Source of the DNA: Candidatus Spyradenecus sp.
GTDB lineage: Bacteria; Verrucomicrobiota; Verrucomicrobiia; Opitutales; UBA953
Assembly: GCA_045535075.1 (NCBI GenBank)
Contig: JAZSKX010000013.1
Coordinates: 32,001 to 96,000 of the forward strand
Length of the DNA stretch: 64,000 nt
Direction of reading: 5' to 3'
Positions 1-64,000 of this stretch are shown piece after piece. The first letter of the stretch is position 1. Each line of letters opens with the position of its first letter. The notes beneath the pieces were generated by a model. That model searched no databases and was not told the origin of the DNA. It worked only from the letters and a program-made list of their open reading frames with translations. A program made the translations under genes and the position numbers.

Positions 1-162
1 GAAAAGGTTCAGGAATTCGTTGCAAAGATCGTTCCCGAATCGTTTAAGGACAGCGCGAAGGAGTTGGTTGAAAAAATTCCTTTTGAGGATATCAAGCAAC
101 AGATTGATCGCGTTTCGGACATTTTCCCGAAGTCCAAACCGAAAGACGAGGGCAACGCGTAA
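1..162 (+). CDS. 3' end of an unidentified gene (partial, runs off window)
   Basis: Frame 1 is open from base 1 (EKVQEFVAKIVPESF...PKDEGNA) to TAA at 160-162, just upstream of meaB. Confidence 0.6.
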   Translation, partial: EKVQEFVAKIVPESFKDSAKELVEKIPFEDIKQQIDRVSDIFPKSKPKDEGNA

Positions 163-185
163 AACGCTCAAATTCCCGTTTGCTC

Positions 186-1178
186 ATGCCCCCCGTTCTT
201 TCAGCTCAGGATTATATCGAAGGCGTTTTGCGCGGTGATCGCGTGATGCTTGCGCGCACGATTACGCTTATCGAAAGCGACGCACCGAAGCATCAGGCCT
301 TGGCGGATGAAGTGATTCAGGGATTGCTCCCGTACACGGGAAAGTCCGTTCGCGTCGGTATTACCGGCGTTCCCGGCGGCGGGAAAAGCACTTTCATCGA
401 GGCGTTCGGTTGTCATCTTTGCGATTTAGGAAAAAAAGTTGCTGTCTTAGCGATTGACCCGAGTAGCAGCATTTCCCGCGGGAGCATTCTCGGCGACAAG
501 ACGCGCATGGAAGAACTTACGCGACGGGAAAACGCCTTCATTCGCCCGTCTCCGTCCGGTTGTGCACTCGGCGGCGTTGCGCGCAAAACGCGGGAAAGCA
601 TTCTCGTTTGCGAGGCGTTCGGCTTCGATGTCGTTTTGGTGGAAACCGTCGGCGTCGGACAAAGCGAAACGACCGTGCGCTCGATGGTGGACTTCTTCCT
701 CGTCATTACAATCGCGGGAGCGGGAGACGAACTTCAGGGCATTAAAAAAGGCATTATGGAATTGGCGGATTCGCTTTTGGTTACAAAGGCGGACGGCGAC
801 AATCGTTCCCGCGCACTCGCGACGCGTGCCGAGCTTGAGCAGGTTTTGCATTTTATTACACCGGTTTCCCCGAAATGGCATCCGCGCGCTTTGGCATGTT
901 CCAGCCTCGAAGGCATCGGAATTGATGAAGTTTGGAAACTCATCTGCGAATTTGTTGCGAAATCTCGCGTTACGGGGCTGATTGACGAGCGCCGGCGGGA
1001 ACAGTCTCTGGAATGGCTTCAATGGCTTTTGGAGCAGGAACTGTGGCGGCGTTTCACTCAGAATCCGAACATTGTCGAAGCATGGTCGGAAACGCAGGAG
1101 CAGGTTTTATCCGGAAAGATTTCTCCGACGGCGGCGGCGCGTCGCCTCATACGAATTAATACTCAAACGAAAGAATAA
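186..1178 (+). CDS. meaB: Methylmalonyl-CoA mutase-associated GTPase MeaB/ArgK
   Basis: GITGVPGGGKST P-loop, AIDPSS, GDKTRM, ETVGVGQSE, GDELQGIKKG motifs; adjacent to mutase genes. Confidence 0.95.
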   Translation: MPPVLSAQDYIEGVLRGDRVMLARTITLIESDAPKHQALADEVIQGLLPYTGKSVRVGITGVPGGGKSTFIEAFGCHLCDLGKKVAVLAIDPSSSISRGSILGDKTRMEELTRRENAFIRPSPSGCALGGVARKTRESILVCEAFGFDVVLVETVGVGQSETTVRSMVDFFLVITIAGAGDELQGIKKGIMELADSLLVTKADGDNRSRALATRAELEQVLHFITPVSPKWHPRALACSSLEGIGIDEVWKLICEFVAKSRVTGLIDERRREQSLEWLQWLLEQELWRRFTQNPNIVEAWSETQEQVLSGKISPTAAARRLIRINTQTKE

Positions 1179-1181
1179 ACA

Positions 1182-1586
1182 ATGATTACCCAAATTGACC
1201 ACATCGGCATTGCCGTTACGAGCCTCGAAGCCACGATCCCGCATTATCGCGATGCACTCGGACTGGGCGAACCCCACATTGAAGAAGTCCCGACTCAAAA
1301 AGTACGCGTTGCGATGTTTGACGTCGGCGGTGTTCACATCGAACTTCTTGAACCGACTTCGCCGGACAGCCCGATCGCCAAGGCGATTGAAAAGAACGGC
1401 GGGCGCGGTTTGATTCATCATCTCGCATTTAAAACCGACGATGCGGCGGCGCAACTCACGCAGGCGAAAAATGCCGGTTGCGCACTCATCAACGAAACGC
1501 CCGTTCCCGGGGCACACAATACGCAAGTTGGTTTTCTGCATCCGAAATCCACGTTCGGAGTTTTGACCGAATTTTGCCAACACTAA
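1182..1586 (+). CDS. mce: Methylmalonyl-CoA epimerase
   Basis: VOC fold motifs IDHIGIAV, IELLEP, IHHLAF, FLHPKST.GVLTE; operon context. Confidence 0.95.
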   Translation: MITQIDHIGIAVTSLEATIPHYRDALGLGEPHIEEVPTQKVRVAMFDVGGVHIELLEPTSPDSPIAKAIEKNGGRGLIHHLAFKTDDAAAQLTQAKNAGCALINETPVPGAHNTQVGFLHPKSTFGVLTEFCQH

Positions 1587-1611
1587 TTACCGGAAACACA
1601 AACAGATACTA

Positions 1612-3522
1612 ATGGAAAGCAAACTTACTCTAGACGAGTTTTCGAAACCTTCCTACGAGGAATGGAAAGCCGCCGCCGTTGAAACGCTCAAGGGGGCGCC
1701 GTTTGAAAAGAAACTTTTTACAAAAACGCCGGAAGGAATTCTTGTTGAACCGATTTACGACGGCGTGGCGCCTGACGCGGCGATTCCTGGATTCTTCCCG
1801 TACACGCGCGGAATTTCCGCAACGCCGCAGGCTTGGCTCGTCGCGCAGGAGGCTTCCGCCGGTTGCGCCGGAAAGTATAACAAAGTCCTTCAGAGCGCAA
1901 TCGAACGCGGACAAAGCGCCGTCTCGCTTAAATTCAAAGGAACCGGCGTTTGCGGCGGGCTCAAGGAGCTTTCCGTCGATGCGGTTAAAACTGCGCTCGC
2001 GGATGTCGATTTTTCTTCGCTTGCTCTGTTTATCGACGGCGGGAACGAACCGGCGAAAGTTTATGATACGGTCGGCAAAGCCATCAAGGAACTCGGCGGG
2101 AACGACCGCGCAATTCCCGGAGCTGTCAGCATTGATCCGATTGGCGTTTTGTTGCTTAACGGCAAGTTGCCGAAAACTCTCGACGCGCTTTACGCCGAAA
2201 TGGCGGACGTGACGAAGCGCTCGCAATCCGTCTTCCGTACGGTCGGCGTTAATGCTGCGATTTATGCCAATGCGGGTGCAACCGCCGTTCAGGAACTCGG
2301 CTATGCGATCGCAACCGCCGTCGAATACCTCCGCGCTCTTACGAATGCCGGATTCGACATCGACACGGCGGCGCAAAAAATCCGTTTTACGCTCGCAATG
2401 GGCGGAGATTTCTTCATGTCGCTTGCCAAGGTTCGCGCTCTGCGCACGCTTTGGGCAAATATCGTCAAAGCCTGCGGCGGGAACGACGAATCCTGCAAAG
2501 CACACATCCATGCGACGACGACGCGCTGGAACAAGTCTTCGCTTGATATTTACGTTAATATGCTTCGCTCGACGACGGAAGCGACGGCTGCCGTTCTCGC
2601 GAATGTCGAAAGCCTCACGATTGAGCCGTTCGACGCGGCGGCGCGCAAGCCCGACGATTTCTCGCGTCGCATTGCGCAGAATCTCCACATCATTCTTCGC
2701 GACGAATGTCAATTTGACAAAGTGCTTGATCCGGCGGGCGGTTCGCCTTACGTGGAATCGCTTACAACGCAACTTGCGGAAAAGGCCTATGCGCTTTTCC
2801 AAGATGTCGAAAAAGCCGGCGGCATGGCAGCCGCGGTTCTCGCGGGAACGCCTCAGGCAGCGGTTGCGGCGGCAAATGCCGAAAAAATGAAAATGCTCGA
2901 ACAACGTCGCATGACGCTTGTCGGCGTGAATGTTTACGCAAATCCGCTTGAAAAACCGCTCGAAAAACGCGAATGCTGCTGCTCGAAAAAATCCGGGGAA
3001 TCTGCTGAAAAACATAGTTGCTGTTGCCACGGGAACGACGTTCCCGCCGCAGTTTCGGCGCCGAAGTTGGAGCAGGTCCGTGCTGCAGAGCCGTTTGAAA
3101 AAATGCGCAATGCCGTTTGGAGTGCTGCGAAGCGTCCGCAGATTTTCCTCGCTAACATGGGCCCGGTTCGCCAGCACAAGGCACGTGCGGATTTTTCCAC
3201 AGGCTTCTTCGATGTCGGCGGTTTTGAAATTCTCACGAATTCCGGCTTCAAGGATGTTCCCGCCGCCGCAGAAGCGGCAGTGGCGTCAGGCGCGGGAATC
3301 GTTGTTATCTGCTCGACCGATGATACTTATCCGGAAATCGTTCCCGCGCTGACACAGGCGATCAAAGCCGCTAAGCCGGAAACGCAGGTGGTTCTTGCCG
3401 GCTATCCGACGGATTTTGTCGAAGCGTTCAAAGCTGCCGGAGTCGATGAGTTCATTCACATCAAGGCGAATTGCTACGCCGTCAACAAAGCGCTTCTCGC
3501 CAAAGTCGGGATTAACGCCTAA
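1612..3522 (+). CDS. mutA: Methylmalonyl-CoA mutase small (beta, non-catalytic) subunit
   Basis: [39 protein letters not shown] motifs; no DxHxxG B12 ligand motif. Confidence 0.9.
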
Positions 3523-3548
3523 CACACAAAACAGGAAAGTTAATTATC

Positions 3549-5717
3549 ATGAGTATTCCTAATTTTTCTTCCGTCGAATTCAAAATCGCTCCCGCGACGG
3601 GAACGAAAGCCGAATGGCAGGAACAAGTTGAAAAAGCAACCGGCAAGCCGCTGAAAGAATTGCTGTGGCGTACAATGGAACAAATCGACGTTGCGCCGTT
3701 GCAAACTCAGGCGGATGCCGCCGAATGCAAGCAAGTCGGCTACACCGCCGGGATCGCGCCGAATCTGCGCGGTCCGTACCCGACGATGTATGTCACGCGC
3801 CCGTGGACCGTGCGCCAGTATGCCGGGTTCTCGACGGCAAAAGAATCCAACGCGTTTTATCGCCGCAATCTTGCCGCCGGGCAGAAAGGGCTTTCCGTTG
3901 CGTTTGACTTGGCAACGCACCGCGGTTACGACTCCGACCACCCGCGCGTTGTCGGCGATGTCGGGAAAGCCGGGGTCGCCGTTGACTCCGTACTCGACAT
4001 GAAAACGCTTTTTGACGGCATCCCGCTCGACAAGATTTCCGTTTCCATGACGATGAACGGCGCGGTTCTTCCCGTCATGGCGTTTTATATCGTTGCCGCC
4101 GAAGAGCAGGGCGTGAAGCCGGAACTGCTCTCGGGAACGATTCAGAACGACATTCTCAAGGAATTTATGGTGCGCAACACCTATATTTACCCGCCGACTC
4201 CGTCGATGAAAATCATTGCCGACATTTTCGAGTACACATCGAAGTACATGCCGAAGTTCAATTCGATTTCCATTTCCGGCTATCACATGCAGGAAGCGGG
4301 AGCGACGGCGGATATCGAAATGGCTTACACGCTCGCCGACGGCTTGGACTATATTCGCACGGGCGTCAAAGCCGGGCTTTCCGTCGATGCGTTTGCGCCG
4401 CGTTTGTCTTTCTTCTGGGCGCAGGGGAAAAACATGTTTATGGAAATCGCCAAGATGCGCGCCGCGCGCGTGCTTTGGGCGAAGATCGTCAAGCAGTTCG
4501 GCCCGGAAAATGCGAAATCACTCGCGCTTCGCACGCACTCGCAAACTTCCGGTTGGTCGCTGACGGAACAGGATCCGTTTAATAACGTTGCCCGCACTTG
4601 CGTTGAAGCCATGGCGGCGGCGTTCGGGCACACGCAATCGCTCCACACGAATTCGCTCGACGAAGCCATTGCGCTCCCGACGGACTTCTCCGCGCGCATT
4701 GCCCGCAACACGCAGCTTTTCCTCCAGAGCGAAACCGGTATTTGCCGCACGGTCGATCCGTGGGGCGGTTCGTATTACGTCGAAAGCCTTACCGAAGCCA
4801 TTATGGAAAAGGCTTGGGCGCTGATTCAGGAAGTCGAAGAACTCGGCGGAATGGCGAAGGCGATTGAAACGGGCTTGCCGAAAATGCGCATTGAAGAAGC
4901 CGCCGCACGCCGCCAAGCGCAAATTGACTCCGGACGCGAAACCATCGTCGGCGTCAATCGCTACAAACTTGCCAAGGAAGATGCGCTCGAAACGCTCGAA
5001 GTGGACAACACCGTCGTTCGCGAAGAGCAAATCTCCCGCCTCAACGAAATTCGTGCCACGCGTGATAATGCCGCCGTCGAAGCCGCGCTCGAAGCGCTTA
5101 CGAAATGTGCGGAAACGAAGGAAGGCAATTTGCTCGAACTCGCCGTCAACGCTGCACGCCTCCGCGCGACGCTCGGTGAAATTTCCTATGCACTCGAAAA
5201 AATCTACGGGAGACACAAAGCTGTGATTCGTTCTATCTCCGGAGTTTATCAATCCGAATTCGCCCAAGACGGCGATAACAACATCGTCGCCGAAGTGCGC
5301 GCCGCTAGCGATAAATTCGCCGAAGAAAACGGACGCCGCCCGCGCGTCATGATTGCCAAAATGGGGCAGGACGGGCACGACCGCGGAGCGAAAGTTGTCG
5401 CAACCGCGTATGCCGACCTCGGATTCGACGTCGATATCGGACCGCTCTTCCAAACGCCGGAAGAAACGGCGAAACAAGCCGTCGAAAACGACGTTCATTG
5501 CGTCGGCGTTTCTTCGCTCGCAGCCGGGCACAAGACGCTCGTTCCGCAACTTATCGCCGAACTCAAAAAACTCGGACGCGAAGACATTCATGTTTTCTGC
5601 GGCGGCGTTATTCCGCCCCAGGATTATGACTTCCTTTACGCCGCCGGCTGTAAGGCAATCTTCGGTCCCGGAACCGTCATCCCGGAAGCGGCAAAGAAGA
5701 TTCTTTCCTTCCTCTAA
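3549..5717 (+). CDS. mutB: Methylmalonyl-CoA mutase large catalytic subunit (ScpA/MutB)
   Basis: [38 protein letters not shown]12-binding GQDGHDRG. Confidence 0.97.
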
Positions 5718-5738
5718 GCGGATTTCCCGCAACAAAGT

Positions 5739-5774
5739 GCGTTCCCGTGAAATTTCTCGCGGGAACGCTTTTTT
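5739..5774 (+). terminator. Intrinsic terminator built from an inverted pair of the 9-mer
   Basis: GCGTTCCCGTGA-aatttc-TCGCGGGAACGC followed by TTTTTT, 22 nt after the mutB stop. Confidence 0.85.
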
Positions 5775-5820
5775 GTATCAAATTCCTCGCATTCCTGCGG
5801 GAACGCATTAGCATGAAAAC

Positions 5821-7074
5821 ATGCGCAAAATTCTTCTGAAAAACACGATGCTCGACGGAGCCGAAACCGACGTTCTCATTGCGGGAACGCGCTTTGAAAA
5901 AATCGCTCCGGGATTGCTTGCGGACGCGGAAACCGAGCTCGTCGACGCTGCGGGAACGGCAATTCTTCCGCCGTTTTACAATGCGCACACACACGCGGCA
6001 ATGACGCTTTTGCGCGGATACGCCGACGATAAAGAACTCTTTACTTGGCTCAACGATCACATTTGGCCCTTTGAAGCCAAGATGACGGCGCAAGATATTT
6101 ACGAAGGTTCCCGCCTCGCGATTTTAGAAATGATTCGCTCGGGAACGGTTTTTTTCAACGACATGTATTGGCAAAGCGACGAAACCGTGCGCGCTGCGAG
6201 CGAAATGGGAATTCGCGCTTGCGTCGGGATGACGGTCACGGATTTCATCGGCGAAGCGGCGATTGAGGCAACTTTCGATCGGCTCGCAAGCTTGAATCCG
6301 GGAAACTATGCCGATGACGCCGGGCTTGTCCGCCTGACGCTGGCGCCGCACGCCGTTTATACGGTTTGTGAAAAACTCTGGCGGCGAAGTGCCGAGTTTG
6401 CACGGGAACGCGGTTTGATTTTGCATATTCACCTCGCGGAAACGCGGAAAGAAGTCGCCGACTGCGTTGCCGCACACGGGAAAACGCCGGTGCGCTGGTT
6501 GGATTCGCTCGGTGTTTTGGGCGAGAATGTCGTCGCCGCACACGTTGTCCATGTTGACGACGAGGAGATTGCGATTTTGCGGGAACGCGGCGTTGCCATT
6601 GCGCATAATCCCTGCTCAAACATGAAGTTGGCATCGGGTATTTTCCGCTCGAAAGCTTTTTCCCAAGCGGGTTGCCGTGTCACAATCGGAACGGACGGGA
6701 ACGCTTCGAACAATAACTTGGACATGCGGGAAGAGGCGAAGTTTGCGGCGTTGCTTGCGAAAGTTTCCGGAGATCCGGAGGCGCTTCCCGCAGATGAAGC
6801 GTTGGCGTGGGCGACGCGAAACGGCGCGCTTGCCTTCGGAATTGATGCCGGGGAAATCGCAGAAGGAAAACTTGCCGATGCCGTTTTAGTTGATTTGAAC
6901 AACGAACGGATGGTGCCCTCGCACAATCTGATTTCCAATTGGATTTATTCCGCGGATTCGCGGTGCATTCGTGATGTGATTTGCAACGGAAAATTTCTTA
7001 TGCGTTCCCGCACCATTGAAAAGGAAGCGGAAATTTTGGACGCGGTTCGCCGTCTTTCGCTTTTGAAAAAATAA
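5821..7074 (+). CDS. Amidohydrolase, MtaD-like (MTA/SAH or nucleoside deaminase)
   Basis: NAHTHAAM, APHAVYT, HIHLAET, AHVVH, GTDGNASNN metal-binding motifs. Confidence 0.85.
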   Translation: MRKILLKNTMLDGAETDVLIAGTRFEKIAPGLLADAETELVDAAGTAILPPFYNAHTHAAMTLLRGYADDKELFTWLNDHIWPFEAKMTAQDIYEGSRLAILEMIRSGTVFFNDMYWQSDETVRAASEMGIRACVGMTVTDFIGEAAIEATFDRLASLNPGNYADDAGLVRLTLAPHAVYTVCEKLWRRSAEFARERGLILHIHLAETRKEVADCVAAHGKTPVRWLDSLGVLGENVVAAHVVHVDDEEIAILRERGVAIAHNPCSNMKLASGIFRSKAFSQAGCRVTIGTDGNASNNNLDMREEAKFAALLAKVSGDPEALPADEALAWATRNGALAFGIDAGEIAEGKLADAVLVDLNNERMVPSHNLISNWIYSADSRCIRDVICNGKFLMRSRTIEKEAEILDAVRRLSLLKK

Positions 7075-7078
7075 GATT

Positions 7079-8476
7079 TCAGACGGCTTTGGAATGGCGG
7101 TTTTGCGCTCCCGCCTGAAAATACGCATCAAACGGAAGTGCGATGTTTCGGATGAACATGCGCCCGATGTGTGTTACGCTAAAGCCGTTCCCGTCTTCCC
7201 GCAATGCAATCAGACCGTCGTCGGCGAGCGAGTCCAGCTTTGCGATTTCGGAGGAATACCGTGTTTTAAAATCAAATCCGAATTGCGCAGAGAGTTTGAG
7301 ATAGTCCAATTCCAAGTCGCACATAATGCGCGTGATAATTTCTCGGCGACGCAAATCTTCTTCCGTTAAAATCAGCCCCTTAGTGCGCGGAATGTTTCCC
7401 GAATCAACACGGTTCTCGTAGGCTTCAAGCGTTTTTTCATTTTGAGAGAAACTGCGCGCGGATTGTGAAATGGACGACATGCCGAGCGCGACGATCGGCA
7501 AGCCGGCGTGCGTCGAATAACCTTGAAAATTGCGTTGGAGACGGCGTTCCCGCAACGCGTGAACCAGTTCGTCGTCTTCCCGTGCGAAATGGTCCAAGCC
7601 GATGTAAACAAATCCGTTACGCGTGAGTTTTTCGATGATGGTTTTGAGTAGCGCGATTTTTTCGTCGGGCGAGGGTAGGGCTCCGCTTTGTTCCAGAAGC
7701 TTCTGCTGGGGCTTGAGCCAAGGAACGTGCGCGTAGCTGAATACGGCAAAACGATCCGGGCGAAGCTCAAGCAATTCCGCCAGTGTTTGTTCGTAGCTGT
7801 CCGTCGTCTGAAACGGCAGTCCGTAAATGAGGTCAAAATTAATTGAGGAAAAACCGCATTCCCGCAACCAACGGACTGCTTGTTCAATAAGCGGCTTCGG
7901 CTGAACACGATGGATGGCGACTTGGACTTTGGGGTTAAGGTCCTGAACGCCGAGCGAGGCGCGGGAACAGCCGAGGCGGCGAAATGCATCGACAATCTCG
8001 CGCGTCAGCGAGCGCGGATCAAGCTCGACGGAAATTTCTGCGTCCGGTGTAAATAAAAAATGCTTACGGAGCATTGCTGCGATCCGGTCGATTTGCCGGG
8101 GCGTCAGTGCGCTTGGCGTGCCGCCGCCGAAATGCAGTTGGGCGACGGAAAGAGTTGTTCCGTCGGGCGCAATCCGGTTTTTCCAAAGCTCAATTTCTTT
8201 TTCGAGTGAATCCAGATAGCGCTCAGCGTCGGAATCGCTGCGTGCGGGAACGGTCGTGCAACCGCAGTACCAGCAAAGCGATTTACAGAACGGAATATGT
8301 ATGTAAATTGAAATAACATTTCCGCCGGCGGCGATATCTTCCCGCATGATGTTGAAAATTGCGTCGTCGCCGACATCGTCGCGAAATTGAAGCGCGGTAG
8401 GGTACGACGTGTAGCGCGGCGCGGGAACGTTGTATTTTTTTACGAGGTCAAGGTCTACCTCAATAGCGTTTTTCAT
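7079..8476 (-). CDS. hemN: Oxygen-independent coproporphyrinogen III oxidase (radical SAM)
   Basis: PRYTSYPTA, YIHIPFCKSLCWYCGC, HFGGGTP, LQRNFQGYST. Confidence 0.93.
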   Translation of the reverse strand: MKNAIEVDLDLVKKYNVPAPRYTSYPTALQFRDDVGDDAIFNIMREDIAAGGNVISIYIHIPFCKSLCWYCGCTTVPARSDSDAERYLDSLEKEIELWKNRIAPDGTTLSVAQLHFGGGTPSALTPRQIDRIAAMLRKHFLFTPDAEISVELDPRSLTREIVDAFRRLGCSRASLGVQDLNPKVQVAIHRVQPKPLIEQAVRWLRECGFSSINFDLIYGLPFQTTDSYEQTLAELLELRPDRFAVFSYAHVPWLKPQQKLLEQSGALPSPDEKIALLKTIIEKLTRNGFVYIGLDHFAREDDELVHALRERRLQRNFQGYSTHAGLPIVALGMSSISQSARSFSQNEKTLEAYENRVDSGNIPRTKGLILTEEDLRRREIITRIMCDLELDYLKLSAQFGFDFKTRYSSEIAKLDSLADDGLIALREDGNGFSVTHIGRMFIRNIALPFDAYFQAGAQNRHSKAV

Positions 8477-8564
8477 GCTTTTGATTAAAACGGTTTATGC
8501 GCGGCGCGGGAACGCAAAAATAGGACTTGCGCCCTGCGTGCGTTTAGTAGAAGCTTAGAAACAA

Positions 8565-8657
8565 GTCAGGTCCCGGGCAACGAATGCCGGCGAACCCCGT
8601 CAGATCCGGAAGGAAGCAGCGGCAGTCAGGTTCCTCGTGTGCTCCGGTCAACCTGGC
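8565..8657 (+). ncRNA. ffs: Signal recognition particle RNA (4.5S)
   Basis: Helix-8 signature GTCAGATCCGGAAGGAAGCAGC; 5' GTCAGGT pairs with 3' ACCTGGC, followed by a T-run. Confidence 0.92.
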
Positions 8658-8767
8658 GTTTTTGTTTTATTGTCTATCTGCTTCCGAAAGCAACGGGGCG
8701 TTCTCGCGGATGCGAGATGAATTTCCTTTTCCCGCGCGGGAACGCGGCTTAAAATCACCCGCTAATT

Positions 8768-9988
8768 ATGAAAAAAGAACTTCCTGCCAATAAACGCCTT
8801 CCCGACGCTAAAGGATTTTTCGGACGCTTCGGGGGCTCTTTCGTTCAGCCGGAATTGCAAAAGCAAATGGACGAAATCGAGCATGCGTATCACACAATTT
8901 GCCGCTCGCACAACTTTGTTCAGGATTTGCGCAACATCCGCAAACATTTTCAGGGGCGCCCGACGCCGGTTTATTACTGCAAAAACCTGACGGAAAAAGT
9001 CGGCGGAGCCCGCATTTATCTCAAGCGCGAAGACCTGAACCACACAGGCGCACACAAGCTCAATCACTGCATGGGCGAGGCCTTGCTCGCGAAATATTTG
9101 GGCAAGAAAAAGCTCATCGCGGAAACGGGTGCCGGGCAACACGGCGTCGCGCTCGCAACGGCGGGAGCGTATTTCGGCATTCCCGTGGAAATCCACATGG
9201 GCGAAGTCGACATCCAAAAAGAATACCCGAACGTTATGCGCATGAAAGTGCTCGGCGCAAAGGTCGTTTCCGTAACGCGCGGCGATAAAACGCTCAAGGA
9301 AGCCGTCGATTCCGCGTTTGAATCCTACCTCGACGATCCGGTTAATTCCATTTACTGCATCGGCTCCGTGCTCGGGCCGCACCCGTTCCCGCTTCTCGTG
9401 CGCGAATTCCAGCGTGTCATCGGCATCGAAGCGCGGGAACAGTTTTTTGAAATGACGGGAGAAATGCCCGACAATATCTGCGCCTGCGTCGGCGGCGGCT
9501 CGAACGCGGCGGGATTTTTCCACGCGTTTATCGACGATCCCGTCGAAATCTACGGTGTCGAGCCGCTCGGTCGCGGAACCAAGCTCGGAGAACACGCCTG
9601 TTCGCTCGCCTACGGCACGGAAGGCATCATGCACGGCTTTAATTCCATTATGCTCAAAGACGAAAACGGCGATCCCGCGCCGGTTTACTCGGCGGCGAGC
9701 GGATTGGATTATCCGTCCGTCGGGCCGGAACACGCTTACTGGCACGAAATCGGGCGCGAAAAAGCCGTCAGCATCAACGACGACGAAGCCGTTACGGCGT
9801 TTTTCCAACTTTCGCGCTTGGAAGGTATCATTCCCGCGCTCGAAAGCGCGCACGCCGTCGCCTTCGCAACGAAGCTCGCCAAGGAGCGCCCGACGGAATC
9901 CATTCTCGTCAATCTTTCCGGTCGCGGCGACAAAGACCTTGATTTCGTCATGGAAAAATTCGGACATTACGCCGACCGCGAATATTAA
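8768..9988 (+). CDS. trpB: Tryptophan synthase beta chain
   Basis: [13 protein letters not shown] (PLP lysine), [37 protein letters not shown]. Confidence 0.95.
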
Positions 9989-10035
9989 GCTTAAGAAAAA
10001 CCGGATGAAGCGGAATTGTTTCGCTTCTCTTCTAA

Positions 10036-10080
10036 ATAAAAAGCGTTCCCGCGATTCTCTTTCACGGGAACGCTTTTTAT
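10036..10080. terminator. Bidirectional terminator built from an inverted pair of the 9-mer
   Basis: ATAAAAAGCGTTCCCGCGA...TCACGGGAACGCTTTTTAT downstream of trpB. Confidence 0.85.
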
Positions 10081-10130
10081 TCTGAAAAACTCTTTGGACA
10101 ATACCTTATGAGAGGAGTTTAATTTCGCGT

Positions 10131-11747
10131 ATGCTAAAAACTCTTTTCTTCGTGCTTATTTCATTGTTCGGGTTCGCGTGCGGATTAAACGCCTCCGTTC
10201 CCGCTGAAAATCTGCCGCTGGTTCCGGCCCCGAAACAAATCGAATTTACGGGGAAAAGCCGTTTTGATGTTCCGTCTTCTCTGACGATCGGCGCACCCAA
10301 ATCTCTTGCGCGCGAGGCGGAGATTTTAAAAAGAATCTTGAAAAAACGTTTGAACGTTGCAGCGACTCCGGCGGCGGGAGCGCAGGGGACGATAAGCCTT
10401 TCCGTTTCTTCCCGTATCAAAAATCGTGAAGGCTACGCGCTGAAGATTTCCCGCAACGGTATCGCGATTGCGGGCGGTTCTCCCGCCGGCGTTTATTATG
10501 GAATTCGCACGTTGGAGCAACTTCTTATTTCGCAGAAAAAACACCTTCCGGAGCTGAAAATTATTGATGAGCCGCGTTTCTCCTATCGGGGGCTGATGCT
10601 CGATCCCGCGCGCAATTTCCTCCCGCTCAAAGACGTGAAACGATTCGTCGAAACAATGGCTTCGTGCAAGTTCAACGTGCTTCATTTTCATCTTAGCGAC
10701 GACCAAGGCTGGCGCATTGAAATCAAAAATCCTAAATACAGGAAACTGATGTCTGCGGGAGCACAGGAAAACAAACCTGCGGGAACGCGCGGCTATTATA
10801 CGCAAAAAGAAATTCGGGAACTCGTCGATTTCGCGGCGGCGCATCACGTCGAAATCATTCCCGAAATTGATATGCCGGGACACAATATGGGCGCAATTTT
10901 TTCCTATCCGGAATTGACTTGCGAATATGTCCGCCGCGTCAACGCCGATCCCGATCTTTTAAAGAAAAACAATAAAATGAAAATCGAGATCTGGAGTAAA
11001 GCAGGGGTTTCCGAAGCCTTGCTCTGCGCCGGAAAAAAGTCGACGTATGCATTTTTTGATGACGTATTGGGCGAAATCTGCCGCTTGTTTCCGTCAAAAC
11101 GCTTCCACCTCGGCGGCGATGAAGCTCCCGCAAAATGCTGGGATCATTGCAAGGATTGCCGGGCGTTTATGAAAAAAGAGGGGTTGAAAAATACGCAGGA
11201 ACTCATGGCGTATTTCTTCCAACGTAATTTCGATTCCCTCGCAAAAGCCGGTAAAACGGCACTTTATTGGTACGAGCTCGACGTGCCGAAATACCCGAAA
11301 AATGCCGTAATGTACGCGTGGCGCATGGGACTGACAAAGCAGACAATTGATCGCGCTTTGCGGGAAGGTTACAAAGTTATTTGTTGCCCGGGCGAATATG
11401 CTTACTTGGACTATCCGCAAACCCGAAGCGAATCCAACCACGGCTGGATGCCGATGACGACGCTCAAACGTTCCTACGAATTCGACCCCGGATACGGACA
11501 CCCGAAAAACGAAGAAGCCTCAATTCTCGGTTGCGAAGGCACGCTTTGGGCGGAGCATTTGCCTACTCTCGAACAAATTTACGGAAAGGCGTTCCCGCGC
11601 GCACTGGCACTCGTCGAAGCCGGATGGACTCCTATGGCACGCCGTGACTGGGAAAACTTTAAGCTCCGCGTAGCTCCGATTGTGCGCGATATGCGCAAAA
11701 ACGGTGTTCCTGCTTATTGGCCGGAAGACGAATTCGGCAAAGAGTAA
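10131..11747 (+). CDS. Beta-N-acetylhexosaminidase (GH20), secreted
   Basis: Signal peptide; DEPRFSYRGLMLD, HLSDDQGWR, PEIDMPGH, catalytic HLGGDE. Confidence 0.92.
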   Translation: MLKTLFFVLISLFGFACGLNASVPAENLPLVPAPKQIEFTGKSRFDVPSSLTIGAPKSLAREAEILKRILKKRLNVAATPAAGAQGTISLSVSSRIKNREGYALKISRNGIAIAGGSPAGVYYGIRTLEQLLISQKKHLPELKIIDEPRFSYRGLMLDPARNFLPLKDVKRFVETMASCKFNVLHFHLSDDQGWRIEIKNPKYRKLMSAGAQENKPAGTRGYYTQKEIRELVDFAAAHHVEIIPEIDMPGHNMGAIFSYPELTCEYVRRVNADPDLLKKNNKMKIEIWSKAGVSEALLCAGKKSTYAFFDDVLGEICRLFPSKRFHLGGDEAPAKCWDHCKDCRAFMKKEGLKNTQELMAYFFQRNFDSLAKAGKTALYWYELDVPKYPKNAVMYAWRMGLTKQTIDRALREGYKVICCPGEYAYLDYPQTRSESNHGWMPMTTLKRSYEFDPGYGHPKNEEASILGCEGTLWAEHLPTLEQIYGKAFPRALALVEAGWTPMARRDWENFKLRVAPIVRDMRKNGVPAYWPEDEFGKE

Positions 11748-11949
11748 ATATTTTTTTAGTGTAAAAATTACAAAATTTCCCCTCAAAACAGGGCGTGGTG
11801 ATTTTGGGATTTTGTTCCCGAGGCAAAATGGGCGCAGTAAATGTCGTCTCGGGGTTTCGCACACAAAACCATTCCTCCTGTAAGGGCAAAAGAACAGCCG
11901 TTCTGCTTTAATTCTTAATCTTTAACGCATTATCGTCTATAATGTCCGT

Positions 11950-13089
11950 ATGCGTAAAATCATTCTCCTCGGGGCGACGGGTTCTATCGGCGAAAACACA
12001 CTCGAAGTCATCGATGCTCATCGCGATGAAATTGAGCTTGTCGGTGTTGCCGCTAATACGCGCTGGCGGGAACTTGCCGCGATTGCTCAAAAATACGTCG
12101 TTAAAGATGTTGCAATTTTTGACGAACGTGCGGCGCGAGAAGCCCGGGAGTCCGGTTTGTTTCCTGCGGGAACGCGCTTCTATGTCGGCTTGGACGGCCT
12201 GATTGAAATTGCGACGCTTGCCGAAGCGGATCTTGTCATCACGGCGGTTGTCGGAACATTGGGACTGAAACCGACACTGGCGGCGATTCGCAGCGGCAAG
12301 GATGTTGCGGTTGCGAGCAAGGAAATCCTCGTTCTCGCCGGACAATTCGTTATGTCGGAAGCGCGGGAACGCGGTGTGAAAATTTTGCCGATGGACAGCG
12401 AGCACAACGCGATTTTCCAATGTATCGGCGAGGAAAGGCGCTATGTCGATCGGATTATTCTTACGGCGAGCGGCGGCGCTTTTCGCGATTACACGCCGGA
12501 GGAAATGGCACGGGTCGTTCCCGCAGATGCGCTTAAAAACCCGAATTGGAACATGGGGCCGAAAGTAACGGTTGATTCGTCCAGTATGGCTAACAAGGGT
12601 TTGGAACTGATTGAGGCGACTTGGCTTTTCGATCTGCCGGAATCGCGCATTGATATTGTTGTTCACCCGCAAAGCATCGTGCATTCGATGGTGAAATTTT
12701 ACGACGGTTCGGTTCTTGCACAACTCGCGCCGCCGTCAATGACTTTTCCGATTCAACACTGCATTTTCTATCCGCAGCGGCTTGCGGGAACGCGCCCGTC
12801 GCTGGATTTTTCGCAAGCGCTTTCGTTGGAATTCCGCGCGCCCGATTACGAAAAGTATAAATGCCTGCGCTTAGCGCGAGCGGCCTCGCGCGCCGGAGGA
12901 ATTGCTCCCGCAGTTTTCAACGCCGCCAACGAAGTTGCCGTCGATGCGTTTTTAAAAGGGAAGATTCCCTACCTTGAAATTCCGGAAATTATCGAAAATT
13001 GCCTCGAAAAAATTCCGGCTCGCGTTCCCGCAGATTTGGAGGATGTTTTGGCGGTTGATGCCGAAGCGCGTCGCCTCGCGGCTTTATAA
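11950..13089 (+). CDS. dxr: 1-deoxy-D-xylulose-5-phosphate reductoisomerase
   Basis: LLGATGSIG, PMDSEHNAIFQ, TASGG, PNWNMGPKVTVDS, NKGLELIEA. Confidence 0.96.
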   Translation: MRKIILLGATGSIGENTLEVIDAHRDEIELVGVAANTRWRELAAIAQKYVVKDVAIFDERAAREARESGLFPAGTRFYVGLDGLIEIATLAEADLVITAVVGTLGLKPTLAAIRSGKDVAVASKEILVLAGQFVMSEARERGVKILPMDSEHNAIFQCIGEERRYVDRIILTASGGAFRDYTPEEMARVVPADALKNPNWNMGPKVTVDSSSMANKGLELIEATWLFDLPESRIDIVVHPQSIVHSMVKFYDGSVLAQLAPPSMTFPIQHCIFYPQRLAGTRPSLDFSQALSLEFRAPDYEKYKCLRLARAASRAGGIAPAVFNAANEVAVDAFLKGKIPYLEIPEIIENCLEKIPARVPADLEDVLAVDAEARRLAAL

Positions 13090-13147
13090 TTATCGTCCGC
13101 AAAAATTTCCGCTTTTCTTGAGTCGGAAAGTGAATTATTTTTTCATT

Positions 13148-13813
13148 ATGAAAGCTTTATCCCCTGTTTCAAAACGGAAGGCATTTACACTCGTCGAAGT
13201 CTTGGTCGTTGTCGGCGTTATTGCGATTCTTGCCGCAGTTACCGTCGGGCTTTTGGGTCCGGTGGAAAACGCAATCAGAACATCGAATGCGAAAGCGCAA
13301 TGCGACAAGATTTCCATGGCGGTGGAGGACTTTAAATCGACTTATGGCGAGTATCCGATGCTTGAAGATTCGGGCGATCAGGAAGATTGGGAAAAATTGC
13401 TCATGGATTCGATGCGCGGCGACAAAATCCTCGTACGAAAGGGCGGGAAAATGCAGCTCATCGATTTTGATGACGGGAAATCGGATGCCGAACGCCGCCC
13501 GTTTTTGGAACTCAGTGAATTTTCGTTTGATAGTGAAGATGTCGATTCCGCCACTAAAATTCTCGACCCGTGGGAAAACCCGTGGCAATACCGCTACAAT
13601 GTAATTTCAGGCGGCAAACTCGGGAAGAATTGGTTCGGTCCGACGTTCATTCTAATCTCCGCCGGACCGGAATACGAAGATCCCGTGGGAACCGATGACT
13701 TCTTTACCGGCGATTTGGAAGAAGAAGGGGTGCCGGATTTGGACCCGGACGGAGACGACTACTACTTTGCCGACATCCGCGCCGACAATATTACGAACTT
13801 TGGTGCGAAATAA
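13148..13813 (+). CDS. Prepilin-type N-terminal cleavage/methylation protein (GspG-like pseudopilin)
   Basis: KRKAF/TLVEVLVVVGVIAILAAV class III signal; DPWENPWQY and LISAGP GspG-like motifs. Confidence 0.85.
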   Translation: MKALSPVSKRKAFTLVEVLVVVGVIAILAAVTVGLLGPVENAIRTSNAKAQCDKISMAVEDFKSTYGEYPMLEDSGDQEDWEKLLMDSMRGDKILVRKGGKMQLIDFDDGKSDAERRPFLELSEFSFDSEDVDSATKILDPWENPWQYRYNVISGGKLGKNWFGPTFILISAGPEYEDPVGTDDFFTGDLEEEGVPDLDPDGDDYYFADIRADNITNFGAK

Positions 13814-13837
13814 GCATCTTCCGACTTAGCTTTTCTC

Positions 13838-14629
13838 ATGAACAAAGTCATTTTTTCCATCTGTGCGTTGCTGATTTTCGTCGTTGCCGTGCTCTTTTGT
13901 GCGCGTAGCCTCGGAACGGCGTTCCCGTCGGCGTCAATCGAAGAAAGCGAAGACGAAAATTACAAGCGAGGAAAAACGCTTGCCATGGAAAAAAAAGACG
14001 CCGAAGCGATGGAAGCATTTTATAAAGTCGTTAATTCCCGCGACGAAGCTCCCGAATCGCACTTAGAGTTGGGGTTGCTCGCCTTGCGCCGTGATATGCC
14101 GCTCGATGCCGTTTATCACTTGCGTCAGCATCTGCGCCAAAGCCTTACGGACTCGAAGAAAAGTTTGGTTGAAGATCAGATTCGGGCAGCAACAAAATTG
14201 TTCCTCTCCCAGCAACCGGGACGCCCGTTCGATGCCATTTCCGCCTCGCCGGATTTTGAGAAAAAATACGATTCGCTACGCAAGGAAAACGATGCTCTGA
14301 AGCGGGAACAGCTCGTCTTGCGCAGCCGGATCGCCGATTTGGAAAATCGCCTCGGACACGCAACGACGCCTCCGGTCGCGGGAAGACAGGTCGCCGCAAC
14401 CGCGCCGACGAACACGCGCCCGGTCGTCGCTCCGGCTCCCGATTCGCCCGGCCGGTCCGACATTCCTAAGACGCACACCGTTGTTCGCGGCGACACACTG
14501 ACCAAAATCAGCCAAAAATACTACGGGACGCAAAATCGCTGGCGCGAAATTTACAAATACAACAGCGATACGCTTTCGACGCCGACTTCTCTTAAGCCCG
14601 GAGACAAGTTGAAATTGCCGCCGCAATAA
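13838..14629 (+). CDS. Membrane-anchored TPR-like / coiled-coil / LysM peptidoglycan-binding protein
   Basis: N-terminal hydrophobic segment, TPR-like helices, C-terminal HTVVRGDTLTKISQKYYG...LKPGDKLKLP. Confidence 0.85.
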   Translation: MNKVIFSICALLIFVVAVLFCARSLGTAFPSASIEESEDENYKRGKTLAMEKKDAEAMEAFYKVVNSRDEAPESHLELGLLALRRDMPLDAVYHLRQHLRQSLTDSKKSLVEDQIRAATKLFLSQQPGRPFDAISASPDFEKKYDSLRKENDALKREQLVLRSRIADLENRLGHATTPPVAGRQVAATAPTNTRPVVAPAPDSPGRSDIPKTHTVVRGDTLTKISQKYYGTQNRWREIYKYNSDTLSTPTSLKPGDKLKLPPQ

Positions 14630-14636
14630 TTTTCCG

Positions 14637-15713
14637 ATGCGTCTCAATCGACTGCGCGTTTCGCAATTCCGCAATGTGGAATTTGCCGATTTGCCGCTCA
14701 CGGGAACACGAACTTTTCTCTTCGGCGAAAACGCCCAAGGGAAAACGAATTTGTTGGAATCCGCGAGCTTGCTGACGGCGTTGCGTTCCTTTCGCACGCG
14801 CGACTTGCGGCAACTCGTCCGCCACGGCACGAAAACGGCGCAGGCTGCCTTTGAATTGGAACACGAATTCGAGGGAGAAACCTCGGTTCTCCTCACAATC
14901 GAAAGCACGGGAACGAAACGCGTCGAAATCGGCGCGGGAACGCTCGTAAAACGCATGTGCGATTTTGTCGGACGTTTTCCGGCTGTCGTTTTTTCGTCGG
15001 AAGACGTTGCGATTTTGCGTGGCGCGCCGGGCGTTCGGCGACGTTGGTTCGACGTTACTTTTTCGGCAATTAATGTCGAATATCTCGCGCATTTGCAGCG
15101 TTTTTACCGAGCGCTTGAATCCAGAAACAAGCTTTTGAAAAATGATATTTCCGCAAGCGCTCAATTTTCGGCGTTCGAGAAAATCATGGCGGAAAGCGGC
15201 GACTTTCTCGTGCGTTCCCGTGAGCGGGAATTAAAAATTTTATCAGAAAAATTCACGGATTTTGCACAGCGGATTTTGGCGAATTCCGCAAGCGCCGAGT
15301 TAATTTATTCCCCCGGATTTCGCGCGGAGAATCCTTCCGCGTGGGAAGATTTCTTCGAGCGTTCCCGCCGTACGGATTTCATATTTCATGCAACGCAAAA
15401 AGGCCCGCATCGGGATGATTTTCATTTCAAATTAAACGGAAAGGATGCCGCCGACTTCGCATCCGAAGGACAGCAACGCGGGCTTTCGCTTGCTCTCGGG
15501 CTTGCTCAACTCTCGCTATTCCGCGAACGCACACGCATCGCGCCGCTTGTGCTGGCGGACGACGTGCTCAGCGAATTAGACCCGATCCGGCGCGAAAATT
15601 TCTGGCGGGAAGTCGGCGCGGATTTACAGGTAATTGCCACGGGAACGCAGTTGCCGCCCAATCCGGAAGCGTGGCAAATCTTTAAAGTCGTAAACGGAAC
15701 TTACTTACAATGA
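14637..15713 (+). CDS. recF: DNA replication/repair protein RecF
   Basis: GENAQGKTNLLE, GPHRDD, ASEGQQR, LADDVLSELD. Confidence 0.93.
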   Translation: MRLNRLRVSQFRNVEFADLPLTGTRTFLFGENAQGKTNLLESASLLTALRSFRTRDLRQLVRHGTKTAQAAFELEHEFEGETSVLLTIESTGTKRVEIGAGTLVKRMCDFVGRFPAVVFSSEDVAILRGAPGVRRRWFDVTFSAINVEYLAHLQRFYRALESRNKLLKNDISASAQFSAFEKIMAESGDFLVRSRERELKILSEKFTDFAQRILANSASAELIYSPGFRAENPSAWEDFFERSRRTDFIFHATQKGPHRDDFHFKLNGKDAADFASEGQQRGLSLALGLAQLSLFRERTRIAPLVLADDVLSELDPIRRENFWREVGADLQVIATGTQLPPNPEAWQIFKVVNGTYLQ

Positions 15714-16279
15714 TGAAATTTATTTTGGCATCGGCATCGCCGCGCCGTCGGGAACTGCTCGCAAAAGCCGGTTTTCAATTTGAAGTTCAGACGGCGGATG
15801 TTGTCGAAGATGAAAATCCGGACGGCAATCCGCGAGAAGCCGTCGCGCACAATGCGCGGATAAAAGCGCTCGCCGTCGCAGAAAAAAATCCCGACGCGCT
15901 CGTTTTAGGCTCAGATACAACGGTGGCGTTCGGCGGAAAGGTTTTCAACAAACCCGCAAATCTCGACGAAGCGCGGGAAATGCTCAAAACCCTCGGCGGG
16001 AACACGCACACGGTTTACACGGGTGTTTGCCTGATTCATAAAAAATCCGGGCTCTGCGAGGAAAACGTCTACGCCTGCAACGTTACATTCAAACCGCTCG
16101 ACGACGCGATTGTCGATTTGTACTTCAAAATCGTCAATCCGCTCGACAAGGCCGGCGCATACGGTATTCAGGAAGGGCGGGAGCTCATTATTGAGGCTTA
16201 TGACGAACCGCTGAGCAATATCATGGGGCTTCCAGTCGAACTTATTTCCGGACGCATTCGTGAAATCCTTTCCTGCTAG
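15710..16279 (+). CDS. maf: Maf family nucleoside triphosphate pyrophosphatase
   Basis: ILASASPRRRELL, GSDT, DKAGAYGIQ, NIMGLP. Confidence 0.93.
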   Translation: MMKFILASASPRRRELLAKAGFQFEVQTADVVEDENPDGNPREAVAHNARIKALAVAEKNPDALVLGSDTTVAFGGKVFNKPANLDEAREMLKTLGGNTHTVYTGVCLIHKKSGLCEENVYACNVTFKPLDDAIVDLYFKIVNPLDKAGAYGIQEGRELIIEAYDEPLSNIMGLPVELISGRIREILSC

Positions 16280-16351
16280 CCGATTTTCATGTTTCCCGTG
16301 GGAGCTGATTTATGATTTCATAACCCGAAAACTTTTTTAATTCTTCTAACC

Positions 16352-17824
16352 ATGAAATACATTTCCACGCGCGGACTCGCGCCCGAAGTTTCCTCAACCG
16401 AAGCACTTCTAAACGGTATCGCACCCGACGGCGGGCTTTACGTTCCCGCCGAAATTCCCTCTAAAAGTGCGCTCCCGAACTGGCTCGAAGCCGATTGCGA
16501 TTACGCGGGAACGATGCGCAAACTCCTCGCGCTGTTTTTTGACGATATTCCCGAAAATGTGCGCAACGCCGCCGTCGAACGCTCTGTTGCGCGCTTCGCA
16601 AATCCCGCCGTTCCCGTGCCGTTTAATCCGGTTTGCGACAACGTCGTTTTCATGGACTTGGCACAGGGCCCGACCGCCGCGTTTAAGGACGTTGCGCTGA
16701 CGATTTTGCCGACGCTCTTGCAATACGCCGCAGAGCAGGCGGGACTGAAAAAAGCCGCAATCCTCACGGCGACGAGCGGAGACACCGGCTCGGCGGCGAT
16801 GCGCGGCTTCGCGGATGTCGCGGGAACGGAAGTGCTCGTGTTTTTCCCGAAGACGGGAACGTCCGAAATTCAGCGTCGCCAAATGGTTTGTTGCGAGGGC
16901 GGGAACGTGCATGCCTGCGCCATCGAAGGCAATTTCGACGACGCGCAGGCAGGCGTGAAAACCGTTTTCGCTGATGAAAAAATCCGCGCCGATGCCGCCG
17001 CCAAGGGAATTTTCCTTTCCAGCGCCAATTCGATTAATATCGGGCGCCTGTTCCCGCAGGTTTGCTACTACATTATGGCGTGGCGGCAACTGCATTTCTC
17101 CTGCATTCTCGGCGACGAAGGCTTTGATGTTGTCGTGCCGACGGGGAATTTCGGAAACATTCTTGCGGCGTTTTACGCGAAAAAACTCGGCGCGCCGATT
17201 CGCCGTTTCATCGTCGCGTCGAACGAAAACAACGTCGTTGCCGAATTCATCAAAACCGGAGTTTACGACACGCATCGCGCGTTCAAAATCACCAATTCGC
17301 CCTCAATGGACATTTTGGTTTCGTCGAATATCGAGCGTTTTATTTTTGAAATTTCCGGGCGCGATTCCGCGTGGACGCGCGAAAGCATGGCGTCGCTCAA
17401 AGCGAGCGGCGTGTTCCGTTTTGACGACGAAAAACGCCGCGCGGCGGAAGACGCCGGCTTTGATTCGGGCTTTGCGACGATGACGGAAACCGAAGCGGCG
17501 ATTGCGGAAATTCACCGCGATGCGAATTATTTTGCGGACCCGCACACGGCGATCGGCTGGAAAGTTCTGCGCGAACTCGGCAATCGCGGAAGCGTTCCCG
17601 CCGTCATTGCGGAAACGGCGGCTCCGTGGAAATTCCCGGCGACAATGCTGCGCGCGCTCACGGGAACCTGCGGGAATGACGATTTTGAAAATCTGAAAAA
17701 ACTCGGCGAGATTATCGGGCAAACGCCTCGCTTTGCCGAGCTTGAAACCGCTCCCGTGCGCCACGATTTGGTTTGCGCGAAAAACCGTGTCGGCAACGCC
17801 GTCCGCTCCGTTTTCGGGATTTAG
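16352..17824 (+). CDS. thrC: Threonine synthase
   Basis: YISTRG, GPTAAFKD, ATSGDTG, SANSINIGRL, PTGNFGNI, SPSMDI. Confidence 0.93.
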   Translation: MKYISTRGLAPEVSSTEALLNGIAPDGGLYVPAEIPSKSALPNWLEADCDYAGTMRKLLALFFDDIPENVRNAAVERSVARFANPAVPVPFNPVCDNVVFMDLAQGPTAAFKDVALTILPTLLQYAAEQAGLKKAAILTATSGDTGSAAMRGFADVAGTEVLVFFPKTGTSEIQRRQMVCCEGGNVHACAIEGNFDDAQAGVKTVFADEKIRADAAAKGIFLSSANSINIGRLFPQVCYYIMAWRQLHFSCILGDEGFDVVVPTGNFGNILAAFYAKKLGAPIRRFIVASNENNVVAEFIKTGVYDTHRAFKITNSPSMDILVSSNIERFIFEISGRDSAWTRESMASLKASGVFRFDDEKRRAAEDAGFDSGFATMTETEAAIAEIHRDANYFADPHTAIGWKVLRELGNRGSVPAVIAETAAPWKFPATMLRALTGTCGNDDFENLKKLGEIIGQTPRFAELETAPVRHDLVCAKNRVGNAVRSVFGI

Positions 17825-18043
17825 AGATTCCCTCGCGGGGCGCGGCGTTGCTGGGCGGCGCGGGAACGTAAAACGATAAATTTCCGAGGCAAGTTTTTAG
17901 AACGGCGGAAAACGTTTTTTGATACTCGGTGTGGTTGTGTCTCTGCAAGAGAAAATCGGAAGCGCCGCTGAAGCGTGCCGAAATAAATCAAATCGAAAAA
18001 AAAGCATTGCGGAAAACCTCGCCGAGCTTAAAAAGATGACTTA

Positions 18044-19501
18044 ATGAAATCAGATGCTTCAAAAGCTTTTCCCGTAGCAACGGAAGCGTTGAAAAATGCG
18101 CTTGGGGGCGAGGCGGTTCGAACGGACGCCGAAGCGCTTTTTGCCGCGTCGTTCGACAATACGAAACTTTCGTTTTTGCCGGAAGCCGTCGTGTTTCCGC
18201 GCGACGAAAATGATATTGCGACGACACTAAAACTTGCCTATGCGCACGGCGTTCCCGTGACGGTGCGCGGCGCGGGAAGCGGAACGACAGGCGCAGCGGC
18301 GCCGGTTTGCGGCGGCTGGGTTGTTTCACTTGCGCATTGGACGAAGTGTGAGATTGATGCCGATTCTGCCTTGGCGCTTGTCGAGCCGGGTGTTGTTACG
18401 CAGGCGATTTCCGACGCGGCGCGGGAACACGGGCTTTTTTATCCGCCGGATCCCGCAAGCGTAAAACATTGCACAATCGGCGGAAACATCGCCACGAATG
18501 CCGGCGGCCTGCGGGCGGCAAAATACGGAGTAACGCGCGATTACGTCGTCGCACTCGAAGGATTTTTACCGACGGGCGAAAAAGTGCGTTGGGGCGGCAA
18601 GGTCAAAAAATTTGTCAGCGGCTACAATCTGCGCGATTTATGGGTCGGAGCGGAAGGCACGCTCGGCATTATCACGCGGGCCGTTTTGCGCTTGGAGCCG
18701 ATTCCCGAGGCTCGCCATACGTTTTTGTGTATGTTTGCGGGCGATGCGAGCGGCTTGCGCGCGTCGCAGGCGCTTCTGCGGGAACGCGTTAATCCGTCGG
18801 TTTTGGAATTTATGGACGCGCTTTCCGTGCGTTGCGCCTTAGAAGAAAAGGGCGAGACGATTTCGGGAATTGAGTGCGGCGATTCGGTTTTACTGGTGGA
18901 GATTGACGGTTCCCGTGCCGAGCTTGAGCCTGCAATCGAAAAAGTTCGCGCTTGGGCAAAAAAATATGCGCGTGTATTTCGCGAAACTTCCGATTCCGCC
19001 GAAGCCGAAAAACTTTGGGAAATCCGCCGCGCCTGCTCGCCGGCGATGTTCCGTTTGGCAAATTCAAAATTAAACGAAGACATCGTTGTTCCGCTTGAAA
19101 ATTACATCCCGCTTTTTGACGCAATGCGCGACATAACGCGTGAAACCGGTTTGCAAACGCCGATTTTCGGGCATGCCGCCGACGGCAATTTTCACGTTCA
19201 CATTATGTACAATCGCGAAAATCCGCGGGAACGCGATTTAGCGCAGAAAGCAATTTTTCGGGTAATGAAATCCGTTGTCGATTTAGGCGGCGTCATTACG
19301 GGAGAGCACGGAATCGGCTTGGCAAAATCGCCGTTTTTGGCGCTTCAGCACACGCCGGCGGAAATCGAGGCGATGCGCGCCGTCAAAAAAGCGCTCGACC
19401 CGAAAAACATTCTCGGACGCGGAAAAATATTTGAAGCGTTCAATGTTTGGAACTGCGAACCGGTTTCCGTCAAATTACCTTGGGATCGGAAAAAAGCTTA
19501 A
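18044..19501 (+). CDS. FAD-linked oxidase, GlcD / D-lactate dehydrogenase family
   Basis: RGAGSG, YPPDPAS, TIGGNIATNAGG, GHAADGNFH, TGEHGIG. Confidence 0.88.
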   Translation: MKSDASKAFPVATEALKNALGGEAVRTDAEALFAASFDNTKLSFLPEAVVFPRDENDIATTLKLAYAHGVPVTVRGAGSGTTGAAAPVCGGWVVSLAHWTKCEIDADSALALVEPGVVTQAISDAAREHGLFYPPDPASVKHCTIGGNIATNAGGLRAAKYGVTRDYVVALEGFLPTGEKVRWGGKVKKFVSGYNLRDLWVGAEGTLGIITRAVLRLEPIPEARHTFLCMFAGDASGLRASQALLRERVNPSVLEFMDALSVRCALEEKGETISGIECGDSVLLVEIDGSRAELEPAIEKVRAWAKKYARVFRETSDSAEAEKLWEIRRACSPAMFRLANSKLNEDIVVPLENYIPLFDAMRDITRETGLQTPIFGHAADGNFHVHIMYNRENPRERDLAQKAIFRVMKSVVDLGGVITGEHGIGLAKSPFLALQHTPAEIEAMRAVKKALDPKNILGRGKIFEAFNVWNCEPVSVKLPWDRKKA

Positions 19502-19532
19502 TTTCGCAAGGGCAAAAGGAAGTCGGAAATCA

Positions 19533-20297
19533 ATGAATCCATTTAGAAATTTCGCACTTCCTTTTCTCTTTTATTGGTTTCGCGGCGTACTTGATGTCGT
19601 GTTCCCGCGTTCGTGCGTCATTACGGGCAAGGCGCTGGAAGAAGGAGAGTTAAGCTACATTTGCGAAGAAGGAGCCAAACTTCTCTATTGCATCCACGCG
19701 GCAAGCGCATGCCCGCGATGCGGCGCTTTTCTCGGCGAAAATCCGGCAACGAAGAACATTTGTCCGAACTGCATCAATCGCGGGAACGAAGACTTGCAAA
19801 TTGGGCGCTCCCGCAGCGTCGTCTGCTTAGACAGCTTTTCGCGTCCGATTGTTTTTTCCCTGAAATATTGGAAACTTCCGTCGATCGCCCGCGATATGGC
19901 TGTTCTGGCAACGCGCTCCCGCGGATTTGTTGAATATTTGCAAGACGCGATTCTTGTGCCGGTACCGCTTTGCAAAAAGCGTCTGCGTTCCCGCGGATAC
20001 AACCAGAGCTTGTGCTTGGCTAAAGCGCTTGCAGCCGTTTCCTCCGGAACTTGCGTGGCGGATGTTCTTGAACGCACACGCGACACGGGAACGCAGACGC
20101 ATTTGGATGCGGAAGCACGCAGGGAAAATGTTCGCGGAGCATTTGTCGCTAAGGGGAACTTTACGGCGAATCCTAAAAAGCGTTATATTCTGATCGACGA
20201 TGTTTTTACAACGGGATCGACGCTTTCCGAGTGCGCCGTTGCGTTACGACGTCGCGGAGCCGTCAGAGTCGACGCCGCGACGTTTGCTCACGGATAG
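19533..20297 (+). CDS. comF: ComF family competence protein (zinc ribbon + phosphoribosyltransferase-like)
   Basis: CPRCG...CPNC zinc ribbon, LVPVPL...RGYNQS, LIDDVFTTGSTL. Confidence 0.88.
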   Translation: MNPFRNFALPFLFYWFRGVLDVVFPRSCVITGKALEEGELSYICEEGAKLLYCIHAASACPRCGAFLGENPATKNICPNCINRGNEDLQIGRSRSVVCLDSFSRPIVFSLKYWKLPSIARDMAVLATRSRGFVEYLQDAILVPVPLCKKRLRSRGYNQSLCLAKALAAVSSGTCVADVLERTRDTGTQTHLDAEARRENVRGAFVAKGNFTANPKKRYILIDDVFTTGSTLSECAVALRRRGAVRVDAATFAHG

Positions 20298-20299
20298 TA

Positions 20300-23200
20300 C
20301 TAGCGCGTTTCGAGCGCTGAGGATTTCGAATGAGCGGAAAATTCCGGCGCGTAGAGCGAACGGATTTCCGCATGCCCGGCGGAATATTTTCCGCTGTGGA
20401 CGGCACGAATCGAATATTCCAAGACATGCTTTCCTTGCGGAAGGCGGTCGAAGAAAAATTCTTCCGCCGTGTCGCTACTTGTCGTGTAGTACCAAACGGC
20501 GTTGTTCCAACGATAGCCGGAGCGTGTTCCCGTCGGTTCACAACCCGAAGCGCGTAAATCTTTGACGTGGACGAATTCGAAATCCCGGTCGGCTTCGATG
20601 ACGAGACGCACGACGATTTCGTCGCCCGGAAGAAGCATTTCCGCGCGAATCGGATAAAGACGCGCTTTCCCGTCGTCACCCGGTGCTTTCTTCCAAAGAG
20701 ATTTGCGAATCTTAAATCCGTTCGACGGCGTGTAATTTTCGATTGAGTCAATATCCGCTTCGTAGTTCCAAACAGCGGAAACGAAAATCGGATTTTTCCC
20801 CGGATTCTTCATTTTGAGGGTTTCAAGCGCGGGAACAATTTCCCCCGAAGCAAAGCGCTTGCCGCCCGCCGCGATGCGTTGCGTTCCCGCAAAAACCTCC
20901 GGTTCGGCTACGTTTTCAGCTGCCGTCGTTGCGTTGCCGCGCATTGCGTCTTCCGTCAGCGTTCCCGCGTCGTCGTCCGCGTTTGCGTTCGGTGCGTTTG
21001 TGCGGAGCAGGGCGAAAACTGCTTCCGCCGTCGCGCGGGACGCCTGCCACGCCTGTGCCTGCTTTTGCGTGAGCAACCACGTCTTTAACTCGGCAACCGC
21101 CTCAGCATCGTTTGCGACTTTGGCAAAAAGTTCAATCATCATTGCCTGAGTTTCGATTGAGGCGAATTCAACGCACCACGGACAAAGGCTGTATCCATTC
21201 TTCCAATACATTCCGAGATCTTCGCTCGTCACGGCGTGCTGGCGAATCGACTCGACGATACGCTCCGAAACGGGATAAGTTCCGCCGGCGAGAACAATCG
21301 CGATTTGCGCCTGTGAATAACGCGGGAGCTTTGTCCAATTTTCCGGCTTGCACGCTTCGGCGATATAGTGATTCCACGCTTGATCGAGATCGCCCGTCTG
21401 GCGCGTAAGGTGGCGCATATAAAGCCAATCGACAAGTTCGCAGTCGAGCGGCGCGGGAACGCGCTCTCCTTTTGCATTGAAGCGGTTGAACTTGGATTTT
21501 GCCCAGCGATCCTGCGCGATGACGGCGCTATGGGCAAACTCGATTTCGGATTTTTCGAGCGCGCCGATTTCGACGAGGCGTGCGAGTCCGATAAGAATTG
21601 TTCGCGTGATGCGCGGTGAGACGTTTTGTGCGCCCGGGAACCAAGACCAGCCGTCGCCCTTGAGTTCTGCGAGGCGTTCCCGCAAAACGGCAAGTGCACG
21701 TGCCGATTCCTGTGCCATCGTGTTGCCGTCAAACAACTGTGCGACGGCGCGGCGCTGCGCGGTTTCGTCGTCCGCATCTGCAACAAACGGCGTTGCCTCA
21801 AGAGCAATATTTTTTGCCGTATTTTGAGCGAGCGGCGAATGTAAATCCTGCGCGTCGTTTCCGAGTGCCGTGAGAGCCTCAAACTTGCGGCGGTAATCCG
21901 GATTTTCCTTTGCGATTTTTTCCGCAAGTTTGTTCGTGTAGAAGCGGTAGAAAATCGAATCGGAGGAATCGTTTTCGCGTGCAAGTAAGGCAAGTCGCGG
22001 GAGCGCCAAAAACGCATCCCACGCGGGATCGGCGTTAATTTCGATGCTTAATTGGTCGATTTTTTTATTTTTTAGGTCGAGCGCCGCTTCGCGTTCCGTA
22101 CCTGCGCGTACGAGAAAATTCGCACTTTCGGAAACGGAAATTTTTCGGGGAAGAACGGGCAACAAAGCTTCTTCTCCGTCAGAAAATTCTTCCGCGCGCG
22201 CCGTTGCACGGTAGGTGAGAAAACCGCAGTTTTCGGGAACGCGGATTTTCCAAGTCAGCGTTTTTGTCGCACCGGCGGGAACGGAGAATGCCTGTTCCCG
22301 TGCTTCATCGCAGAGTTCGGCAAAAACGTCTTTGCGGTTATCGGCACGGTTGAATGCGATTTGAGCCTTGCCGGAGAGCGGCGTTTTTCCGCTGTTGGAA
22401 ATCTTGACGGGAAACTCAATTGTGTCGCCTTCACGCAAAAAGCGCGGCGCATTCGGTTGCGCCATTAGCGGTTTTGACGTGACGATGCTTTTATTTTCAA
22501 GAGAGCCGCTTCGCAGGTTTTTGTCGTGTGCGAACGCGATAAAGCGCCAACCGGTCAGCGCCTCGGGAACGACAAATGTAATTTGAGCAACACCGTTTGC
22601 ATCCGTGTTGATGAAGGGATGGAAAAATGCCGTTTCCTGAAGATTTTTTCGCGGAGAAGGTGGAGTGTCGATGCGCTGTTCCCGTGAGCCTTCTTCGGAT
22701 TCGGGCTCTTCGGCGGAGTGTGCTACGGCGAATGCGCCGTTGACGAGGTTCTCCGATTCGCAATCCTCCATCCAATCTTCCCCTATCGATTCCGGAGACG
22801 GCGCGGCTTGGACCGTTGCGGCACGCGGAGCAGCTCCTCGCGCTTTGCGGGATACGAATCCGACGGGCATAGAACCGAATTCGGAGAATTTTGGTGCTTT
22901 GCGCCAAGGTAAAATCCAATCAATCGCTTCATACAAGCTTCGCTTTGCGTAAGGCGTTTCCGGAAATGCTTCGGAGCTGTAGAGCGTTGATAGAACTTGG
23001 TTTTTGATAAGGCTCGGGCGCCAATTGCGGGAATCATAACTCGAGAAATCGAAGCTGCCGATGTCTTGCCAATTGTTGCAGAAGCTGTCGAGCGATCGGT
23101 CGTAGAGCAGGGCAAGCATTTCGGCGCTTGCCGGCGTTCCGTCCGGAAGCGTGATGCGAGCCGTCCACACCTCTGCGCCGCCGGGAACGAGTTGCGAACG

Positions 23201-26200
23201 GAAGCGTTGCCATTCGATCTTCAAATCTTTTTTCGGCTCGGGAACGCTGACGTAATAATCGGACGAAAACATTCTTCCGTCGCGGAATTGTGTGAGGCGG
23301 ACATTGAATCCGCCGATGAGTTCCTGCGTCACGGGAACGTTAATCGTTTCCTGCGTATTGCCTTTTATTGTCCAAAAGATTTTCAGCGGTTTTCCGTTTT
23401 TGGCGATTTCAACGCGCGCACGTGCCGAGTCGTAGCCGCTTCCCCAAACAAAGGAAAAAGTCTCACCGACTTGCGTCTCATGATTATAGCCGGCTTCTTT
23501 GCTGAGAATTATCGGTTGTCTAACCGGGCATCGTGTGGCGTTCCCGCCGATTTTGGTCAGACCTACAGTCTTTTCAAACGGACGCGCGAATGCGTCTTTC
23601 CCGGAGAGAACGACCTGAAACGAACCGGATTCCGGCAATGCATTTTCCGGAATTTCGATGTGCGTTACGCCGGTTTTCACATCCGAGGTGAACTGAGTTT
23701 CAAAAAGCTTTTTTCCGCGGACGCCTTCGTCATTGCGCGGGTAACCTGCAGGGAGTCTGAAGCGTCTGATTTTTTCGGGAAGGACGGCTTCGTAAATGCT
23801 GAGCGTTGCGGGAACGGCAAGCGGTTTGAAAGACAAATTCGTCAAACGCACTTCGGCTTTCTTGTCGTTAACATTTAAATCCGCCCGAACGCCGCAATTG
23901 CCGATTTCGAGTCTTGTCGTTTCGATGTGTGTTTCTCCGGTGCTGTCGGTAACGGCAATTTCGACGGAATAAGCGCGGTCCAGTTCACGTTCCGCTTCCA
24001 ATTTTTCGCTCGGCGAAAGCTTACGTGCTTCGCGCTTGGAGAGTTTTTTCGTCTTTGTCGGAAACGCGATTTTAAAATTCCCGTCGGAATCGAGTTTGCC
24101 TTCGCCGCGGGCAATCAATTTTTCTTCGAATCCGTAATCGGCAAAAGAACTTTCCGTAGCATTCCATGTAATCTTGGCATCGGCTAGCGGCATTCCCGTA
24201 AATGCCTTGGCACTGACTAATACCTCTGCAGCTTGCCCGAGAATGACTTGTTTTTCGGGTGATTCGATAGAGAGTTCAAATTTCGGGCGCTTGTATTCTT
24301 CAACGCTGATGTATTTTTCGATCTTATCGAATTTCAGCTTAAACGCGCCTTTGAGCAATCCGGCAGGCGCGGTAAACGTTCCCGCAAACGAGCCGAACGC
24401 ATTCGTATAGCATTCGGTTTTGGCGACTTCTTTGTCGTTTGCGTCGAAAAGCTTGACTTCGACTTTCTCGCCGGGAAGCACCTTGCCCGATCCGGGAACA
24501 TCCGCGTCATAACGGGCTCGGATTCCTTTGAAATGAATAAGTTGCCCCGGACGATAAATCGCCCGGTCGGTGAAAAGCTTCCCGATGTCGTTGTCCGGCT
24601 TGCGCTCTGTTCCGCGCCATGTAGTTTTTTCGGAAATACTGACGGCGTTCCCGTCGGGCGCGACGGCGAGTGCAACGAAATCCGCCTTGAGGCCGGGAAG
24701 CTCGAAGCTGCCGTCTGCCGTGCTTTTTACGCTTTCCACAGGAACGCGGTCGCCGCCGTAAACTTTGTTCCACGCGGCGATTTCGACATTTCCGAGCGGT
24801 TCTCCGGTCTTAGCGTCAACGACGTAGCCGCGCAACGTACGCACATCCTTCGCATTCCGGCGAAACGGAATCGCTTCCGTGATAACGGCAATGTCGGAAA
24901 CCCAAACCGTCATGTACGGAATACGATCGTCTGAGAAGGATTTGAAATTCGGGTCTGCCGATGCCGTAATAAAGTAAAAACCGGGTTCGAATTTCTCGAA
25001 CGGCGCGGGAACGACGAATTCGTGTTCCGCAAAATCGGTGAACGTTTCGAGTTCCTGCGACCATGTAATCGCGCCTTCTTCGCTGAGTAAAATTTCTCGG
25101 CGTTCGTCTTTTGAAAGATTTTCGGGGCGGTTGCGTTCCCGCCGCAGGAAATCCTGCCAGTCCCACGGCACGGCGCGGAAATGAATTTTTCCGATGTTTT
25201 GGGCTTTAAACGCTATTTGTGAGGATTCCGCATCGAACCAAGTTGCTTCCGTACTCAAGGCGCCGAGATGCTGCGATGTCATCGAATCCAAGACGGCGGC
25301 ACATTCTGCGGAATTTTTATGTTGTTTGTATTTTTCAAAGCCTTCTTTGGCGAAGAGGAAAGCTTCTTCCCGCCGCTCGTCTTCAATGGCGTTTTGCGCA
25401 AGTGCGGCAAAGGCTTCTGCGGCAATCGGATAATAGGAAAATTCCTTGGTGAAATTTTTCAGATCGGCTTCGTAGCTTTCGCTTTCCGGAGAAAATCCGG
25501 CAAAAACGGCACGCGCGTAGGCGGACTTATCGGCGTCGTTGACGTGAAACTCTTTCCATGCGTCAAGCAGTTCGCGATAGGCTTTTTCTGCGGCGGGAAC
25601 GCGGCGGGTAAGCGTCGGATAAAACTTGACGGCATCTTGGGCGAAGAAGTCGTAGAGTGTCGGAAAATCCGCGGGTTGCGAATCGTTGAGCGAAAAAATT
25701 CCGAACGCGTTCCCGCGGAATATTTTTAGGATTTTCTTATTGCTTGTCTGCTTGGCGGCGAACATTGCAATCGGGATTTTTTTCAATGTTTCGGCGTCTT
25801 CAAAAACGTTTTGATAAGCGGCAAGCGCAGCGGCGGCAAGCCGGTCGTTGCTCCAGATCGCGAGATCGTCGTCTTTACCTTCGTTGTCGGCAAGCGGCGT
25901 TTGCGGACGCATTTGTCCGAAGCGTCGCTCATTTGACAAATCCCGGAGCGTGCAAGCGAGTACGGAGGAAAGAAACGCACGCGCCTCGACGGACGGAGCC
26001 TCGGCGACGGCGCGTTGCAACTCCCGAACTGCGGTGACGGATTCGTTTCTGCCTTCTTCGATTTGGGCTCGCGTAGCGGCTCGCAAACAGAGAGCGAGCG
26101 CGTATTCGTCCCAAGCGGCGGCTTGTTCTGCTTGCCCGGCGATTTCGTCGAACGCGGCAATGGCATCGCGCGGTTTTTCGCGAATAACGGAAAGGGCGTT

Positions 26201-26293
26201 TTCCCAAAAGATTTCACGCGGATTTTCTTGCGCCGAAAGCAGGAGCGTTCCCGCGACAAAAGAAGAAAGAGCAAAAGCGATTATTTTTTTCAT
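20300..26293 (-). CDS. Bacterial alpha-2-macroglobulin family protein (1997 aa)
   Basis: Signal peptide; FTDRAIYRPGQ, VEEYKRPKFE (MG2), RKNLQETAFF, PEALTGW, PRFLREGD, YAPEFSAHS. Confidence 0.9.
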   Translation of the reverse strand: MKKIIAFALSSFVAGTLLLSAQENPREIFWENALSVIREKPRDAIAAFDEIAGQAEQAAAWDEYALALCLRAATRAQIEEGRNESVTAVRELQRAVAEAPSVEARAFLSSVLACTLRDLSNERRFGQMRPQTPLADNEGKDDDLAIWSNDRLAAAALAAYQNVFEDAETLKKIPIAMFAAKQTSNKKILKIFRGNAFGIFSLNDSQPADFPTLYDFFAQDAVKFYPTLTRRVPAAEKAYRELLDAWKEFHVNDADKSAYARAVFAGFSPESESYEADLKNFTKEFSYYPIAAEAFAALAQNAIEDERREEAFLFAKEGFEKYKQHKNSAECAAVLDSMTSQHLGALSTEATWFDAESSQIAFKAQNIGKIHFRAVPWDWQDFLRRERNRPENLSKDERREILLSEEGAITWSQELETFTDFAEHEFVVPAPFEKFEPGFYFITASADPNFKSFSDDRIPYMTVWVSDIAVITEAIPFRRNAKDVRTLRGYVVDAKTGEPLGNVEIAAWNKVYGGDRVPVESVKSTADGSFELPGLKADFVALAVAPDGNAVSISEKTTWRGTERKPDNDIGKLFTDRAIYRPGQLIHFKGIRARYDADVPGSGKVLPGEKVEVKLFDANDKEVAKTECYTNAFGSFAGTFTAPAGLLKGAFKLKFDKIEKYISVEEYKRPKFELSIESPEKQVILGQAAEVLVSAKAFTGMPLADAKITWNATESSFADYGFEEKLIARGEGKLDSDGNFKIAFPTKTKKLSKREARKLSPSEKLEAERELDRAYSVEIAVTDSTGETHIETTRLEIGNCGVRADLNVNDKKAEVRLTNLSFKPLAVPATLSIYEAVLPEKIRRFRLPAGYPRNDEGVRGKKLFETQFTSDVKTGVTHIEIPENALPESGSFQVVLSGKDAFARPFEKTVGLTKIGGNATRCPVRQPIILSKEAGYNHETQVGETFSFVWGSGYDSARARVEIAKNGKPLKIFWTIKGNTQETINVPVTQELIGGFNVRLTQFRDGRMFSSDYYVSVPEPKKDLKIEWQRFRSQLVPGGAEVWTARITLPDGTPASAEMLALLYDRSLDSFCNNWQDIGSFDFSSYDSRNWRPSLIKNQVLSTLYSSEAFPETPYAKRSLYEAIDWILPWRKAPKFSEFGSMPVGFVSRKARGAAPRAATVQAAPSPESIGEDWMEDCESENLVNGAFAVAHSAEEPESEEGSREQRIDTPPSPRKNLQETAFFHPFINTDANGVAQITFVVPEALTGWRFIAFAHDKNLRSGSLENKSIVTSKPLMAQPNAPRFLREGDTIEFPVKISNSGKTPLSGKAQIAFNRADNRKDVFAELCDEAREQAFSVPAGATKTLTWKIRVPENCGFLTYRATARAEEFSDGEEALLPVLPRKISVSESANFLVRAGTEREAALDLKNKKIDQLSIEINADPAWDAFLALPRLALLARENDSSDSIFYRFYTNKLAEKIAKENPDYRRKFEALTALGNDAQDLHSPLAQNTAKNIALEATPFVADADDETAQRRAVAQLFDGNTMAQESARALAVLRERLAELKGDGWSWFPGAQNVSPRITRTILIGLARLVEIGALEKSEIEFAHSAVIAQDRWAKSKFNRFNAKGERVPAPLDCELVDWLYMRHLTRQTGDLDQAWNHYIAEACKPENWTKLPRYSQAQIAIVLAGGTYPVSERIVESIRQHAVTSEDLGMYWKNGYSLCPWCVEFASIETQAMMIELFAKVANDAEAVAELKTWLLTQKQAQAWQASRATAEAVFALLRTNAPNANADDDAGTLTEDAMRGNATTAAENVAEPEVFAGTQRIAAGGKRFASGEIVPALETLKMKNPGKNPIFVSAVWNYEADIDSIENYTPSNGFKIRKSLWKKAPGDDGKARLYPIRAEMLLPGDEIVVRLVIEADRDFEFVHVKDLRASGCEPTGTRSGYRWNNAVWYYTTSSDTAEEFFFDRLPQGKHVLEYSIRAVHSGKYSAGHAEIRSLYAPEFSAHSKSSALETR

Positions 26294-26352
26294 AGTTTAA
26301 AGGTAGTCTTAATTTAGCTTCTTAGGCGTCAACTGCGTTTTCAAGGCGAATT

Positions 26353-27024
26353 TTAAAAGAAATCGAATTCTCCCTGAAGGTGTTCGCGGAATTTTTTTGC
26401 ACTGGTGCTGGCGGAAATCAAATCGAGGATCTCCGAGCGTTCGAATGCGGGATGCTCGCACATATTGATGAGCAATTCCGCCGCAGCGATTGCGTCGTAG
26501 AGCGCGCAGTGGTAGCGGGAACGATTCTTCGGACAAAATTTTGCGGCGGTTTTTTCAAGACGGTCGCCGATTTCGAAACGCTCGATTAAGGTCGAAAGTT
26601 TGTGCGAATGTTCGTGCGGAAACCATGTTTTGGCAATGCGGCAAGTGTCAATCCACGGTCCCCAGCTGTTAATCGGCGGGCAGCCGGTAATGGAAAAATC
26701 CGGAACTTTCCCGGGAACGCTCCATACGGTACCGAGCATCCCGATTTCCGCCGGCGCGTGGTGCGACCCGAACAGTCCGCTTTGGCGAAGTCCGGAAAAA
26801 ACATTCCAGTCGTTCTCGACGGGAGCGAGCCCTTCGACATCGTCGTTGAAAATGCCGTGAACCTCGGATTCTTCAAGCGGGATAAAGCTTTTGACGCCGC
26901 AGAGTCGCGTGCGTGCGTCAATCACTTTTCCGCCGAGCAAAGTCGCAAAACCGTATTCGACGATTCCGGAATTGACGGAGCCTTCAAAGTCCAAAACGTG
27001 AATCGGAATATTCTTCCAAAACAT
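26353..27024 (-). CDS. DEDDh 3'-5' exonuclease (DnaQ-like)
   Basis: VLDFEGS, WIDT, HCALYDA; start taken at the ATG that does not overlap the upstream gene. Confidence 0.8.
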   Translation of the reverse strand: MFWKNIPIHVLDFEGSVNSGIVEYGFATLLGGKVIDARTRLCGVKSFIPLEESEVHGIFNDDVEGLAPVENDWNVFSGLRQSGLFGSHHAPAEIGMLGTVWSVPGKVPDFSITGCPPINSWGPWIDTCRIAKTWFPHEHSHKLSTLIERFEIGDRLEKTAAKFCPKNRSRYHCALYDAIAAAELLINMCEHPAFERSEILDLISASTSAKKFREHLQGEFDFF

Positions 27025-27058
27025 AAGGTGTGTGCCGATAGAGTTTTTGGAAAAGTGT

Positions 27059-28027
27059 TTAAAAGTCGACGCCCTTAACAAGGCGTTGGACAACTTTTTT
27101 TCCGGTCATCGCCTCGTACCATGCGGCAAACTTTGCGGGAACGCGCATTTCGGAAAGCAATTCATCAAAGACCTGAACGCGTGTTTTGAGCTTTCCGGCA
27201 AGCGGATGTAAAATAAAGGACAAATCGCGCGGGCGGGAATCTGCGGCGCCGGGAACGTCCGCATAGCTGATTTTTTTGACGAGTTTTTCAGCCGGCAACT
27301 CGAAATGCCGGGCAATGCGCGCTCCGATTTCATAGCGGGAAAGCGCCTCGCCGCCCGCCCAATGGTAAACTCCGCTCAGGTTCGGGCGTTCGCACAACTC
27401 GACAAGAACATCGGCAAGATTGCCTGCGCTGACCGGCTGGCGAATTTCTTCGCCGAACAGAGCAGCCTGCTTTCCCGCTGCCCAATCCGCGAAAAGCCGC
27501 TCGTGCAAACTACGCGTTCCCGGGAAAGAATTTCCGGAAATGAGCGTCGTTCGAATGATACTTGCCGCGGACTTTCCGAATTTAAGGACTTCGCGTTCGC
27601 CCATGAGTTTGGTTTGCGCGTAAAGATTGCGCGGGAGCGGCATGTCGGTGTGCTCGTAATTTCCCTTGTCGCCGTCGAAAACCATGTCGGTCGAAACATG
27701 AACAAAGCGTCCGGAAATGTGGTTGGCAAGCATTGCCAATCGGCGCGGGAGCGCGACGTTGAGGCGCTCGGCGCGAGCCGGATTTTCGACGGCTTCAGCG
27801 ATAGACGTAACGGCGGCGCAATTAATAATCGCATCGGGGAATTCCTGAAGAATCAGCGATTCCAAGGCATCGGTATTTTCCAAATCCGTTTTCACGCGGC
27901 GGACCTGCGGGGGCAGAATCGGTTCCGTAGTATGCAAAACCGCCGTTACGTCAAAGCCTCGACGCAATGCGGAAAAAACGGTTTCTCGCCCCAGAAATCC
28001 GGCGGCTCCGGTAATAAACACTTTCAT
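27059..28027 (-). CDS. RmlD-like extended SDR oxidoreductase
   Basis: ITGAAGFLG, INCAA, HVSTDMVFDG, YAQTK. Confidence 0.85.
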   Translation of the reverse strand: MKVFITGAAGFLGRETVFSALRRGFDVTAVLHTTEPILPPQVRRVKTDLENTDALESLILQEFPDAIINCAAVTSIAEAVENPARAERLNVALPRRLAMLANHISGRFVHVSTDMVFDGDKGNYEHTDMPLPRNLYAQTKLMGEREVLKFGKSAASIIRTTLISGNSFPGTRSLHERLFADWAAGKQAALFGEEIRQPVSAGNLADVLVELCERPNLSGVYHWAGGEALSRYEIGARIARHFELPAEKLVKKISYADVPGAADSRPRDLSFILHPLAGKLKTRVQVFDELLSEMRVPAKFAAWYEAMTGKKVVQRLVKGVDF

Positions 28028-28037
28028 TGGAATGAAG

Positions 28038-28868
28038 CTAAATGCTTCCTTGCGGGAACGCAAATTGATTCAGGCGGGGAACACAGGCGAGCAGGGCGCG
28101 CGTGTATGCGTGTTGCGGGTGAGCAATGAGCTCGCGAGCCGGGCCTTCCTCGAGTTTTTCTCCCCGATAAAAAACGCAAACGCGATCGGCTATCTCGGAG
28201 ACAATGCCGAAATTATGCGTGATGAGTAAAATGCTCATGCCGAAGCGTTCCCGCAAATCGAGCAACAAATTCATGATTTGCTTTTGAATCGTCACGTCAA
28301 GCGCGGTCGTCGGTTCGTCGGCAATGAGAATTTTCGGATTCGCGGCAAGCGCCATTGCAATCATGACGCGTTGCTGCATACCGCCGGAAAACTCATGCGG
28401 GAACGCGCTCGCCAATTCCGGACGAATACCGACGGCATCAAGTACTTCCGCAACGCGCGCGCGGCGTTCCCGCGACGGCATTCCCGGAAGATGAATTTTC
28501 ATCATCTCTTCGATTTGAAAACCGACGGAGTAAGTCGGGTTCAACGAACTGAGCGGATCTTGGAAGATATAGGCGATTTCTTTACCGCGAACCTTGCGTA
28601 AATCGCGTTCCCGCAAGCCGATCAGCTCTTTCCCTCCAAGCAAAGCGCTCCCGCGGATTTGACAGGTCGGAGCTTCCGGAAGCAACCCCGTTAGCGCCTG
28701 CGAAGTTACGGATTTCCCGCTCCCGCTTTCGCCGACAATCGCAAGAATTTCGCCTTTATTCAGAAAAAAGGAAATATTGCGGACGACCGGCGAAACTTTT
28801 CCGCGGGAACAAAAATCCACGCACAAGTCGCGAACAGACAAAAGCGGAGTTTTACCTTCTTTGAGCAC
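28038..28868 (-). CDS. Oligopeptide/dipeptide ABC transporter ATP-binding subunit (OppD/DppD-like)
   Basis: GESGSGKS, IFQDP, FSGGMQQR, IADEPTTALD, HAYTRALL. Confidence 0.92.
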   Translation of the reverse strand: MLKEGKTPLLSVRDLCVDFCSRGKVSPVVRNISFFLNKGEILAIVGESGSGKSVTSQALTGLLPEAPTCQIRGSALLGGKELIGLRERDLRKVRGKEIAYIFQDPLSSLNPTYSVGFQIEEMMKIHLPGMPSRERRARVAEVLDAVGIRPELASAFPHEFSGGMQQRVMIAMALAANPKILIADEPTTALDVTIQKQIMNLLLDLRERFGMSILLITHNFGIVSEIADRVCVFYRGEKLEEGPARELIAHPQHAYTRALLACVPRLNQFAFPQGSI

Positions 28869-28907
28869 AGCCCCTTTAATCTTTTTACTTTAATCTCTAA
28901 TCTTCCT

Positions 28908-29939
28908 TTACTCGACGGCAAGCATCAGCGAACTCAAGCCGCTTCCGATTCCGAGCAGAGCGATTTTGTCGCCGTTGCGAATAGCGCCGGCTTCGCGCGC
29001 AAGCGTGAGCGTCGCGGGAAGCGAAACCGAGCCGACGTTGCCGAGTCGATCAAAGCTTTGCCAATCCTTGGAGCGGTCGAGCCCGAGTTTTTCAAAGAGA
29101 GCCGCCGTGTGGCGTACGCCGACCTGATGCGTAATGATGCGCGCCGGCGTATTTTCGTCCCATCCGGTTTCTTTTTTGAAATCCTCCCAAGCACGTGCCG
29201 CAAGTGAGATTCCGGCTTCGAGAAGCTTTTCCGAATCGGTTTGCATGGCAAGTGCGTTCCCGCTTGTGTCGCCTTCGCAGAGGCGATTCGCTTCGGAGTC
29301 CGTTGCGACAATGCCGCCGGTCAAATGCGGCGTCCCCGCGGGAACGAGCGAATCATGCGCAAGAATTGCGGCAACCGCTCCCGCGCCGATAGTCAGGTTC
29401 GCAAAATAAGGTTTAACGGAATTGCGCGTAAGCGACGTGTCGGCGTTGAGTTTGGCAATCGTATTTTCAACGAGCGGACGCCCGTTCTCGCCGGAACAAA
29501 TCAGCGCGCGACGAATTTGTCCGGATTCGATTAAGCCGGCGGCAACGACCATCGCGTTGAGGAAACCGAGGCAGGCATTCGAGACATCGAAAATCTGCGT
29601 GCGCTGCGTTAGCCCGAGCAAACCGTGCAGATAAGCCGCCGTCGACGGTTCCAGACGATCGCGGCAAACGGACGAGTGAATCAGCAAGTCGATATCTTCG
29701 GGGCGAGTTCCCGCACGTTGCATGACTTTTTTTCCCGCGAGCGCCGAGGCTTCGGACGGGCGAATCGCGTGCGCCCAAAAACGTCGCTCCCGAATGCCCG
29801 TCATCAACTCAAGGCGTCCGTAGGGCAATTTCAAACGTTCGTAAACGGGAGCCAGTTTTTGTTCCAAGTCCGCTGAAGTCCAAACTTCGGGCGGCAATTC
29901 GACTGCCATTTGCTCGATGGCGACGTGTGAAAATCGCAT
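28908..29939 (-). CDS. 3-oxoacyl-ACP synthase III family thiolase, OleA-like
   Basis: LEPSTA, DVSNACLGFLN, THQVG, GNVGSVSLP, LLGIGSGL. Confidence 0.85.
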   Translation of the reverse strand: MRFSHVAIEQMAVELPPEVWTSADLEQKLAPVYERLKLPYGRLELMTGIRERRFWAHAIRPSEASALAGKKVMQRAGTRPEDIDLLIHSSVCRDRLEPSTAAYLHGLLGLTQRTQIFDVSNACLGFLNAMVVAAGLIESGQIRRALICSGENGRPLVENTIAKLNADTSLTRNSVKPYFANLTIGAGAVAAILAHDSLVPAGTPHLTGGIVATDSEANRLCEGDTSGNALAMQTDSEKLLEAGISLAARAWEDFKKETGWDENTPARIITHQVGVRHTAALFEKLGLDRSKDWQSFDRLGNVGSVSLPATLTLAREAGAIRNGDKIALLGIGSGLSSLMLAVE

Positions 29940-30035
29940 AGTGAAAAACTCCGATTAGCGTTCGTTCCCGCCGGAAATCCGAACGGGAACGCGTGAAGCT
30001 TTCTTTAGTCTCTAATCTTTAATCCCGGGCACTTT

Positions 30036-30593
30036 TTAGACTTTTTTCAAGTCGGCTTCTTTCGCCTTGAACGCCGCGTCAATAACGGCAATCCATTTGT
30101 CCGTAAGCGCCTGAATGTCTTTTTCCGTACGCTTGCAATCGTCTTCCGAAGCTGCTTTGTCTTTGTTGATTTTTTTGACGAGTTCAAGACCATCGCGGCG
30201 CGCCGTGCGAACGCGGACGCGGCCTTCTTCGGCGTAGCGATTGGCGACTTTTACGAGTTCGTTGCGGCGTTCACCCGTCAATTCCGGAACCGGGCAGCGG
30301 ACAATCGTTCCCTGAACGGACGGCGTAAGCCCGATATTGGCGCCGAGAATCGCTTTTTCAATGGCCTTGAGCAAGCCTTTATCGAAAGGAGTAATGACAA
30401 TTGAACGCGCATCCGGCGTGGAAACCGTCGCGCAGTTTTTCAGCGGCATCATGCTTCCGTAAGCTTCTACCTGAACGCCTTCAACCATAGACGGTTGGGC
30501 TTTTCCCGTATTGATTGTGGAAAATTCGTGTTCGGTGTGAGCGACGGCTTTTTGCATCGCTTCGTTGGTGGCATCTGTGATTTGTTTCAGCAT
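30036..30593 (-). CDS. frr: Ribosome recycling factor
   Basis: TGKAQPSMVE, PELTGERR.ELVK, RTARRD; follows pyrH. Confidence 0.95.
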   Translation of the reverse strand: MLKQITDATNEAMQKAVAHTEHEFSTINTGKAQPSMVEGVQVEAYGSMMPLKNCATVSTPDARSIVITPFDKGLLKAIEKAILGANIGLTPSVQGTIVRCPVPELTGERRNELVKVANRYAEEGRVRVRTARRDGLELVKKINKDKAASEDDCKRTEKDIQALTDKWIAVIDAAFKAKEADLKKV

Positions 30594-30636
30594 ATTTTTA
30601 AGTATTGAAATTAAAATTACAAATTCGCGGGAACGC

Positions 30637-31383
30637 TCAGCTTACAAGCGTACCGATTTCTTTATCTCCGAGAATCGCGCGTTCAATTGAGCCTTTTTCG
30701 TTCATCGAGAAAACAAGAATCGGCATTTTGTTTTCCTGACAAAGCGCAAATGCGGTTGCATCCATGACTCCCAAATGCTTCATGAGGGCTTCTTCGTAGG
30801 AGAGTTTGGCGTAGCGCGTCGCTTTCGGATCTTTCATCGGATCGGCAGTATAAATGCCGTCAACCTTTGTTGCCTTAAAGATGATGTCGGCATGCACTTC
30901 ATTTGCCCGCAAGGCTGCAGCATAGTCCGTCGTACAGAAGGGATTTCCCGTTCCCGCCGCGAAAATAACGACGCGGCCCTTTTCCAAGTGACGGATTGCT
31001 TTGCGGAGAATGAACGGCTCGGCAACTTTGTCCATCGGAATCGCAGTTTGTACGCGAACTTCGATTCCGTTTTTTTCGAGGCAATCCATGATGGCAAGCG
31101 CGTTAATCGTCGTCGCGAGCATGCCCATATTGTCGCCCGTCGTCCGGTCAGTTCCGTTGTTTTTCGCTCCCGCAAGACCGCGGAAAATATTTCCGCCGCC
31201 GACGACGAGGCAAACCTGCACGCCGAGAGCGTGGAGCTTTTTCATTTGCTCGGCGAGATTTTTAAGGATTTTCGGATCGAACGGATCGCCCGTTTCGTAA
31301 TTTTTTAGGGCTTCTCCGGAAATTTTCAGGACAATGCGTTTATACTTCGGAAGTGCTTTTTTAGAAGGAGTTTTGCGTGGCAT
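30637..31383 (-). CDS. pyrH: UMP kinase
   Basis: RIVLKISGEAL, VGGGNIFRG, GTGNPFCTTD, KVDGIYTADP. Confidence 0.96.
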   Translation of the reverse strand: MPRKTPSKKALPKYKRIVLKISGEALKNYETGDPFDPKILKNLAEQMKKLHALGVQVCLVVGGGNIFRGLAGAKNNGTDRTTGDNMGMLATTINALAIMDCLEKNGIEVRVQTAIPMDKVAEPFILRKAIRHLEKGRVVIFAAGTGNPFCTTDYAAALRANEVHADIIFKATKVDGIYTADPMKDPKATRYAKLSYEEALMKHLGVMDATAFALCQENKMPILVFSMNEKGSIERAILGDKEIGTLVS

Positions 31384-31395
31384 GGTTTTTATTGT

Positions 31396-32316
31396 CTAAA
31401 GTTTTCGGACGGGGTCAACAGCGTTCCCGTCGGAATCGTCACTCGCCGCCGGGTTCTCATCGTCCTCATAGGTGTCGGGAGCATCATAATAATCGTCGCC
31501 TGCGTTTTTTCGCTCTTCCTCGTCTTCGTCGTTGCGGTGCGCCTCGCGAATGGCTTTTAGAAGGCGTTTGAATCGATCTTGAGTTTCCGCGACGGACTGT
31601 GAGTGTAAGTTGTAACGAATTACAAGCATGCGGCAAACGACGGTCGCGACAACGACGATGAGCGCGGCCGCCGTCGGCGGGATTGTTTTATAAAGGACAA
31701 CAAAGAGCGCGCTGGCGAGTACGGCGATTCCCGTGTAAAACTGTCCGGGCTTGAAAACCATCGGCTCGTCCCGCGCCGCGATATCGCGCAAGAGCCCGCC
31801 GCCGACGGCGTTGATCATTCCGATTCCGATAGCGACGGGAACGCCGAGGTCGTAAGCAAGCGCTTTGTTGGTGCCGAAAACAGCGTAGAGCCCGAGCCCG
31901 GCAGCATCGCAAAGAATAATAAAATTATCAAAGCGCATGAAAAATTCGCCGAAATACATGCCGAAGAGCCACGCCGCCGTGAGAGATATGATATAACCGT
32001 TGTCGGAAAATAATGGCGAAATGTCCGTCTGGACGCAAAGCCCGTCACGGAGCAGGGCGCCGCCCATCGCCGTAATCCCCGCAAGCACGAATGCGCCGAC
32101 GAAATCGTAGCCTTTGAGACGTGCCGTCACCGTTCCCGTGATTCCGAAAACAAAGACTGCCGCATAGTCAATCCAAAGCGGAAGCACAAGCGTATCGGCA
32201 GTAAATCCCGAATGGAGCGCCGGGAGAATCGTATCCAGATTTTCCACGATTTTCCGTAAAATGAGAATTCCCGCAATCAGCGAAACGATGATGAAAATCG
32301 TGCGTCGGTTAAACAT
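31396..32316 (-). CDS. Trimeric intracellular cation (TRIC, UPF0126) channel family membrane protein
   Basis: Two repeats with GGALLRD and GGGLLRD motifs, DAAGLGLY; acidic C-terminal tail. Confidence 0.85.
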   Translation of the reverse strand: MFNRRTIFIIVSLIAGILILRKIVENLDTILPALHSGFTADTLVLPLWIDYAAVFVFGITGTVTARLKGYDFVGAFVLAGITAMGGALLRDGLCVQTDISPLFSDNGYIISLTAAWLFGMYFGEFFMRFDNFIILCDAAGLGLYAVFGTNKALAYDLGVPVAIGIGMINAVGGGLLRDIAARDEPMVFKPGQFYTGIAVLASALFVVLYKTIPPTAAALIVVVATVVCRMLVIRYNLHSQSVAETQDRFKRLLKAIREAHRNDEDEEERKNAGDDYYDAPDTYEDDENPAASDDSDGNAVDPVRKL

Positions 32317-32390
32317 AGAAGTTATTTCGTATAAGATGCCGCCATTTTTGCTTCAACGCGAGAAAAAAGCAGGCGTTCCCGCAAAGAGTA

Positions 32391-33638
32391 TTAGCGCGTT
32401 TCGGGCACTTCAAGGGTTTCGACTTTTTCGAGTTTTTTGCTGGCGATACGATGGCGATTAACGGTTTTTGCAATCGTGTTTTGTGCATCGCTAAGCTTAT
32501 CCGAAACTTTTTCCAAAAGTTCGCCGAAGCGCAAAAATTCCGTTTTAACCGCAACGAGCGTTTTAGCAATTTCTGCTGAGTTTTTCCGAATAGCAAGCGT
32601 TCTGAATCCCATTTGAAGGCTGTTGAGCAGGGCGGCGAGCGTTGTCGGGCCGGCAATCAGCACGCGGTGTTCCCGCTGAATTTCGTCGGCAAGACCTTCT
32701 CGGCGAAGCACTTCGGCATAAAGTCCTTCCGTGGGAAGAAAAAGGATTCCGAAATTGGTCGTGTGAGGTGGTTTCAGATACTTATTGCGAATATCCGCAG
32801 CAAAGCTTTTCACGCGTTTTGCAAGCTCCGAAGCGGCTTTTTCGACTGCGTCCCGATCCCCGCGTTGCGACGCGGTGTTCAGGCGTTCGTAATCCTCTAT
32901 AGGAAATTTTGAGTCGATCGGCAAATAGAGCGGACGAGACGCGTCTGCGCCATCGCCGGGAAGCTTAACTGCGAATTCAACGATTTCACCCGAGCGCGGC
33001 GACGGTTTGACATTTCGCTCGAATTGTTCCGGCGTGAGGATGTCTGCGAGTAAATTCCCCAGTTGAACTTCACCCCAGGTTCCGCGCGTTTTTACATTGG
33101 TCAAAACTCGCTTCAAATCAACGATATTGGTTGCAACCGAGTGCATTTCGCCAAGAGATTTGTGAACGTTTTCGAGGCGCTCGCTGACAAGGCGAAACGA
33201 TTCTGCGATCCGTTTTTCCAGGGTTGAGTGGAGTTTTTCGTCTACAACTCCGCGCATTTCGTCCAGTTTCTTGGCGTTTTCCTCCCGCAAAGTTCGAATG
33301 GAATTTTCCATCGTCACGCGAATATTTTCGAGAGACTGAGTCTGTTCCGCGCGGGAACGCCCGACGGATTCGTTCAGCAGAGAAAATTGATGCGTGAGCG
33401 TTCCCGCGAGTGTTTCGGTTTGGAGCGCCGCGGATTTGGCGAGCTCTTCACGGTTTTCCCGAAAAGATTCACGCGATGCATTACGTTCACGGGAAAGCTC
33501 GTCGGCAATGCGTTGCAGGGCATCTTTGTTTTCGCGTTCAAAGCGGCGCTTGCTTGCAGCTGCCGAGAAGTGCAAAAGAATCAAAAATGCAATCGCGCCG
33601 ACAGCGACAATTAAAAGTAAAAACGAAATTTGAGTCAT
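32391..33638 (-). CDS. rmuC: DNA recombination protein RmuC
   Basis: N-terminal TM + coiled coil; KTRGTWGEVQL, PIDSKFP, LFLPTEGLYAE, GPTTLAALL. Confidence 0.93.
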   Translation of the reverse strand: MTQISFLLLIVAVGAIAFLILLHFSAAASKRRFERENKDALQRIADELSRERNASRESFRENREELAKSAALQTETLAGTLTHQFSLLNESVGRSRAEQTQSLENIRVTMENSIRTLREENAKKLDEMRGVVDEKLHSTLEKRIAESFRLVSERLENVHKSLGEMHSVATNIVDLKRVLTNVKTRGTWGEVQLGNLLADILTPEQFERNVKPSPRSGEIVEFAVKLPGDGADASRPLYLPIDSKFPIEDYERLNTASQRGDRDAVEKAASELAKRVKSFAADIRNKYLKPPHTTNFGILFLPTEGLYAEVLRREGLADEIQREHRVLIAGPTTLAALLNSLQMGFRTLAIRKNSAEIAKTLVAVKTEFLRFGELLEKVSDKLSDAQNTIAKTVNRHRIASKKLEKVETLEVPETR

Positions 33639-33746
33639 GGAAATTACTTCCGAATTCTTGGTATTCGCGCCAATAAACGCAAGGGAGATAAGCGTGCGGG
33701 AACGGAAAGCGGGAAATGCGAAGAGGGAGAAGATTTATCTTTTAAA

Positions 33747-33774
33747 ATTAGACATAATATTTATTGTGCATAAA
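33747..33774 (-). other. Candidate dif (XerC/XerD) chromosome dimer resolution site
   Basis: Minus strand reads TTTATGCACAA-TAAATA-TTATGTCTAAT, an 11-6-11 layout similar to E. coli dif GGTGCGCATAA-TGTATA-TTATGTTAAAT; lies in an AT-rich intergenic gap. Confidence 0.65.
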
Positions 33775-33850
33775 TAGAGAAGGTTGATAATCCTGATATT
33801 TAAAGGCTTTGAGCCATCTTTGACGTTTTGAGATTTTTGCTCAAACAGCC

Positions 33851-34894
33851 TCAGGCATTTTCGATGGTCAATGCCGGCTCGAATGTAATTTTACGGGAAT
33901 ATTCAGGCGGCGGAAGCTGTTTATCAAACCACGCGGCAAACGCCATCATCGCAGCATTGTCGCCGGTGTGTTTGGGCTTTGCCAAAAGTAGCGGAATCTT
34001 TTTGCGCGCGGCGAGTTTTTCGAATGCGGCCCGTAAGGTTTTATTATTAGAAACGCCTCCGGAAAGCCCGATGCTGGCGTAACGTTTTTTTTCAAATTGA
34101 ACAGCCGCCTTGTCAACGAGCTGACGGATAATCGCATCCTGATAATCGGCGCAAATATCCGGAAGCACTTCGGAAAGTTCTTTGTCGGAAATTTTTTCAA
34201 GACGGTAACGCAAGCTGGTTTTTAAGCCGGAAAAACTGAATCGCGGTTCACGCTTAATCGCGTCGCCGTGCGGGAACGGAAATTTTCCCCGTTCCCGTGC
34301 CGCGTTGGCGTGTTTTTCGATAAGCGCACCGCCCGGATACGGCATTCCGAGCAGTTTTGCACCTTTGTCAAATGCCTCACCGGCGGCATCATCAACCGTA
34401 CCGGCGAGAATTTTTACATTGCGGTTATGGTCGACTTCGACGAGCAGTGTGTTCCCGCCGGAGACGACGAGCCCCAAATGCGGGAAAAGCGCCCTGCTCG
34501 CCTCTTCAAATCCCGCCGGATTGCTTTCGTGAAGCGGGATAAACGGCGAAAAAAGATGCCCGCGCAAATGGTTGAGAGCGAGCATCGGTTTGCTCCATGC
34601 TACGGCAAGCGTCTTGGCGTAAGCAATGCCGAGAGCAAGACAGCCGGCAAGCCCGGGACCGCGCGTAACGGCAACGGCATCAATCGTTTCCGGAGCAATT
34701 TCGGAGGCAATGTCTTCCAGCAGACACGGAAAATTTGCAAGGTGTTCCCGCGAAGCCAAATCCGGAACAACGCCGCCGTACTGCGCATGCAACGCAATTT
34801 GTGTGTGGACGCGTTCAATCACGATCCCTTTTTCGGAATCAAAAAGTGCAACGGCGGATTCGTCGCAGGAGCTCTCAAGCGCCAAAATTCTCAT
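33851..34894 (-). CDS. tsaD: tRNA N6-adenosine threonylcarbamoyltransferase
   Basis: LALESSCDE, GGVVPDLASREH, NHLRGH, VSGGNT, DDAAGEAFDK, DNAAM. Confidence 0.95.
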   Translation of the reverse strand: MRILALESSCDESAVALFDSEKGIVIERVHTQIALHAQYGGVVPDLASREHLANFPCLLEDIASEIAPETIDAVAVTRGPGLAGCLALGIAYAKTLAVAWSKPMLALNHLRGHLFSPFIPLHESNPAGFEEASRALFPHLGLVVSGGNTLLVEVDHNRNVKILAGTVDDAAGEAFDKGAKLLGMPYPGGALIEKHANAARERGKFPFPHGDAIKREPRFSFSGLKTSLRYRLEKISDKELSEVLPDICADYQDAIIRQLVDKAAVQFEKKRYASIGLSGGVSNNKTLRAAFEKLAARKKIPLLLAKPKHTGDNAAMMAFAAWFDKQLPPPEYSRKITFEPALTIENA

Positions 34895-35000
34895 GGAGCG
34901 GAAATTTACCATGAAACCCGGCTTTCAGAAATTAAAAATTCAAACAAAAAACGGGTCGGCATTTGTCAGCCGACCCGTTTTCCGACGAAAAACTGCGCGC

Positions 35001-36104
35001 TTATTTTGCGACGGGCTTCGCGTCGGCCGCGGGAGCGTCCGTTTGGGGAAGATTGAGGCCTGCCTTTTTCGCTTCTTGCTGGGCAATGATCGTTTCAATC
35101 TGCTTTACCCAACGATCCAATTCCGTAGCGCGCTTGGTGCCGGCAACGCAATCGCGGGCTGCTTTAAGGTAGTTAAGAGCCTCTGGAAGCTTTCCCTGCA
35201 TTGCATAGCCGTCGCTGATATACTTGTTCAATTCGCACTTCGTGATCGGAAGCAATTCGTCATTCTTCAGCAATTCAAGTGCTTCGGCACGCGCTTCGTC
35301 CGGGTTTCTTTTCCCGCGATGCTTGTCGGCAAATTGCATAAGCATTTCACGCTGTTCGACGCCGAGTCGTGCTTCACGCTCTTTCGCTTTGAAGCCGAAG
35401 CGATCGTTTGTGTCCTCCGCAATAATTTGGGCAACCAGCTCTTTCTGTAGCGCCTGAAATTCTGTCGGAAGCGCATTTAACGCATTTACAAGAGCCTCCA
35501 ACCGCTCTGCTCCCGTTTTTTGCTGAGCCGCCTTGACAGCCGCCGAGAATTCTCCGCAGAGCAAATACGCCGTTTCCAACTTTTCCAAATATTCGGGAAT
35601 CGTTTTCGTGACGCCGACAATCTTGGCGTAAGCCGCGCCGTTTTTATCTAAAAGCAACACGGAGGGAAATCCTCTAACGCCGTAAAAATTCATGATTCCT
35701 TCGCGTTCCCGCATAACGTCTGCCGGAATTTTTCCCGGTGTGCGCGGAAAATCCAATTCGACAAATATGATATTTCGGTCGCCGACATACTTAGAAAATT
35801 CCGGCTTCGAGAGAATATTCGAGCGCAAAAGCTTACACGGCGGGCACCAGTCCGACCCGGTAAATTCGACTAAAATCAGACGATCTTCTTTTTTCGCCAA
35901 ATCAATCGCTTCGCGCAAATCCGTAATCGCAGTATCAAGCACACTTGCGGACGTCGTTGCCGGCGCATCTTGGAGCGTTTCTTGAACAACGGGAGTTTCG
36001 GCAACAGCAACCGATTCCGTCGCGGGTTTTACATTTTCATCACTGCATGCCGTAAAAAGAGACGCGGCAAGCATTCCGCCAAGGATATAGAACGATTTTC
36101 TCAT
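35001..36104 (-). CDS. Thioredoxin-family lipoprotein with helical C-terminal domain
   Basis: Lipobox-like LFTA-C; FTGSDWCPPC, GFPS cis-Pro motif. Confidence 0.82.
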   Translation of the reverse strand: MRKSFYILGGMLAASLFTACSDENVKPATESVAVAETPVVQETLQDAPATTSASVLDTAITDLREAIDLAKKEDRLILVEFTGSDWCPPCKLLRSNILSKPEFSKYVGDRNIIFVELDFPRTPGKIPADVMREREGIMNFYGVRGFPSVLLLDKNGAAYAKIVGVTKTIPEYLEKLETAYLLCGEFSAAVKAAQQKTGAERLEALVNALNALPTEFQALQKELVAQIIAEDTNDRFGFKAKEREARLGVEQREMLMQFADKHRGKRNPDEARAEALELLKNDELLPITKCELNKYISDGYAMQGKLPEALNYLKAARDCVAGTKRATELDRWVKQIETIIAQQEAKKAGLNLPQTDAPAADAKPVAK

Positions 36105-36230
36105 AGGTCGTGCAAGAATACTCGGCTTTTCGCGCCGCGTCTATCTTTATTCGGGATTTAAGAAAAATTTAATTTTTATTGACAAAACGAAATCAAAAAG
36201 ATTCTATTTCCACTTAAGTTTTCGGCTTAC

Positions 36231-36318
<88 letters not shown>

Positions 36319-36323
36319 CTTTC

Positions 36324-36353
36324 AGAGGCGACCGCGCGGCCGCCTCTTTTTTT
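36324..36353 (+). terminator. Intrinsic terminator of tRNA-Ser
   Basis: AGAGGCG...CGCCTCT hairpin followed by a T-run. Confidence 0.85.
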
Positions 36354-36818
36354 GTGAAAATGAAGAATCTGACTGCAAGAACCTTGCTTTGTGGGCTTAT
36401 TGTGTTGTCATCGTTTCCTTAAAGTGAAACTTATTTCGCTTCTCCGCAAGGGATTTGAACTTTTATCGAATCTTGTTTTCGGTTCTTTACGGTTCGAAAA
36501 TTATGAAAATCGCGAAAAACATGTATTTTTCCCCGAAGCGGAAACGTCAGCCTTTCGTTTACACGAACACGCGCACGCTTTTCATGCACTACAAAGGTGA
36601 GTAGCTTCAAAATGCTACCTGTCGTAATATTCGCAATTTTTAATCATAAAGCTCACTTTTCGCACGCAGAAACGCACTACGCCTCTTCAAGGGTTAAAAT
36701 CTTTTATTGATGAAAACGCGCTTAAATGTTGCCGGATTTTTGACTTTGGGGTAGAGTCGTTGGTACAACGAGCGACGGCGGGAACAAGCCCGTTTTTACT
36801 CGGAATACAACTGATATT

Positions 36819-38174
36819 ATGAGCAATAACACACACGAACAAGGCACTACCCGAACACCGATTTACGTTTCAATGTTCCCGCACGGCGGGCGCACTGTCA
36901 TTGGAATTTCCGATAAAAACGGACGACGCATACGCGCCGTTTTTCGAGAAACATTCGCACGAATGCTTGCGGATGAAGGGCGCATGGAGCTTTGGACGGC
37001 AATCCCGCACAGCGATCGCATTCATCGTGTCGAATCTTTTCCGCTTGATGAGGCGGGAAAACCCGTCGATGTATTCATTGAAAAATATCCGGACATTCCG
37101 CGTCCCGACGTTCCGGCAATTTTCGATGAGTGTATCGGCAAAGCGCCGGAGGGCGGCTTCGTCAGGCTTAAAGATGATTACTGCGAAATAGCATATTACA
37201 CACCTACGAAAAGTCGCAGTCGCCTTTTGGAAATTCCTGCCGGTGAAGATCGTTTTCGGCGCCTTTGGGAACTTCCGGAAGAAGCGTGGGAAAACGCCTT
37301 GCCGCCCCTGTCAATTTCTCGGACACAAGCGCTATGGTCTGACGCATCGCGCACACTCTTTTTTTCTAAGCCGAAGAAACTTGGTATCTACTACATTCCC
37401 GGCTTTGCATCCGGAGTCGGGTCTTCAACCGGAAAAGCGCTCATCGAACGTTTCCCGCACGCCCGTATTTTGAGTTACGACAGTGCGGGAACACTTTCCG
37501 ACAACCTAAAATCTCTAGTCGGACAACTCGACACAAGCGATACCGCCCGTATTTTTGTCGGGTCTTCGCTCGGTGCCTACTACGCCGCACATTTATGCGT
37601 AAAGACCAAACGTGTTGACGACAGGCGATTGATTTTGATTAACCCGGCAATCAATCCCGGCGAAACATTGAAGCAATTTATCGGGAAAAACACTTCTTTA
37701 GACACGGGAACGAGCTTTGAACTTCCCGCAACTTCCGTCGAATCCTACGAAGTGATGCCGCGTCCCGGAGTCAAAACCGTCGTCCTCATAAGCAAAAATG
37801 ATACCCTACTTGACCCGCAAAAAATGCATTCTTTTTTTGAACCCTTCGCCGACATTATTTCGGTTGAAGGCGGGCATCGTCTTGAGGACAAAGAAATGCT
37901 TTTTGAGGCGACAGAAAATCTTTCCGGTTCTAAAGCAAGTATTTCCCTGTATCGCCGGGCGCTCAGTCAAACAGAACATGAAGTGCTGTCCCTCCGGTTT
38001 CGTCTCAAAGACGAAGTTTTTCGTTCCCGCAAGGAACTTGCGAAAATTTTCGGCGAGACCCCCGAACGTGTCGCCGAAGTCGAACAGCGCGCTATGGAGA
38101 AAATCTGTGGCTCACCGCTTTACAGGTACATAAAAAAGCACAAGGCCATCGGCTCCGACAATCCGTCGCATTAA
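36819..38174 (+). CDS. Multidomain protein: unknown N-terminal domain + YqiA/YcfP-like alpha/beta hydrolase + sigma70 region-4-like HTH
   Basis: YIPGFASG, FVGSSLGAYYA, LINPA, D..LD, GGHR; C-terminal LSQTEHEVLSLRF...ELAKIFGETPERVAEVEQRAMEKI. Confidence 0.75.
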   Translation: MSNNTHEQGTTRTPIYVSMFPHGGRTVIGISDKNGRRIRAVFRETFARMLADEGRMELWTAIPHSDRIHRVESFPLDEAGKPVDVFIEKYPDIPRPDVPAIFDECIGKAPEGGFVRLKDDYCEIAYYTPTKSRSRLLEIPAGEDRFRRLWELPEEAWENALPPLSISRTQALWSDASRTLFFSKPKKLGIYYIPGFASGVGSSTGKALIERFPHARILSYDSAGTLSDNLKSLVGQLDTSDTARIFVGSSLGAYYAAHLCVKTKRVDDRRLILINPAINPGETLKQFIGKNTSLDTGTSFELPATSVESYEVMPRPGVKTVVLISKNDTLLDPQKMHSFFEPFADIISVEGGHRLEDKEMLFEATENLSGSKASISLYRRALSQTEHEVLSLRFRLKDEVFRSRKELAKIFGETPERVAEVEQRAMEKICGSPLYRYIKKHKAIGSDNPSH

Positions 38175-38219
38175 GAATCTGAAAATGGACGTCTGAAGAT
38201 CTTTTTAAATATTTTCGCA

Positions 38220-40420
38220 ATGAGAAAAATCCGTATGAAAAAAAGAATCGGTGGCACCTTTGATGCTGATGCGGCATCAATTGTCTGCGGGAACACGTTT
38301 TCCGTCAGAAATGTTTTGATGTCTGCACTCCTCAATCTATTTGAATATTACGGGTCCGTGCCGAACTATTTTATCGCGTTGGGAGATTTTATCGCTTTTT
38401 CGGAAATACGTCGGGCGACAGAAGAATTCATCGCAATCCAAACGGATTTTCCCGCGGGAACGGAAATTTTAGAAGACGCGGATGATGCGGATGACATTGT
38501 TCGCATTTTCCGCCGGAAACTTTCCTCCTCCCGAATGCAAAAATCGCTTCGAAGCATTGCCGGAACACTCGTTCGAGTCATGTCGGCTCAGAGACATTTT
38601 TTTGCGGGAACGGTTTCAACCATTTCCCCGATTGACAAAATAGCAGAATTTTTTTCGCTTTCGGAAAGCGAAGTCCGTACCCTGGTATTTTTAGCCTGTT
38701 GGACTAAAACTCGCCATTTCGACAATTTGTGCGACGATGTCGCCGAAGGGCAATCCCGTGAAGAAGCGCTGAAGTTTTTGGCCCGTTCCGTTCGGATAGA
38801 AACACACGAAGTCAACGGCGCTATTCGTAAACTCAAAGAGAAGAAAATCGTCGAAACTTCACGGCAGCGCTTTCCCGAATTGGCGGACGAGATTAACGAA
38901 TTCATTTTTGAATTCGACGGGGAAGATTTGGCACGGAAATTCAGTTCGTCGCTAGAGGTACTGAAAGTGTTTCCTACAAGTTCTTTCGAGGTCGAAAACG
39001 AGGATGTCGAGATTATTTCCAAGCTGCTTTGTCATGAGCACGGCGCACACATTCTCTTTCACGGGAAACCCGGAAGCGGAAAAACAGAATTTGCCAAATC
39101 GCTTGCCAAAGAATTAGGGAAAGCAATTTTCGTTCCCGCACGTAAAGACGAAAAGAAGAATTCACTATCTCCGGTAAAAATTAATGCGACGCTTTTTGCC
39201 GCAAAAACGGGAGCGGGATTGCTCTTATCGACGAAGCGGACGACTTTTTAGAGACAGTGCCGCAAGGATTATCTTCCCTGTTCGGAGCGGGCGCAAGTAA
39301 TCAGGAAAAAGGATGCGTGAACACACTGCTTGACGAAAGCCGCGCTCCGGTCATCTGGATTACGAATAGCATTGCGGGAATCGACGAATCCACCCGCCGT
39401 CGCTTTGCCTACACTTTGGAATTTTCCGGAGTTTCAGATCGACAAAAGCGCCTTGTCCTAAACACGGCATTGCGGGAAAGCAATATACCCGAACACCTAA
39501 GCGAAGCTATTTTTCCTCTTGTTCGCCAATATTCGCTTTCACCCGCCGGCATTTCGCTTTCCGTCAAAAACGCAAAAATCGTTTCCGCGGATTCCGAAGA
39601 AAAACTCTTGGAAAACATTCAGCGTATCGCGCAAAAGCATTATTCTTTAATCACGGGAAAGATGCCGTCGGAGAAAACGTTTTCCGTGGATTCCGAATTT
39701 GATATTTCGCTCCTGAATACCAATCCGCCCATCGAAGGCATCGTCCGAAGCATTGAAAACTACCGCGAAGCCGTTTATCGGGCAGGAAAAACTCTGCCGC
39801 TTTCCATGCTTTTCTCCGGAGCTCCGGGAACGGGAAAAATTCAACTCGGACGCTACATTGCTCGCCTACTCGACAAAGAAATCCTGATTCGACGAATCAG
39901 CGACATAAAAAGTCCCTTCGTCGGCGTCACGGAGAAAAATATCGCGCGTGCATTCCACGAAGCCGAACGAAGCAACCAAGTACTGATGATCGACGAAGCC
40001 GATTCGCTTTTTCTTAACCGGCAGACAGCAACACGCTCATGGGAAATTTCCGAAACCAATGAGATTTTGGCGCAAATGGAACTGTTCAAGGGCGTTTTTA
40101 TTTGCACAACCAACCTGCTTGAAAATTTCGATTCCGCATCCATGCGACGCTTCCACCGAAAAATCGGATTTCACCCGCTAAGCATCGACGGGCGCACTAA
40201 AATCTTCAAACGCTATTTCCCGCAGATAAGCGTTGATGCCTCCGTTTTGATGCAAAAAATGAAAAGTCTTGAAGGAATTTGTCCGGGAGACTTCTGCACC
40301 GTTCGGGAACGGATGCGCTACGACACAGCGACAAGAGCGGAAGATATTTTCGGCGCGCTTGATGAAGAATTGCGTTACAAGGTTCGTGAATCCGCGCGAA
40401 CGCCTATCGGATTTTTCTGA
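38220..40420 (+). pseudogene. Tandem AAA+ ATPase split by a frameshift near 39193-39207
   Basis: First Walker A (GKPGSGKT) is in ORF 38220-39251; its Walker B (IALIDEADD) is in the frame of ORF 39257-40420, which holds a second AAA module (GAPGTGKI, LMIDEADS, CTTN). Confidence 0.75.
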
Positions 40421-40466
40421 GGAATCGGGACAAAAGCGGTTTTCAGCAGCTTATAACTCAGCGCGA

Positions 40467-42569
40467 TTAGGAAAAGTGCCGAAAAGATGTTCTTCCCGAA
40501 ACGTGCAACATTTCATAAGTGTTCGGGTCGGCTTCTCGGACAAAGCGCGATGCCTCCATCAAGCCGGGTTCTCCGTAGCCGGAGCGAATCTTTGGATAGA
40601 GCAAATAAAGTTCGTCTTTGGCGCGTGTTGAAGCCACGTAAAAAAGCCGTCGTTCCTCGTCAACGTCTCCGGATTCAATCGCACGTTTGAGCGGGAACAT
40701 TTCTTCGGCGCATCCGATGACAAAAACAATCGGATATTCCAGGCCTTTTGCCTGATGAATCGTGGAAAGGCGTATCATCGGGCGTTCCCGCTCTTCCCGA
40801 TCAACGTCGCCTTTGTTCGTCTCCGAGTTCAGAAGAGTGAGCTGCGCCAGCAAATCGTCCAAGCTCGCGAATTTTTCGGCAAAGCCGATTAAGCTCTGCA
40901 AATCATCGCTGCGCTGTTGCCAGTCGGCATAAACATTTTTTATGAAATCGCCATACCAACCGTCTAAGCCTATGCGCACAATTTCGGCGGGCGTTCCCGT
41001 AATTCGCGGTGTTGCGGGAACGTGCGCTTGAGAGAGCGCTTCCTTTGTCGCGAAGGAAAACAAATCGTCTTCCGCTTCATCGGATTCCTTCGGGCGCGTT
41101 TCCGTTTCCTCGCCGCGGAACGATTCATGCATGTCTTGAACGGAAATAATAAAATCCGTGTAGTCGTCCTTCGCTGCTTCCGGGATTTTTTTCAAAACCG
41201 CATCGTCCAAGAGTGCCGTAAACAGGTGAATTTTCTTCTTTTCGGCGATTTTCTTTCCGAGTTCGAGGGTTTTGCTTGCCGTTCGCGGGCCGACTTTTTC
41301 CATGAGCGCGAGCAAGCGGGAAAACGCGACACCGTCGTCCGGATTTGCCAAAAAACGAAGAATTGCAACAAAATCTCGAATGTGCGCCTGTTGGAAAAAT
41401 TGAAGCCCGCTTGTAATCAAAAACGGAATTCCTGCGCGTGAAAGCTCCAGTTCCAGTTCTTTGGCGTGCGCATGCGCGCGATACAAAACGATGATGTCGT
41501 TCGGCGAATAATCTTCGTCGTTAACGAGTGAGGCAATTCGGCGAATAACGAGGCGCGCCTGATCGTACGCGTCAATTGCCGGAACAAGAAAAGGTCTTTT
41601 CCCGCGTTCCCGCGTTGCCCGGAGCGTTTTTGAGAAACCGAGGGATTCTTCCCGCGAGGCGAGTACGGAATTGGCGAAATCGAGGATTTGGGGAGTTGAG
41701 CGATAATTGATCTCGATTTTATGCAATGCCGTTCCCGCGTACGTTTCGGGGAAGCGCGTGATGTTTTCATAATTTGCGCCGCGCCAAGTGTAAATACATT
41801 GCGCATCGTCGCCGACCGCCGTCAGCGAATTTTCCTCGGAAATGAGGTTGCGGATGATTTCGGATTGGAGCGTGTTTGTGTCCTGAAATTCATCGACGAG
41901 AATATGGCGAAATCGTTTGGAATAGAGTTCCCGCACGCTCGGATTGTTTTCAAGAATTTCGAGGAAAAGCTCAAGCAAATCGTCAAAATCGCAAAGATTC
42001 TGCGTCCGCTTTTCCTCAGCGTAAGCCTCGCGAAACTGTGGAATAATGCGCTCTGCAGCAGGAACCCACGGCATACGTTCTTCGATAATTTCTTCGAGCG
42101 GGCGGCGAGTGTTGCGGGCGTAGCTGATTAAATCAAAAATAACTTTCGGCTTCGGAGCATTTTTCCCCTTGAGAAATTCCGCATTTACGCGTTTGCAAAC
42201 TTTGCCGAAGAGCGAATCCGCATCGCTCGCATCAAGAATCGTATAATCCTTTCGACGCCCTACTAATTCCGCATTGGCGCGCAAAACGCGCTGTCCGATG
42301 CTGTGGAAAGTTCCGCCCCAAAATTCGCTTCGCGGAACGCCTGTCAGGTCTTCTACGCGCGATAGCATTTCCGCTGCTGCTTTGTTGGTGAACGTCAGCA
42401 GAAGAATTCTCCACGGCGGAACGCCCTGCTCCAAAAGCCAGGCAACGCGATAAGTCAGCGTTCGCGTCTTTCCGGAACCGGCTCCCGCGAGCACGAGCGC
42501 AAAGCGTTCCCGCGACGTTACCGCCGCGAGCTGGTCGTCATTAAGTTCGGAGCGAAAATCGATCGACAT
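40467..42569 (-). CDS. uvrD: UvrD/PcrA/Rep superfamily 1 DNA helicase
   Basis: LAGAGSGKT, LTFTNKAA, LVDEFQDTN, VGDDAQCIY, NYRST, STIHQAKGLE, EERRLFYVA. Confidence 0.92.
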   Translation of the reverse strand: MSIDFRSELNDDQLAAVTSRERFALVLAGAGSGKTRTLTYRVAWLLEQGVPPWRILLLTFTNKAAAEMLSRVEDLTGVPRSEFWGGTFHSIGQRVLRANAELVGRRKDYTILDASDADSLFGKVCKRVNAEFLKGKNAPKPKVIFDLISYARNTRRPLEEIIEERMPWVPAAERIIPQFREAYAEEKRTQNLCDFDDLLELFLEILENNPSVRELYSKRFRHILVDEFQDTNTLQSEIIRNLISEENSLTAVGDDAQCIYTWRGANYENITRFPETYAGTALHKIEINYRSTPQILDFANSVLASREESLGFSKTLRATRERGKRPFLVPAIDAYDQARLVIRRIASLVNDEDYSPNDIIVLYRAHAHAKELELELSRAGIPFLITSGLQFFQQAHIRDFVAILRFLANPDDGVAFSRLLALMEKVGPRTASKTLELGKKIAEKKKIHLFTALLDDAVLKKIPEAAKDDYTDFIISVQDMHESFRGEETETRPKESDEAEDDLFSFATKEALSQAHVPATPRITGTPAEIVRIGLDGWYGDFIKNVYADWQQRSDDLQSLIGFAEKFASLDDLLAQLTLLNSETNKGDVDREERERPMIRLSTIHQAKGLEYPIVFVIGCAEEMFPLKRAIESGDVDEERRLFYVASTRAKDELYLLYPKIRSGYGEPGLMEASRFVREADPNTYEMLHVSGRTSFRHFS

Positions 42570-42589
42570 TTTATCGGAAGCATCAAATC

Positions 42590-43318
42590 TTACACGTCGC
42601 CCTGCCCGTCCGCATTTTCGCGTTGGGCTTCGCGGGCATCGCGAATGATGCGCAAGCAGAGTTCCCGCAGATCGAAAATTCCCCGGCGCAATGCAGAGAA
42701 ATCGGAACGGGAGCTTTCGGAAATCGTTTCGCGAGCCAAAGCTTCTCCAAGTTGTGCGGCAATTCCGAGATACTCATTCCAAGCGGCATGCGCCCGTTTC
42801 ATCATCAGGATTGCCAATCCGTTTTCCTGCGCCGAAAGAGCATCAATCGCGAGCATCATCGATTGTTCGGCTCGGGAAAATCCGGCAGCAAGTGCAAGAA
42901 TCGTTTCCGGAGAAAACGTCGAAAGAGTTTTGCGTTCCCGCGCGAAGATTGACCTCAAGCGATTTTGAGAAGAATCGACGATGGCGCGAATGGCGACGAC
43001 TTCCGTCGTATTCAAAAGCGAATAAACCGGCGGCGGGCCGGGCGGCGGCGTAATCGAAAAATCTTGCCCGAACATTTTTACGATTTCCTCCCGAGTTTCG
43101 GTTTCATCGCCATCGAGTTGCCACCCCATTGCCAGCGCGCACTTGTCCAAGCGATCTTCGTCGGCTCGAATTTCCAGTGTTTCGTAAAAACGGCGGAAGC
43201 GTTCAGTTTCGCGATCTGCCCAAGCGATAAAATGCGTCCATTCCGTTTCTGAGCAGTGAATTTCGGGCGAATTATCCTCGAATCCTCCGTTGGAGCTACC
43301 TTCAAAATCTTTTTTCAT
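42590..43318 (-). CDS. Hypothetical protein (predominantly helical)
   Basis: ORF fills the gap between cysE and uvrD on the same strand; no motif recognised. Confidence 0.7.
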   Translation of the reverse strand: MKKDFEGSSNGGFEDNSPEIHCSETEWTHFIAWADRETERFRRFYETLEIRADEDRLDKCALAMGWQLDGDETETREEIVKMFGQDFSITPPPGPPPVYSLLNTTEVVAIRAIVDSSQNRLRSIFARERKTLSTFSPETILALAAGFSRAEQSMMLAIDALSAQENGLAILMMKRAHAAWNEYLGIAAQLGEALARETISESSRSDFSALRRGIFDLRELCLRIIRDAREAQRENADGQGDV

Positions 43319-43332
43319 GAAAATCCTTTTAC

Positions 43333-44151
43333 TTAACACGGCAAACGATGATTCATGCCGCCTGCCGGGTCGGCTTCTTGCGCCGTGCCGACAATGCGCG
43401 CGGGAACGCCGGCAACAGTCGCGTGCGCGGGAACGTCATCAAGCACCACCGAACCGGCGCCGACTTTCGCACAGTGGCCGATTTCGATATTTCCGAGAAT
43501 TTTGGCTCCGGCGCCGATGAGCACGCCGGAGCGCACTTTCGGGTGGCGATCTCCGCGCGTTTTTCCCGTACCGCCGAGCGTTACCGCATGCAAAATCGAG
43601 ACATTATCTTCGACAACGGCGGTTTCTCCCGCAACGAAACCCGTCGCGTGGTCAAGCAGTATTCCGCATCCGAATTTTGCCGCCGGATGAATGTCGACGG
43701 AAAGTTTTTCCGAAACCTTGCTTTGAATAAAATGCGCGATATAGCGACGCGATCGATTCCAAAAATAGTGCGCGACGCGATGCGCGGAAATGGCGAGGAA
43801 TCCTTTATACCAAAGGAACGGAACCAACAACGATTCACACGCGGGATCGCGCTCCACGGTTGCAAAAATATCGTTTCGGCAGCTCCGGGCAATTGTAGAA
43901 TCATGCGCAAAGGCTTCGAGGCAAAGCGCGGCAATCGCGTTGTATTCTTTTTCGGTTGAAGCTAATTTGTGCGCAATGCGAGCGCTCATCGCAAAATCAA
44001 AATCACGTTGGTTTAATACAAAAGTATTGAGCGTTTCCGCCAACGCCGGCTCGCGGACAAGCATTTCCTGTGCGCGTTCCCGCATCTGCCGCCACAGCAA
44101 GGCAGTCTCGTCGGTTTTGTCCGAGTCTTGCATCTCAATTGAATCAATCAT
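43333..44151 (-). CDS. cysE: Serine O-acetyltransferase
   Basis: ERDPAC, YKGF, VDIHPAA, LDHATG, TLGGTGK..GDRHPK, hexapeptide repeats. Confidence 0.95.
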   Translation of the reverse strand: MIDSIEMQDSDKTDETALLWRQMRERAQEMLVREPALAETLNTFVLNQRDFDFAMSARIAHKLASTEKEYNAIAALCLEAFAHDSTIARSCRNDIFATVERDPACESLLVPFLWYKGFLAISAHRVAHYFWNRSRRYIAHFIQSKVSEKLSVDIHPAAKFGCGILLDHATGFVAGETAVVEDNVSILHAVTLGGTGKTRGDRHPKVRSGVLIGAGAKILGNIEIGHCAKVGAGSVVLDDVPAHATVAGVPARIVGTAQEADPAGGMNHRLPC

Positions 44152-44200
44152 TACTGGAATGGGGGAAAATTAAAACCTCACTTTTCTTGTTTCGCGACAT

Positions 44201-44242
44201 AAAAAACCCGCAGAGAGAAAAGGAGGAGGAACTCTCTGCGGG
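44201..44242 (-). terminator. Intrinsic terminator downstream of tRNA-Cys
   Basis: Minus strand CCCGCAGAGAG-loop-CTCTCTGCGGG-TTTTTT. Confidence 0.8.
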
Positions 44243-44284
44243 CAATCCGGGCAAGCCGGATTTGGTTGGATTGGGAGAAAAAAT

Positions 44285-44360
44285 TGGAGGTGTGGGGCGG
44301 ATTCGAACCGCCGCATAGTGGTTTTGCAAACCACGGCCTTAACCACTTGGCTACCACACC
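44285..44360 (-). tRNA. tRNA-Cys (anticodon GCA)
   Basis: Reverse complement GGTGTGGTAGCCAAGTGGTTAAGGCCGTGGTTTGCAAAACCACTATGCGGCGGTTCGAATCCGCCCCACACCTCCA folds as a cloverleaf. Confidence 0.96.
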
Positions 44361-44513
44361 AAAAATTTAAAATTCACTATGTCTTTTTACCGCATTCAAA
44401 GCAAGCGTTTTTTTAGAAAACACAAAATAAGCGGATTTTTGCGAGGAAATCGAAATTCTGGTCGAAGCTTAATTCCGCTGACAAACAGGCGCATTGCGGT
44501 TTATAATATACCA

Positions 44514-45239
44514 ATGATTTCCTTTGAGCATTTTGAAGAAAATTGCCTGCGCGTGCGGGAACGCGTCGCCGAAGCCTGTCGTACCTGCGGGCGCAATCCT
44601 GATGAAGTTTGCATTCTTCCCGTGACCAAAAACCACCCCGTTGAAGCGCCGATTTATGCGGCCAAAGCCGGCTTTCCTGCTGTCGGGGAAAATAGAGTCC
44701 GAGAAACGGAAGTTAAACGCAGTGAATTTTTTACACGCAGTGAGACTTCTTTGCGCTGGGAACTTATCGGACATCTTCAAAGCAACAAGGCGCGCAATGC
44801 AGTACGTCTCTTTGACCGAATTCAATCCGTGGATTCGGTTTCGCTCGTACAAAAACTTGATCGACTTTGCGAGGAGCTTGCGCGGGAACGGCTTCCCGTA
44901 TTGCTTCAGGCAAACGCCGGAAACGATCCTGCGAAGTTCGGAACCGGAGACTTTGATTCGTTGCGCCGGCTCACCGAATCCGCTTTTGCGGGAACGCATT
45001 TGCAAGTTGACGGGCTGATGTGCGTTGCGCCGATTGACGACGATTCTCTCGAAACGGCGAAGCGGTGCTTCGAAACGTTGCGTATTTGGCGCGATCGCCT
45101 GGAATCCGAATTCGGGCGCGCGCTCCCGCAACTTTCCATGGGCATGTCGCACGATCTCGTTCCCGCCGTTGCCGCAGGTTCCACAATGGTGCGTATCGGC
45201 ACGGCGCTTTTCGGCGAACGCGATTATTCCCGCACATAA
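44514..45239 (+). CDS. yggS: PLP homeostasis protein YggS
   Basis: PVTK, GENRV, IGHLQSNK, GLMC, LSMGMSHD, GSTMVRIGTALFG. Confidence 0.92.
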   Translation: MISFEHFEENCLRVRERVAEACRTCGRNPDEVCILPVTKNHPVEAPIYAAKAGFPAVGENRVRETEVKRSEFFTRSETSLRWELIGHLQSNKARNAVRLFDRIQSVDSVSLVQKLDRLCEELARERLPVLLQANAGNDPAKFGTGDFDSLRRLTESAFAGTHLQVDGLMCVAPIDDDSLETAKRCFETLRIWRDRLESEFGRALPQLSMGMSHDLVPAVAAGSTMVRIGTALFGERDYSRT

Positions 45240-45293
45240 AGGATTAAAAAACTCGAAAGCCTTTCACTAAGTCTGTAGAACTTAAATACAACC

Positions 45294-47174
45294 ATGAGTT
45301 TGCTCATTCATTTTCTCGGCTTTTTTACCGCCTCAATTCCCGTTTGTCTTGCTGCCGCAATCGCCCGCCTCTTAGGACGCATCGTTTTCGCGACAATGCC
45401 TTCCCGCCGCCGCCTTGTTTTGCGAAATCTTCATCATTGTTTTCCGGAAAAAACGGAAGACGAGCGTCGGGCAATCGCCCTCGAAAGTACATGTCGCATG
45501 GTGGAAATGGGAATGTTCGTACTCGCGGCACCGTATTTTTCCGAAAAGAAAATTCGGAGTCGTTTCACGATGGACGCAAAGGCGATTGATGCTGTTCTCG
45601 ACGCTCAAACGCCGGTTGTAGCCGGTGTCCCGCATTTCTCTCTGATGGAAGTTCTCACGATGATTCCGCTTTTTTCGGAATCCGTAAAAAAGCGCGATTG
45701 CGGTGTTTTCTACCGCCCGTTTGATAATTCTTCCATCGAGCGCTGGGTAAAATCCACACGGGAACGCTTCGGCTTTAAGCTGCTTTCCCGAAAAAAAGGA
45801 CTCACGCAAGCACTCTCCTTCCTCGATAAAAACGGCATCGTTTGTGTTCTCTTTGACCAAAGCCCCGGGAAAAAGCGCGGCGTTCTTTCGCTCTTCGAAG
45901 ACCGAGTCGTCACCAATAGCATGCTCGCGGGAACGCTGGCTGCGGGGAAAGCCGGAACACAACTCATCACGGTTTACTGCGAGCGGAGCGGATTTTGGCG
46001 CGGAACGATTCGCATCGAAAAACCCGAAGTTTCCGAACTTTCCGCCGTCGGCTACACCGTCGCGCTCAATCGCTGGCTTGAGGGAAAACTCGCCGAAAAT
46101 TTCAATCTCTGCTCGGACTGGCTTTGGATGCACGACCGTTGGAAAGGGTTCAACGGATTAAATCTCGAACACCGGAAAAGTATTCTTGAAGAAACCGTAA
46201 GGCTGTACGGCTACGATGCGCTCCCGCGAAAGAAGCGCATTTGGATTCGCCTTCCGAATTGGCTTGGTGACATCGTTATGGCGTTCCCGCTGATTCAAAC
46301 CATCCGCGCCGCGCGGCCGGACGCGCAGATTACCTTGCTCGCGCGCAAGCATTTTCTCCCGATGCTCGAATTACTCGGTGTTGCCGATCGACTCATCGCG
46401 CTCCCGCCCAAGGGCAAGGGCTATTGGAAATTCTGCCGCAATCTGCGAACGGAATATCCCGACCAGCACTTGCTGTTTACAAACTCGTTGCGCGGCGATG
46501 TCGAAGCGAAGCTCATCGGCGCACCGCAACGTTTCGGCATGGTTCGCAAAGGCTATCCGCGCCCGTATCTCACGAAAAAATGGCGCGTTCCCGCAGACTT
46601 GGATTTGACAAAAAATCATCAAACTCATGTTTGGGCTCAATGGTTGCGGGAATCCTGCGGACTGAAACACGAACTTGATTTTTCTCCGATTAAAATCGAA
46701 TCGGAAAAACAATTACGCATCGGAATGATTTGCGGCACGGAAAATTCTCCGGAAAAACGCTGGCCGATTGAACGCTGGCGGGAACTCATTGCGCTCCTGC
46801 AAAAAAAATATCCGAACCTGCAAATCTATCTTTTCGGAACGGCAAAAGACGGAGCCATTACAGCTCAAGTTGCCGAGGGACAAAATGAAAATGTCGTCGA
46901 CCGAGCCGGGAAAACCGACCTTCCCGCATATATGCGAGAGCTTGCATCCTGCTGCGCCATCTGCGGGAACGACACCGGCGGCATGCACCTGGCAAATATG
47001 CTCGGCGTTCCCGTCGTCGGTATTTTCGGGCCGACAAATCCCGTCCGCACGGGACCGATCTTCAACGCTCCGGCATGTATTCTTCAACCGGAAAATTGCC
47101 CGCCCACCGGCGGCGCCGATATTCGAGGCGTTTCCGCTCAAAACGCCTGTAACGCACTCGAAAAATTTATTTAA
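45294..47174 (+). CDS. Fusion of an LpxL/HtrB-like lipid A acyltransferase and a WaaF-like heptosyltransferase (GT9)
   Basis: N-half: PHFSLME, YRPFDN, LFDQ, WLWMHDRWK; C-half: PNWLGDIVM, KRWP, GKTDL, NDTGGMHLA, FGPTNP. Confidence 0.85.
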   Translation: MSLLIHFLGFFTASIPVCLAAAIARLLGRIVFATMPSRRRLVLRNLHHCFPEKTEDERRAIALESTCRMVEMGMFVLAAPYFSEKKIRSRFTMDAKAIDAVLDAQTPVVAGVPHFSLMEVLTMIPLFSESVKKRDCGVFYRPFDNSSIERWVKSTRERFGFKLLSRKKGLTQALSFLDKNGIVCVLFDQSPGKKRGVLSLFEDRVVTNSMLAGTLAAGKAGTQLITVYCERSGFWRGTIRIEKPEVSELSAVGYTVALNRWLEGKLAENFNLCSDWLWMHDRWKGFNGLNLEHRKSILEETVRLYGYDALPRKKRIWIRLPNWLGDIVMAFPLIQTIRAARPDAQITLLARKHFLPMLELLGVADRLIALPPKGKGYWKFCRNLRTEYPDQHLLFTNSLRGDVEAKLIGAPQRFGMVRKGYPRPYLTKKWRVPADLDLTKNHQTHVWAQWLRESCGLKHELDFSPIKIESEKQLRIGMICGTENSPEKRWPIERWRELIALLQKKYPNLQIYLFGTAKDGAITAQVAEGQNENVVDRAGKTDLPAYMRELASCCAICGNDTGGMHLANMLGVPVVGIFGPTNPVRTGPIFNAPACILQPENCPPTGGADIRGVSAQNACNALEKFI

Positions 47175-47183
47175 CGACAATCC

Positions 47184-48263
47184 ATGGCAAAAGTTCTGGT
47201 CGCTCTCTCCGGCGGCGTTGACAGCGCCGTCGCCGCACTTCTCTTAAAACGAGACGGATACGACGTTCACGCCGCTTACATGCGTACTTGGATGAATGAA
47301 GAAGGCGGGAAATTTTTCGGCGAGTGCCCGTGGGAAGATGATGTCGCCAACGCGCGAGCCGTCGCCGACACGCTTGGAATCCCCTTCAAAATTGTCGATT
47401 TAATTAAGGATTACCGGGAACACATTGTTCAATATTTGGTGGACGGATACAGAAGCGGTCTCACCCCGAATCCGGACGTTCTCTGCAATCGAGAAATGAA
47501 ATTCGGCGTATTTGCCCGCAAAGCCTTTGCCGACGGATTCGACTATGTCGCAACCGGACACTACGCGCGCCGTCGGGACAACGCGGACGGCACTTCGGAT
47601 ATTCTTTGCGGCGTCGACCCGAACAAAGATCAAACTTATTTTCTCGCCCTGCTTCGACAGGAACAACTCCGACGCGCGCTCTATCCGGTCGGCCACCTGC
47701 TTAAACCGGAACTGAGAAAACTCGCCGAAGAAGCCGGCTTGCCGAACGCCAAACGCAAAGACAGCCAGGGAATTTGCTTTATCGGAAAAATTCGAATCAA
47801 CGATTTTTTGGAACAATACATTCCGCAAAAACCGGGAAAAATCGTTAATACTGCCGGAAAAATTCTCGGCGAACACAAAGGCCTTTTCCATTACACTATC
47901 GGGCAACGCCGCGGAATTAACGTGCCGTCTAATACGGACAATGAATATTACGTTGTCGTCGCCAAACGCTTTGAAACAAACGAGCTTGTCGTCGCATTTG
48001 ATCATCCGGAAACCGCGGGAACGCTCTATACGACGGAATCTTGGGTCAACAATCTCTCATGGATTAATCGCCCGCTGACGGAAAAATGCGAAATCCTCGT
48101 ACGCGTGCGTTACCGAGATGCTTCGACGCCCGTTGTTTTCACTCCGGACGGGAACGGCGGCGCCCACATTGCCTACAAGAATATGCAGCGCGGTATCGCT
48201 CCGGGACAAATCATTGCCTTCTACGACGGAGAAACGCTCCTCGGCGGCGGCGTTTTTCAGTAA
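47184..48263 (+). CDS. mnmA: tRNA 2-thiouridylase MnmA
   Basis: ALSGGVDS, TPNPDVLCNREMKF, ATGHYA, KDQTYFL, KDSQGICFIG, PGQ. Confidence 0.96.
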   Translation: MAKVLVALSGGVDSAVAALLLKRDGYDVHAAYMRTWMNEEGGKFFGECPWEDDVANARAVADTLGIPFKIVDLIKDYREHIVQYLVDGYRSGLTPNPDVLCNREMKFGVFARKAFADGFDYVATGHYARRRDNADGTSDILCGVDPNKDQTYFLALLRQEQLRRALYPVGHLLKPELRKLAEEAGLPNAKRKDSQGICFIGKIRINDFLEQYIPQKPGKIVNTAGKILGEHKGLFHYTIGQRRGINVPSNTDNEYYVVVAKRFETNELVVAFDHPETAGTLYTTESWVNNLSWINRPLTEKCEILVRVRYRDASTPVVFTPDGNGGAHIAYKNMQRGIAPGQIIAFYDGETLLGGGVFQ

Positions 48264-48507
48264 CGAGAACGCGTCGCGAAAATCGTCTACCGCCGTCAAA
48301 ACGGTAATTCCTCCGCAAAATCTTCCTGCAGAGACAATTCACTTTCCCGCGGGAACGCATGTTTGACGACGTCTTGAGCGCTCCGATTTTTGCCTCCATG
48401 CAAGAACGAATCAAATTTTTCAGTTACGAAAACCTCGTGCGTCAATTCGAAGCCGTGACTGCAATTTCCCGCCTTGCGGAAACAATTTGATCGTTGTTTT
48501 CTTAAAA

Positions 48508-48551
48508 AAAAAGAAGCGTTCCCGCGAATAGCTCACGGGAACGCTTCTTTT
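48508..48551 (-). terminator. Bidirectional terminator built from an inverted pair of the 9-mer
   Basis: AAAAGAAGCGTTCCCGCGA-atagc-TCACGGGAACGCTTCTTTT between convergent mnmA and pfp. Confidence 0.88.
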
Positions 48552-48568
48552 AAACTTTAACCCTGCTT

Positions 48569-49795
48569 CTATTTGCGGGCGGCGACGGGTTCCGGCTGTC
48601 CGATTTCGCGGAGCAGATTTTTGAACCACGGGAACGCCATGTTGAACGGCTTTCCGCCTTTGATACGTTCGAATTCGATCGGACGAAGGCGGTCCTGATG
48701 GGCTTCGTCGTGTCCGATAACGCCGCTTTCGCCGCGCATCGCCGCATCAACCGCGAGGTCAACACAACCCTTGATAAGTGTGAGGTCTTCCGCGTTGGCG
48801 GGAGCGGAACGCGCAAAGTAACCGGATTTTTGAACGAGCACTTTTTCGGCACCGATCATTTCGGCAAATTGTTTGCCGAACCATTTACCCGGATTAATTG
48901 CGTCGAGTTTGACGTGCCCGAATGCGTCGCGCGGAATTTCCTCACCCTTGGCTTCCATTTCCTTGATGATAGCTTCAACGCCTGCGCCTTCGGAGATGAA
49001 GATGTTCACGCAGTCATAAAGATCCATCACCGCGTGGAGACGCTTGGCTTCTTTCGCAAGGTCAATTTCCATTTCCGGCAGGTAAATTCCGTGGACGTCA
49101 TAGCGTTTCGGGTGAACACCGCCGATTTCGGGAACGAATTCGTTGGAATAAAGTTCTTTGCGGTATTTGAGCGCCGTTGCCGCCGTAAGCCAGCCGCAAT
49201 TGCGTCCCATGACTTCATGTACGATGAGCATGCGCGGATTTGCGGAATTTTCGGCAACAACATTGCGGAAATAGGTTGCGCCCTGTTCTGCCGCTGTCCA
49301 CGCGCCGAGCGATTGTTTAATCGGATAGACGTCGTTGTCGATTGTTTTCGGCAAGCCGATAACCGTCAAATCGTAATTGTTGGTTTTGAGGAACGCCGCA
49401 AGATCTGCCGCCGCCGTATTCGTGTCGTCGCCGCCGATGGTGTGGAGCACCTGAACGCCGTCTTTAACGAGCTGATCCGCTGCAACTTTCTGCGGGTCTT
49501 CGCCTTCTTTAACAAGTCCGCGCTTAACGCAGTCTTTCACGTTCGTCAGCTTTACGCGAGAATTCCCGATCGGGCTACCGCCGTAGAGCAAAAGCGTGAA
49601 TGCTTTTTCGCGGATTTCCGGAGAAACACGGACGCTGTCGCCGAGGAGCAAGCCTTTGTAGCCGCCGCGATAGCAGATGATTTCGATTTCCGGATCAATT
49701 TCCGTATAGCGCATGATCAAACCGCCGACCGCAGCCGAAAGGCACGGAGCGAGACCGCCCGCCGTGAGAATACCAACTTTTTTGATTTTTTTCAT
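48569..49795 (-). CDS. pfp: Pyrophosphate-dependent phosphofructokinase
   Basis: TAGGLAPCL, TIGGDDT and PKTIDND (Asp/Lys pair typical of PPi specificity), EVMGRNCG. Confidence 0.92.
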   Translation of the reverse strand: MKKIKKVGILTAGGLAPCLSAAVGGLIMRYTEIDPEIEIICYRGGYKGLLLGDSVRVSPEIREKAFTLLLYGGSPIGNSRVKLTNVKDCVKRGLVKEGEDPQKVAADQLVKDGVQVLHTIGGDDTNTAAADLAAFLKTNNYDLTVIGLPKTIDNDVYPIKQSLGAWTAAEQGATYFRNVVAENSANPRMLIVHEVMGRNCGWLTAATALKYRKELYSNEFVPEIGGVHPKRYDVHGIYLPEMEIDLAKEAKRLHAVMDLYDCVNIFISEGAGVEAIIKEMEAKGEEIPRDAFGHVKLDAINPGKWFGKQFAEMIGAEKVLVQKSGYFARSAPANAEDLTLIKGCVDLAVDAAMRGESGVIGHDEAHQDRLRPIEFERIKGGKPFNMAFPWFKNLLREIGQPEPVAARK

Positions 49796-49913
49796 AAGAT
49801 GAACTGTGTGTTAAAAATGCTGAGAATCGTTTGTCTATATTGAATTTTAAAGCGCTGAAAGTCAAAAGCTTAAACGCGTTCCCGCGCCGCTCTCGTGATT
49901 TTCTAGGAAAACA

Positions 49914-49950
49914 AAAAGCGTTCCCGTAAAAAATTCACGGGAACGCTCTT
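49914..49950 (-). terminator. Intrinsic terminator of eno built from motif variants
   Basis: Minus strand GCGTTCCCGTGA-atttt-TTACGGGAACGC-TTTTTG. Confidence 0.82.
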
Positions 49951-49985
49951 CGTGAAGCTCTAAGCTTTAAAGCTAATCTTTCCGA

Positions 49986-51338
<1,353 letters not shown>

Positions 51339-51478
51339 CTAAATTGGACTACAGATTAGCTTTCAAGCCCGAAGAAATCAAGCGGGAACGGATTCTAACA
51401 GACATCTGATAATTGATAACGAAGCGTGTAAAGGAAAGTTGTTTACAAACGCAGTCTGCGGCGATTGTTGTTTTTTAA

Positions 51479-52369
51479 TTATTTTTTCGGATCGAAGGCG
51501 TCCCGAAGCGCGTCTCCGAAAAGATTAAGCGCAAAGAGCGTTCCCGCAAAGAAAAGCCCCGGGAAAAGCAAAAGCCACGGATAATCCGCCATTGCGTCGG
51601 CGCCTTCTTTAATCATAAGCCCCCACGAAGTCATCGGCGGTTTAACGCCCAAGCCGAGAAAGCTGATAAATGCTTCAAGCAGCATGACTCCGGGAACGGT
51701 CAGCGTTGCATACACGATTACGGTTCCGAGAGTATTCGGAAAAAGATGGCGCCACATGATTTTTGTCGTTGATTGCCCCATACAAATTGCAGCTTCGACA
51801 AACGCCTGCGAGCGCAGCTCCCTTACCTGATTCCGCACAATGCGTGCCATGGTGAGCCAGGAAATTGCGCCGATGGCGATGTAAATCAGCCACATTTCCT
51901 GTCCGAAAACAACCGTCAACAAAATCACGAAAAGCGTAAACGGTAATGCATAGAGAATATCCACGATTCGCATCAGAATCGAATCGCGCATCCCGCCGAC
52001 GTATCCGGCAATCATCCCGTAAACGACGCCGATAACGCAAGAAACCACGGTTGCAATCAAACCGACCTGCAAGGAAACGCTCCCGCCGTAGAGCAACCGC
52101 GAAAGCACGTCTCGCCCGAGAGTGTCGGTCCCGAGCCAGTGTTCCCGTGACGGGCCGGCAGGGCCGAGTGCCAAATCCTGCGCTTCGAACGGGAACGGCG
52201 CAATCCAAGGCGCACAGAGGCAGGCGCACAACATCACGAGCACAAAAATCCCGGCAACGACACCGGGGCGATTGGCAAAAAAACGTTCGCGGGAACGCTT
52301 CCACGGCGAAACCGGGATTTCGGAAAGAGATTCGACCTGCTCGCCGCTTGTTTGTTTTGAGAATTTCAC
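51479..52369 (-). CDS. Oligopeptide ABC transporter permease (OppC/DppC-like)
   Basis: HWLGTDTLGRD, EAA loop (FVEAAICMG), SFLGLG, GDALRDAFDP. Confidence 0.9.
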   Translation of the reverse strand: MKFSKQTSGEQVESLSEIPVSPWKRSRERFFANRPGVVAGIFVLVMLCACLCAPWIAPFPFEAQDLALGPAGPSREHWLGTDTLGRDVLSRLLYGGSVSLQVGLIATVVSCVIGVVYGMIAGYVGGMRDSILMRIVDILYALPFTLFVILLTVVFGQEMWLIYIAIGAISWLTMARIVRNQVRELRSQAFVEAAICMGQSTTKIMWRHLFPNTLGTVIVYATLTVPGVMLLEAFISFLGLGVKPPMTSWGLMIKEGADAMADYPWLLLFPGLFFAGTLFALNLFGDALRDAFDPKK

Positions 52370-52488
52370 GGACGCTCATTAAAAAACGTCCTGCACGAAA
52401 ATAGCAACCGCGAACACGCATCCTCGCCGGCAAACTCGCTCTTGCGGGAACGGCAGCGGAAAGCTACGATGAAGCTTCTGTTTTACCC

Positions 52489-55400
52489 ATGAGCTCTGAC
52501 CTGAATTTTAATCTTGCCGCAAATGCGAAAAACTACAGCGACGTTCCGCCTTCTGAGCCGGAAACCGTCAACGAAAGTAGCGTTCCCGCAGAAGAAATTC
52601 CGGACTTTGTTCATCTGCACGTCCACTCCCAGTATTCCATGCTCGACGGAGCAACGCGCATCGCCAGTAGCGTTGACAAAAAAAGCAAAACCCTGCTTGC
52701 AAAAGGACTCGTTCAGAAAGCGAAAGAATGCGGCATGCGTGCAGTCGCGTTGACCGACCACGGGAACATGTTCGGCACAAAGCTTTTTTATGACACCTGC
52801 CGCGCCGAAAAAATCAAACCCATCATCGGTTGCGAAGTTTACGTCGCCCGACGCACGCGTTTCGACAAAGGGAAAAACGTTCCCGCAGATGCCGATCCGA
52901 AAATCGACCGCTCCGGCGACCACCTGATTTTGCTCGCGAAAAATCTCACCGGGTACAAAAACCTCGTTAAAATCGTTTCCGCCGGCTGGATTGACGGGTT
53001 TTATCACCGTCCGCGTATCGACAAAGAAATTCTTGAGAAATTTAGCGAAGGACTCATCGTTTCGAGCGCTTGCATCGCAGGAGAAATTCCGAAGGCGATT
53101 TTAAAAAACGATTGGGGGAAAGCCGAAGCCGCCGCAAAATGGTATAAAAACATTTTCGGTGAAGATTTTTACCTCGAAATTCAGCGTCATCCGAACAACG
53201 GCGAACACAGCACGGAGGAAACGCGCGACGTTTACCTGCGGGAAGTCCGCGCCGCACAAGGACTTTTCGAACTCGCAAAAAAACTGAAAATCAAGGTTAT
53301 CGCGACAAATGACGTTCACTTCCTCGATGAAGCCGATGCAGACTCGCATGAAATTTTACTTTGCTTAAGTACGGGAAAAAAGCTTTCCGACGAAAACCGG
53401 ATGCGCTACACGCGCCAGGAATGGTTTAAAAGCAAAGAAGAAATGTACCGGTTGTTCAAAGACTGCCCGGAAGTCTTGAGTAATACGACGGAAATTGCGG
53501 ACAAGGTCGAAGAATACGACTTAAACTCGCCGCCGATTATGCCGTTCTTTCCCATTCCTGCAGAGTTCGGCTCGGAGGAAGAATACGCAAAACGCTTCAG
53601 TGAAGCCGACCTGATCGCACTTTGGGGCGAAGACCGCTTCAAAAAACTCGGCGGCTACGAGAAAGTCCTTCGCATCAAGTTCGAATGCGATTATTTGGAG
53701 CATCTCACGCTTGAAGGTGCCGCAAAGCGATGGCCGGACGGCATTCCGGAGGACGTGCGGGAACGCATTGATTTTGAACTGAACACGATTCGGACGATGG
53801 GCTTCCCGGGGTACTTTCTCATCGTTCAAGACTTTATCGCCGCCGCAAGAAAACTCGGAGTCATCGTCGGCCCCGGGCGCGGGAGCGCCGCCGGATGCGT
53901 TGTCGCGTACTGCCTGGGAATCACAGGAATCGACCCGACAAAATACGACTTGCTTTTTGAACGCTTCCTCAATCCGGATCGCATTTCGATGCCCGATATC
54001 GATATCGACTTCGACGACGCGGGGCGGCAAAGCGTACTCGAATGGGTCACAAAAAAATACGGCGCGGATCACGTTTCGCACATCGTTACGTTTGGTGTCA
54101 TGGCTCCCAAAAGTGCAATCAAAGACGTTGCCCGCGTCATCGAATTGCCCTTGGCGGAATCAAACAATCTGGCAAAGCTCGTTCCCGCGACGCCCAAAAT
54201 TACGATGTTTAAGGCGATGCAGGAAGTTCCCGAATTAAAGGAAAAACTTTCTTCGACAGATCCCGTCGTCGCGCGAACCATGCAACTCGCCGAAAAACTC
54301 GACGGCACCGTGCGCCAAAGCGGGGTCCATGCATGCGGCATTCTCATTAGCCGCGATCCGCTCACGGAAACGATTCCCGTTATGCCGACTGCAGGAGAAA
54401 GCCTGCTCACAACGCAATATGACGGACATTTTGTCGAGCCGATCGGTTTGATTAAAATGGACTTCCTCGGCTTGCGCACGCTGACGATCATCAAATCTGC
54501 GCTTGCCAATATCCGCGAATCTTCGGGCAAAGAAATCGACATCGATAAAATTCCGATGGACGATACCAAGACCTTCGAGCTTTTTTCCGCGGGAAGAACA
54601 ACGGCGCTGTTCCAGTTTGAATCAGCCGGCATGAAAAAGCACCTCATGGCGCTAAAGCCGAATCGCTTTGAAGACCTCGTAGCGATGAACGCGCTCTACC
54701 GCCCCGGACCCATGGCATACATTCCGCAATTCATCAAACGCAAACACGGAGAAGAGCCGATTGTTTACGATCATCCTCTGATGGAATCGTATTTAAAAGA
54801 TACTTACGGAATTACGGTTTATCAGGAACAGGTTATGCTTCAATCCCGTGCGCTCGGGCAATTTACGCGCGGGGAATCCGACACGCTTCGCAAAGCCATG
54901 GGGAAAAAGATGGCGGATGTCATGGCAAAGCTCAAAGAAAAGTTCATCAACGGCTGCCTCACGAACCCGAAATTCATGGAAGCCGATGTTTGCGGGAACG
55001 ACGAAAAAAAAGCAACGGCGCTTTGCAACAAAATCTGGGGCGACTGGGAAGCATTCGCGCAATACGCGTTTAACAAATCGCACTCGGTTTGCTACGCCTA
55101 CATTGCCTATCAAACCAGCTGGCTCAAAGCGCATTATCCCGTGGAATTCATGGCATCGGTTCTCGATTCCGAAACCGGAAATCCGGAAAAAATGCTTTTC
55201 TTCATCGCAGAATGCGAAAGCATGGGGATTCGCGTACTCGGCCCCGACATCAATTCTTCAAATATCGGATTCGCTCCCGACCCGAAAAATAACGCCATCC
55301 GATTCGGCTTCGGCGGGCTGAAGGGTCTCGGGGAAAAAGTCGCGGAAGAAATCATTCGGGAACGCAAAACAAACGGACGCTACAAAAGCTTTGTGGATTT

Positions 55401-56493
55401 TATGCAACGCATGGCACGCGTTCGCGTTGTTTCCGTAGACGAAAATAACGTCCGACGGGAACAAAAACTCGTCCTCGGTCGCGGTCTGCAGGCACTTATC
55501 GTCACGGGAGCGTTTGACGGTTGCGACATTTTTGAGGATCGCCGCCATCTGCTCGATTCCGCAGACGCAGTCCGCAATTCCTTTTCCAAAGAGGAAGAGG
55601 ATTCAAGTCAACTTGGGCTTTTTGACATGCTCGGCGACAACGTCGGAGACGAACTCAATCGGGATCTCATTACGCGCACGGGAACGCCGATGTCCGAAGC
55701 CGAAAAACTCCGCCACGAACGCGAGTTGCTCGGGCTCTATATTTCCGGGCATCCGCTCAACGCGTTTGTTAAACTCGATCGCGCGCTCACAACATTCAAA
55801 GGAGCATTTGAGGATTGTAAGCTTTCCCGCTACGAGAAACACAACGTCCGCCTCTGCGGAATGTGTTCCGAAATCAAAGTTAAGTCCACTAAAGACGGAC
55901 GAAAATTCATGACATTAATGCTCGAAACGCATTCCGATGCGTACGATATTTTCTGTTTCAGCGATGTCGTCAATCTCAAGATTCTAAACGCGGGAACGAA
56001 ACTGCCGGACGGCACAATCGTCAAAAGCGGCGCAATGCTTGAAAACGGAACCGTTCTCGAAGACGGCTCCATCATTGCCGTCGACGGAGAACTACGCTTT
56101 GCCAAACGCAAAAAAGACGACGTGGAAATCTCCGAATGGCGTTTTAATGCTACGCGTATTTCTTCGCTCAAAGAACAACTTCCCGTTCTCCTGAAAAAAA
56201 TTACATTCATTCTCGACGGGAACGCTCCGGAGGAAATGCACCGCTTCCTTAAGGAAAAACTCGTCCCGCATATTTCCTCAAACAGCGGCGGAACCGCCAT
56301 CGCACTTGCCGTTGCCGTCGACGGCGACATTAACAATTTGCTTGAAGCAGATCTCGGCGAGGCGATGACGGCATTTTTCCCGGCTCCGGCGTTTCGCGAG
56401 CTGGCGGAAGATCCCGCCGTCGTCGGATACGAAATTGTTCCCGTCGAGCCCTACAAGCGTCCTTCGCGTTTTCCTTCCCGCAGTTACAACTAG
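52489..56493 (+). CDS. dnaE: DNA polymerase III alpha subunit
   Basis: FVHLHVHSQYSMLDG PHP domain, GPGRGSAAG, PDIDIDFD, KMDFLGL, YAFNKSHS. Confidence 0.97.
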   Translation: MSSDLNFNLAANAKNYSDVPPSEPETVNESSVPAEEIPDFVHLHVHSQYSMLDGATRIASSVDKKSKTLLAKGLVQKAKECGMRAVALTDHGNMFGTKLFYDTCRAEKIKPIIGCEVYVARRTRFDKGKNVPADADPKIDRSGDHLILLAKNLTGYKNLVKIVSAGWIDGFYHRPRIDKEILEKFSEGLIVSSACIAGEIPKAILKNDWGKAEAAAKWYKNIFGEDFYLEIQRHPNNGEHSTEETRDVYLREVRAAQGLFELAKKLKIKVIATNDVHFLDEADADSHEILLCLSTGKKLSDENRMRYTRQEWFKSKEEMYRLFKDCPEVLSNTTEIADKVEEYDLNSPPIMPFFPIPAEFGSEEEYAKRFSEADLIALWGEDRFKKLGGYEKVLRIKFECDYLEHLTLEGAAKRWPDGIPEDVRERIDFELNTIRTMGFPGYFLIVQDFIAAARKLGVIVGPGRGSAAGCVVAYCLGITGIDPTKYDLLFERFLNPDRISMPDIDIDFDDAGRQSVLEWVTKKYGADHVSHIVTFGVMAPKSAIKDVARVIELPLAESNNLAKLVPATPKITMFKAMQEVPELKEKLSSTDPVVARTMQLAEKLDGTVRQSGVHACGILISRDPLTETIPVMPTAGESLLTTQYDGHFVEPIGLIKMDFLGLRTLTIIKSALANIRESSGKEIDIDKIPMDDTKTFELFSAGRTTALFQFESAGMKKHLMALKPNRFEDLVAMNALYRPGPMAYIPQFIKRKHGEEPIVYDHPLMESYLKDTYGITVYQEQVMLQSRALGQFTRGESDTLRKAMGKKMADVMAKLKEKFINGCLTNPKFMEADVCGNDEKKATALCNKIWGDWEAFAQYAFNKSHSVCYAYIAYQTSWLKAHYPVEFMASVLDSETGNPEKMLFFIAECESMGIRVLGPDINSSNIGFAPDPKNNAIRFGFGGLKGLGEKVAEEIIRERKTNGRYKSFVDFMQRMARVRVVSVDENNVRREQKLVLGRGLQALIVTGAFDGCDIFEDRRHLLDSADAVRNSFSKEEEDSSQLGLFDMLGDNVGDELNRDLITRTGTPMSEAEKLRHERELLGLYISGHPLNAFVKLDRALTTFKGAFEDCKLSRYEKHNVRLCGMCSEIKVKSTKDGRKFMTLMLETHSDAYDIFCFSDVVNLKILNAGTKLPDGTIVKSGAMLENGTVLEDGSIIAVDGELRFAKRKKDDVEISEWRFNATRISSLKEQLPVLLKKITFILDGNAPEEMHRFLKEKLVPHISSNSGGTAIALAVAVDGDINNLLEADLGEAMTAFFPAPAFRELAEDPAVVGYEIVPVEPYKRPSRFPSRSYN

Positions 56494-56495
56494 CG

Positions 56496-57005
56496 TCAAA
56501 TGAGCAGGCTTTTCTCTAAACGCAACAACTCTGCTTTACGCGAAGGCCCGCCGGCGTAGCCGCAAAGTTTTCCGTTTTTTCCTACAACGCGGTGGCAGGG
56601 AATGATGAGCGCAATCGGATTGTGCCCGATGGCGCCGCCGACGGCTCGCGCTGAAGGTTTCGCGTCAGATTCGCCCTGCCCGAGTGTTCCCGCGAGCGCC
56701 CCGTAAGTTTGCGTTTCCCCGTAAGGAATTTCGCGAAGCTTTTCCCAAACGCGCAAACGGAATTCCGTACCGAAAGGCGCGAGCGGGATTGCCGCCGCCG
56801 AAGGATTTTCCCCGAGAAAATAAGCATCCAGCCAACGGAACGTTTCTTTAAAAATCGGCAAATTCTCCCGCAAAATCCAAGGGCGCTCAGACGCAATTTC
56901 CGCAACTTGCCTGCCGCCTTCAAACCATAGCCCGGTAAGCGCATTTTCGCTTGCCGACAAAGTTATTTCTCCCAAAGGCGAACGATAGCGGGCGAGATAA
57001 ATCAT
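56496..57005 (-). CDS. ogt: Methylated-DNA--protein-cysteine methyltransferase
   Basis: GTEFRLRVW, IPYGET.TYG, ARAVG, IPCHRVV. Confidence 0.93.
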   Translation of the reverse strand: MIYLARYRSPLGEITLSASENALTGLWFEGGRQVAEIASERPWILRENLPIFKETFRWLDAYFLGENPSAAAIPLAPFGTEFRLRVWEKLREIPYGETQTYGALAGTLGQGESDAKPSARAVGGAIGHNPIALIIPCHRVVGKNGKLCGYAGGPSRKAELLRLEKSLLI

Positions 57006-58399
57006 TGCGCTTCAACGACTTTTCGCGCACGCGTTCCCGCAACGTCCGCGGGAACGGCAGAATAGTTTTTAAGAAAAATGAGAATAAAGACCACGTTGAT
57101 TAGCCACGAAAGCGTGTCGGAAATCGGCAAACTGAGCCAAACGCCGCGCGTTCCCCAGAAAAGAGGAAGCACCAGCAAAAGCGGAATCAACAAAAGCATT
57201 TGGCGTGTCATCGACAGGAAAATCGCCAATTTTGCCCGCCCGATCGCCTGAAAGAAATTTCCGATGACGATTTGCATTCCGATAACGGGAAGCGCATAGC
57301 ATGAGACGCGAAGCGCTTCGTCTGCAGCGGCAAGCAAGGCGGCATCTTGCGTAAACATTTTCGAAATAAATTGCGGAAAAAACACGCAAATCGCCCAACC
57401 GATCGTCGTAACCACCGTTCCCGCGAGAATTCCGTAGCGCAAAGTCAGGCGCACGCGCTCGGTTTGTCCGGCTCCGTGATTAAAGCCGGCTATCGGCTGC
57501 ATGCCTTGGGTAATTCCGTTGACAATCATCGCAATCAGCATGACCACGCGACACAAAATTCCGTAAGCCGCCACGCCTGTATCGCCGGAATATTTGAGCA
57601 ATTCATGATTCACGACAATGACGACAAGGCACCCGCAAACATTCATCATGCACGGCGCCAATCCGATGGCGACGATGCTTTTCGTTACACCGGCGCGCAA
57701 ACGAAAAATTCCCGAACGAAAATGCAAGGTGTGTTTCGGGTTGAATAAATGCGCAAGCACCCATCCCAGTCCGAAGACTTGCGCGATCGCCGTCGCTCCC
57801 GCGGCGCCGCGCATCTCCCAGCCGAAGCAGTAAATGAAAATCGGCGCAAGCACGACATTTACGATTACCGAGATCAGCAATGAATACATTGCTTTTTTCG
57901 GATAACCCGAAGCGCGCATAATGTGGTTGAGATTAAAAAAGCAAAACGTAATCGGTAAAGTCAGCAAAATGATTTGCATAAACTCGTACGCGGGAACGAA
58001 CGTCTCCCCGCTTGCGCCGAAAAGCCGCAAAATCGGATCGAGAAAAAAACAGGTTCCCCAGCCGAATCCGATTCCGGAAATAAGACTTAACCCGAGCACG
58101 TTTCCCAAGACGCTGTAAGCCTCGTCCGTTTTTTTCTCTCCGAGGCGAATCGAACAAACCGACGCCCCGCCGATGCCGACCAAGGTGCCGAGCGCAAAGG
58201 TCAAATTCATCACGGGAAATGCAATCGCAAGCGCCGCAAGCGCTGCCGCGCCGATCCATTGCCCGATGAAAATGCTGTCAACAATATTATAAAGCGAAAA
58301 AACAATCATTCCCGCAATTGCCGGAAGCGAATATTTGACCAGCAACGGCAGAATCGGCGCATTTTCCAGCGCAGCCATTTCGTTTTCCTTGGGTCCCAT
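57002..58399 (-). CDS. MATE family efflux transporter (MepA-like)
   Basis: Multiple TM segments; LYNIVDSIFIG, RASG, QGMQPIAGFNHGA. Confidence 0.92.
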   Translation of the reverse strand: MGPKENEMAALENAPILPLLVKYSLPAIAGMIVFSLYNIVDSIFIGQWIGAAALAALAIAFPVMNLTFALGTLVGIGGASVCSIRLGEKKTDEAYSVLGNVLGLSLISGIGFGWGTCFFLDPILRLFGASGETFVPAYEFMQIILLTLPITFCFFNLNHIMRASGYPKKAMYSLLISVIVNVVLAPIFIYCFGWEMRGAAGATAIAQVFGLGWVLAHLFNPKHTLHFRSGIFRLRAGVTKSIVAIGLAPCMMNVCGCLVVIVVNHELLKYSGDTGVAAYGILCRVVMLIAMIVNGITQGMQPIAGFNHGAGQTERVRLTLRYGILAGTVVTTIGWAICVFFPQFISKMFTQDAALLAAADEALRVSCYALPVIGMQIVIGNFFQAIGRAKLAIFLSMTRQMLLLIPLLLVLPLFWGTRGVWLSLPISDTLSWLINVVFILIFLKNYSAVPADVAGTRARKVVEAQ

Positions 58400-58532
58400 G
58401 AAGCCGCTACGCTAAATCTTTTTTCTCAAAAATGCAATCGGCGAGAACGCCTGAAACGACGGATAAAAAAACGAAAAAAAACAAATCGGAGTTCGTCTCA
58501 AATTTCTTTTGGTTAAATCCGCTTCTCCCAAT

Positions 58533-58566
58533 AAAAAACGTTCCCGCGCATTGATCGCGGGAACGT
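58533..58566 (-). terminator. Intrinsic terminator of rho built from two perfect 9-mers
   Basis: AAAAAACGTTCCCGCG-cattgat-CGCGGGAACGT; the A-run gives a U-tail on the minus strand. Confidence 0.82.
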
Positions 58567-58589
58567 CATTCGTACGGAAAGGCGAAGTT

Positions 58590-60839
58590 CTAGCGGCTGG
58601 CAAGCGTCATTAGAAATTCGGCATTCGTTTTCGTTTTTTTCATGCGGGAAATGAGCATTTCCATCGCATCGACGGACGGCATGCCTTTCATCGCTCGGCG
58701 CATCGAGTAAACGCACTGCATTTCCTGCGGATGATAGAGCAGTTCCTCCTTGCGCGTTCCCGAGCGCTCGAAATTGATTGCCGGGAAAATGCGTTTGTTC
58801 GCCAAGTCGCGATCCAAATCAAGCTCCATATTGCCCGTTCCCTTGAATTCCTCGAAGATGACTTCGTCCATAGTCGAGCCGGTGCCGACGAGCGCCGTGC
58901 CCAAAATCGTAAGCGAACCGCCGTCTTCAATATTGCGCGCCGAGCCGAAAAAGCGTTTCGGTTTGGCGAGCGCTCCCGCTTCAATCCCGCCGGAAAGCAA
59001 CTTCCCGCCGCTCGGCTGAAGCGTGTTGTATGCTCGCGCAAGACGCGTAATCGAGTCCAAAAGAATGATCACGTCCATACCGAGTTCGACCATGCGCCGC
59101 GCGCGTTCGATGACGATTTCGGCGACGTGGGCGTGATTTTCGGCGGATTCGTCGAAGGTCGAGCTGACGATTTCCGCGCCGGGCGTGTTGCGTTTAAAAT
59201 CCGTAACTTCTTCAGGGCGTTCGTCCACAAGCAAAACTATGAGCTTTGCCTTCGGTTTGTTTTTCAAAATCGAATTTGCCATCGTCTGAAGCAAAATGGT
59301 TTTCCCGACGCGCGGCGGCGCAACGATGAGTCCGCGTTGTCCCAAGCCAATCGGACAAAGCAAATCGACGCAACGCATGGAAAGATTATTCGTCGCATCC
59401 GGTTCCATTTCGAGCATGATTCGCTCGGTCGGATAATACGGCGTAAGTTCGGTAAACGGCGTCAGGTGTTTAATTTCTTCCGGCGGCGTTCCCATAATGG
59501 AATTGACTGCGACGACAATAGGCGCGGTTTCGCCCGGCATGGGCGGATACACAATCGTGCTCAATTCGTGCCCGCGCTGAAGGGAATATTTGCGAATAAA
59601 CGCTGCGGGAACGAAGGCGGAAAGTTCGCGAACGCAATAATTGTCCGCCGTATAAAGCAAGAGTCCGTTCCCGTTGGCGAGCAATTCGAGCGTTCCCGCG
59701 AGTTCGATCGGGCGGTCTTTCTCAAACGCGGCGGCGAGAATTTTTCGAATCAGCGGACGGCGTTGCGGGTTGCGGAAAACGGGAATGTCGAATTCGCCGG
59801 CAAGCTTAATCAGCTCGTTCATCGACAAATCGTAAATGGCGTTGAAATTCAGCGTTTCGCCCGGCGTGCATGGGACCAATTTTTCAAGCGGCTTCGGCGG
59901 CGTTTCCGAAGTTCCTTCGCCTTCTGCGGAAACTTCCGGAGCCGGCGGCGTCTCCTTAACCAGCTTCACCGTGTGGCGCGCCTTCGCTTCCAAATCAGCA
60001 AGAAACGCTTCTTCCTTGAGTTTGTTGTAATCAAAAGAATTGCCGAGATCGAGCGTTCCGACTTCCGAAGAATCCGCATTTGAAAGTGCTCCCCAAGCCG
60101 GTTTCTGAACATTTGAGCGGTCTTTGAATTTGTCAAACCGTCCTTGCGCGTTGAATTTTCCGGCCTGGAATTTTTCTTTTTTCGCCTGCGGTTGGAAACG
60201 GGCCTTAAAGTCCTTTCCGCCGGATTGTTGCGCGTTCCCGCCGGATTGCGGTCGAAACGCTCCGTTTTGCGGGCGCGATCCGCGATCCTGCGGATTAAAT
60301 TTTTGCGTTTGGCGTTTTTCCCAACGATCGCCGCGACCGAAAAATCCGCCGCGTTTCCCCTCGTCGCGCGCTTCTGCGGAAACATCGCCTTCCGATTTTG
60401 CAGAGCCCTCCGGAGCGGAAGCTTCGGGAGCATCATTTTTTTCTGCGGGAACGTCGGGCGCCTCGTCATCCGGAGAATAAACGCTTTCTGTCAATTGAGC
60501 AACCGGGCGCTCCGGAGAAAGTTGCGGGCGCGCATCGACAACGGGAAGCGCTTTTTCGGCAGCTTCGGAATTTGTTTTTTCCGGGGCTTTCGGCTCCGGA
60601 GTTTCATGCGCGGGAACGATATCGTCGTCCGGATCAAAAGAGAAAAGCGGTGTCGTTTTTTCGGGAACATCCGTATCGGCTACGGGCGTTTCGCTTCGAG
60701 CTTTCGGCTTGCGTCCGCGCTTGGCGGGAACTTTTGCCGGAGCATCGCCTTCCGGCAGCGGATTTTTGCGCGGGCGACCGCGTTTTGCCGGTTTTTTGAT
60801 TTCTTCAAGCGGCAGAGAGGGAATGGCTTCTTCTTCCAT
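58590..60839 (-). CDS. rho: Transcription termination factor Rho with long N-terminal extension
   Basis: [54 protein letters not shown]. Confidence 0.96.
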
Positions 60840-60840
60840 G

Positions 60841-61419
60841 TTAATTTAAAAATTCGGTGATAAAAAATCGGATTTGTTTTTCTAAAAATTCGGCTGAACC
60901 GTCATTGAAAAAGCAAAAATCCGCTCGGGTCATTTTTTCTTCGAGCGGCATTTGCGCCGCGATGCGAGAACGTGCCTGTTCCCGCGGCAAACCGCGTTTT
61001 TCGAGGCGCTCAAGCTGGACGGGCTCCGAGCACGCAAGGCAAAGCGTATAATCGAAAGCGGCTTCGAGTTTTTTTTCAAAAAGCAGAGGGATTTCGACGA
61101 CGCAATGTTCGCCGCGCGCTTCCGCTTCCTCCGCCTGTTCCCGCCACGCTTTTTCGATTTTCGGATGAATGAAATCTTCCAAATCCTTGCGCGCTTCGGG
61201 ATCGGAAAAAACAATCTTTGCGACTTGCGCCCGATCGATTTTTCCCCCGGAAACACAATCATTGCCGAAACGCTTTACCACAAAATCGACGGCGGCGGAA
61301 TCGGATAGAATTTCGTGTCCGAGTGCATCCGCGCTGAACGTCGTAAAATGGTGGTTTCGGAAGGCTTGTAATGCCGTGGATTTGCCGCAGCCGATGCCTC
61401 CCGTCAAAGCAATCTTCAT
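60841..61419 (-). CDS. coaE: Dephospho-CoA kinase
   Basis: [31 protein letters not shown]. Confidence 0.93.
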
Positions 61420-61600
61420 AAATAAATAGAATTTGGGAGATCGAAACTTAAAACCGGGATTATTGGAAGCAGCTCACTGATTCGTCCCAGTTTCGGCAAT
61501 CATGCACGCCGCGAATCAGGAAATCAAACAGAATTTTCAAAGAAACCGGTTTCGTTTTTAAACATTGCCTTTCTCTTCCCGCGCTATTTAAAACGTTCTT

Positions 61601-62956
61601 ATGCCTCCTTCCCGTAGAGATTTTCTTAAAACCGGAGCAATTATCGGCGCCGGTCTCGTTATGTTCCCGCAAATTTTCGCAGAAACGGCAGAAAAACCAG
61701 TTGCGCTGTCCGACGAAATATGTGTTGCGCTTATCGGTTGCGGCACACAAGGCAATGTGTTGTTAGACGCCATTCTGCGAATGAATCGCTCGCTCGGCGT
61801 CCGCATCGTTGCCGTTTGCGACCTTTGGAAATTCAAACTCGATTCGACGGTTCGCCGCTTGAAGGCAAACGGGCGGACCGTTAACGGCTACACGGATTTT
61901 CGTGAAATGCTTTCGCGGGAACGCTCGCTTGATGCCGTTTTCATTGCCACGCCGGATTTCTGCCATGCGCCGCAAACGATTGCCTGCCTCGCGGCGGGAA
62001 AGCATGTTTACTGCGAAAAAATGATGGCGGAAAATATTGACCGCGCCCGGGACATGGTACGTGCCGCACGCGAAGCCAAAAGCCGGGGAATTCTCACCCA
62101 AATCGGGCACCAGCGCCGCTCCAATCCGTATTACAAATTTGCATTTGAACAAGTCCTTCCCGCAAAAATCCTCGGGAGAATCACGCACGCCGTCGGGCAA
62201 TGGAACCGCGCCGTTACCCGCGACTTTACCGCGCCGAAAAAATTTCGCCCCGACGCCGCGTTGTTACGCGAATTCGGCTACGAAGACGAACACCAATTTC
62301 TCAACTGGCGTTGGTTTAAAAAGTATTCCGGCGGCCCGATTTCGGATCTCGGCGCCCATCAAATCGATATTTTTAATTGGTTTCTCGGGAAACCGGAAAG
62401 CGTCATCGCCGCCGGTGGGAACGATTATTACAAAAATCATGAGTGGTTCGACAACGTTACCGCGACATTTGCCTACGCAACGCCGGCGGGAACGGCTCGC
62501 GCCACCTATCAGGTACTGACTACGACCGGCTACGGCGGCGGATATTTCGAAGCATTCATGGGCGACGAAGGCTCTTTGCGACTTTCGGAAAAAACATCGC
62601 TCATCCGCGCCTATCAGGAGCCGCGCTCGGTTGTTGACTGGCAGGACTACGTTGAACGCGGTTTGCTCGCCAACGCCGAAATTCCCGCTGTCGTTCCCGC
62701 AGACAACGATTTCGACGCCCGAGCTTCGGCAAGCGTTCCCGCGGGCGAGTTCGTCTTACCACAACGCATCACGCTCGGAAACAAGACCATTCATCAGCCG
62801 CACGTCGAAAATTTCATTCGGGCAATTCGCCAAAAAGCCTCGCTTACCTGCGATGCTGAGGAAGCGTTTCTTTCCGAAGCTCCGATTTATAAAGTCAACG
62901 AAGCCGTCGCCGCCGAAAAAATGCTCCGATACACACCGGAAGATTTCTCCGTTTAG
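61601..62956 (+). CDS. Tat-exported Gfo/Idh/MocA family oxidoreductase
   Basis: SRRDFLK twin-arginine signal, IGCGTQG, IATPDFCH, HVYCEK, DLGAHQID. Confidence 0.9.
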   Translation: MPPSRRDFLKTGAIIGAGLVMFPQIFAETAEKPVALSDEICVALIGCGTQGNVLLDAILRMNRSLGVRIVAVCDLWKFKLDSTVRRLKANGRTVNGYTDFREMLSRERSLDAVFIATPDFCHAPQTIACLAAGKHVYCEKMMAENIDRARDMVRAAREAKSRGILTQIGHQRRSNPYYKFAFEQVLPAKILGRITHAVGQWNRAVTRDFTAPKKFRPDAALLREFGYEDEHQFLNWRWFKKYSGGPISDLGAHQIDIFNWFLGKPESVIAAGGNDYYKNHEWFDNVTATFAYATPAGTARATYQVLTTTGYGGGYFEAFMGDEGSLRLSEKTSLIRAYQEPRSVVDWQDYVERGLLANAEIPAVVPADNDFDARASASVPAGEFVLPQRITLGNKTIHQPHVENFIRAIRQKASLTCDAEEAFLSEAPIYKVNEAVAAEKMLRYTPEDFSV

Positions 62957-62960
62957 TAAA

Positions 62961-63000
62961 TTAACGAAAATTTAACAATTCCCTTATCTTTCGATAACAT
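62961..63000 (+). promoter_or_regulatory. Putative Pho-box-like direct repeat overlapping a sigma70 promoter
   Basis: TTAACG (62961) and TTAACA (62972) with an 11-bp period; TTAACA-17 nt-TAACAT upstream of the response regulator. Confidence 0.5.
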
Positions 63001-63027
63001 TTCCGGCGCACAATCAAGTAATCGCAT

Positions 63028-63714
63028 ATGGCAACAAAAATTCTGGTAATTGAAGACGACGAAGCGATTCGCGACGTGATTTGTTTTACACTCGAAAATA
63101 ACGGCTACGAAAACGTAATTGCCGCCGGCGACGGCGAATCCGGTTTGCAAATTGCCCGACGGGAACAGCCGTCGCTTGTGCTTTTAGATCTGATGTTGCC
63201 GCAACTGGACGGGCTGAGTGTTTGCCGAGAGCTTAAGCGCGATGAAGCAACGCACAACATTCCCGTGATCATGCTCACGGCAAAAAGCGAGGAAAGCGAC
63301 ATCGTCCTCGGGCTCGAAATGGGCGCCAACGACTATATCACAAAACCTTTTAGCAACAAAGTCCTTGTCGCACGCGTTCGCGCACAACTCCGAAACGGCT
63401 TTGATAAAGAACACAGCGGAGAAATCCGCTACGATGTGCTACTGATGAACACGCTTGAACACACCGCCTCGCTTGACGGCAAGCCCCTCGATCTCACATT
63501 CACCGAATACGGGATTTTGAAATTGCTTGCTAAACGACCGGGACGCGTTTTCACGCGAGACCAAATCGTGACGAAAGTTAAAGGCGATGACTATCCCGTA
63601 ACCGATCGAGCCATCGACGTGCAGATCGTCAATCTTCGACGCAAACTCGGCGCGTGGGGCACGCACATCGAAACGGTGCGCGGAGTCGGTTATCGGATGA
63701 AAGCCAAATTCTAA
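63028..63714 (+). CDS. OmpR/PhoB family response regulator
   Basis: IEDD, LLDLMLP, MLTAK, DYITKPF; winged helix LTFTEY...RAIDVQI..LRRKL...TVRGVGY. Confidence 0.93.
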   Translation: MATKILVIEDDEAIRDVICFTLENNGYENVIAAGDGESGLQIARREQPSLVLLDLMLPQLDGLSVCRELKRDEATHNIPVIMLTAKSEESDIVLGLEMGANDYITKPFSNKVLVARVRAQLRNGFDKEHSGEIRYDVLLMNTLEHTASLDGKPLDLTFTEYGILKLLAKRPGRVFTRDQIVTKVKGDDYPVTDRAIDVQIVNLRRKLGAWGTHIETVRGVGYRMKAKF

Positions 63715-63727
63715 GCGAACCCGCCAC

Positions 63728-64000
63728 ATGAAGTCTCAGGACAAAACCCTTTTTGCGTTCCCGCTCATTCTCATTTTTTTGGTCATAATTTCGGCGGGAG
63801 CGCTCTTTGTTTTCACTAAAAAATTTGAAGAATCCTATGTCGCGGCAGAAAAGCGCGGAGTCATGCTTGAGGCGCAATTCGTTGCCTCGCTGATTTCTCC
63901 GATGCTGGTTGAAGGCGATGTTGAGCGCGTTGCCGAGTTTTGCGAAGGAATTTCGGAAAAATCCCGGCGCATCACGCTGGTGGATTCCGCGGGAACGGTT
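63728..64000 (+). CDS. N-terminus of a PhoR-like sensor histidine kinase (partial)
   Basis: ATG 13 nt after the regulator stop; MKSQDKTLFAFPLILIFLVIISAGALFVF TM segment ... RRITLVDSAGTV, open to the window end. Confidence 0.7.
   Translation, partial: MKSQDKTLFAFPLILIFLVIISAGALFVFTKKFEESYVAAEKRGVMLEAQFVASLISPMLVEGDVERVAEFCEGISEKSRRITLVDSAGTV

Follow-up and report, generated by a model that had tools for sequence, protein, structure and literature searches.

A genus-restricted word in a Verrucomicrobiota genome with the features of a DNA uptake sequence

The closest described systems are the DUS of Neisseriaceae (GCCGTCTGAA and its dialects), which is read by the minor pilin ComP, and the USS of Pasteurellaceae (AAGTGCGGT/ACAAGCGGT), for which a 2025 paper predicts the minor pilin ComN/PpdA as the receptor (PMC12616744). 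The word analyzed here, GCGGGAACG, is similar to DUS in that it is a non-palindromic 9-10-mer with thousands of copies divided equally between the strands (PMC1852404, Table 5), is limited to one clade, and is scarce in acquired DNA, as described for DUS in PMC2817400. It is similar to USS in that it lies mostly in coding DNA, occupies all frames with a strong bias, inflates the tripeptides that it encodes and turns over by point mutation. Unlike DUS, its sequence is unrelated and its phylum is different. About 80% of its copies in the genome lie within genes, in contrast with 34.5% in N. meningitidis but closer to the 65% of copies found in ORFs of H. influenzae (PMC2817400).

The window, a stretch of 64,000 nucleotides, comes from an organism near Candidatus Spyradosoma (Opitutia, Verrucomicrobiota), the nearest named relative of its GTDB genus of gut bacteria, and the placement in a Verrucomicrobiota-like lineage by the first-pass annotation was correct. 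That annotation had counted about 124 copies by hand. The computed number of exact GCGGGAACG/CGTTCCCGC copies is exactly 124, with the proposed strand balance of 67 (+) and 57 (-), whereas 100 dinucleotide-preserving shuffles averaged 2.02 copies per window and never exceeded 6. All nine of its example coordinates (804, 2039, 5881, 12166, 16441, 28052, 43400, 52581 and 63989) are exact copies. Together with 177 copies of the 8-mer core CGGGAACG, the exact copies form a field at 804..63997 on both strands that covers coding and intergenic DNA, as had been claimed: called genes hold 107 of the 124 (59 in sense and 48 in antisense orientation), and the other 17 are intergenic. One-mismatch copies number 161, compared with 15.9 by chance, and 83 of them keep CGGGAAC, in line with the earlier remark on this core. 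Nor is the enrichment confined to this region, which had been named as an argument against the proposal; it is genome-wide and genus-wide. The whole genome (1.95 Mb) carries 3244 copies of GCGGGAACG (1581 forward, 1663 reverse), whereas the reversed control word occurs 34 times, and the 8-mer core occurs 5159 times.

The fuller form of the motif is Y-Y-R-CGGGAACG-C, the informative flank genome-wide being Y-Y-R on the 5' side and C on the 3' side. In the window, 98 of 123 copies have C or T at position -1, and 69 of 123 have C at position +1. The pyrimidine-rich 5' flank described earlier is therefore real, but its 'tttt' was only partly right, as long T or A runs occur mainly around paired copies in terminator hairpins. 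Single copies are without an extended AT-tract flank, unlike USS. As in USS, a strong core of 5-7 bases stands between weaker flanks genome-wide, and positions 2-6 are close to invariant, suggesting that the word has a specific reader. A mobile element was rejected as the source of the copies, because conserved sequence ends at about +/-3 nt.

The enrichment is no coding artefact. In coding sequences, 2605 copies were observed, compared with 234 under a synonymous-codon shuffle, 45 under a codon-order shuffle and 525 +/- 20 under a dicodon shuffle that preserves protein, codon usage and dinucleotides, so that the enrichment persists under the codon- and dipeptide-preserving null on which the first-pass annotation had made its proposal depend. 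In intergenic DNA, 638 copies were observed where a 3rd-order Markov model gives 19.7, and GCGGGAACG occurs at 1.60/kb within coding sequences and at 2.01/kb between genes. The word occurs in all six reading frames, strongly biased among them, and the tripeptides that it encodes, VPA, AGT, RER and RSR, rank 1, 2, 3 and 8 of 3636 by observed/expected ratio (5.0x, 4.9x, 3.8x and 2.8x). An inflation of the same kind, of about doubling, is described for USS and DUS (Findlay & Redfield 2009, PMC2817400). Forward and reverse copies number 816 and 654 in bins of positive GC skew and 537 and 769 in bins of negative skew, which is a split of about 57:43 relative to skew. By our estimate, base skew alone gives about this split for a 5G/2C word; replichore polarity beyond it, another suggested counter-argument, was not seen. 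The spacing of the word genome-wide is exponential, with a median of 409 compared with 410 expected.

Close pairs of the core are arranged as CGTTCCCG..CGGGAACG in 203 cases and in the opposite configuration in 49 (~4:1). The spacing of the 203 pairs peaks at 20 nt, 156 of them are intergenic, and A- and T-runs lie alongside. Inverted-pair terminators with a similar configuration bias are described for DUS and USS (Kingsford et al. 2007, PMC1852404), where N. meningitidis has a ratio of 226:5. Five pairs in the window folded with -22 to -29 kcal/mol. On the + strand, a pair CGTTCCCG-loop-CGGGAACG followed by a T-run forms a terminator hairpin at 5740..5767 (-26.4 kcal/mol, z -7.1), 3' of a methylmalonyl-CoA mutase gene ending at 5717, and another with an A-run and a T-run lies at 10044..10072 (-26.0 kcal/mol, z -7.0), 3' of a PALP-family gene ending at 9988. 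The pair at 48517..48543 (-28.6 kcal/mol, z -8.1; 20 base pairs) ranks first among the terminator-like sites of 44-64 kb. Considering its A-run and T-run and its position between the convergent genes mnmA (+, end 48263) and pfk (-, end 48569), it looks like a bidirectional terminator. On the - strand, pairs lie 3' of the enolase gene (49986-51314, -) at 49919..49945 (-29.4 kcal/mol, z -8.2) and 3' of the rho gene (58590-60839, -) at 58539..58565 (-22.4 kcal/mol, z -4.5), the latter ranking second among the terminator-like sites of 44-64 kb. Two further inverted pairs lie at 29963..29991 (-), between frr (30036-30593, -) and the gene that follows, and at 57032..57056, within the 3' end of a MatE gene (57002-58399, -).

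The survey of related genomes proposed by the first-pass annotation showed that the word is limited to one genus. All 18 of the genus's other genomes show the enrichment, with 340-5581 copies each, the highest density being 5581 copies in about 1.7 Mb. No enrichment was seen in four sister genera (102 genomes), in 12 further families of the same order or in another 299 genomes from the phylum, in which the count did not exceed 326. The genus ranges from 45 to 66% GC, and samples of GC 0.45, 0.54 and 0.66 all have this word as their leading 8-mer; unlike DUS, no dialects were seen across this deep, GC-diverse genus. Two lineages (G001/G002/G013 and G014) have 4- to 10-fold fewer copies. In a codon alignment of dnaE (52489..56493, +), used as a test gene for site turnover, exact 9-mers number 7 here, 9 in G018 and 1 in each of three low-density sister species, and the sites differ between species by point substitutions at aligned positions; turnover is thus by point mutation. 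Acquired DNA is poor in the word: a Mu-like prophage has 0.59 cores/kb compared with 2.3-2.7/kb in its flanks, and R-M and helicase islands have 0.2-0.8 cores/kb.

The genome carries ComEC, DprA, ComF, two PilB-like ATPases, a PilT-like ATPase and PilC, with PilB, PilT and PilC genes clustered, and a PilM-secretin cluster, all intact, as well as seven pilin-like genes, so that the search for uptake machinery suggested earlier was largely successful. However, ComEC is short (570 aa), with the Competence domain as the only domain detected, and profile searches with HHH_3 and TIGR00426 found no canonical ComEA, their best match being an 805-aa Tex-like frame under the TIGR00426 cut-off. Competence genes of the same kinds also match in most of 14 control genomes; they are widespread in bacteria without known transformability. 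The comF and prepilin-type genes reported in the window are both real. The pilin-like gene at 13181..13813 (+; GFxxxE, 210 aa from the signal motif on; N_methyl, TIGR02532, GspG-like) was found in each of the 19 genomes of the genus and, at 31-40% identity, across the family's five genera, so it is not specific to the genus. Neither a receptor candidate for the word nor a ComP-like receptor was found in the genome. The ComF-family (ComFC/GntX-like) gene at 19431..20297 (+) is intact throughout the 19 genomes of the genus and matches TIGR00201 (3e-22, 79.5 bits, below the cut-off of 233) and PRK11595 GntX (2.4e-23). Alignments with relatives begin at about residue 45-50 of the ORF, so its true start is probably later. 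The low-density lineages keep ComEC, DprA, the secretin, the ATPases, ComF, the window pilin and a four-gene pilin operon intact, so the expected loss of an uptake or recognition gene was not found among the competence and pilus genes checked.

With moderate confidence, we consider GCGGGAACG to be a new uptake-sequence-like self-DNA tag of a naturally transformable genus. The sequence signatures and most of the machinery are present; DNA uptake by the cells, a preference for the word and the nature of its reader are inferred. By analogy with DUS and USS, word-bearing double-stranded DNA would be bound by a receptor at the cell surface or in the periplasm, probably one of the pilin-like proteins that belong to the type IV pilus/secretin apparatus, retraction by PilT would draw the bound DNA through the secretin, and one strand would reach RecA via ComEC, ComF and DprA. 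Word-bearing fragments would be taken up and recombined more often, so that point mutations creating the word would spread (molecular drive) until balanced by mutation and by selection on proteins. Such a drive would explain most of the observations: why the copies number thousands in both orientations and in all six reading frames, why the proteome is distorted, why pairs have been recruited into terminator stems, why prophages, R-M islands and the genes under the strongest constraint have few copies, and why species of 45-66% GC share one word. The suggestion of an unrelated sequence-specific uptake system thus held at the level of sequence tests, but it is only partly supported, because neither a receptor nor a canonical ComEA was found and because an intracellular motif-binding protein (nucleoid, repair) is a rival. 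The short ComEC, the widespread occurrence of the competence genes and their intactness in the low-density lineages also speak against uptake, as does the density: 3244-5581 copies per genome exceed the listed USS and DUS counts of 1471 (H. influenzae), 765 and 1892 (PMC2817400), which is unusual for the class. A non-exhaustive literature search found no report of natural transformation in Verrucomicrobiota. If uptake experiments confirm this reading, it would be a third, independent case of a self-DNA tag, beside Neisseria and Haemophilus.

The word could instead be the site of an intracellular, genus-specific protein with no role in uptake, such as a nucleoid-associated protein, a recombination/repair factor or a self/non-self discriminator, its density being kept by selection, biased repair or gene conversion within the cell. 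This seems unlikely, although several results fit it. The pattern is genus-wide and independent of GC, ComEA and the receptor were not found, every checked competence gene is kept in the low-density lineages, and the cores in the Mu-like prophage are still about 15 times chance (about 0.04/kb), which a process acting on any resident DNA explains as readily as uptake. There is also the precedent of cyanobacterial HIP1, a highly iterated palindrome (GCGATCGC) linked to methyltransferases and without a known link to uptake; like our word, it is an 8-mer present about once per kb in genes and spacers and conserved within a clade. However, no candidate protein was found, and the nucleoid and partition sites known so far occur in tens to hundreds of copies, not by the thousand within genes and in every frame. 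Selection on binding sites is not an obvious source of tripeptide distortion or exponential spacing, whereas every signature fits the DUS/USS precedent point for point.

It is very improbable that the word is a polar signal like Chi (RecBCD/AddAB) or KOPS (FtsK) for repair or segregation. Such signals are also over-represented self-words, scarcity in prophages and islands is expected of a self-marker, and RecC (PF04257, 199 bits) and a 1107-aa PDDEXK_1 protein suggest that a RecBCD-type enzyme is probably encoded. Known Chi and KOPS, however, are strongly co-oriented with replication and much sparser, whereas the split of our word is at the level of base skew, and one site per 0.4-0.6 kb in both orientations gives no directional information. 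Enrichment driven or protected by a methyltransferase or R-M system reading the word, the alternative offered by the first-pass annotation, is disfavoured and we give it very little credence. Several R-M systems occur in the genus, among them an Eco57I-like frame of about 1000 aa in G000 (C2:17213) and seven other genomes, but the word, unlike HIP1, is non-palindromic, and none of the four families searched (PF01555, PF02384, PF00145 and PF07669) is common to every high-density genome. G000, G004 and G006 lack PF01555; PF02384 is missing from G018, G008, G012 and G003, and PF00145 from 9 of 19 genus genomes, and PF07669 is not above cut-off in G008, G012, G009, G006 and G003; such enzymes are present in low-density G001 and G014. 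Equally hard to credit is a by-product of a favoured terminator stem or of a lineage mutational bias with no dedicated reader. About 200 pairs are terminator stems and the two strongest terminator-like sites in 44-64 kb contain the word, but among the 5158 cores only 964 lie less than or equal to 45 nt from another, and 3550 stand alone inside genes. A context-dependent mutational bias of 8-9 specific bases, kept over 45-66% GC and absent in four sister genera, has no known precedent, and the near-invariance of positions 2-6 points to a specific reader.

The longest run of the window free of the exact 9-mer, 2.3 kb at 35713..38021, lies inside its GC minimum (36001-40000, GC 0.473), and the genes there encode a UPF0227-domain protein and AAA ATPases.

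An exact search of the window recovered 124 copies of the 9-mer GCGGGAACG or its reverse complement CGTTCCCGC, while 100 dinucleotide-preserving shuffles contained 2.02 copies on average and 6 at most. The copies were divided into 67 on the plus strand and 57 on the minus strand, in agreement with the hand count of the first-pass annotation, and every coordinate quoted there was present in the exact-match list. As it had also proposed, the word differs from its reverse complement and is thus non-palindromic, and it occupies both coding and intergenic DNA, with 107 of the 124 copies in called genes (59 sense and 48 antisense) and 17 between genes. The expectation of many single-mismatch copies around a CGGGAAC core was borne out by 161 such copies against about 16 expected, 83 of which kept the core. 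The suggested T- or pyrimidine-rich 5' flank held only in part, since a pyrimidine stood at -1 in 98 of 123 copies, whereas the long T-runs came mostly from paired copies; C was found at +1 in 69 of 123.

The genome carrying the window, G000, is assembled into 18 contigs (1.95 Mb, 52% GC, 99.45% complete), and the window corresponds to C2:32001-96000. Genome-wide, the 9-mer was present in 3244 copies (1581 forward and 1663 reverse, 1.66/kb) compared with 34 for the reversed control word, and its density was 1.0-2.3/kb on each contig longer than 10 kb. The most frequent 8-mer of the genome was CGGGAACG (5159 copies), hereafter the core. The sequence logo read Y-Y-R-CGGGAACG-C with no information past about 3 nt on either side, and the spacing of copies was exponential (median 409, expected 410); the word is therefore a short one and does not belong to a longer repeat. 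When one-mismatch variants of GCGGGAACGC, itself present in 1614 perfect copies, were counted, positions 2-6 (CGGGA) appeared nearly intolerant with 63 or fewer copies per variant, A was accepted at position 1 (592 copies), and position 10 was free. A small mobile repeat of the REP or MITE kind was rejected, as conservation ends at about 3 nt on either side, 80% of copies are genic, and orthologous sites differ by substitutions and not by insertions.

To compare coding and intergenic copies, genes were called with our own ORF and codon-model script, which gave 1363 genes covering 84% of G000. Coding sequences held 2605 copies, against 234 when synonymous codons were shuffled within genes, 45 when codon order was shuffled, and 525 ± 20 (maximum 586) in a dicodon shuffle that kept protein, codon usage and dinucleotides. 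Between genes we counted 638 copies compared with 19.7 under a third-order Markov model trained on the same intergenic DNA, although intergenic counts are slightly inflated because the script missed real genes (e.g. window 12974-13813, 19431-20297 and 44379-45239). The enrichment thus remained under three coding nulls and the intergenic model, the kinds of background against which the first-pass annotation had wished to see it measured. The 9-mer was denser between genes (2.01/kb) than in coding DNA (1.60/kb). It occurred in all six reading frames with a strong bias, the counts ranging from 154 to 958; the commonest frame was GCG-GGA-ACG (Ala-Gly-Thr, 958 copies), and xxC-GTT-CCC-GCx (Val-Pro-Ala) accounted for 667. 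Relative to amino-acid composition, VPA was 5.0-fold, AGT 4.9-fold, RER 3.8-fold and RSR 2.8-fold over expectation, ranking 1, 2, 3 and 8 among 3636 tripeptides, while permutations of the same residues stayed near an observed/expected ratio of 1. The proteome is reshaped by the word. The same kind of effect is described for the Pasteurellaceae uptake signal sequence (USS) and the Neisseriaceae DNA uptake sequence (DUS) by Findlay & Redfield 2009, where it amounted to about a doubling (PMC2817400).

The enolase of G000 was 96% identical to a Candidatus Spyradosoma sp. record, followed by Opitutaceae and Opitutae MAGs, and the lineage is Verrucomicrobiota, Opitutia. Within its GTDB genus, all 18 other genomes were enriched in the word (340-5581 copies, the reversed control reaching 37-87). 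The four other genera of the family contributed 102 genomes, none of them enriched, and their maximum of 176 was at or below control; no enrichment was seen in 12 other families of the order, nor in any of 299 genomes from 146 other genera in the rest of the phylum (maximum 326 in 3.8 Mb). The survey of relatives that had been suggested thus places the word genus-wide, without enrichment in the sister genera. DnaE identity within the genus falls to 65%, which makes it a deep one, and every sample from a high-density clade had CGGGAACG as its top 8-mer, at GC contents from 0.45 to 0.66. Dialects, which the first-pass annotation had suggested looking for, were not seen in the genus samples; even the low-density genome G001 kept the same word on top with no replacement word. 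The GC content of the sampled loci (L116-L142, samples of 14-89 kb) ran from 0.45 in G008/G009 to 0.66 in G018/G004, a wide range of base composition for one GTDB genus. In the sample from G014 (L103-L111, 76-86 kb), the k-mer table was dominated by a tandem repeat built on CACCACCAACCC, which is probably a repetitive gene.

Close pairs of the core were arranged as CGTTCCCG-loop-CGGGAACG in 203 cases and in the opposite order in 49. Spacing of the favoured pairs peaked at 20 nt between start positions; of the 203, 156 were intergenic, and the typical form was AAAAA-GCGTTCCCGC-loop-GCGGGAACGC-TTTTT. Six intergenic inverted pairs, candidate terminator stems, lie in gaps beside gene ends in the window, at 5740, 10044, 29963, 48517, 49919 and 58539, and a seventh, at 57032, lies within a MatE gene. 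Five of the six intergenic pairs folded at -22 to -29 kcal/mol with z-scores of -4.5 to -8.2, and the two strongest terminator-like sites in window 44-64 kb are both among them. DUS and USS likewise form inverted pairs as predicted terminator stems with one configuration favoured: Kingsford et al. 2007 report equal strand totals and a favoured configuration that positions the A- and T-tails, and in their Table 5 the two configurations number 226 and 5 in N. meningitidis, 50 and 25 in H. influenzae (PMC1852404). The Rho protein encoded at window 58590-60839 is 749 aa long, and its RNA-binding domain begins only at residue 381, leaving a long N-terminal extension.

Stretches of at least 3.5 kb lacking the core numbered 12 in G000, where 0.5 were expected. 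Low-density stretches were of two kinds: operons under the strongest constraint (rpoBC and the ribosomal-protein/secY/rpoA/fusA cluster), and acquired DNA, which comprised two Mu-like prophages together with low-GC islands that carry either restriction-modification (R-M) genes or a helicase of 1609 aa. The prophages or elements lie outside the window at C16:~184000-222000 and C8:~22000-35000 of G000 and encode Mu Gam, a MuB-like ATPase, terminase, Mu portal and gp27. The core region of the first held 0.59 cores/kb compared with 2.3-2.7/kb in its flanks, which is still about 15 times chance, and the R-M and helicase islands held 0.2-0.8 cores/kb. Both Mu-like elements were word-poor yet above chance, and one of them encodes, directly after the portal gene, a protein of 487 aa that bears an ADP-ribosyltransferase exoenzyme domain. 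Just upstream of the window, C2:17030-17635 marks a frame of 1020 aa that matches Eco57I and N6_Mtase weakly and adjoins a 3.6-kb motif-free stretch of 41% GC (C2:18462-22107); the locus may be a type IIG R-M island, and similar frames of about 900-1080 aa were found in seven other genomes of the genus. Window 36001-40000 has the lowest GC content of the window (0.473) and encodes a UPF0227-domain protein and two AAA-type ATPases; the longest stretch without an exact 9-mer is 35713-38021, and the region may be a small acquired island. A scan of viral contigs for the terminator pair returned two contigs, neither motif-dense, and weighs neither way because phages of the genus may be absent from the collection.

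The genomic hallmarks that define DUS and USS are all present here in a phylum, and for a word, unrelated to theirs: hyper-abundance, strand balance, use of all frames with inflated tripeptides, terminator pairs, scarcity in acquired DNA, and restriction to a clade. Considering this pattern, the word is probably a DNA uptake sequence of the DUS/USS type. Other readings have to be weighed against it. A methylation-linked word like the cyanobacterial HIP1, which the first-pass annotation had offered as an alternative, is very improbable: the word lacks the palindromic form of HIP1, and when PF01555, PF02384, PF00145 and PF07669 were searched across the 19 genomes of the genus, the four families did not track the word. 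For each family there were several high-density genomes without it and some low-density genomes with it, so that a conserved methyltransferase reading the word is unlikely; no cognate enzyme among the four families was conserved wherever the word is abundant. For example, G018 (5084 copies) had one Eco57I-like frame only, and G008 (3499 copies) had no Eco57I or N6_Mtase match.

A Chi-like signal for recombination would fit the RecC and RecB-like nuclease encoded in G000, but Chi and KOPS need strong co-orientation with replication. When 86 bins of 20 kb were grouped by GC skew, the contigs being unordered, the word gave only 816 forward and 654 reverse copies in positive-skew bins and 537 forward and 769 reverse copies in negative-skew bins. 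The resulting ratio of about 57:43 is roughly what base skew alone should give for a word of 5 G and 2 C, and the copies themselves add to the skew; the replichore polarity against which the first-pass annotation had cautioned thus stays at about the level of base skew. We regard a Chi-like role as highly unlikely, disfavoured by the pattern and not by gene content. It is somewhat easier to imagine that the word is read by an intracellular protein, although we consider this rather doubtful, and that it is a by-product seems scarcely credible.

In G000 we identified DprA and a ComEC of 570 aa in which only the Competence domain was recognised; a gene cluster adjoining RecD2 that encodes PilC, two PilB-like ATPases and a PilT-like one; a PilM/Amuc_1100-family/secretin cluster; and seven pilin-like genes, of which four share an operon next to recJ. 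The ComF-family gene that had been noticed in the window was confirmed at 19431-20297, while no canonical ComEA was detected in the 99.45% complete genome. The window pilin was rejected as a genus-specific receptor, since full-length homologues occur in all five genera of the family. None of the seven pilin-like genes stood out as a receptor candidate: the window pilin is family-wide, and low-density species also keep the four-gene pilin operon whole.

Copy numbers were uneven within the genus: 3244 in G000, 5084 in G018 and 3613 in G004, against 732-760 in G001, G002 and G013 and 340 in G014, which sits on its own long branch. Compared with their nearest relatives (3244-5084 copies), these two lineages are poorer in the word by a factor of 4 to 10. 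From a quick DnaE tree and identities, G000 is sister to G001/G002/G013 at 94% amino-acid identity, followed by G018 (84%) and G004 (83%), while G005 shares 65% identity with G000; for G004 and G005 the identities alone apply, because their rows in the tree were built on the wrong longest ORF, which makes their position in it meaningless. In a dnaE codon alignment, sites differed by substitutions at aligned positions, and three sites common to G000 and G018 were one-mismatch variants in the G001/G002/G013 clade. Across 89 kb aligned between G000 and G001 at 78.6% identity, G000 had 164 sites and G001 had 35, of which 26 were shared (74% of those of G001 and 16% of those of G000). On the simplest reading of these alignments, the word would have been abundant already in the ancestor, would still be gained in G000 and would be decaying in the sister clade.

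No gene loss that would account for low density was found: every competence and pilin gene checked was intact in G001, G002, G013 and G014, including ComEC, DprA, the secretin, T2SSE ATPases and ComF. The four-gene pilin operon was full length in 17 of 17 complete loci; 18 were located, that of G017 being cut at a contig end, and that of G004 was not located. An in-frame TGA in the G014 match to the window pilin proved to be its natural stop, and the G002 copy is split across two contig ends.

According to a preprint, uptake sequences have been described in two families only, both Proteobacteria (bioRxiv 10.1101/2025.10.24.684340). In a non-exhaustive full-text search we found no prior description of the word itself or of uptake sequences in Verrucomicrobia; an exact-string literature search returned primers and unrelated matches only, and a non-exhaustive literature search gave no relevant title on natural transformation in Verrucomicrobiota. 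It is an even question whether we are seeing a third independent origin of sequence-specific DNA uptake, in uncultured gut Verrucomicrobiota, with a word unrelated to DUS or USS that would be the densest such signal yet (up to ~3 per kb) and with two lineages as natural 'drive-off' cases, in which the word decayed 4- to 10-fold while the competence genes checked are intact, pointing to a receptor or regulator. If the uptake bias is true, self-biased transformation would be something that evolution arrives at repeatedly, not a peculiarity of Proteobacteria, and natural competence would be implied in a gut Verrucomicrobiota lineage without genetic tools, where adding the word to donor DNA might render the organisms transformable. 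Sister species that differ in copy number (about 3200 versus about 750) would then offer a comparative way to the receptor and to a measurement of drive, and the word would be a sensitive marker for binning contigs of the genus and detecting foreign DNA within it.

Several further loci were observed. A single secretin and three full T2SSE ATPases were seen in G000, whereas a second secretin (open frames of ~770-880 aa) was present in all five relatives checked (G001, G002, G013, G014 and G018), as was a fourth ATPase; either G000 lost a type II secretion system or the system falls in an assembly gap. At C12:~8460-13610 (sampled locus L091:4460-9609), a PilM-like gene comes first, then a gene with a weak match (NF038287, 31 bits, under its cut-off) to an Amuc_1100-family pilus-like protein, then a 984-aa TPR-bearing secretin. 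Akkermansia carries a comparable pilus-like gene cluster. In the window, a bacterial alpha-2-macroglobulin of 1997 aa is encoded at 20300-26293.

Follow-up and report, generated by a model that had tools for sequence, protein, structure and literature searches.

Inverted pairs of a dispersed eight-letter word as predicted intrinsic terminators in a gut Verrucomicrobiota genome, and a possible origin of the word in DNA uptake

The hairpins that facing copies of the word CGTTCCCG form behind genes in the genome under study (G000) are very probably intrinsic terminators, a prediction drawn from their position, their U-tails and their strand-specific wobble. The word itself is probably a DNA uptake sequence, and its abundance would then be a consequence of uptake. 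The hairpins are nonetheless a co-option of an abundant word and constitute no independent proof of uptake. As set out in the accessible text of PMC1852404, an abundant motif present on both strands supplies hairpins that are later co-opted, and such structures are therefore to be expected of whatever word is maintained as sequence on the two strands. The original prediction, which took the paired hairpins as independent support for uptake, was overstated in this respect, since co-option alone would produce them.

Across the genome, CGTTCCCG occurs 5,159 times (2,632 forward, 2,527 reverse), or once per 378 bp, against 69-587 copies expected under models of order 0-3. The motif had been described as a 9-mer; the shared word stands, but its invariant part is an 8-mer with favoured flanks, namely G before and Y then A/G after, and T is avoided at the second position of the 3' flank. 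The 5' flank of single copies is not A-rich. As CGTTCCCG differs from its own reverse complement, it is not palindromic. Single changes are tolerated unevenly, hardly at all at positions 4, 7 and 8, and one-off variants number approximately 6,400. Very short gaps between copies are fewer than random. Among the matches listed in a literature search for the string GCGGGAACG, all were unrelated by title.

Coding sequence holds 4,319 of the copies (84%), in both orientations (2,585 and 1,734) and in all six frames, and synonymous shuffles retain 380-387 copies where 4,281 are observed. The word encodes 996 of the 1,210 AGT tripeptides and 821 of the 899 VPA tripeptides in the proteome; this imprint and a reading-frame bias, both of which characterize uptake sequences, are thus present. 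The leading strand, inferred from GC skew, reads CGGGAACG in 2,048 of 3,709 coding copies (55%). Two prophage regions contain 0.5 copies per kb, compared with 2.6 in genes common to the close relative G013, while genes absent from G013 are only slightly poorer than the shared ones, at 2.3 copies per kb. As a separate observation, 97 of 120 viral loci with an inverted pair hold just 2-3 copies of the word in up to 4 kb.

In the window, which is the whole stretch of 64,000 nucleotides that was analysed, the word and its closely spaced same-order pairs are distributed as follows.

1..64000, no strand assigned: dispersed 8-mer CGTTCCCG / CGGGAACG, 76 forward and 101 reverse copies (177 in all), from which the hairpin arms derive
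5739..5774, plus strand: motif-pair hairpin after the methylmalonyl-CoA mutase gene (mutB), predicted intrinsic terminator
10036..10080, no strand assigned: motif-pair hairpin behind trpB, flanked on either side by A- and U-tracts, predicted bidirectional terminator
29963..29991, minus strand: motif-pair hairpin 44 nt past the frr stop, no U-tail
40992..41022, no strand assigned: same-order motif pair inside a UvrD/PcrA-like helicase gene, consistent with chance pairing
48508..48551, minus strand: motif-pair hairpin in the mnmA/pfp gap, tails on both sides, predicted terminator
49914..49950, minus strand: motif-pair hairpin with U-tail, 40 nt past the enolase (eno) stop, predicted terminator
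57032..57056, no strand assigned: same-order motif pair in the last codons of a MATE transporter gene
58533..58566, minus strand: motif-pair hairpin with U-tail, 24 nt past the rho stop, predicted terminator

All six hairpins lie where they had been reported, beside the genes that had been named, with CGTTCCCG as the left arm and CGGGAACG as the right arm. Their interpretation as intrinsic terminators is upheld by position, U-tail and wobble, with one exception: a U-tract follows in the sense direction behind five of the six, and the frr hairpin, as had been observed, has none. The frr hairpin is probably not a working intrinsic terminator in this genome, and is likely to be either a decayed terminator or a stabilising stem. 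Its other neighbour is a 3-oxoacyl-ACP synthase III gene. Of 17 frr loci in the genus, 7 have a perfect pair with close spacing, followed by a U-tail.

The mutase hairpin, 22 nt past the stop, combines a 12-bp stem containing one U-G pair with a 6-nt loop and a U6 tail (folding energy -22.9 kcal/mol). Three hairpins had been said to share identical 12-nt arms with a U-G wobble; the arms are indeed identical, but at trpB the sense strand carries a C-A mismatch and U-G arises only on the opposite strand, with energies of -19.5 (sense) and -22.1 (antisense). Termination at trpB, as at frr, would be expected to be weak. The pfp hairpin (energy -22.6) is situated 25 nt past the stop of this PPi-phosphofructokinase gene and 253 nt past mnmA, which is on the other strand. 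At eno, a perfect pair with differing loops is present in 8 of 11 genus genomes and at none of 18 readable loci of other genera, and at rho the corresponding counts are 6 of 9 genus orthologues and none of 11 loci. Two reverse-order pairs lie inside genes of the window, at 3030 and 34271. A consensus terminator scan of 44000-62000 returned 38 sites versus 36.9 in shuffles; it ranked the hairpins of pfp and rho highest and did not detect the one at eno. Rfam, at gathering score, yielded the SRP RNA and two tRNAs and nothing else, and no 16S gene was found in the assembly.

Genome-wide, 123 of 334 predicted terminators consist of word pairs and 160 contain at least one copy of the word. The 140 intergenic inverted pairs, 133 of which have distinct spacers, take up 280 of the 5,159 copies (5.4%). 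Among gaps of at least 25 nt, pairs are found in 53 of 154 convergent and 80 of 729 tandem gaps, and in none of 192 divergent gaps (P 6e-22 and 4e-9). Tandem hairpins are closer to the upstream stop in 85 of 98 cases, at a median of 25 nt from it, and at least five T follow within 10 nt in 86% on the sense strand versus 46% on the antisense strand (n=98). The mean energy over 143 gene ends with a perfect pair is -23 kcal/mol. At spacers of 10-14 there are 110 pairs, compared with approximately 17 expected and 11 in the reverse order. Same-order pairs exceed reverse-order pairs in 19/19 genus genomes, and in the densest of these (G003, G006 and G015) they number 160-173, barely more than the 143-155 estimated for chance.

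The composition of the stems distinguishes pairing as RNA from conservation of the letters. At stem position 9 of tandem hairpins (n=83), the sense strand has U-G in 41 cases and C-A in only 7 (P 6e-7), an excess that indicates that the stems pair as RNA; in convergent hairpins (n=57) the counts are 21 and 14, which fits use in two directions. When one arm is required to be perfect, G-U accounts for 33 of 728 core pairs but, at positions 9-11, for 65 of 273. Conservation of the eight core letters is therefore stricter than RNA pairing requires.

RNA contigs, which come from one study and are not counted as evidence, were found at or near several window hairpins. In metatranscriptome run X2, a contig covering 920-5740 stops at the mutase hairpin and no depth is seen at 6001-8400, although contigs cannot show transcript ends. 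With the same restriction, an RNA contig at 49968-51221 ends 18 nt before the eno hairpin is reached, another beginning at 48604 lies 53 nt short of the pfp hairpin, and a low-depth X3 RNA contig at 9946-10182 spans the trpB hairpin. Run X1, which is probably DNA, crosses the pfp, eno and rho hairpins.

Comparison of a single pair of genomes, G000 and G013, separates the stem from its letters. G013 keeps 642 of 3,302 coding word sites of G000 (19.4%), and control words are kept at 608 of 3,155 sites (19.3%). Of the 804 sites that G013 itself possesses, 642 are common to G000; 38 sites are common to G000 and near outgroups alone, versus 2 to G013 and outgroups alone. At sites lost in G013, the encoded peptide differs in 1,401 of 2,660. 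Among fully paired, U-tailed hairpins, a criterion adopted after a looser scan had returned mostly chance matches that do not pair, changed arms are found in 31 of 187 in G000 and in 60 of 155 in G013. By these counts, the word decays at the neutral rate in G013, and its terminators drift through compensating changes. The rarity of core wobble and this drift of the stems together imply that termination needs the stem, while a separate, genome-wide force keeps the letters.

Enrichment of the 10-mer is found in 19/19 genus genomes (15 of high and 4 of low density) and in 0/42 others, and no replacement short-word dialect was found in G013. Gene loss was compared over 2.08 Mb of G013, with part of one contig, where comF lies, left out; 196 G000 genes have no match in that 2.08 Mb, and 20 of them have neighbours that are adjacent in G013. 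One of these 20, a 132-aa protein with no Pfam match, was considered as the factor lost with the word and was rejected: it is absent from 4/4 low-density genomes, but also from 5/15 high-density genomes.

If the word is an uptake sequence, CGTTCCCG(Y)(R) would accumulate because DNA bearing it is preferentially taken up and recombined. Two facing copies behind a gene, together with a U-run, would provide a finished terminator, and the force that holds the word would then keep both hairpin arms at consensus. The fixed order of the pairs likely arises because the T-avoiding 3' flank points into the loop, which leaves the U-tail on the unconstrained 5' side. Where the force has relaxed, as G013 suggests, terminators would retain the stem and lose the letters. 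The fuller version of this proposal, for which we see roughly even chances, is that the word is a third independent uptake sequence, outside the Proteobacteria, which would be read by a type IV pilus without ComP or ComEA, has taken over about 40% of intrinsic terminators, and has been switched off at least once (in the G001/G002/G013 lineage, and perhaps in G014).

Much of the machinery for uptake is encoded. ComEC is present in 41/41 genomes; DprA, PilB/PilT, the secretin and ComM are each present in 5/5; PilC and ComF were also found; and at least 7 prepilin motifs occur in 19/19 genus genomes. Two of these genes lie in the window.

13169..13813, plus strand: gene for an acidic type IV prepilin-like protein that does not match ComP; the genome has seven such genes
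19599..20297, plus strand: ComF-family gene, score below the curated cut-off; competence-type gene

Neisseria, Haemophilus and Vibrio require ComEA to take up DNA efficiently. No match to it (TIGR00426) exceeded the cut-off in 5/5 genomes, and strong PF12836 matches were confined to frames of 800-1,200 aa. None of the 7 pilins matched the ComP family. One pilin of 141 aa has 12 close homologues and otherwise only generic matches to the pilin N-terminus, and a pilin search of metagenome contigs gave one locus. The competence and pilus genes do not track the word, because sister genera that lack the motif have them just as often and G013, where the word is decaying, has seemingly intact ones. 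Literature searches on this uncultured genus brought up no report of uptake or transformation, and none on repeats as judged by title. Literature on uptake sequences contained none outside Neisseriaceae and Pasteurellaceae as judged by title or the start of the abstract; the word could still appear in whole-kingdom k-mer surveys that are published in subscription journals or as supplements.

The same co-option of terminators would follow if the word were kept by an intracellular, sequence-specific process, either methylation-linked repair or conversion, as has been proposed for HIP1, or a bias that acts when DNA is recombined rather than at the cell surface. The density of one copy per 378 bp, the near invariance of positions 4, 7 and 8 beside looser ones, and the failure to find ComEA and ComP are in keeping with such a process, as is decay in G013 despite intact pilus genes, which would fit loss of a cytoplasmic factor. 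The accessible text of PMC4390886 also ties gain, loss and replacement of HIP to methyltransferases. We nevertheless regard it as unlikely. The word is not palindromic, and no methyltransferase family searched (PF00145, PF01555, PF02086 and PF02384) is common to all motif-rich genomes: PF00145 is found in 3/5, PF01555 in 4/5 (not in G000), PF02086 in 2/5 and PF02384 in 15/19, and in G018, which carries 7,023 copies, the PF01555 match is no more than partial. Also unlikely, and slightly more so, is that selection keeps the word as the site of an abundant DNA-binding protein, which would organise the chromosome, load repair factors or recognise self DNA in defence, with terminators reusing the word. 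The word is held as sequence on both strands, very short gaps are few, prophages are poor in it and the uptake genes do not track it, all of which such a protein could explain; yet thousands of amino-acid-changing copies would be a heavy load for weak selection per site, and no candidate was found, the sole cleanly deleted one tested being absent from 5/15 motif-rich genomes. Chi and KOPS sites are strongly oriented with replication, whereas the leading-strand share here is just 55%, which argues against a polar site of this type.

A mobile family, REP/REPIN-like and spread by a RAYT transposase or linked to an Ssn-type nuclease, had been put forward as the alternative source of the hairpins. 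G000 does possess two Y1-transposase genes and, at about 8 loci, a genuine family of composite palindromic repeats with the word inside, and 23 of the 140 hairpins share flanking sequence with another. For the bulk of the hairpins, however, REP origin is rejected: single copies are enriched, most copies are genic rather than extragenic, few are in hairpins, spacers are nearly all distinct, and orthologous terminators are inherited vertically while their loops change. The 5 kb around each transposase gene contain no perfect hairpin, and other palindromes adjoin both genes. PF01797 was not found in 7/18 other genus genomes, including G003, G006 and G015, which exceed 7,500 copies, and the PF01541 matches in 17/19 genomes all fall in frames of about 500 aa, none of them small. 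This origin is accordingly very improbable. Equally so is selection of the word as RNA, as the site of a termination or RNA-binding factor with terminators as its primary role: the strand-specific wobble does reveal RNA-level selection on hairpins, in which U-G is the commonest pair at position 9, but within coding sequence the word is read in either orientation and in each of the six frames, and G013 terminators retain stem and tail without the letters.

Should the word prove to be an uptake sequence, a third such word, in Verrucomicrobiota, would mean that sequence-biased uptake and co-option for termination evolve repeatedly, and would imply a new receptor. The genus would then display both gain and decay of an uptake sequence, with terminators as the slowest-fading record; G013 already separates the two roles, since termination has preserved the stem there but not the letters. 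Should uptake not be the cause, some other force rewrites thousands of codons. Because closely related species differ so much in copy number (5,200 and 1,400), comparing them offers a test of the long-standing question whether drive or selection is at work. In practice, the word could also serve as a marker when these gut bacteria are binned and when genetic tools for them are developed.

The comparison with known systems draws on the accessible parts of the cited papers. REP/REPIN/BIME-RAYT and NTS/SRM-Ssn elements (PMC11893778) resemble the present hairpins in forming more than 100 intergenic inverted pairs as stem-loops. They are, however, extragenic repeats of about 20-40 nt beside an enzyme gene (NTS are 2% genic), while in the present genome single copies in coding sequence make up 84%, spacers vary, and the transposase genes carry other palindromes. 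Cyanobacterial HIP1 (PMC4390886) is likewise a very dense octamer, both genic and intergenic, with lineage-specific loss, but HIP is palindromic with cognate methyltransferases, and the word here is non-palindromic with no shared methyltransferase in four families.

Uptake sequences are named for Neisseriaceae and Pasteurellaceae only in what is accessible of bioRxiv 10.1101/2025.10.24.684340 and PMC1939737. With Pasteurellaceae USS the word shares frame bias, tripeptide enrichment, terminator use and scarcity in foreign DNA (PMC1852404, PMC2817400, PMC1939737). It differs in having no long AT-rich extension, in a tripeptide enrichment of about 5-fold (AGT, VPA) versus about 2-fold, and in that one-off variants exceed perfect copies, compared with 764 versus 1,471 in H. 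influenzae.

Inverted DUS pairs act as intrinsic terminators in Neisseriaceae (PMC1852404, PMC3630211, bioRxiv 10.1101/2025.10.24.684340), and the likeness to paired-motif terminators of Neisseria and Haemophilus that had been proposed matches in pattern (PMC1852404). Uptake in Neisseria is demonstrated, whereas here it is proposed, and the letters and phylum are unrelated, the core is of 8 nt, and ComP and ComEA were not found. The order of pairs in Neisseria is explained by an A-rich 5' flank; single copies here have none, so the tails are specific to terminators, and it is likely the 3' flank, with its avoidance of T, that fixes the order. In other respects the correspondence is close. Both are short, non-palindromic words in thousands of copies on both strands, with inverted pairs enriched in convergent gaps and rare within genes. 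One order is strongly preferred in both, 226:5 in N. meningitidis Z2491 and 140 intergenic pairs against a handful here. About 55% of terminators contain a copy in Neisseriaceae and 160/334 do so here, and the copy number is similar to the top of the Neisseriaceae range (K. oralis, 5,918).

All six hairpins of the window, behind mutB (5739), trpB (10036), frr (29963), pfp (48508), eno (49914) and rho (58533), lie at the positions and downstream of the genes named in the original prediction, with left arm CGTTCCCG and right arm CGGGAACG in every case, and the frr hairpin is devoid of a U-tail, as had been claimed. Identical 12-nt arms with a U-G pair, reported for three of the hairpins, were likewise recovered, except that at trpB the U-G pair forms only on the antisense strand, the sense strand presenting C-A. 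The dispersed 8-mer word occurs 177 times in these 64 kb, and two more pairs in this arm order (same order), as well as two with the arms swapped (reverse order), lie inside window genes. An exported-looking 1,997-aa protein encoded at 20300-26293 (minus strand) has 19 word copies and no NCBIfam match.

In the genome bearing the window (G000; 1.95 Mb, 18 contigs, 99% complete), the 8-mer is present in 5,159 copies (2,632 forward, 2,527 reverse), against 69-587 expected from models of order 0-3; 4,319 are coding according to gene calls made in this analysis, and the leading-strand share of coding copies is 55%. Three synonymous shuffles yielded 380-387 coding copies, compared with 4,281 observed, and the tripeptides AGT and VPA, 82% and 91% of which are spelled by the word, occur at about five times their expected frequency. 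One-base variants are rare at positions 4, 7 and 8 and common at 1-3 and 5. The base directly after the word is C or T in 88% of copies, and T is rare as the second base, also among 563 single intergenic copies (6%). Density is 2.6 per kb in genes shared with G013, a close relative poor in the word, and 2.3 in unshared genes, while two prophage regions hold 0.5 per kb. The 10-mer GCGTTCCCGC is enriched in all 19 genomes of the genus (138-3,301 copies), in none of 18 other genomes of the family and in none of 24 others of the order; copies of the 8-mer range from 552 to 7,777 across the genus.

The two prophage regions (G000 C16:188000-221000 and C8:21000-36000), in which GC is host-like and the word five-fold scarcer, are presumably Mu-like, as we read their translated genes; that on C16 contains two Dam-family (PF02086) methyltransferase genes. 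Ribosomal-protein and rpoB genes (C5:244000-249600, C5:322300-325100) are among the longest word-free stretches, the others being prophages and low-GC islands. Viral contigs L337, L350 and L373, two of them at 33-34% GC, carry 7-10 word copies in 2-4 kb and may represent phages that infect this genus, or internal repeats. Seventeen records match the window PyrH at 82-96% identity, three under the title Candidatus Spyradosoma and several under Opitutales, and the remaining matches reach at most 78%, which makes Ca. Spyradosoma (Verrucomicrobiota) the probable genus. PyrH places L008, L009, L017, L018, L019 and L023 (0.8-4.8 words per kb) with the Spyradosoma clade, so that their titles (Spyradenecus, Bacteroidaceae, Enterobacteriaceae or Sphaerochaetaceae) are likely wrong.

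Across G000, same-order pairs number 155, compared with an estimated 61 by chance (74 and 4 in G013), and at the peak spacer of 10-14 there are 110, compared with approximately 17 by chance and 11 in reverse order. Perfect intergenic pairs total 140, and among gaps of at least 25 nt they occupy 53 of the 154 convergent and 80 of the 729 tandem ones, and none of the 192 divergent gaps has any. Tandem hairpins that carry no more than one mismatch number 98; 85 lie closer to the upstream stop (median 25 nt), and a T-rich tail follows in 86% on the sense strand versus 46% on the antisense strand. A motif-blind predictor, which scanned 999 gene ends and was positive in 38 of 500 mid-gene controls, returned 334 distinct hairpins, of which 123 contain a pair, 37 a single exact copy and 174 neither. 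At -15 kcal/mol or better, 122 of 276 contain a pair. The claim that terminators are assembled from motif pairs is thus borne out for roughly 40% of predicted terminators, and not for all. All 19 genus genomes hold 15-214 same-order pairs, always exceeding those in reverse order, versus 0-1 in 42 other genomes; in the densest (G003, G006, G015) the excess is small (160-173, against 143-155 by chance). As judged from sequence, the hairpins are predicted terminators whose design is known and whose word is new.

The ninth stem pair, read on the sense strand, is U-G in 41 and C-A in 7 of 83 tandem hairpins (21 and 14 of 57 convergent ones), an asymmetry expected if the stem acts in the transcript. 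Where one arm was required to be perfect, G-U accounts for 33 of 728 core pairs, compared with 65 of 273 at positions 9-11; this requirement halves the opportunity for core wobble, and the gap remains. Since every core pair could wobble, the rarity of G-U shows that the letters are constrained more tightly than pairing alone requires. Single word copies showed no A-rich 5' flank, which makes the tails a property of the terminators. The T-avoiding 3' flank would be unable to begin a U-tract and would extend the stem instead, which is probably why the arm order is fixed.

Downstream of eno, the pair is perfect in 8 of 11 genus genomes, although its loops differ; two have one changed arm and one is not fully readable; none of 18 readable loci outside the genus has the pair, and many of these carry unrelated U-tailed hairpins. 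Similarly, rho is followed by a perfect pair in 6 of its 9 orthologues from the genus, against none of 11 others, two paralogue loci of 40% identity being omitted. These comparisons indicate that the word displaced ordinary terminators within the genus, with turnover gene by gene. A single-query Rho search found no match in all 10 g2 and all 9 g5 genomes of the family, and two Rho-like genes in most g1, g3 and g4 genomes; Rho may possibly have been lost in g2 and g5.

By identity, G001, G002 and G013 are the nearest kin of G000 (G013: enolase 97%, Rho 98%), and they hold only 1,347-1,385 copies of the 8-mer. Across 1,213 orthologue pairs from a 2.08-Mb sample of G013, 642 of 3,302 G000 word sites (19.4%) are intact, a rate equalled by 40 control words (608 of 3,155). 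Conversely, 642 of the 804 G013 sites are common to G000, compared with 16% for control words. With six near-outgroup loci as reference, G000 alone shares 38 sites with the outgroup and G013 alone shares 2; with 22 deeper loci, the counts are 85 and 5. The enolase tree places G013 within the genus and does not settle its sister. From this pattern of sharing, the likely direction is loss of the word on the G013 lineage.

Among 99 readable orthologous 3' regions of G013, the G000 hairpin is perfect in 27 (one gene counted twice), carries 1-2 changes in 15 and 3-4 in 19 (some by chance), and is absent in 38; in many altered stems a change on one arm is matched by a compensating change on the other. 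Counted per strand, hairpins that are fully paired and U-tailed but have altered arms make up 31 of 187 in G000, where 25 pairs are compensated, and 60 of 155 in G013, where 59 are. Termination thus appears to preserve the stem, and the letters to have been kept by a distinct force that has since relaxed in G013.

Tandem arrays of the heptamers AGAGCTT, AAAGATT and AAAGCTT lie in intergenic DNA, often right after stop codons, including 29992-30015 after frr and 49954-49985 after eno in the window (both minus strand). G000 has 46 arrays; 21 of the 46 lie no more than 60 nt from a stop, and 11 of the 46 are followed by a motif arm. G013, the lineage losing the 8-mer, has 283 (loci L156-L298); the arrays have expanded there and supply its top new 9- and 10-mers.

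The original prediction offered a REP-like family as an alternative source of the pairs, and the candidate elements on G000 contigs are as follows.

C8:242500-243600, composite REP/BIME-like repeat
C1:128700-129350, composite REP/BIME-like repeat
C5:50300-54900, composite REP/BIME-like repeat
C10:1-1100 (approx.), RAYT-like Y1 transposase gene
C14:6500-7250, RAYT-like Y1 transposase gene

The composite repeat (approximately 130-190 bp, with GCCCTTTCAGGGC; 17 copies at about 8 loci) carries the 8-mer, and had no blastn match in the 2.08 Mb of G013. Such a family thus exists, two Y1-transposase genes are present, and 23 of the 140 hairpins have flanks in common with another, five of them forming one group with the composite repeat. 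However, 133 of the 140 spacers are distinct, and within 5 kb of the transposase genes there is no perfect motif hairpin; each gene is instead flanked by its own, different palindromic repeats. Moreover, a search of the 18 other genus genomes gave no match to the transposase family in 7, three of the densest among them, and the REP-like family accounts for few hairpins and no coding copies. A PF01541 search returned no small GIY-YIG protein.

Uptake machinery is largely present (ComEC, DprA, PilB, PilT, PilC, secretin, ComM, ComF), with at least seven prepilin motifs in all 19 genus genomes. Against uptake, ComEA was not detected above the cut-off, ComP had no match, and the machinery genes also occur in motif-free genera and in G013. 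No candidate for a gene lost together with the word in G013 held up. In the window, a prepilin gene in 13169-16279 has dxr on one side and the genes for a LysM protein, recF and maf on the other, and comF follows at 19599; in G013 the pilin and LysM-recF genes are on separate contigs. Seven genomes (G001, G002, G013, G014, G018, G012, G004) have 10-11 prepilin motifs rather than seven, and G014 in addition encodes another secretin and one more secretion ATPase. These features suggest that the other 12 genomes have lost a type II secretion system; the extra prepilin set occurs in all four low-density genomes and in three high-density ones. At G000 C1:103000-107300, three adjoining genes are, by eye, presumably cas2, cas1 and a 1,019-aa cas9.

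A repair route like that proposed for the cyanobacterial HIP1 (PMC4390886) could also keep the word, yet the word is no palindrome and no methyltransferase among four families searched is common to all motif-rich genomes searched. The hairpins had been advanced as independent support for uptake, which was too strong: passages of PMC1852404 hold that an abundant motif and its complement supply hairpins, which point mutations make into terminators, so that the hairpins speak for abundance and sequence-level upkeep rather than uptake as such. Among the titles and listings searched in the literature, no paper dealt with this word or with uptake sequences of Verrucomicrobiota. DNA uptake nonetheless seems the likeliest role, and a reasonably probable one, for a word that behaves like a DUS in its sequence distribution. 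An uptake bias predicts all of these sequence observations, its abundance, its terminator pairs and the maintenance of its letters among them, and a bias with such effects is described, in portions of PMC1852404, PMC2817400 and PMC3630211, for Neisseria and the Pasteurellaceae.
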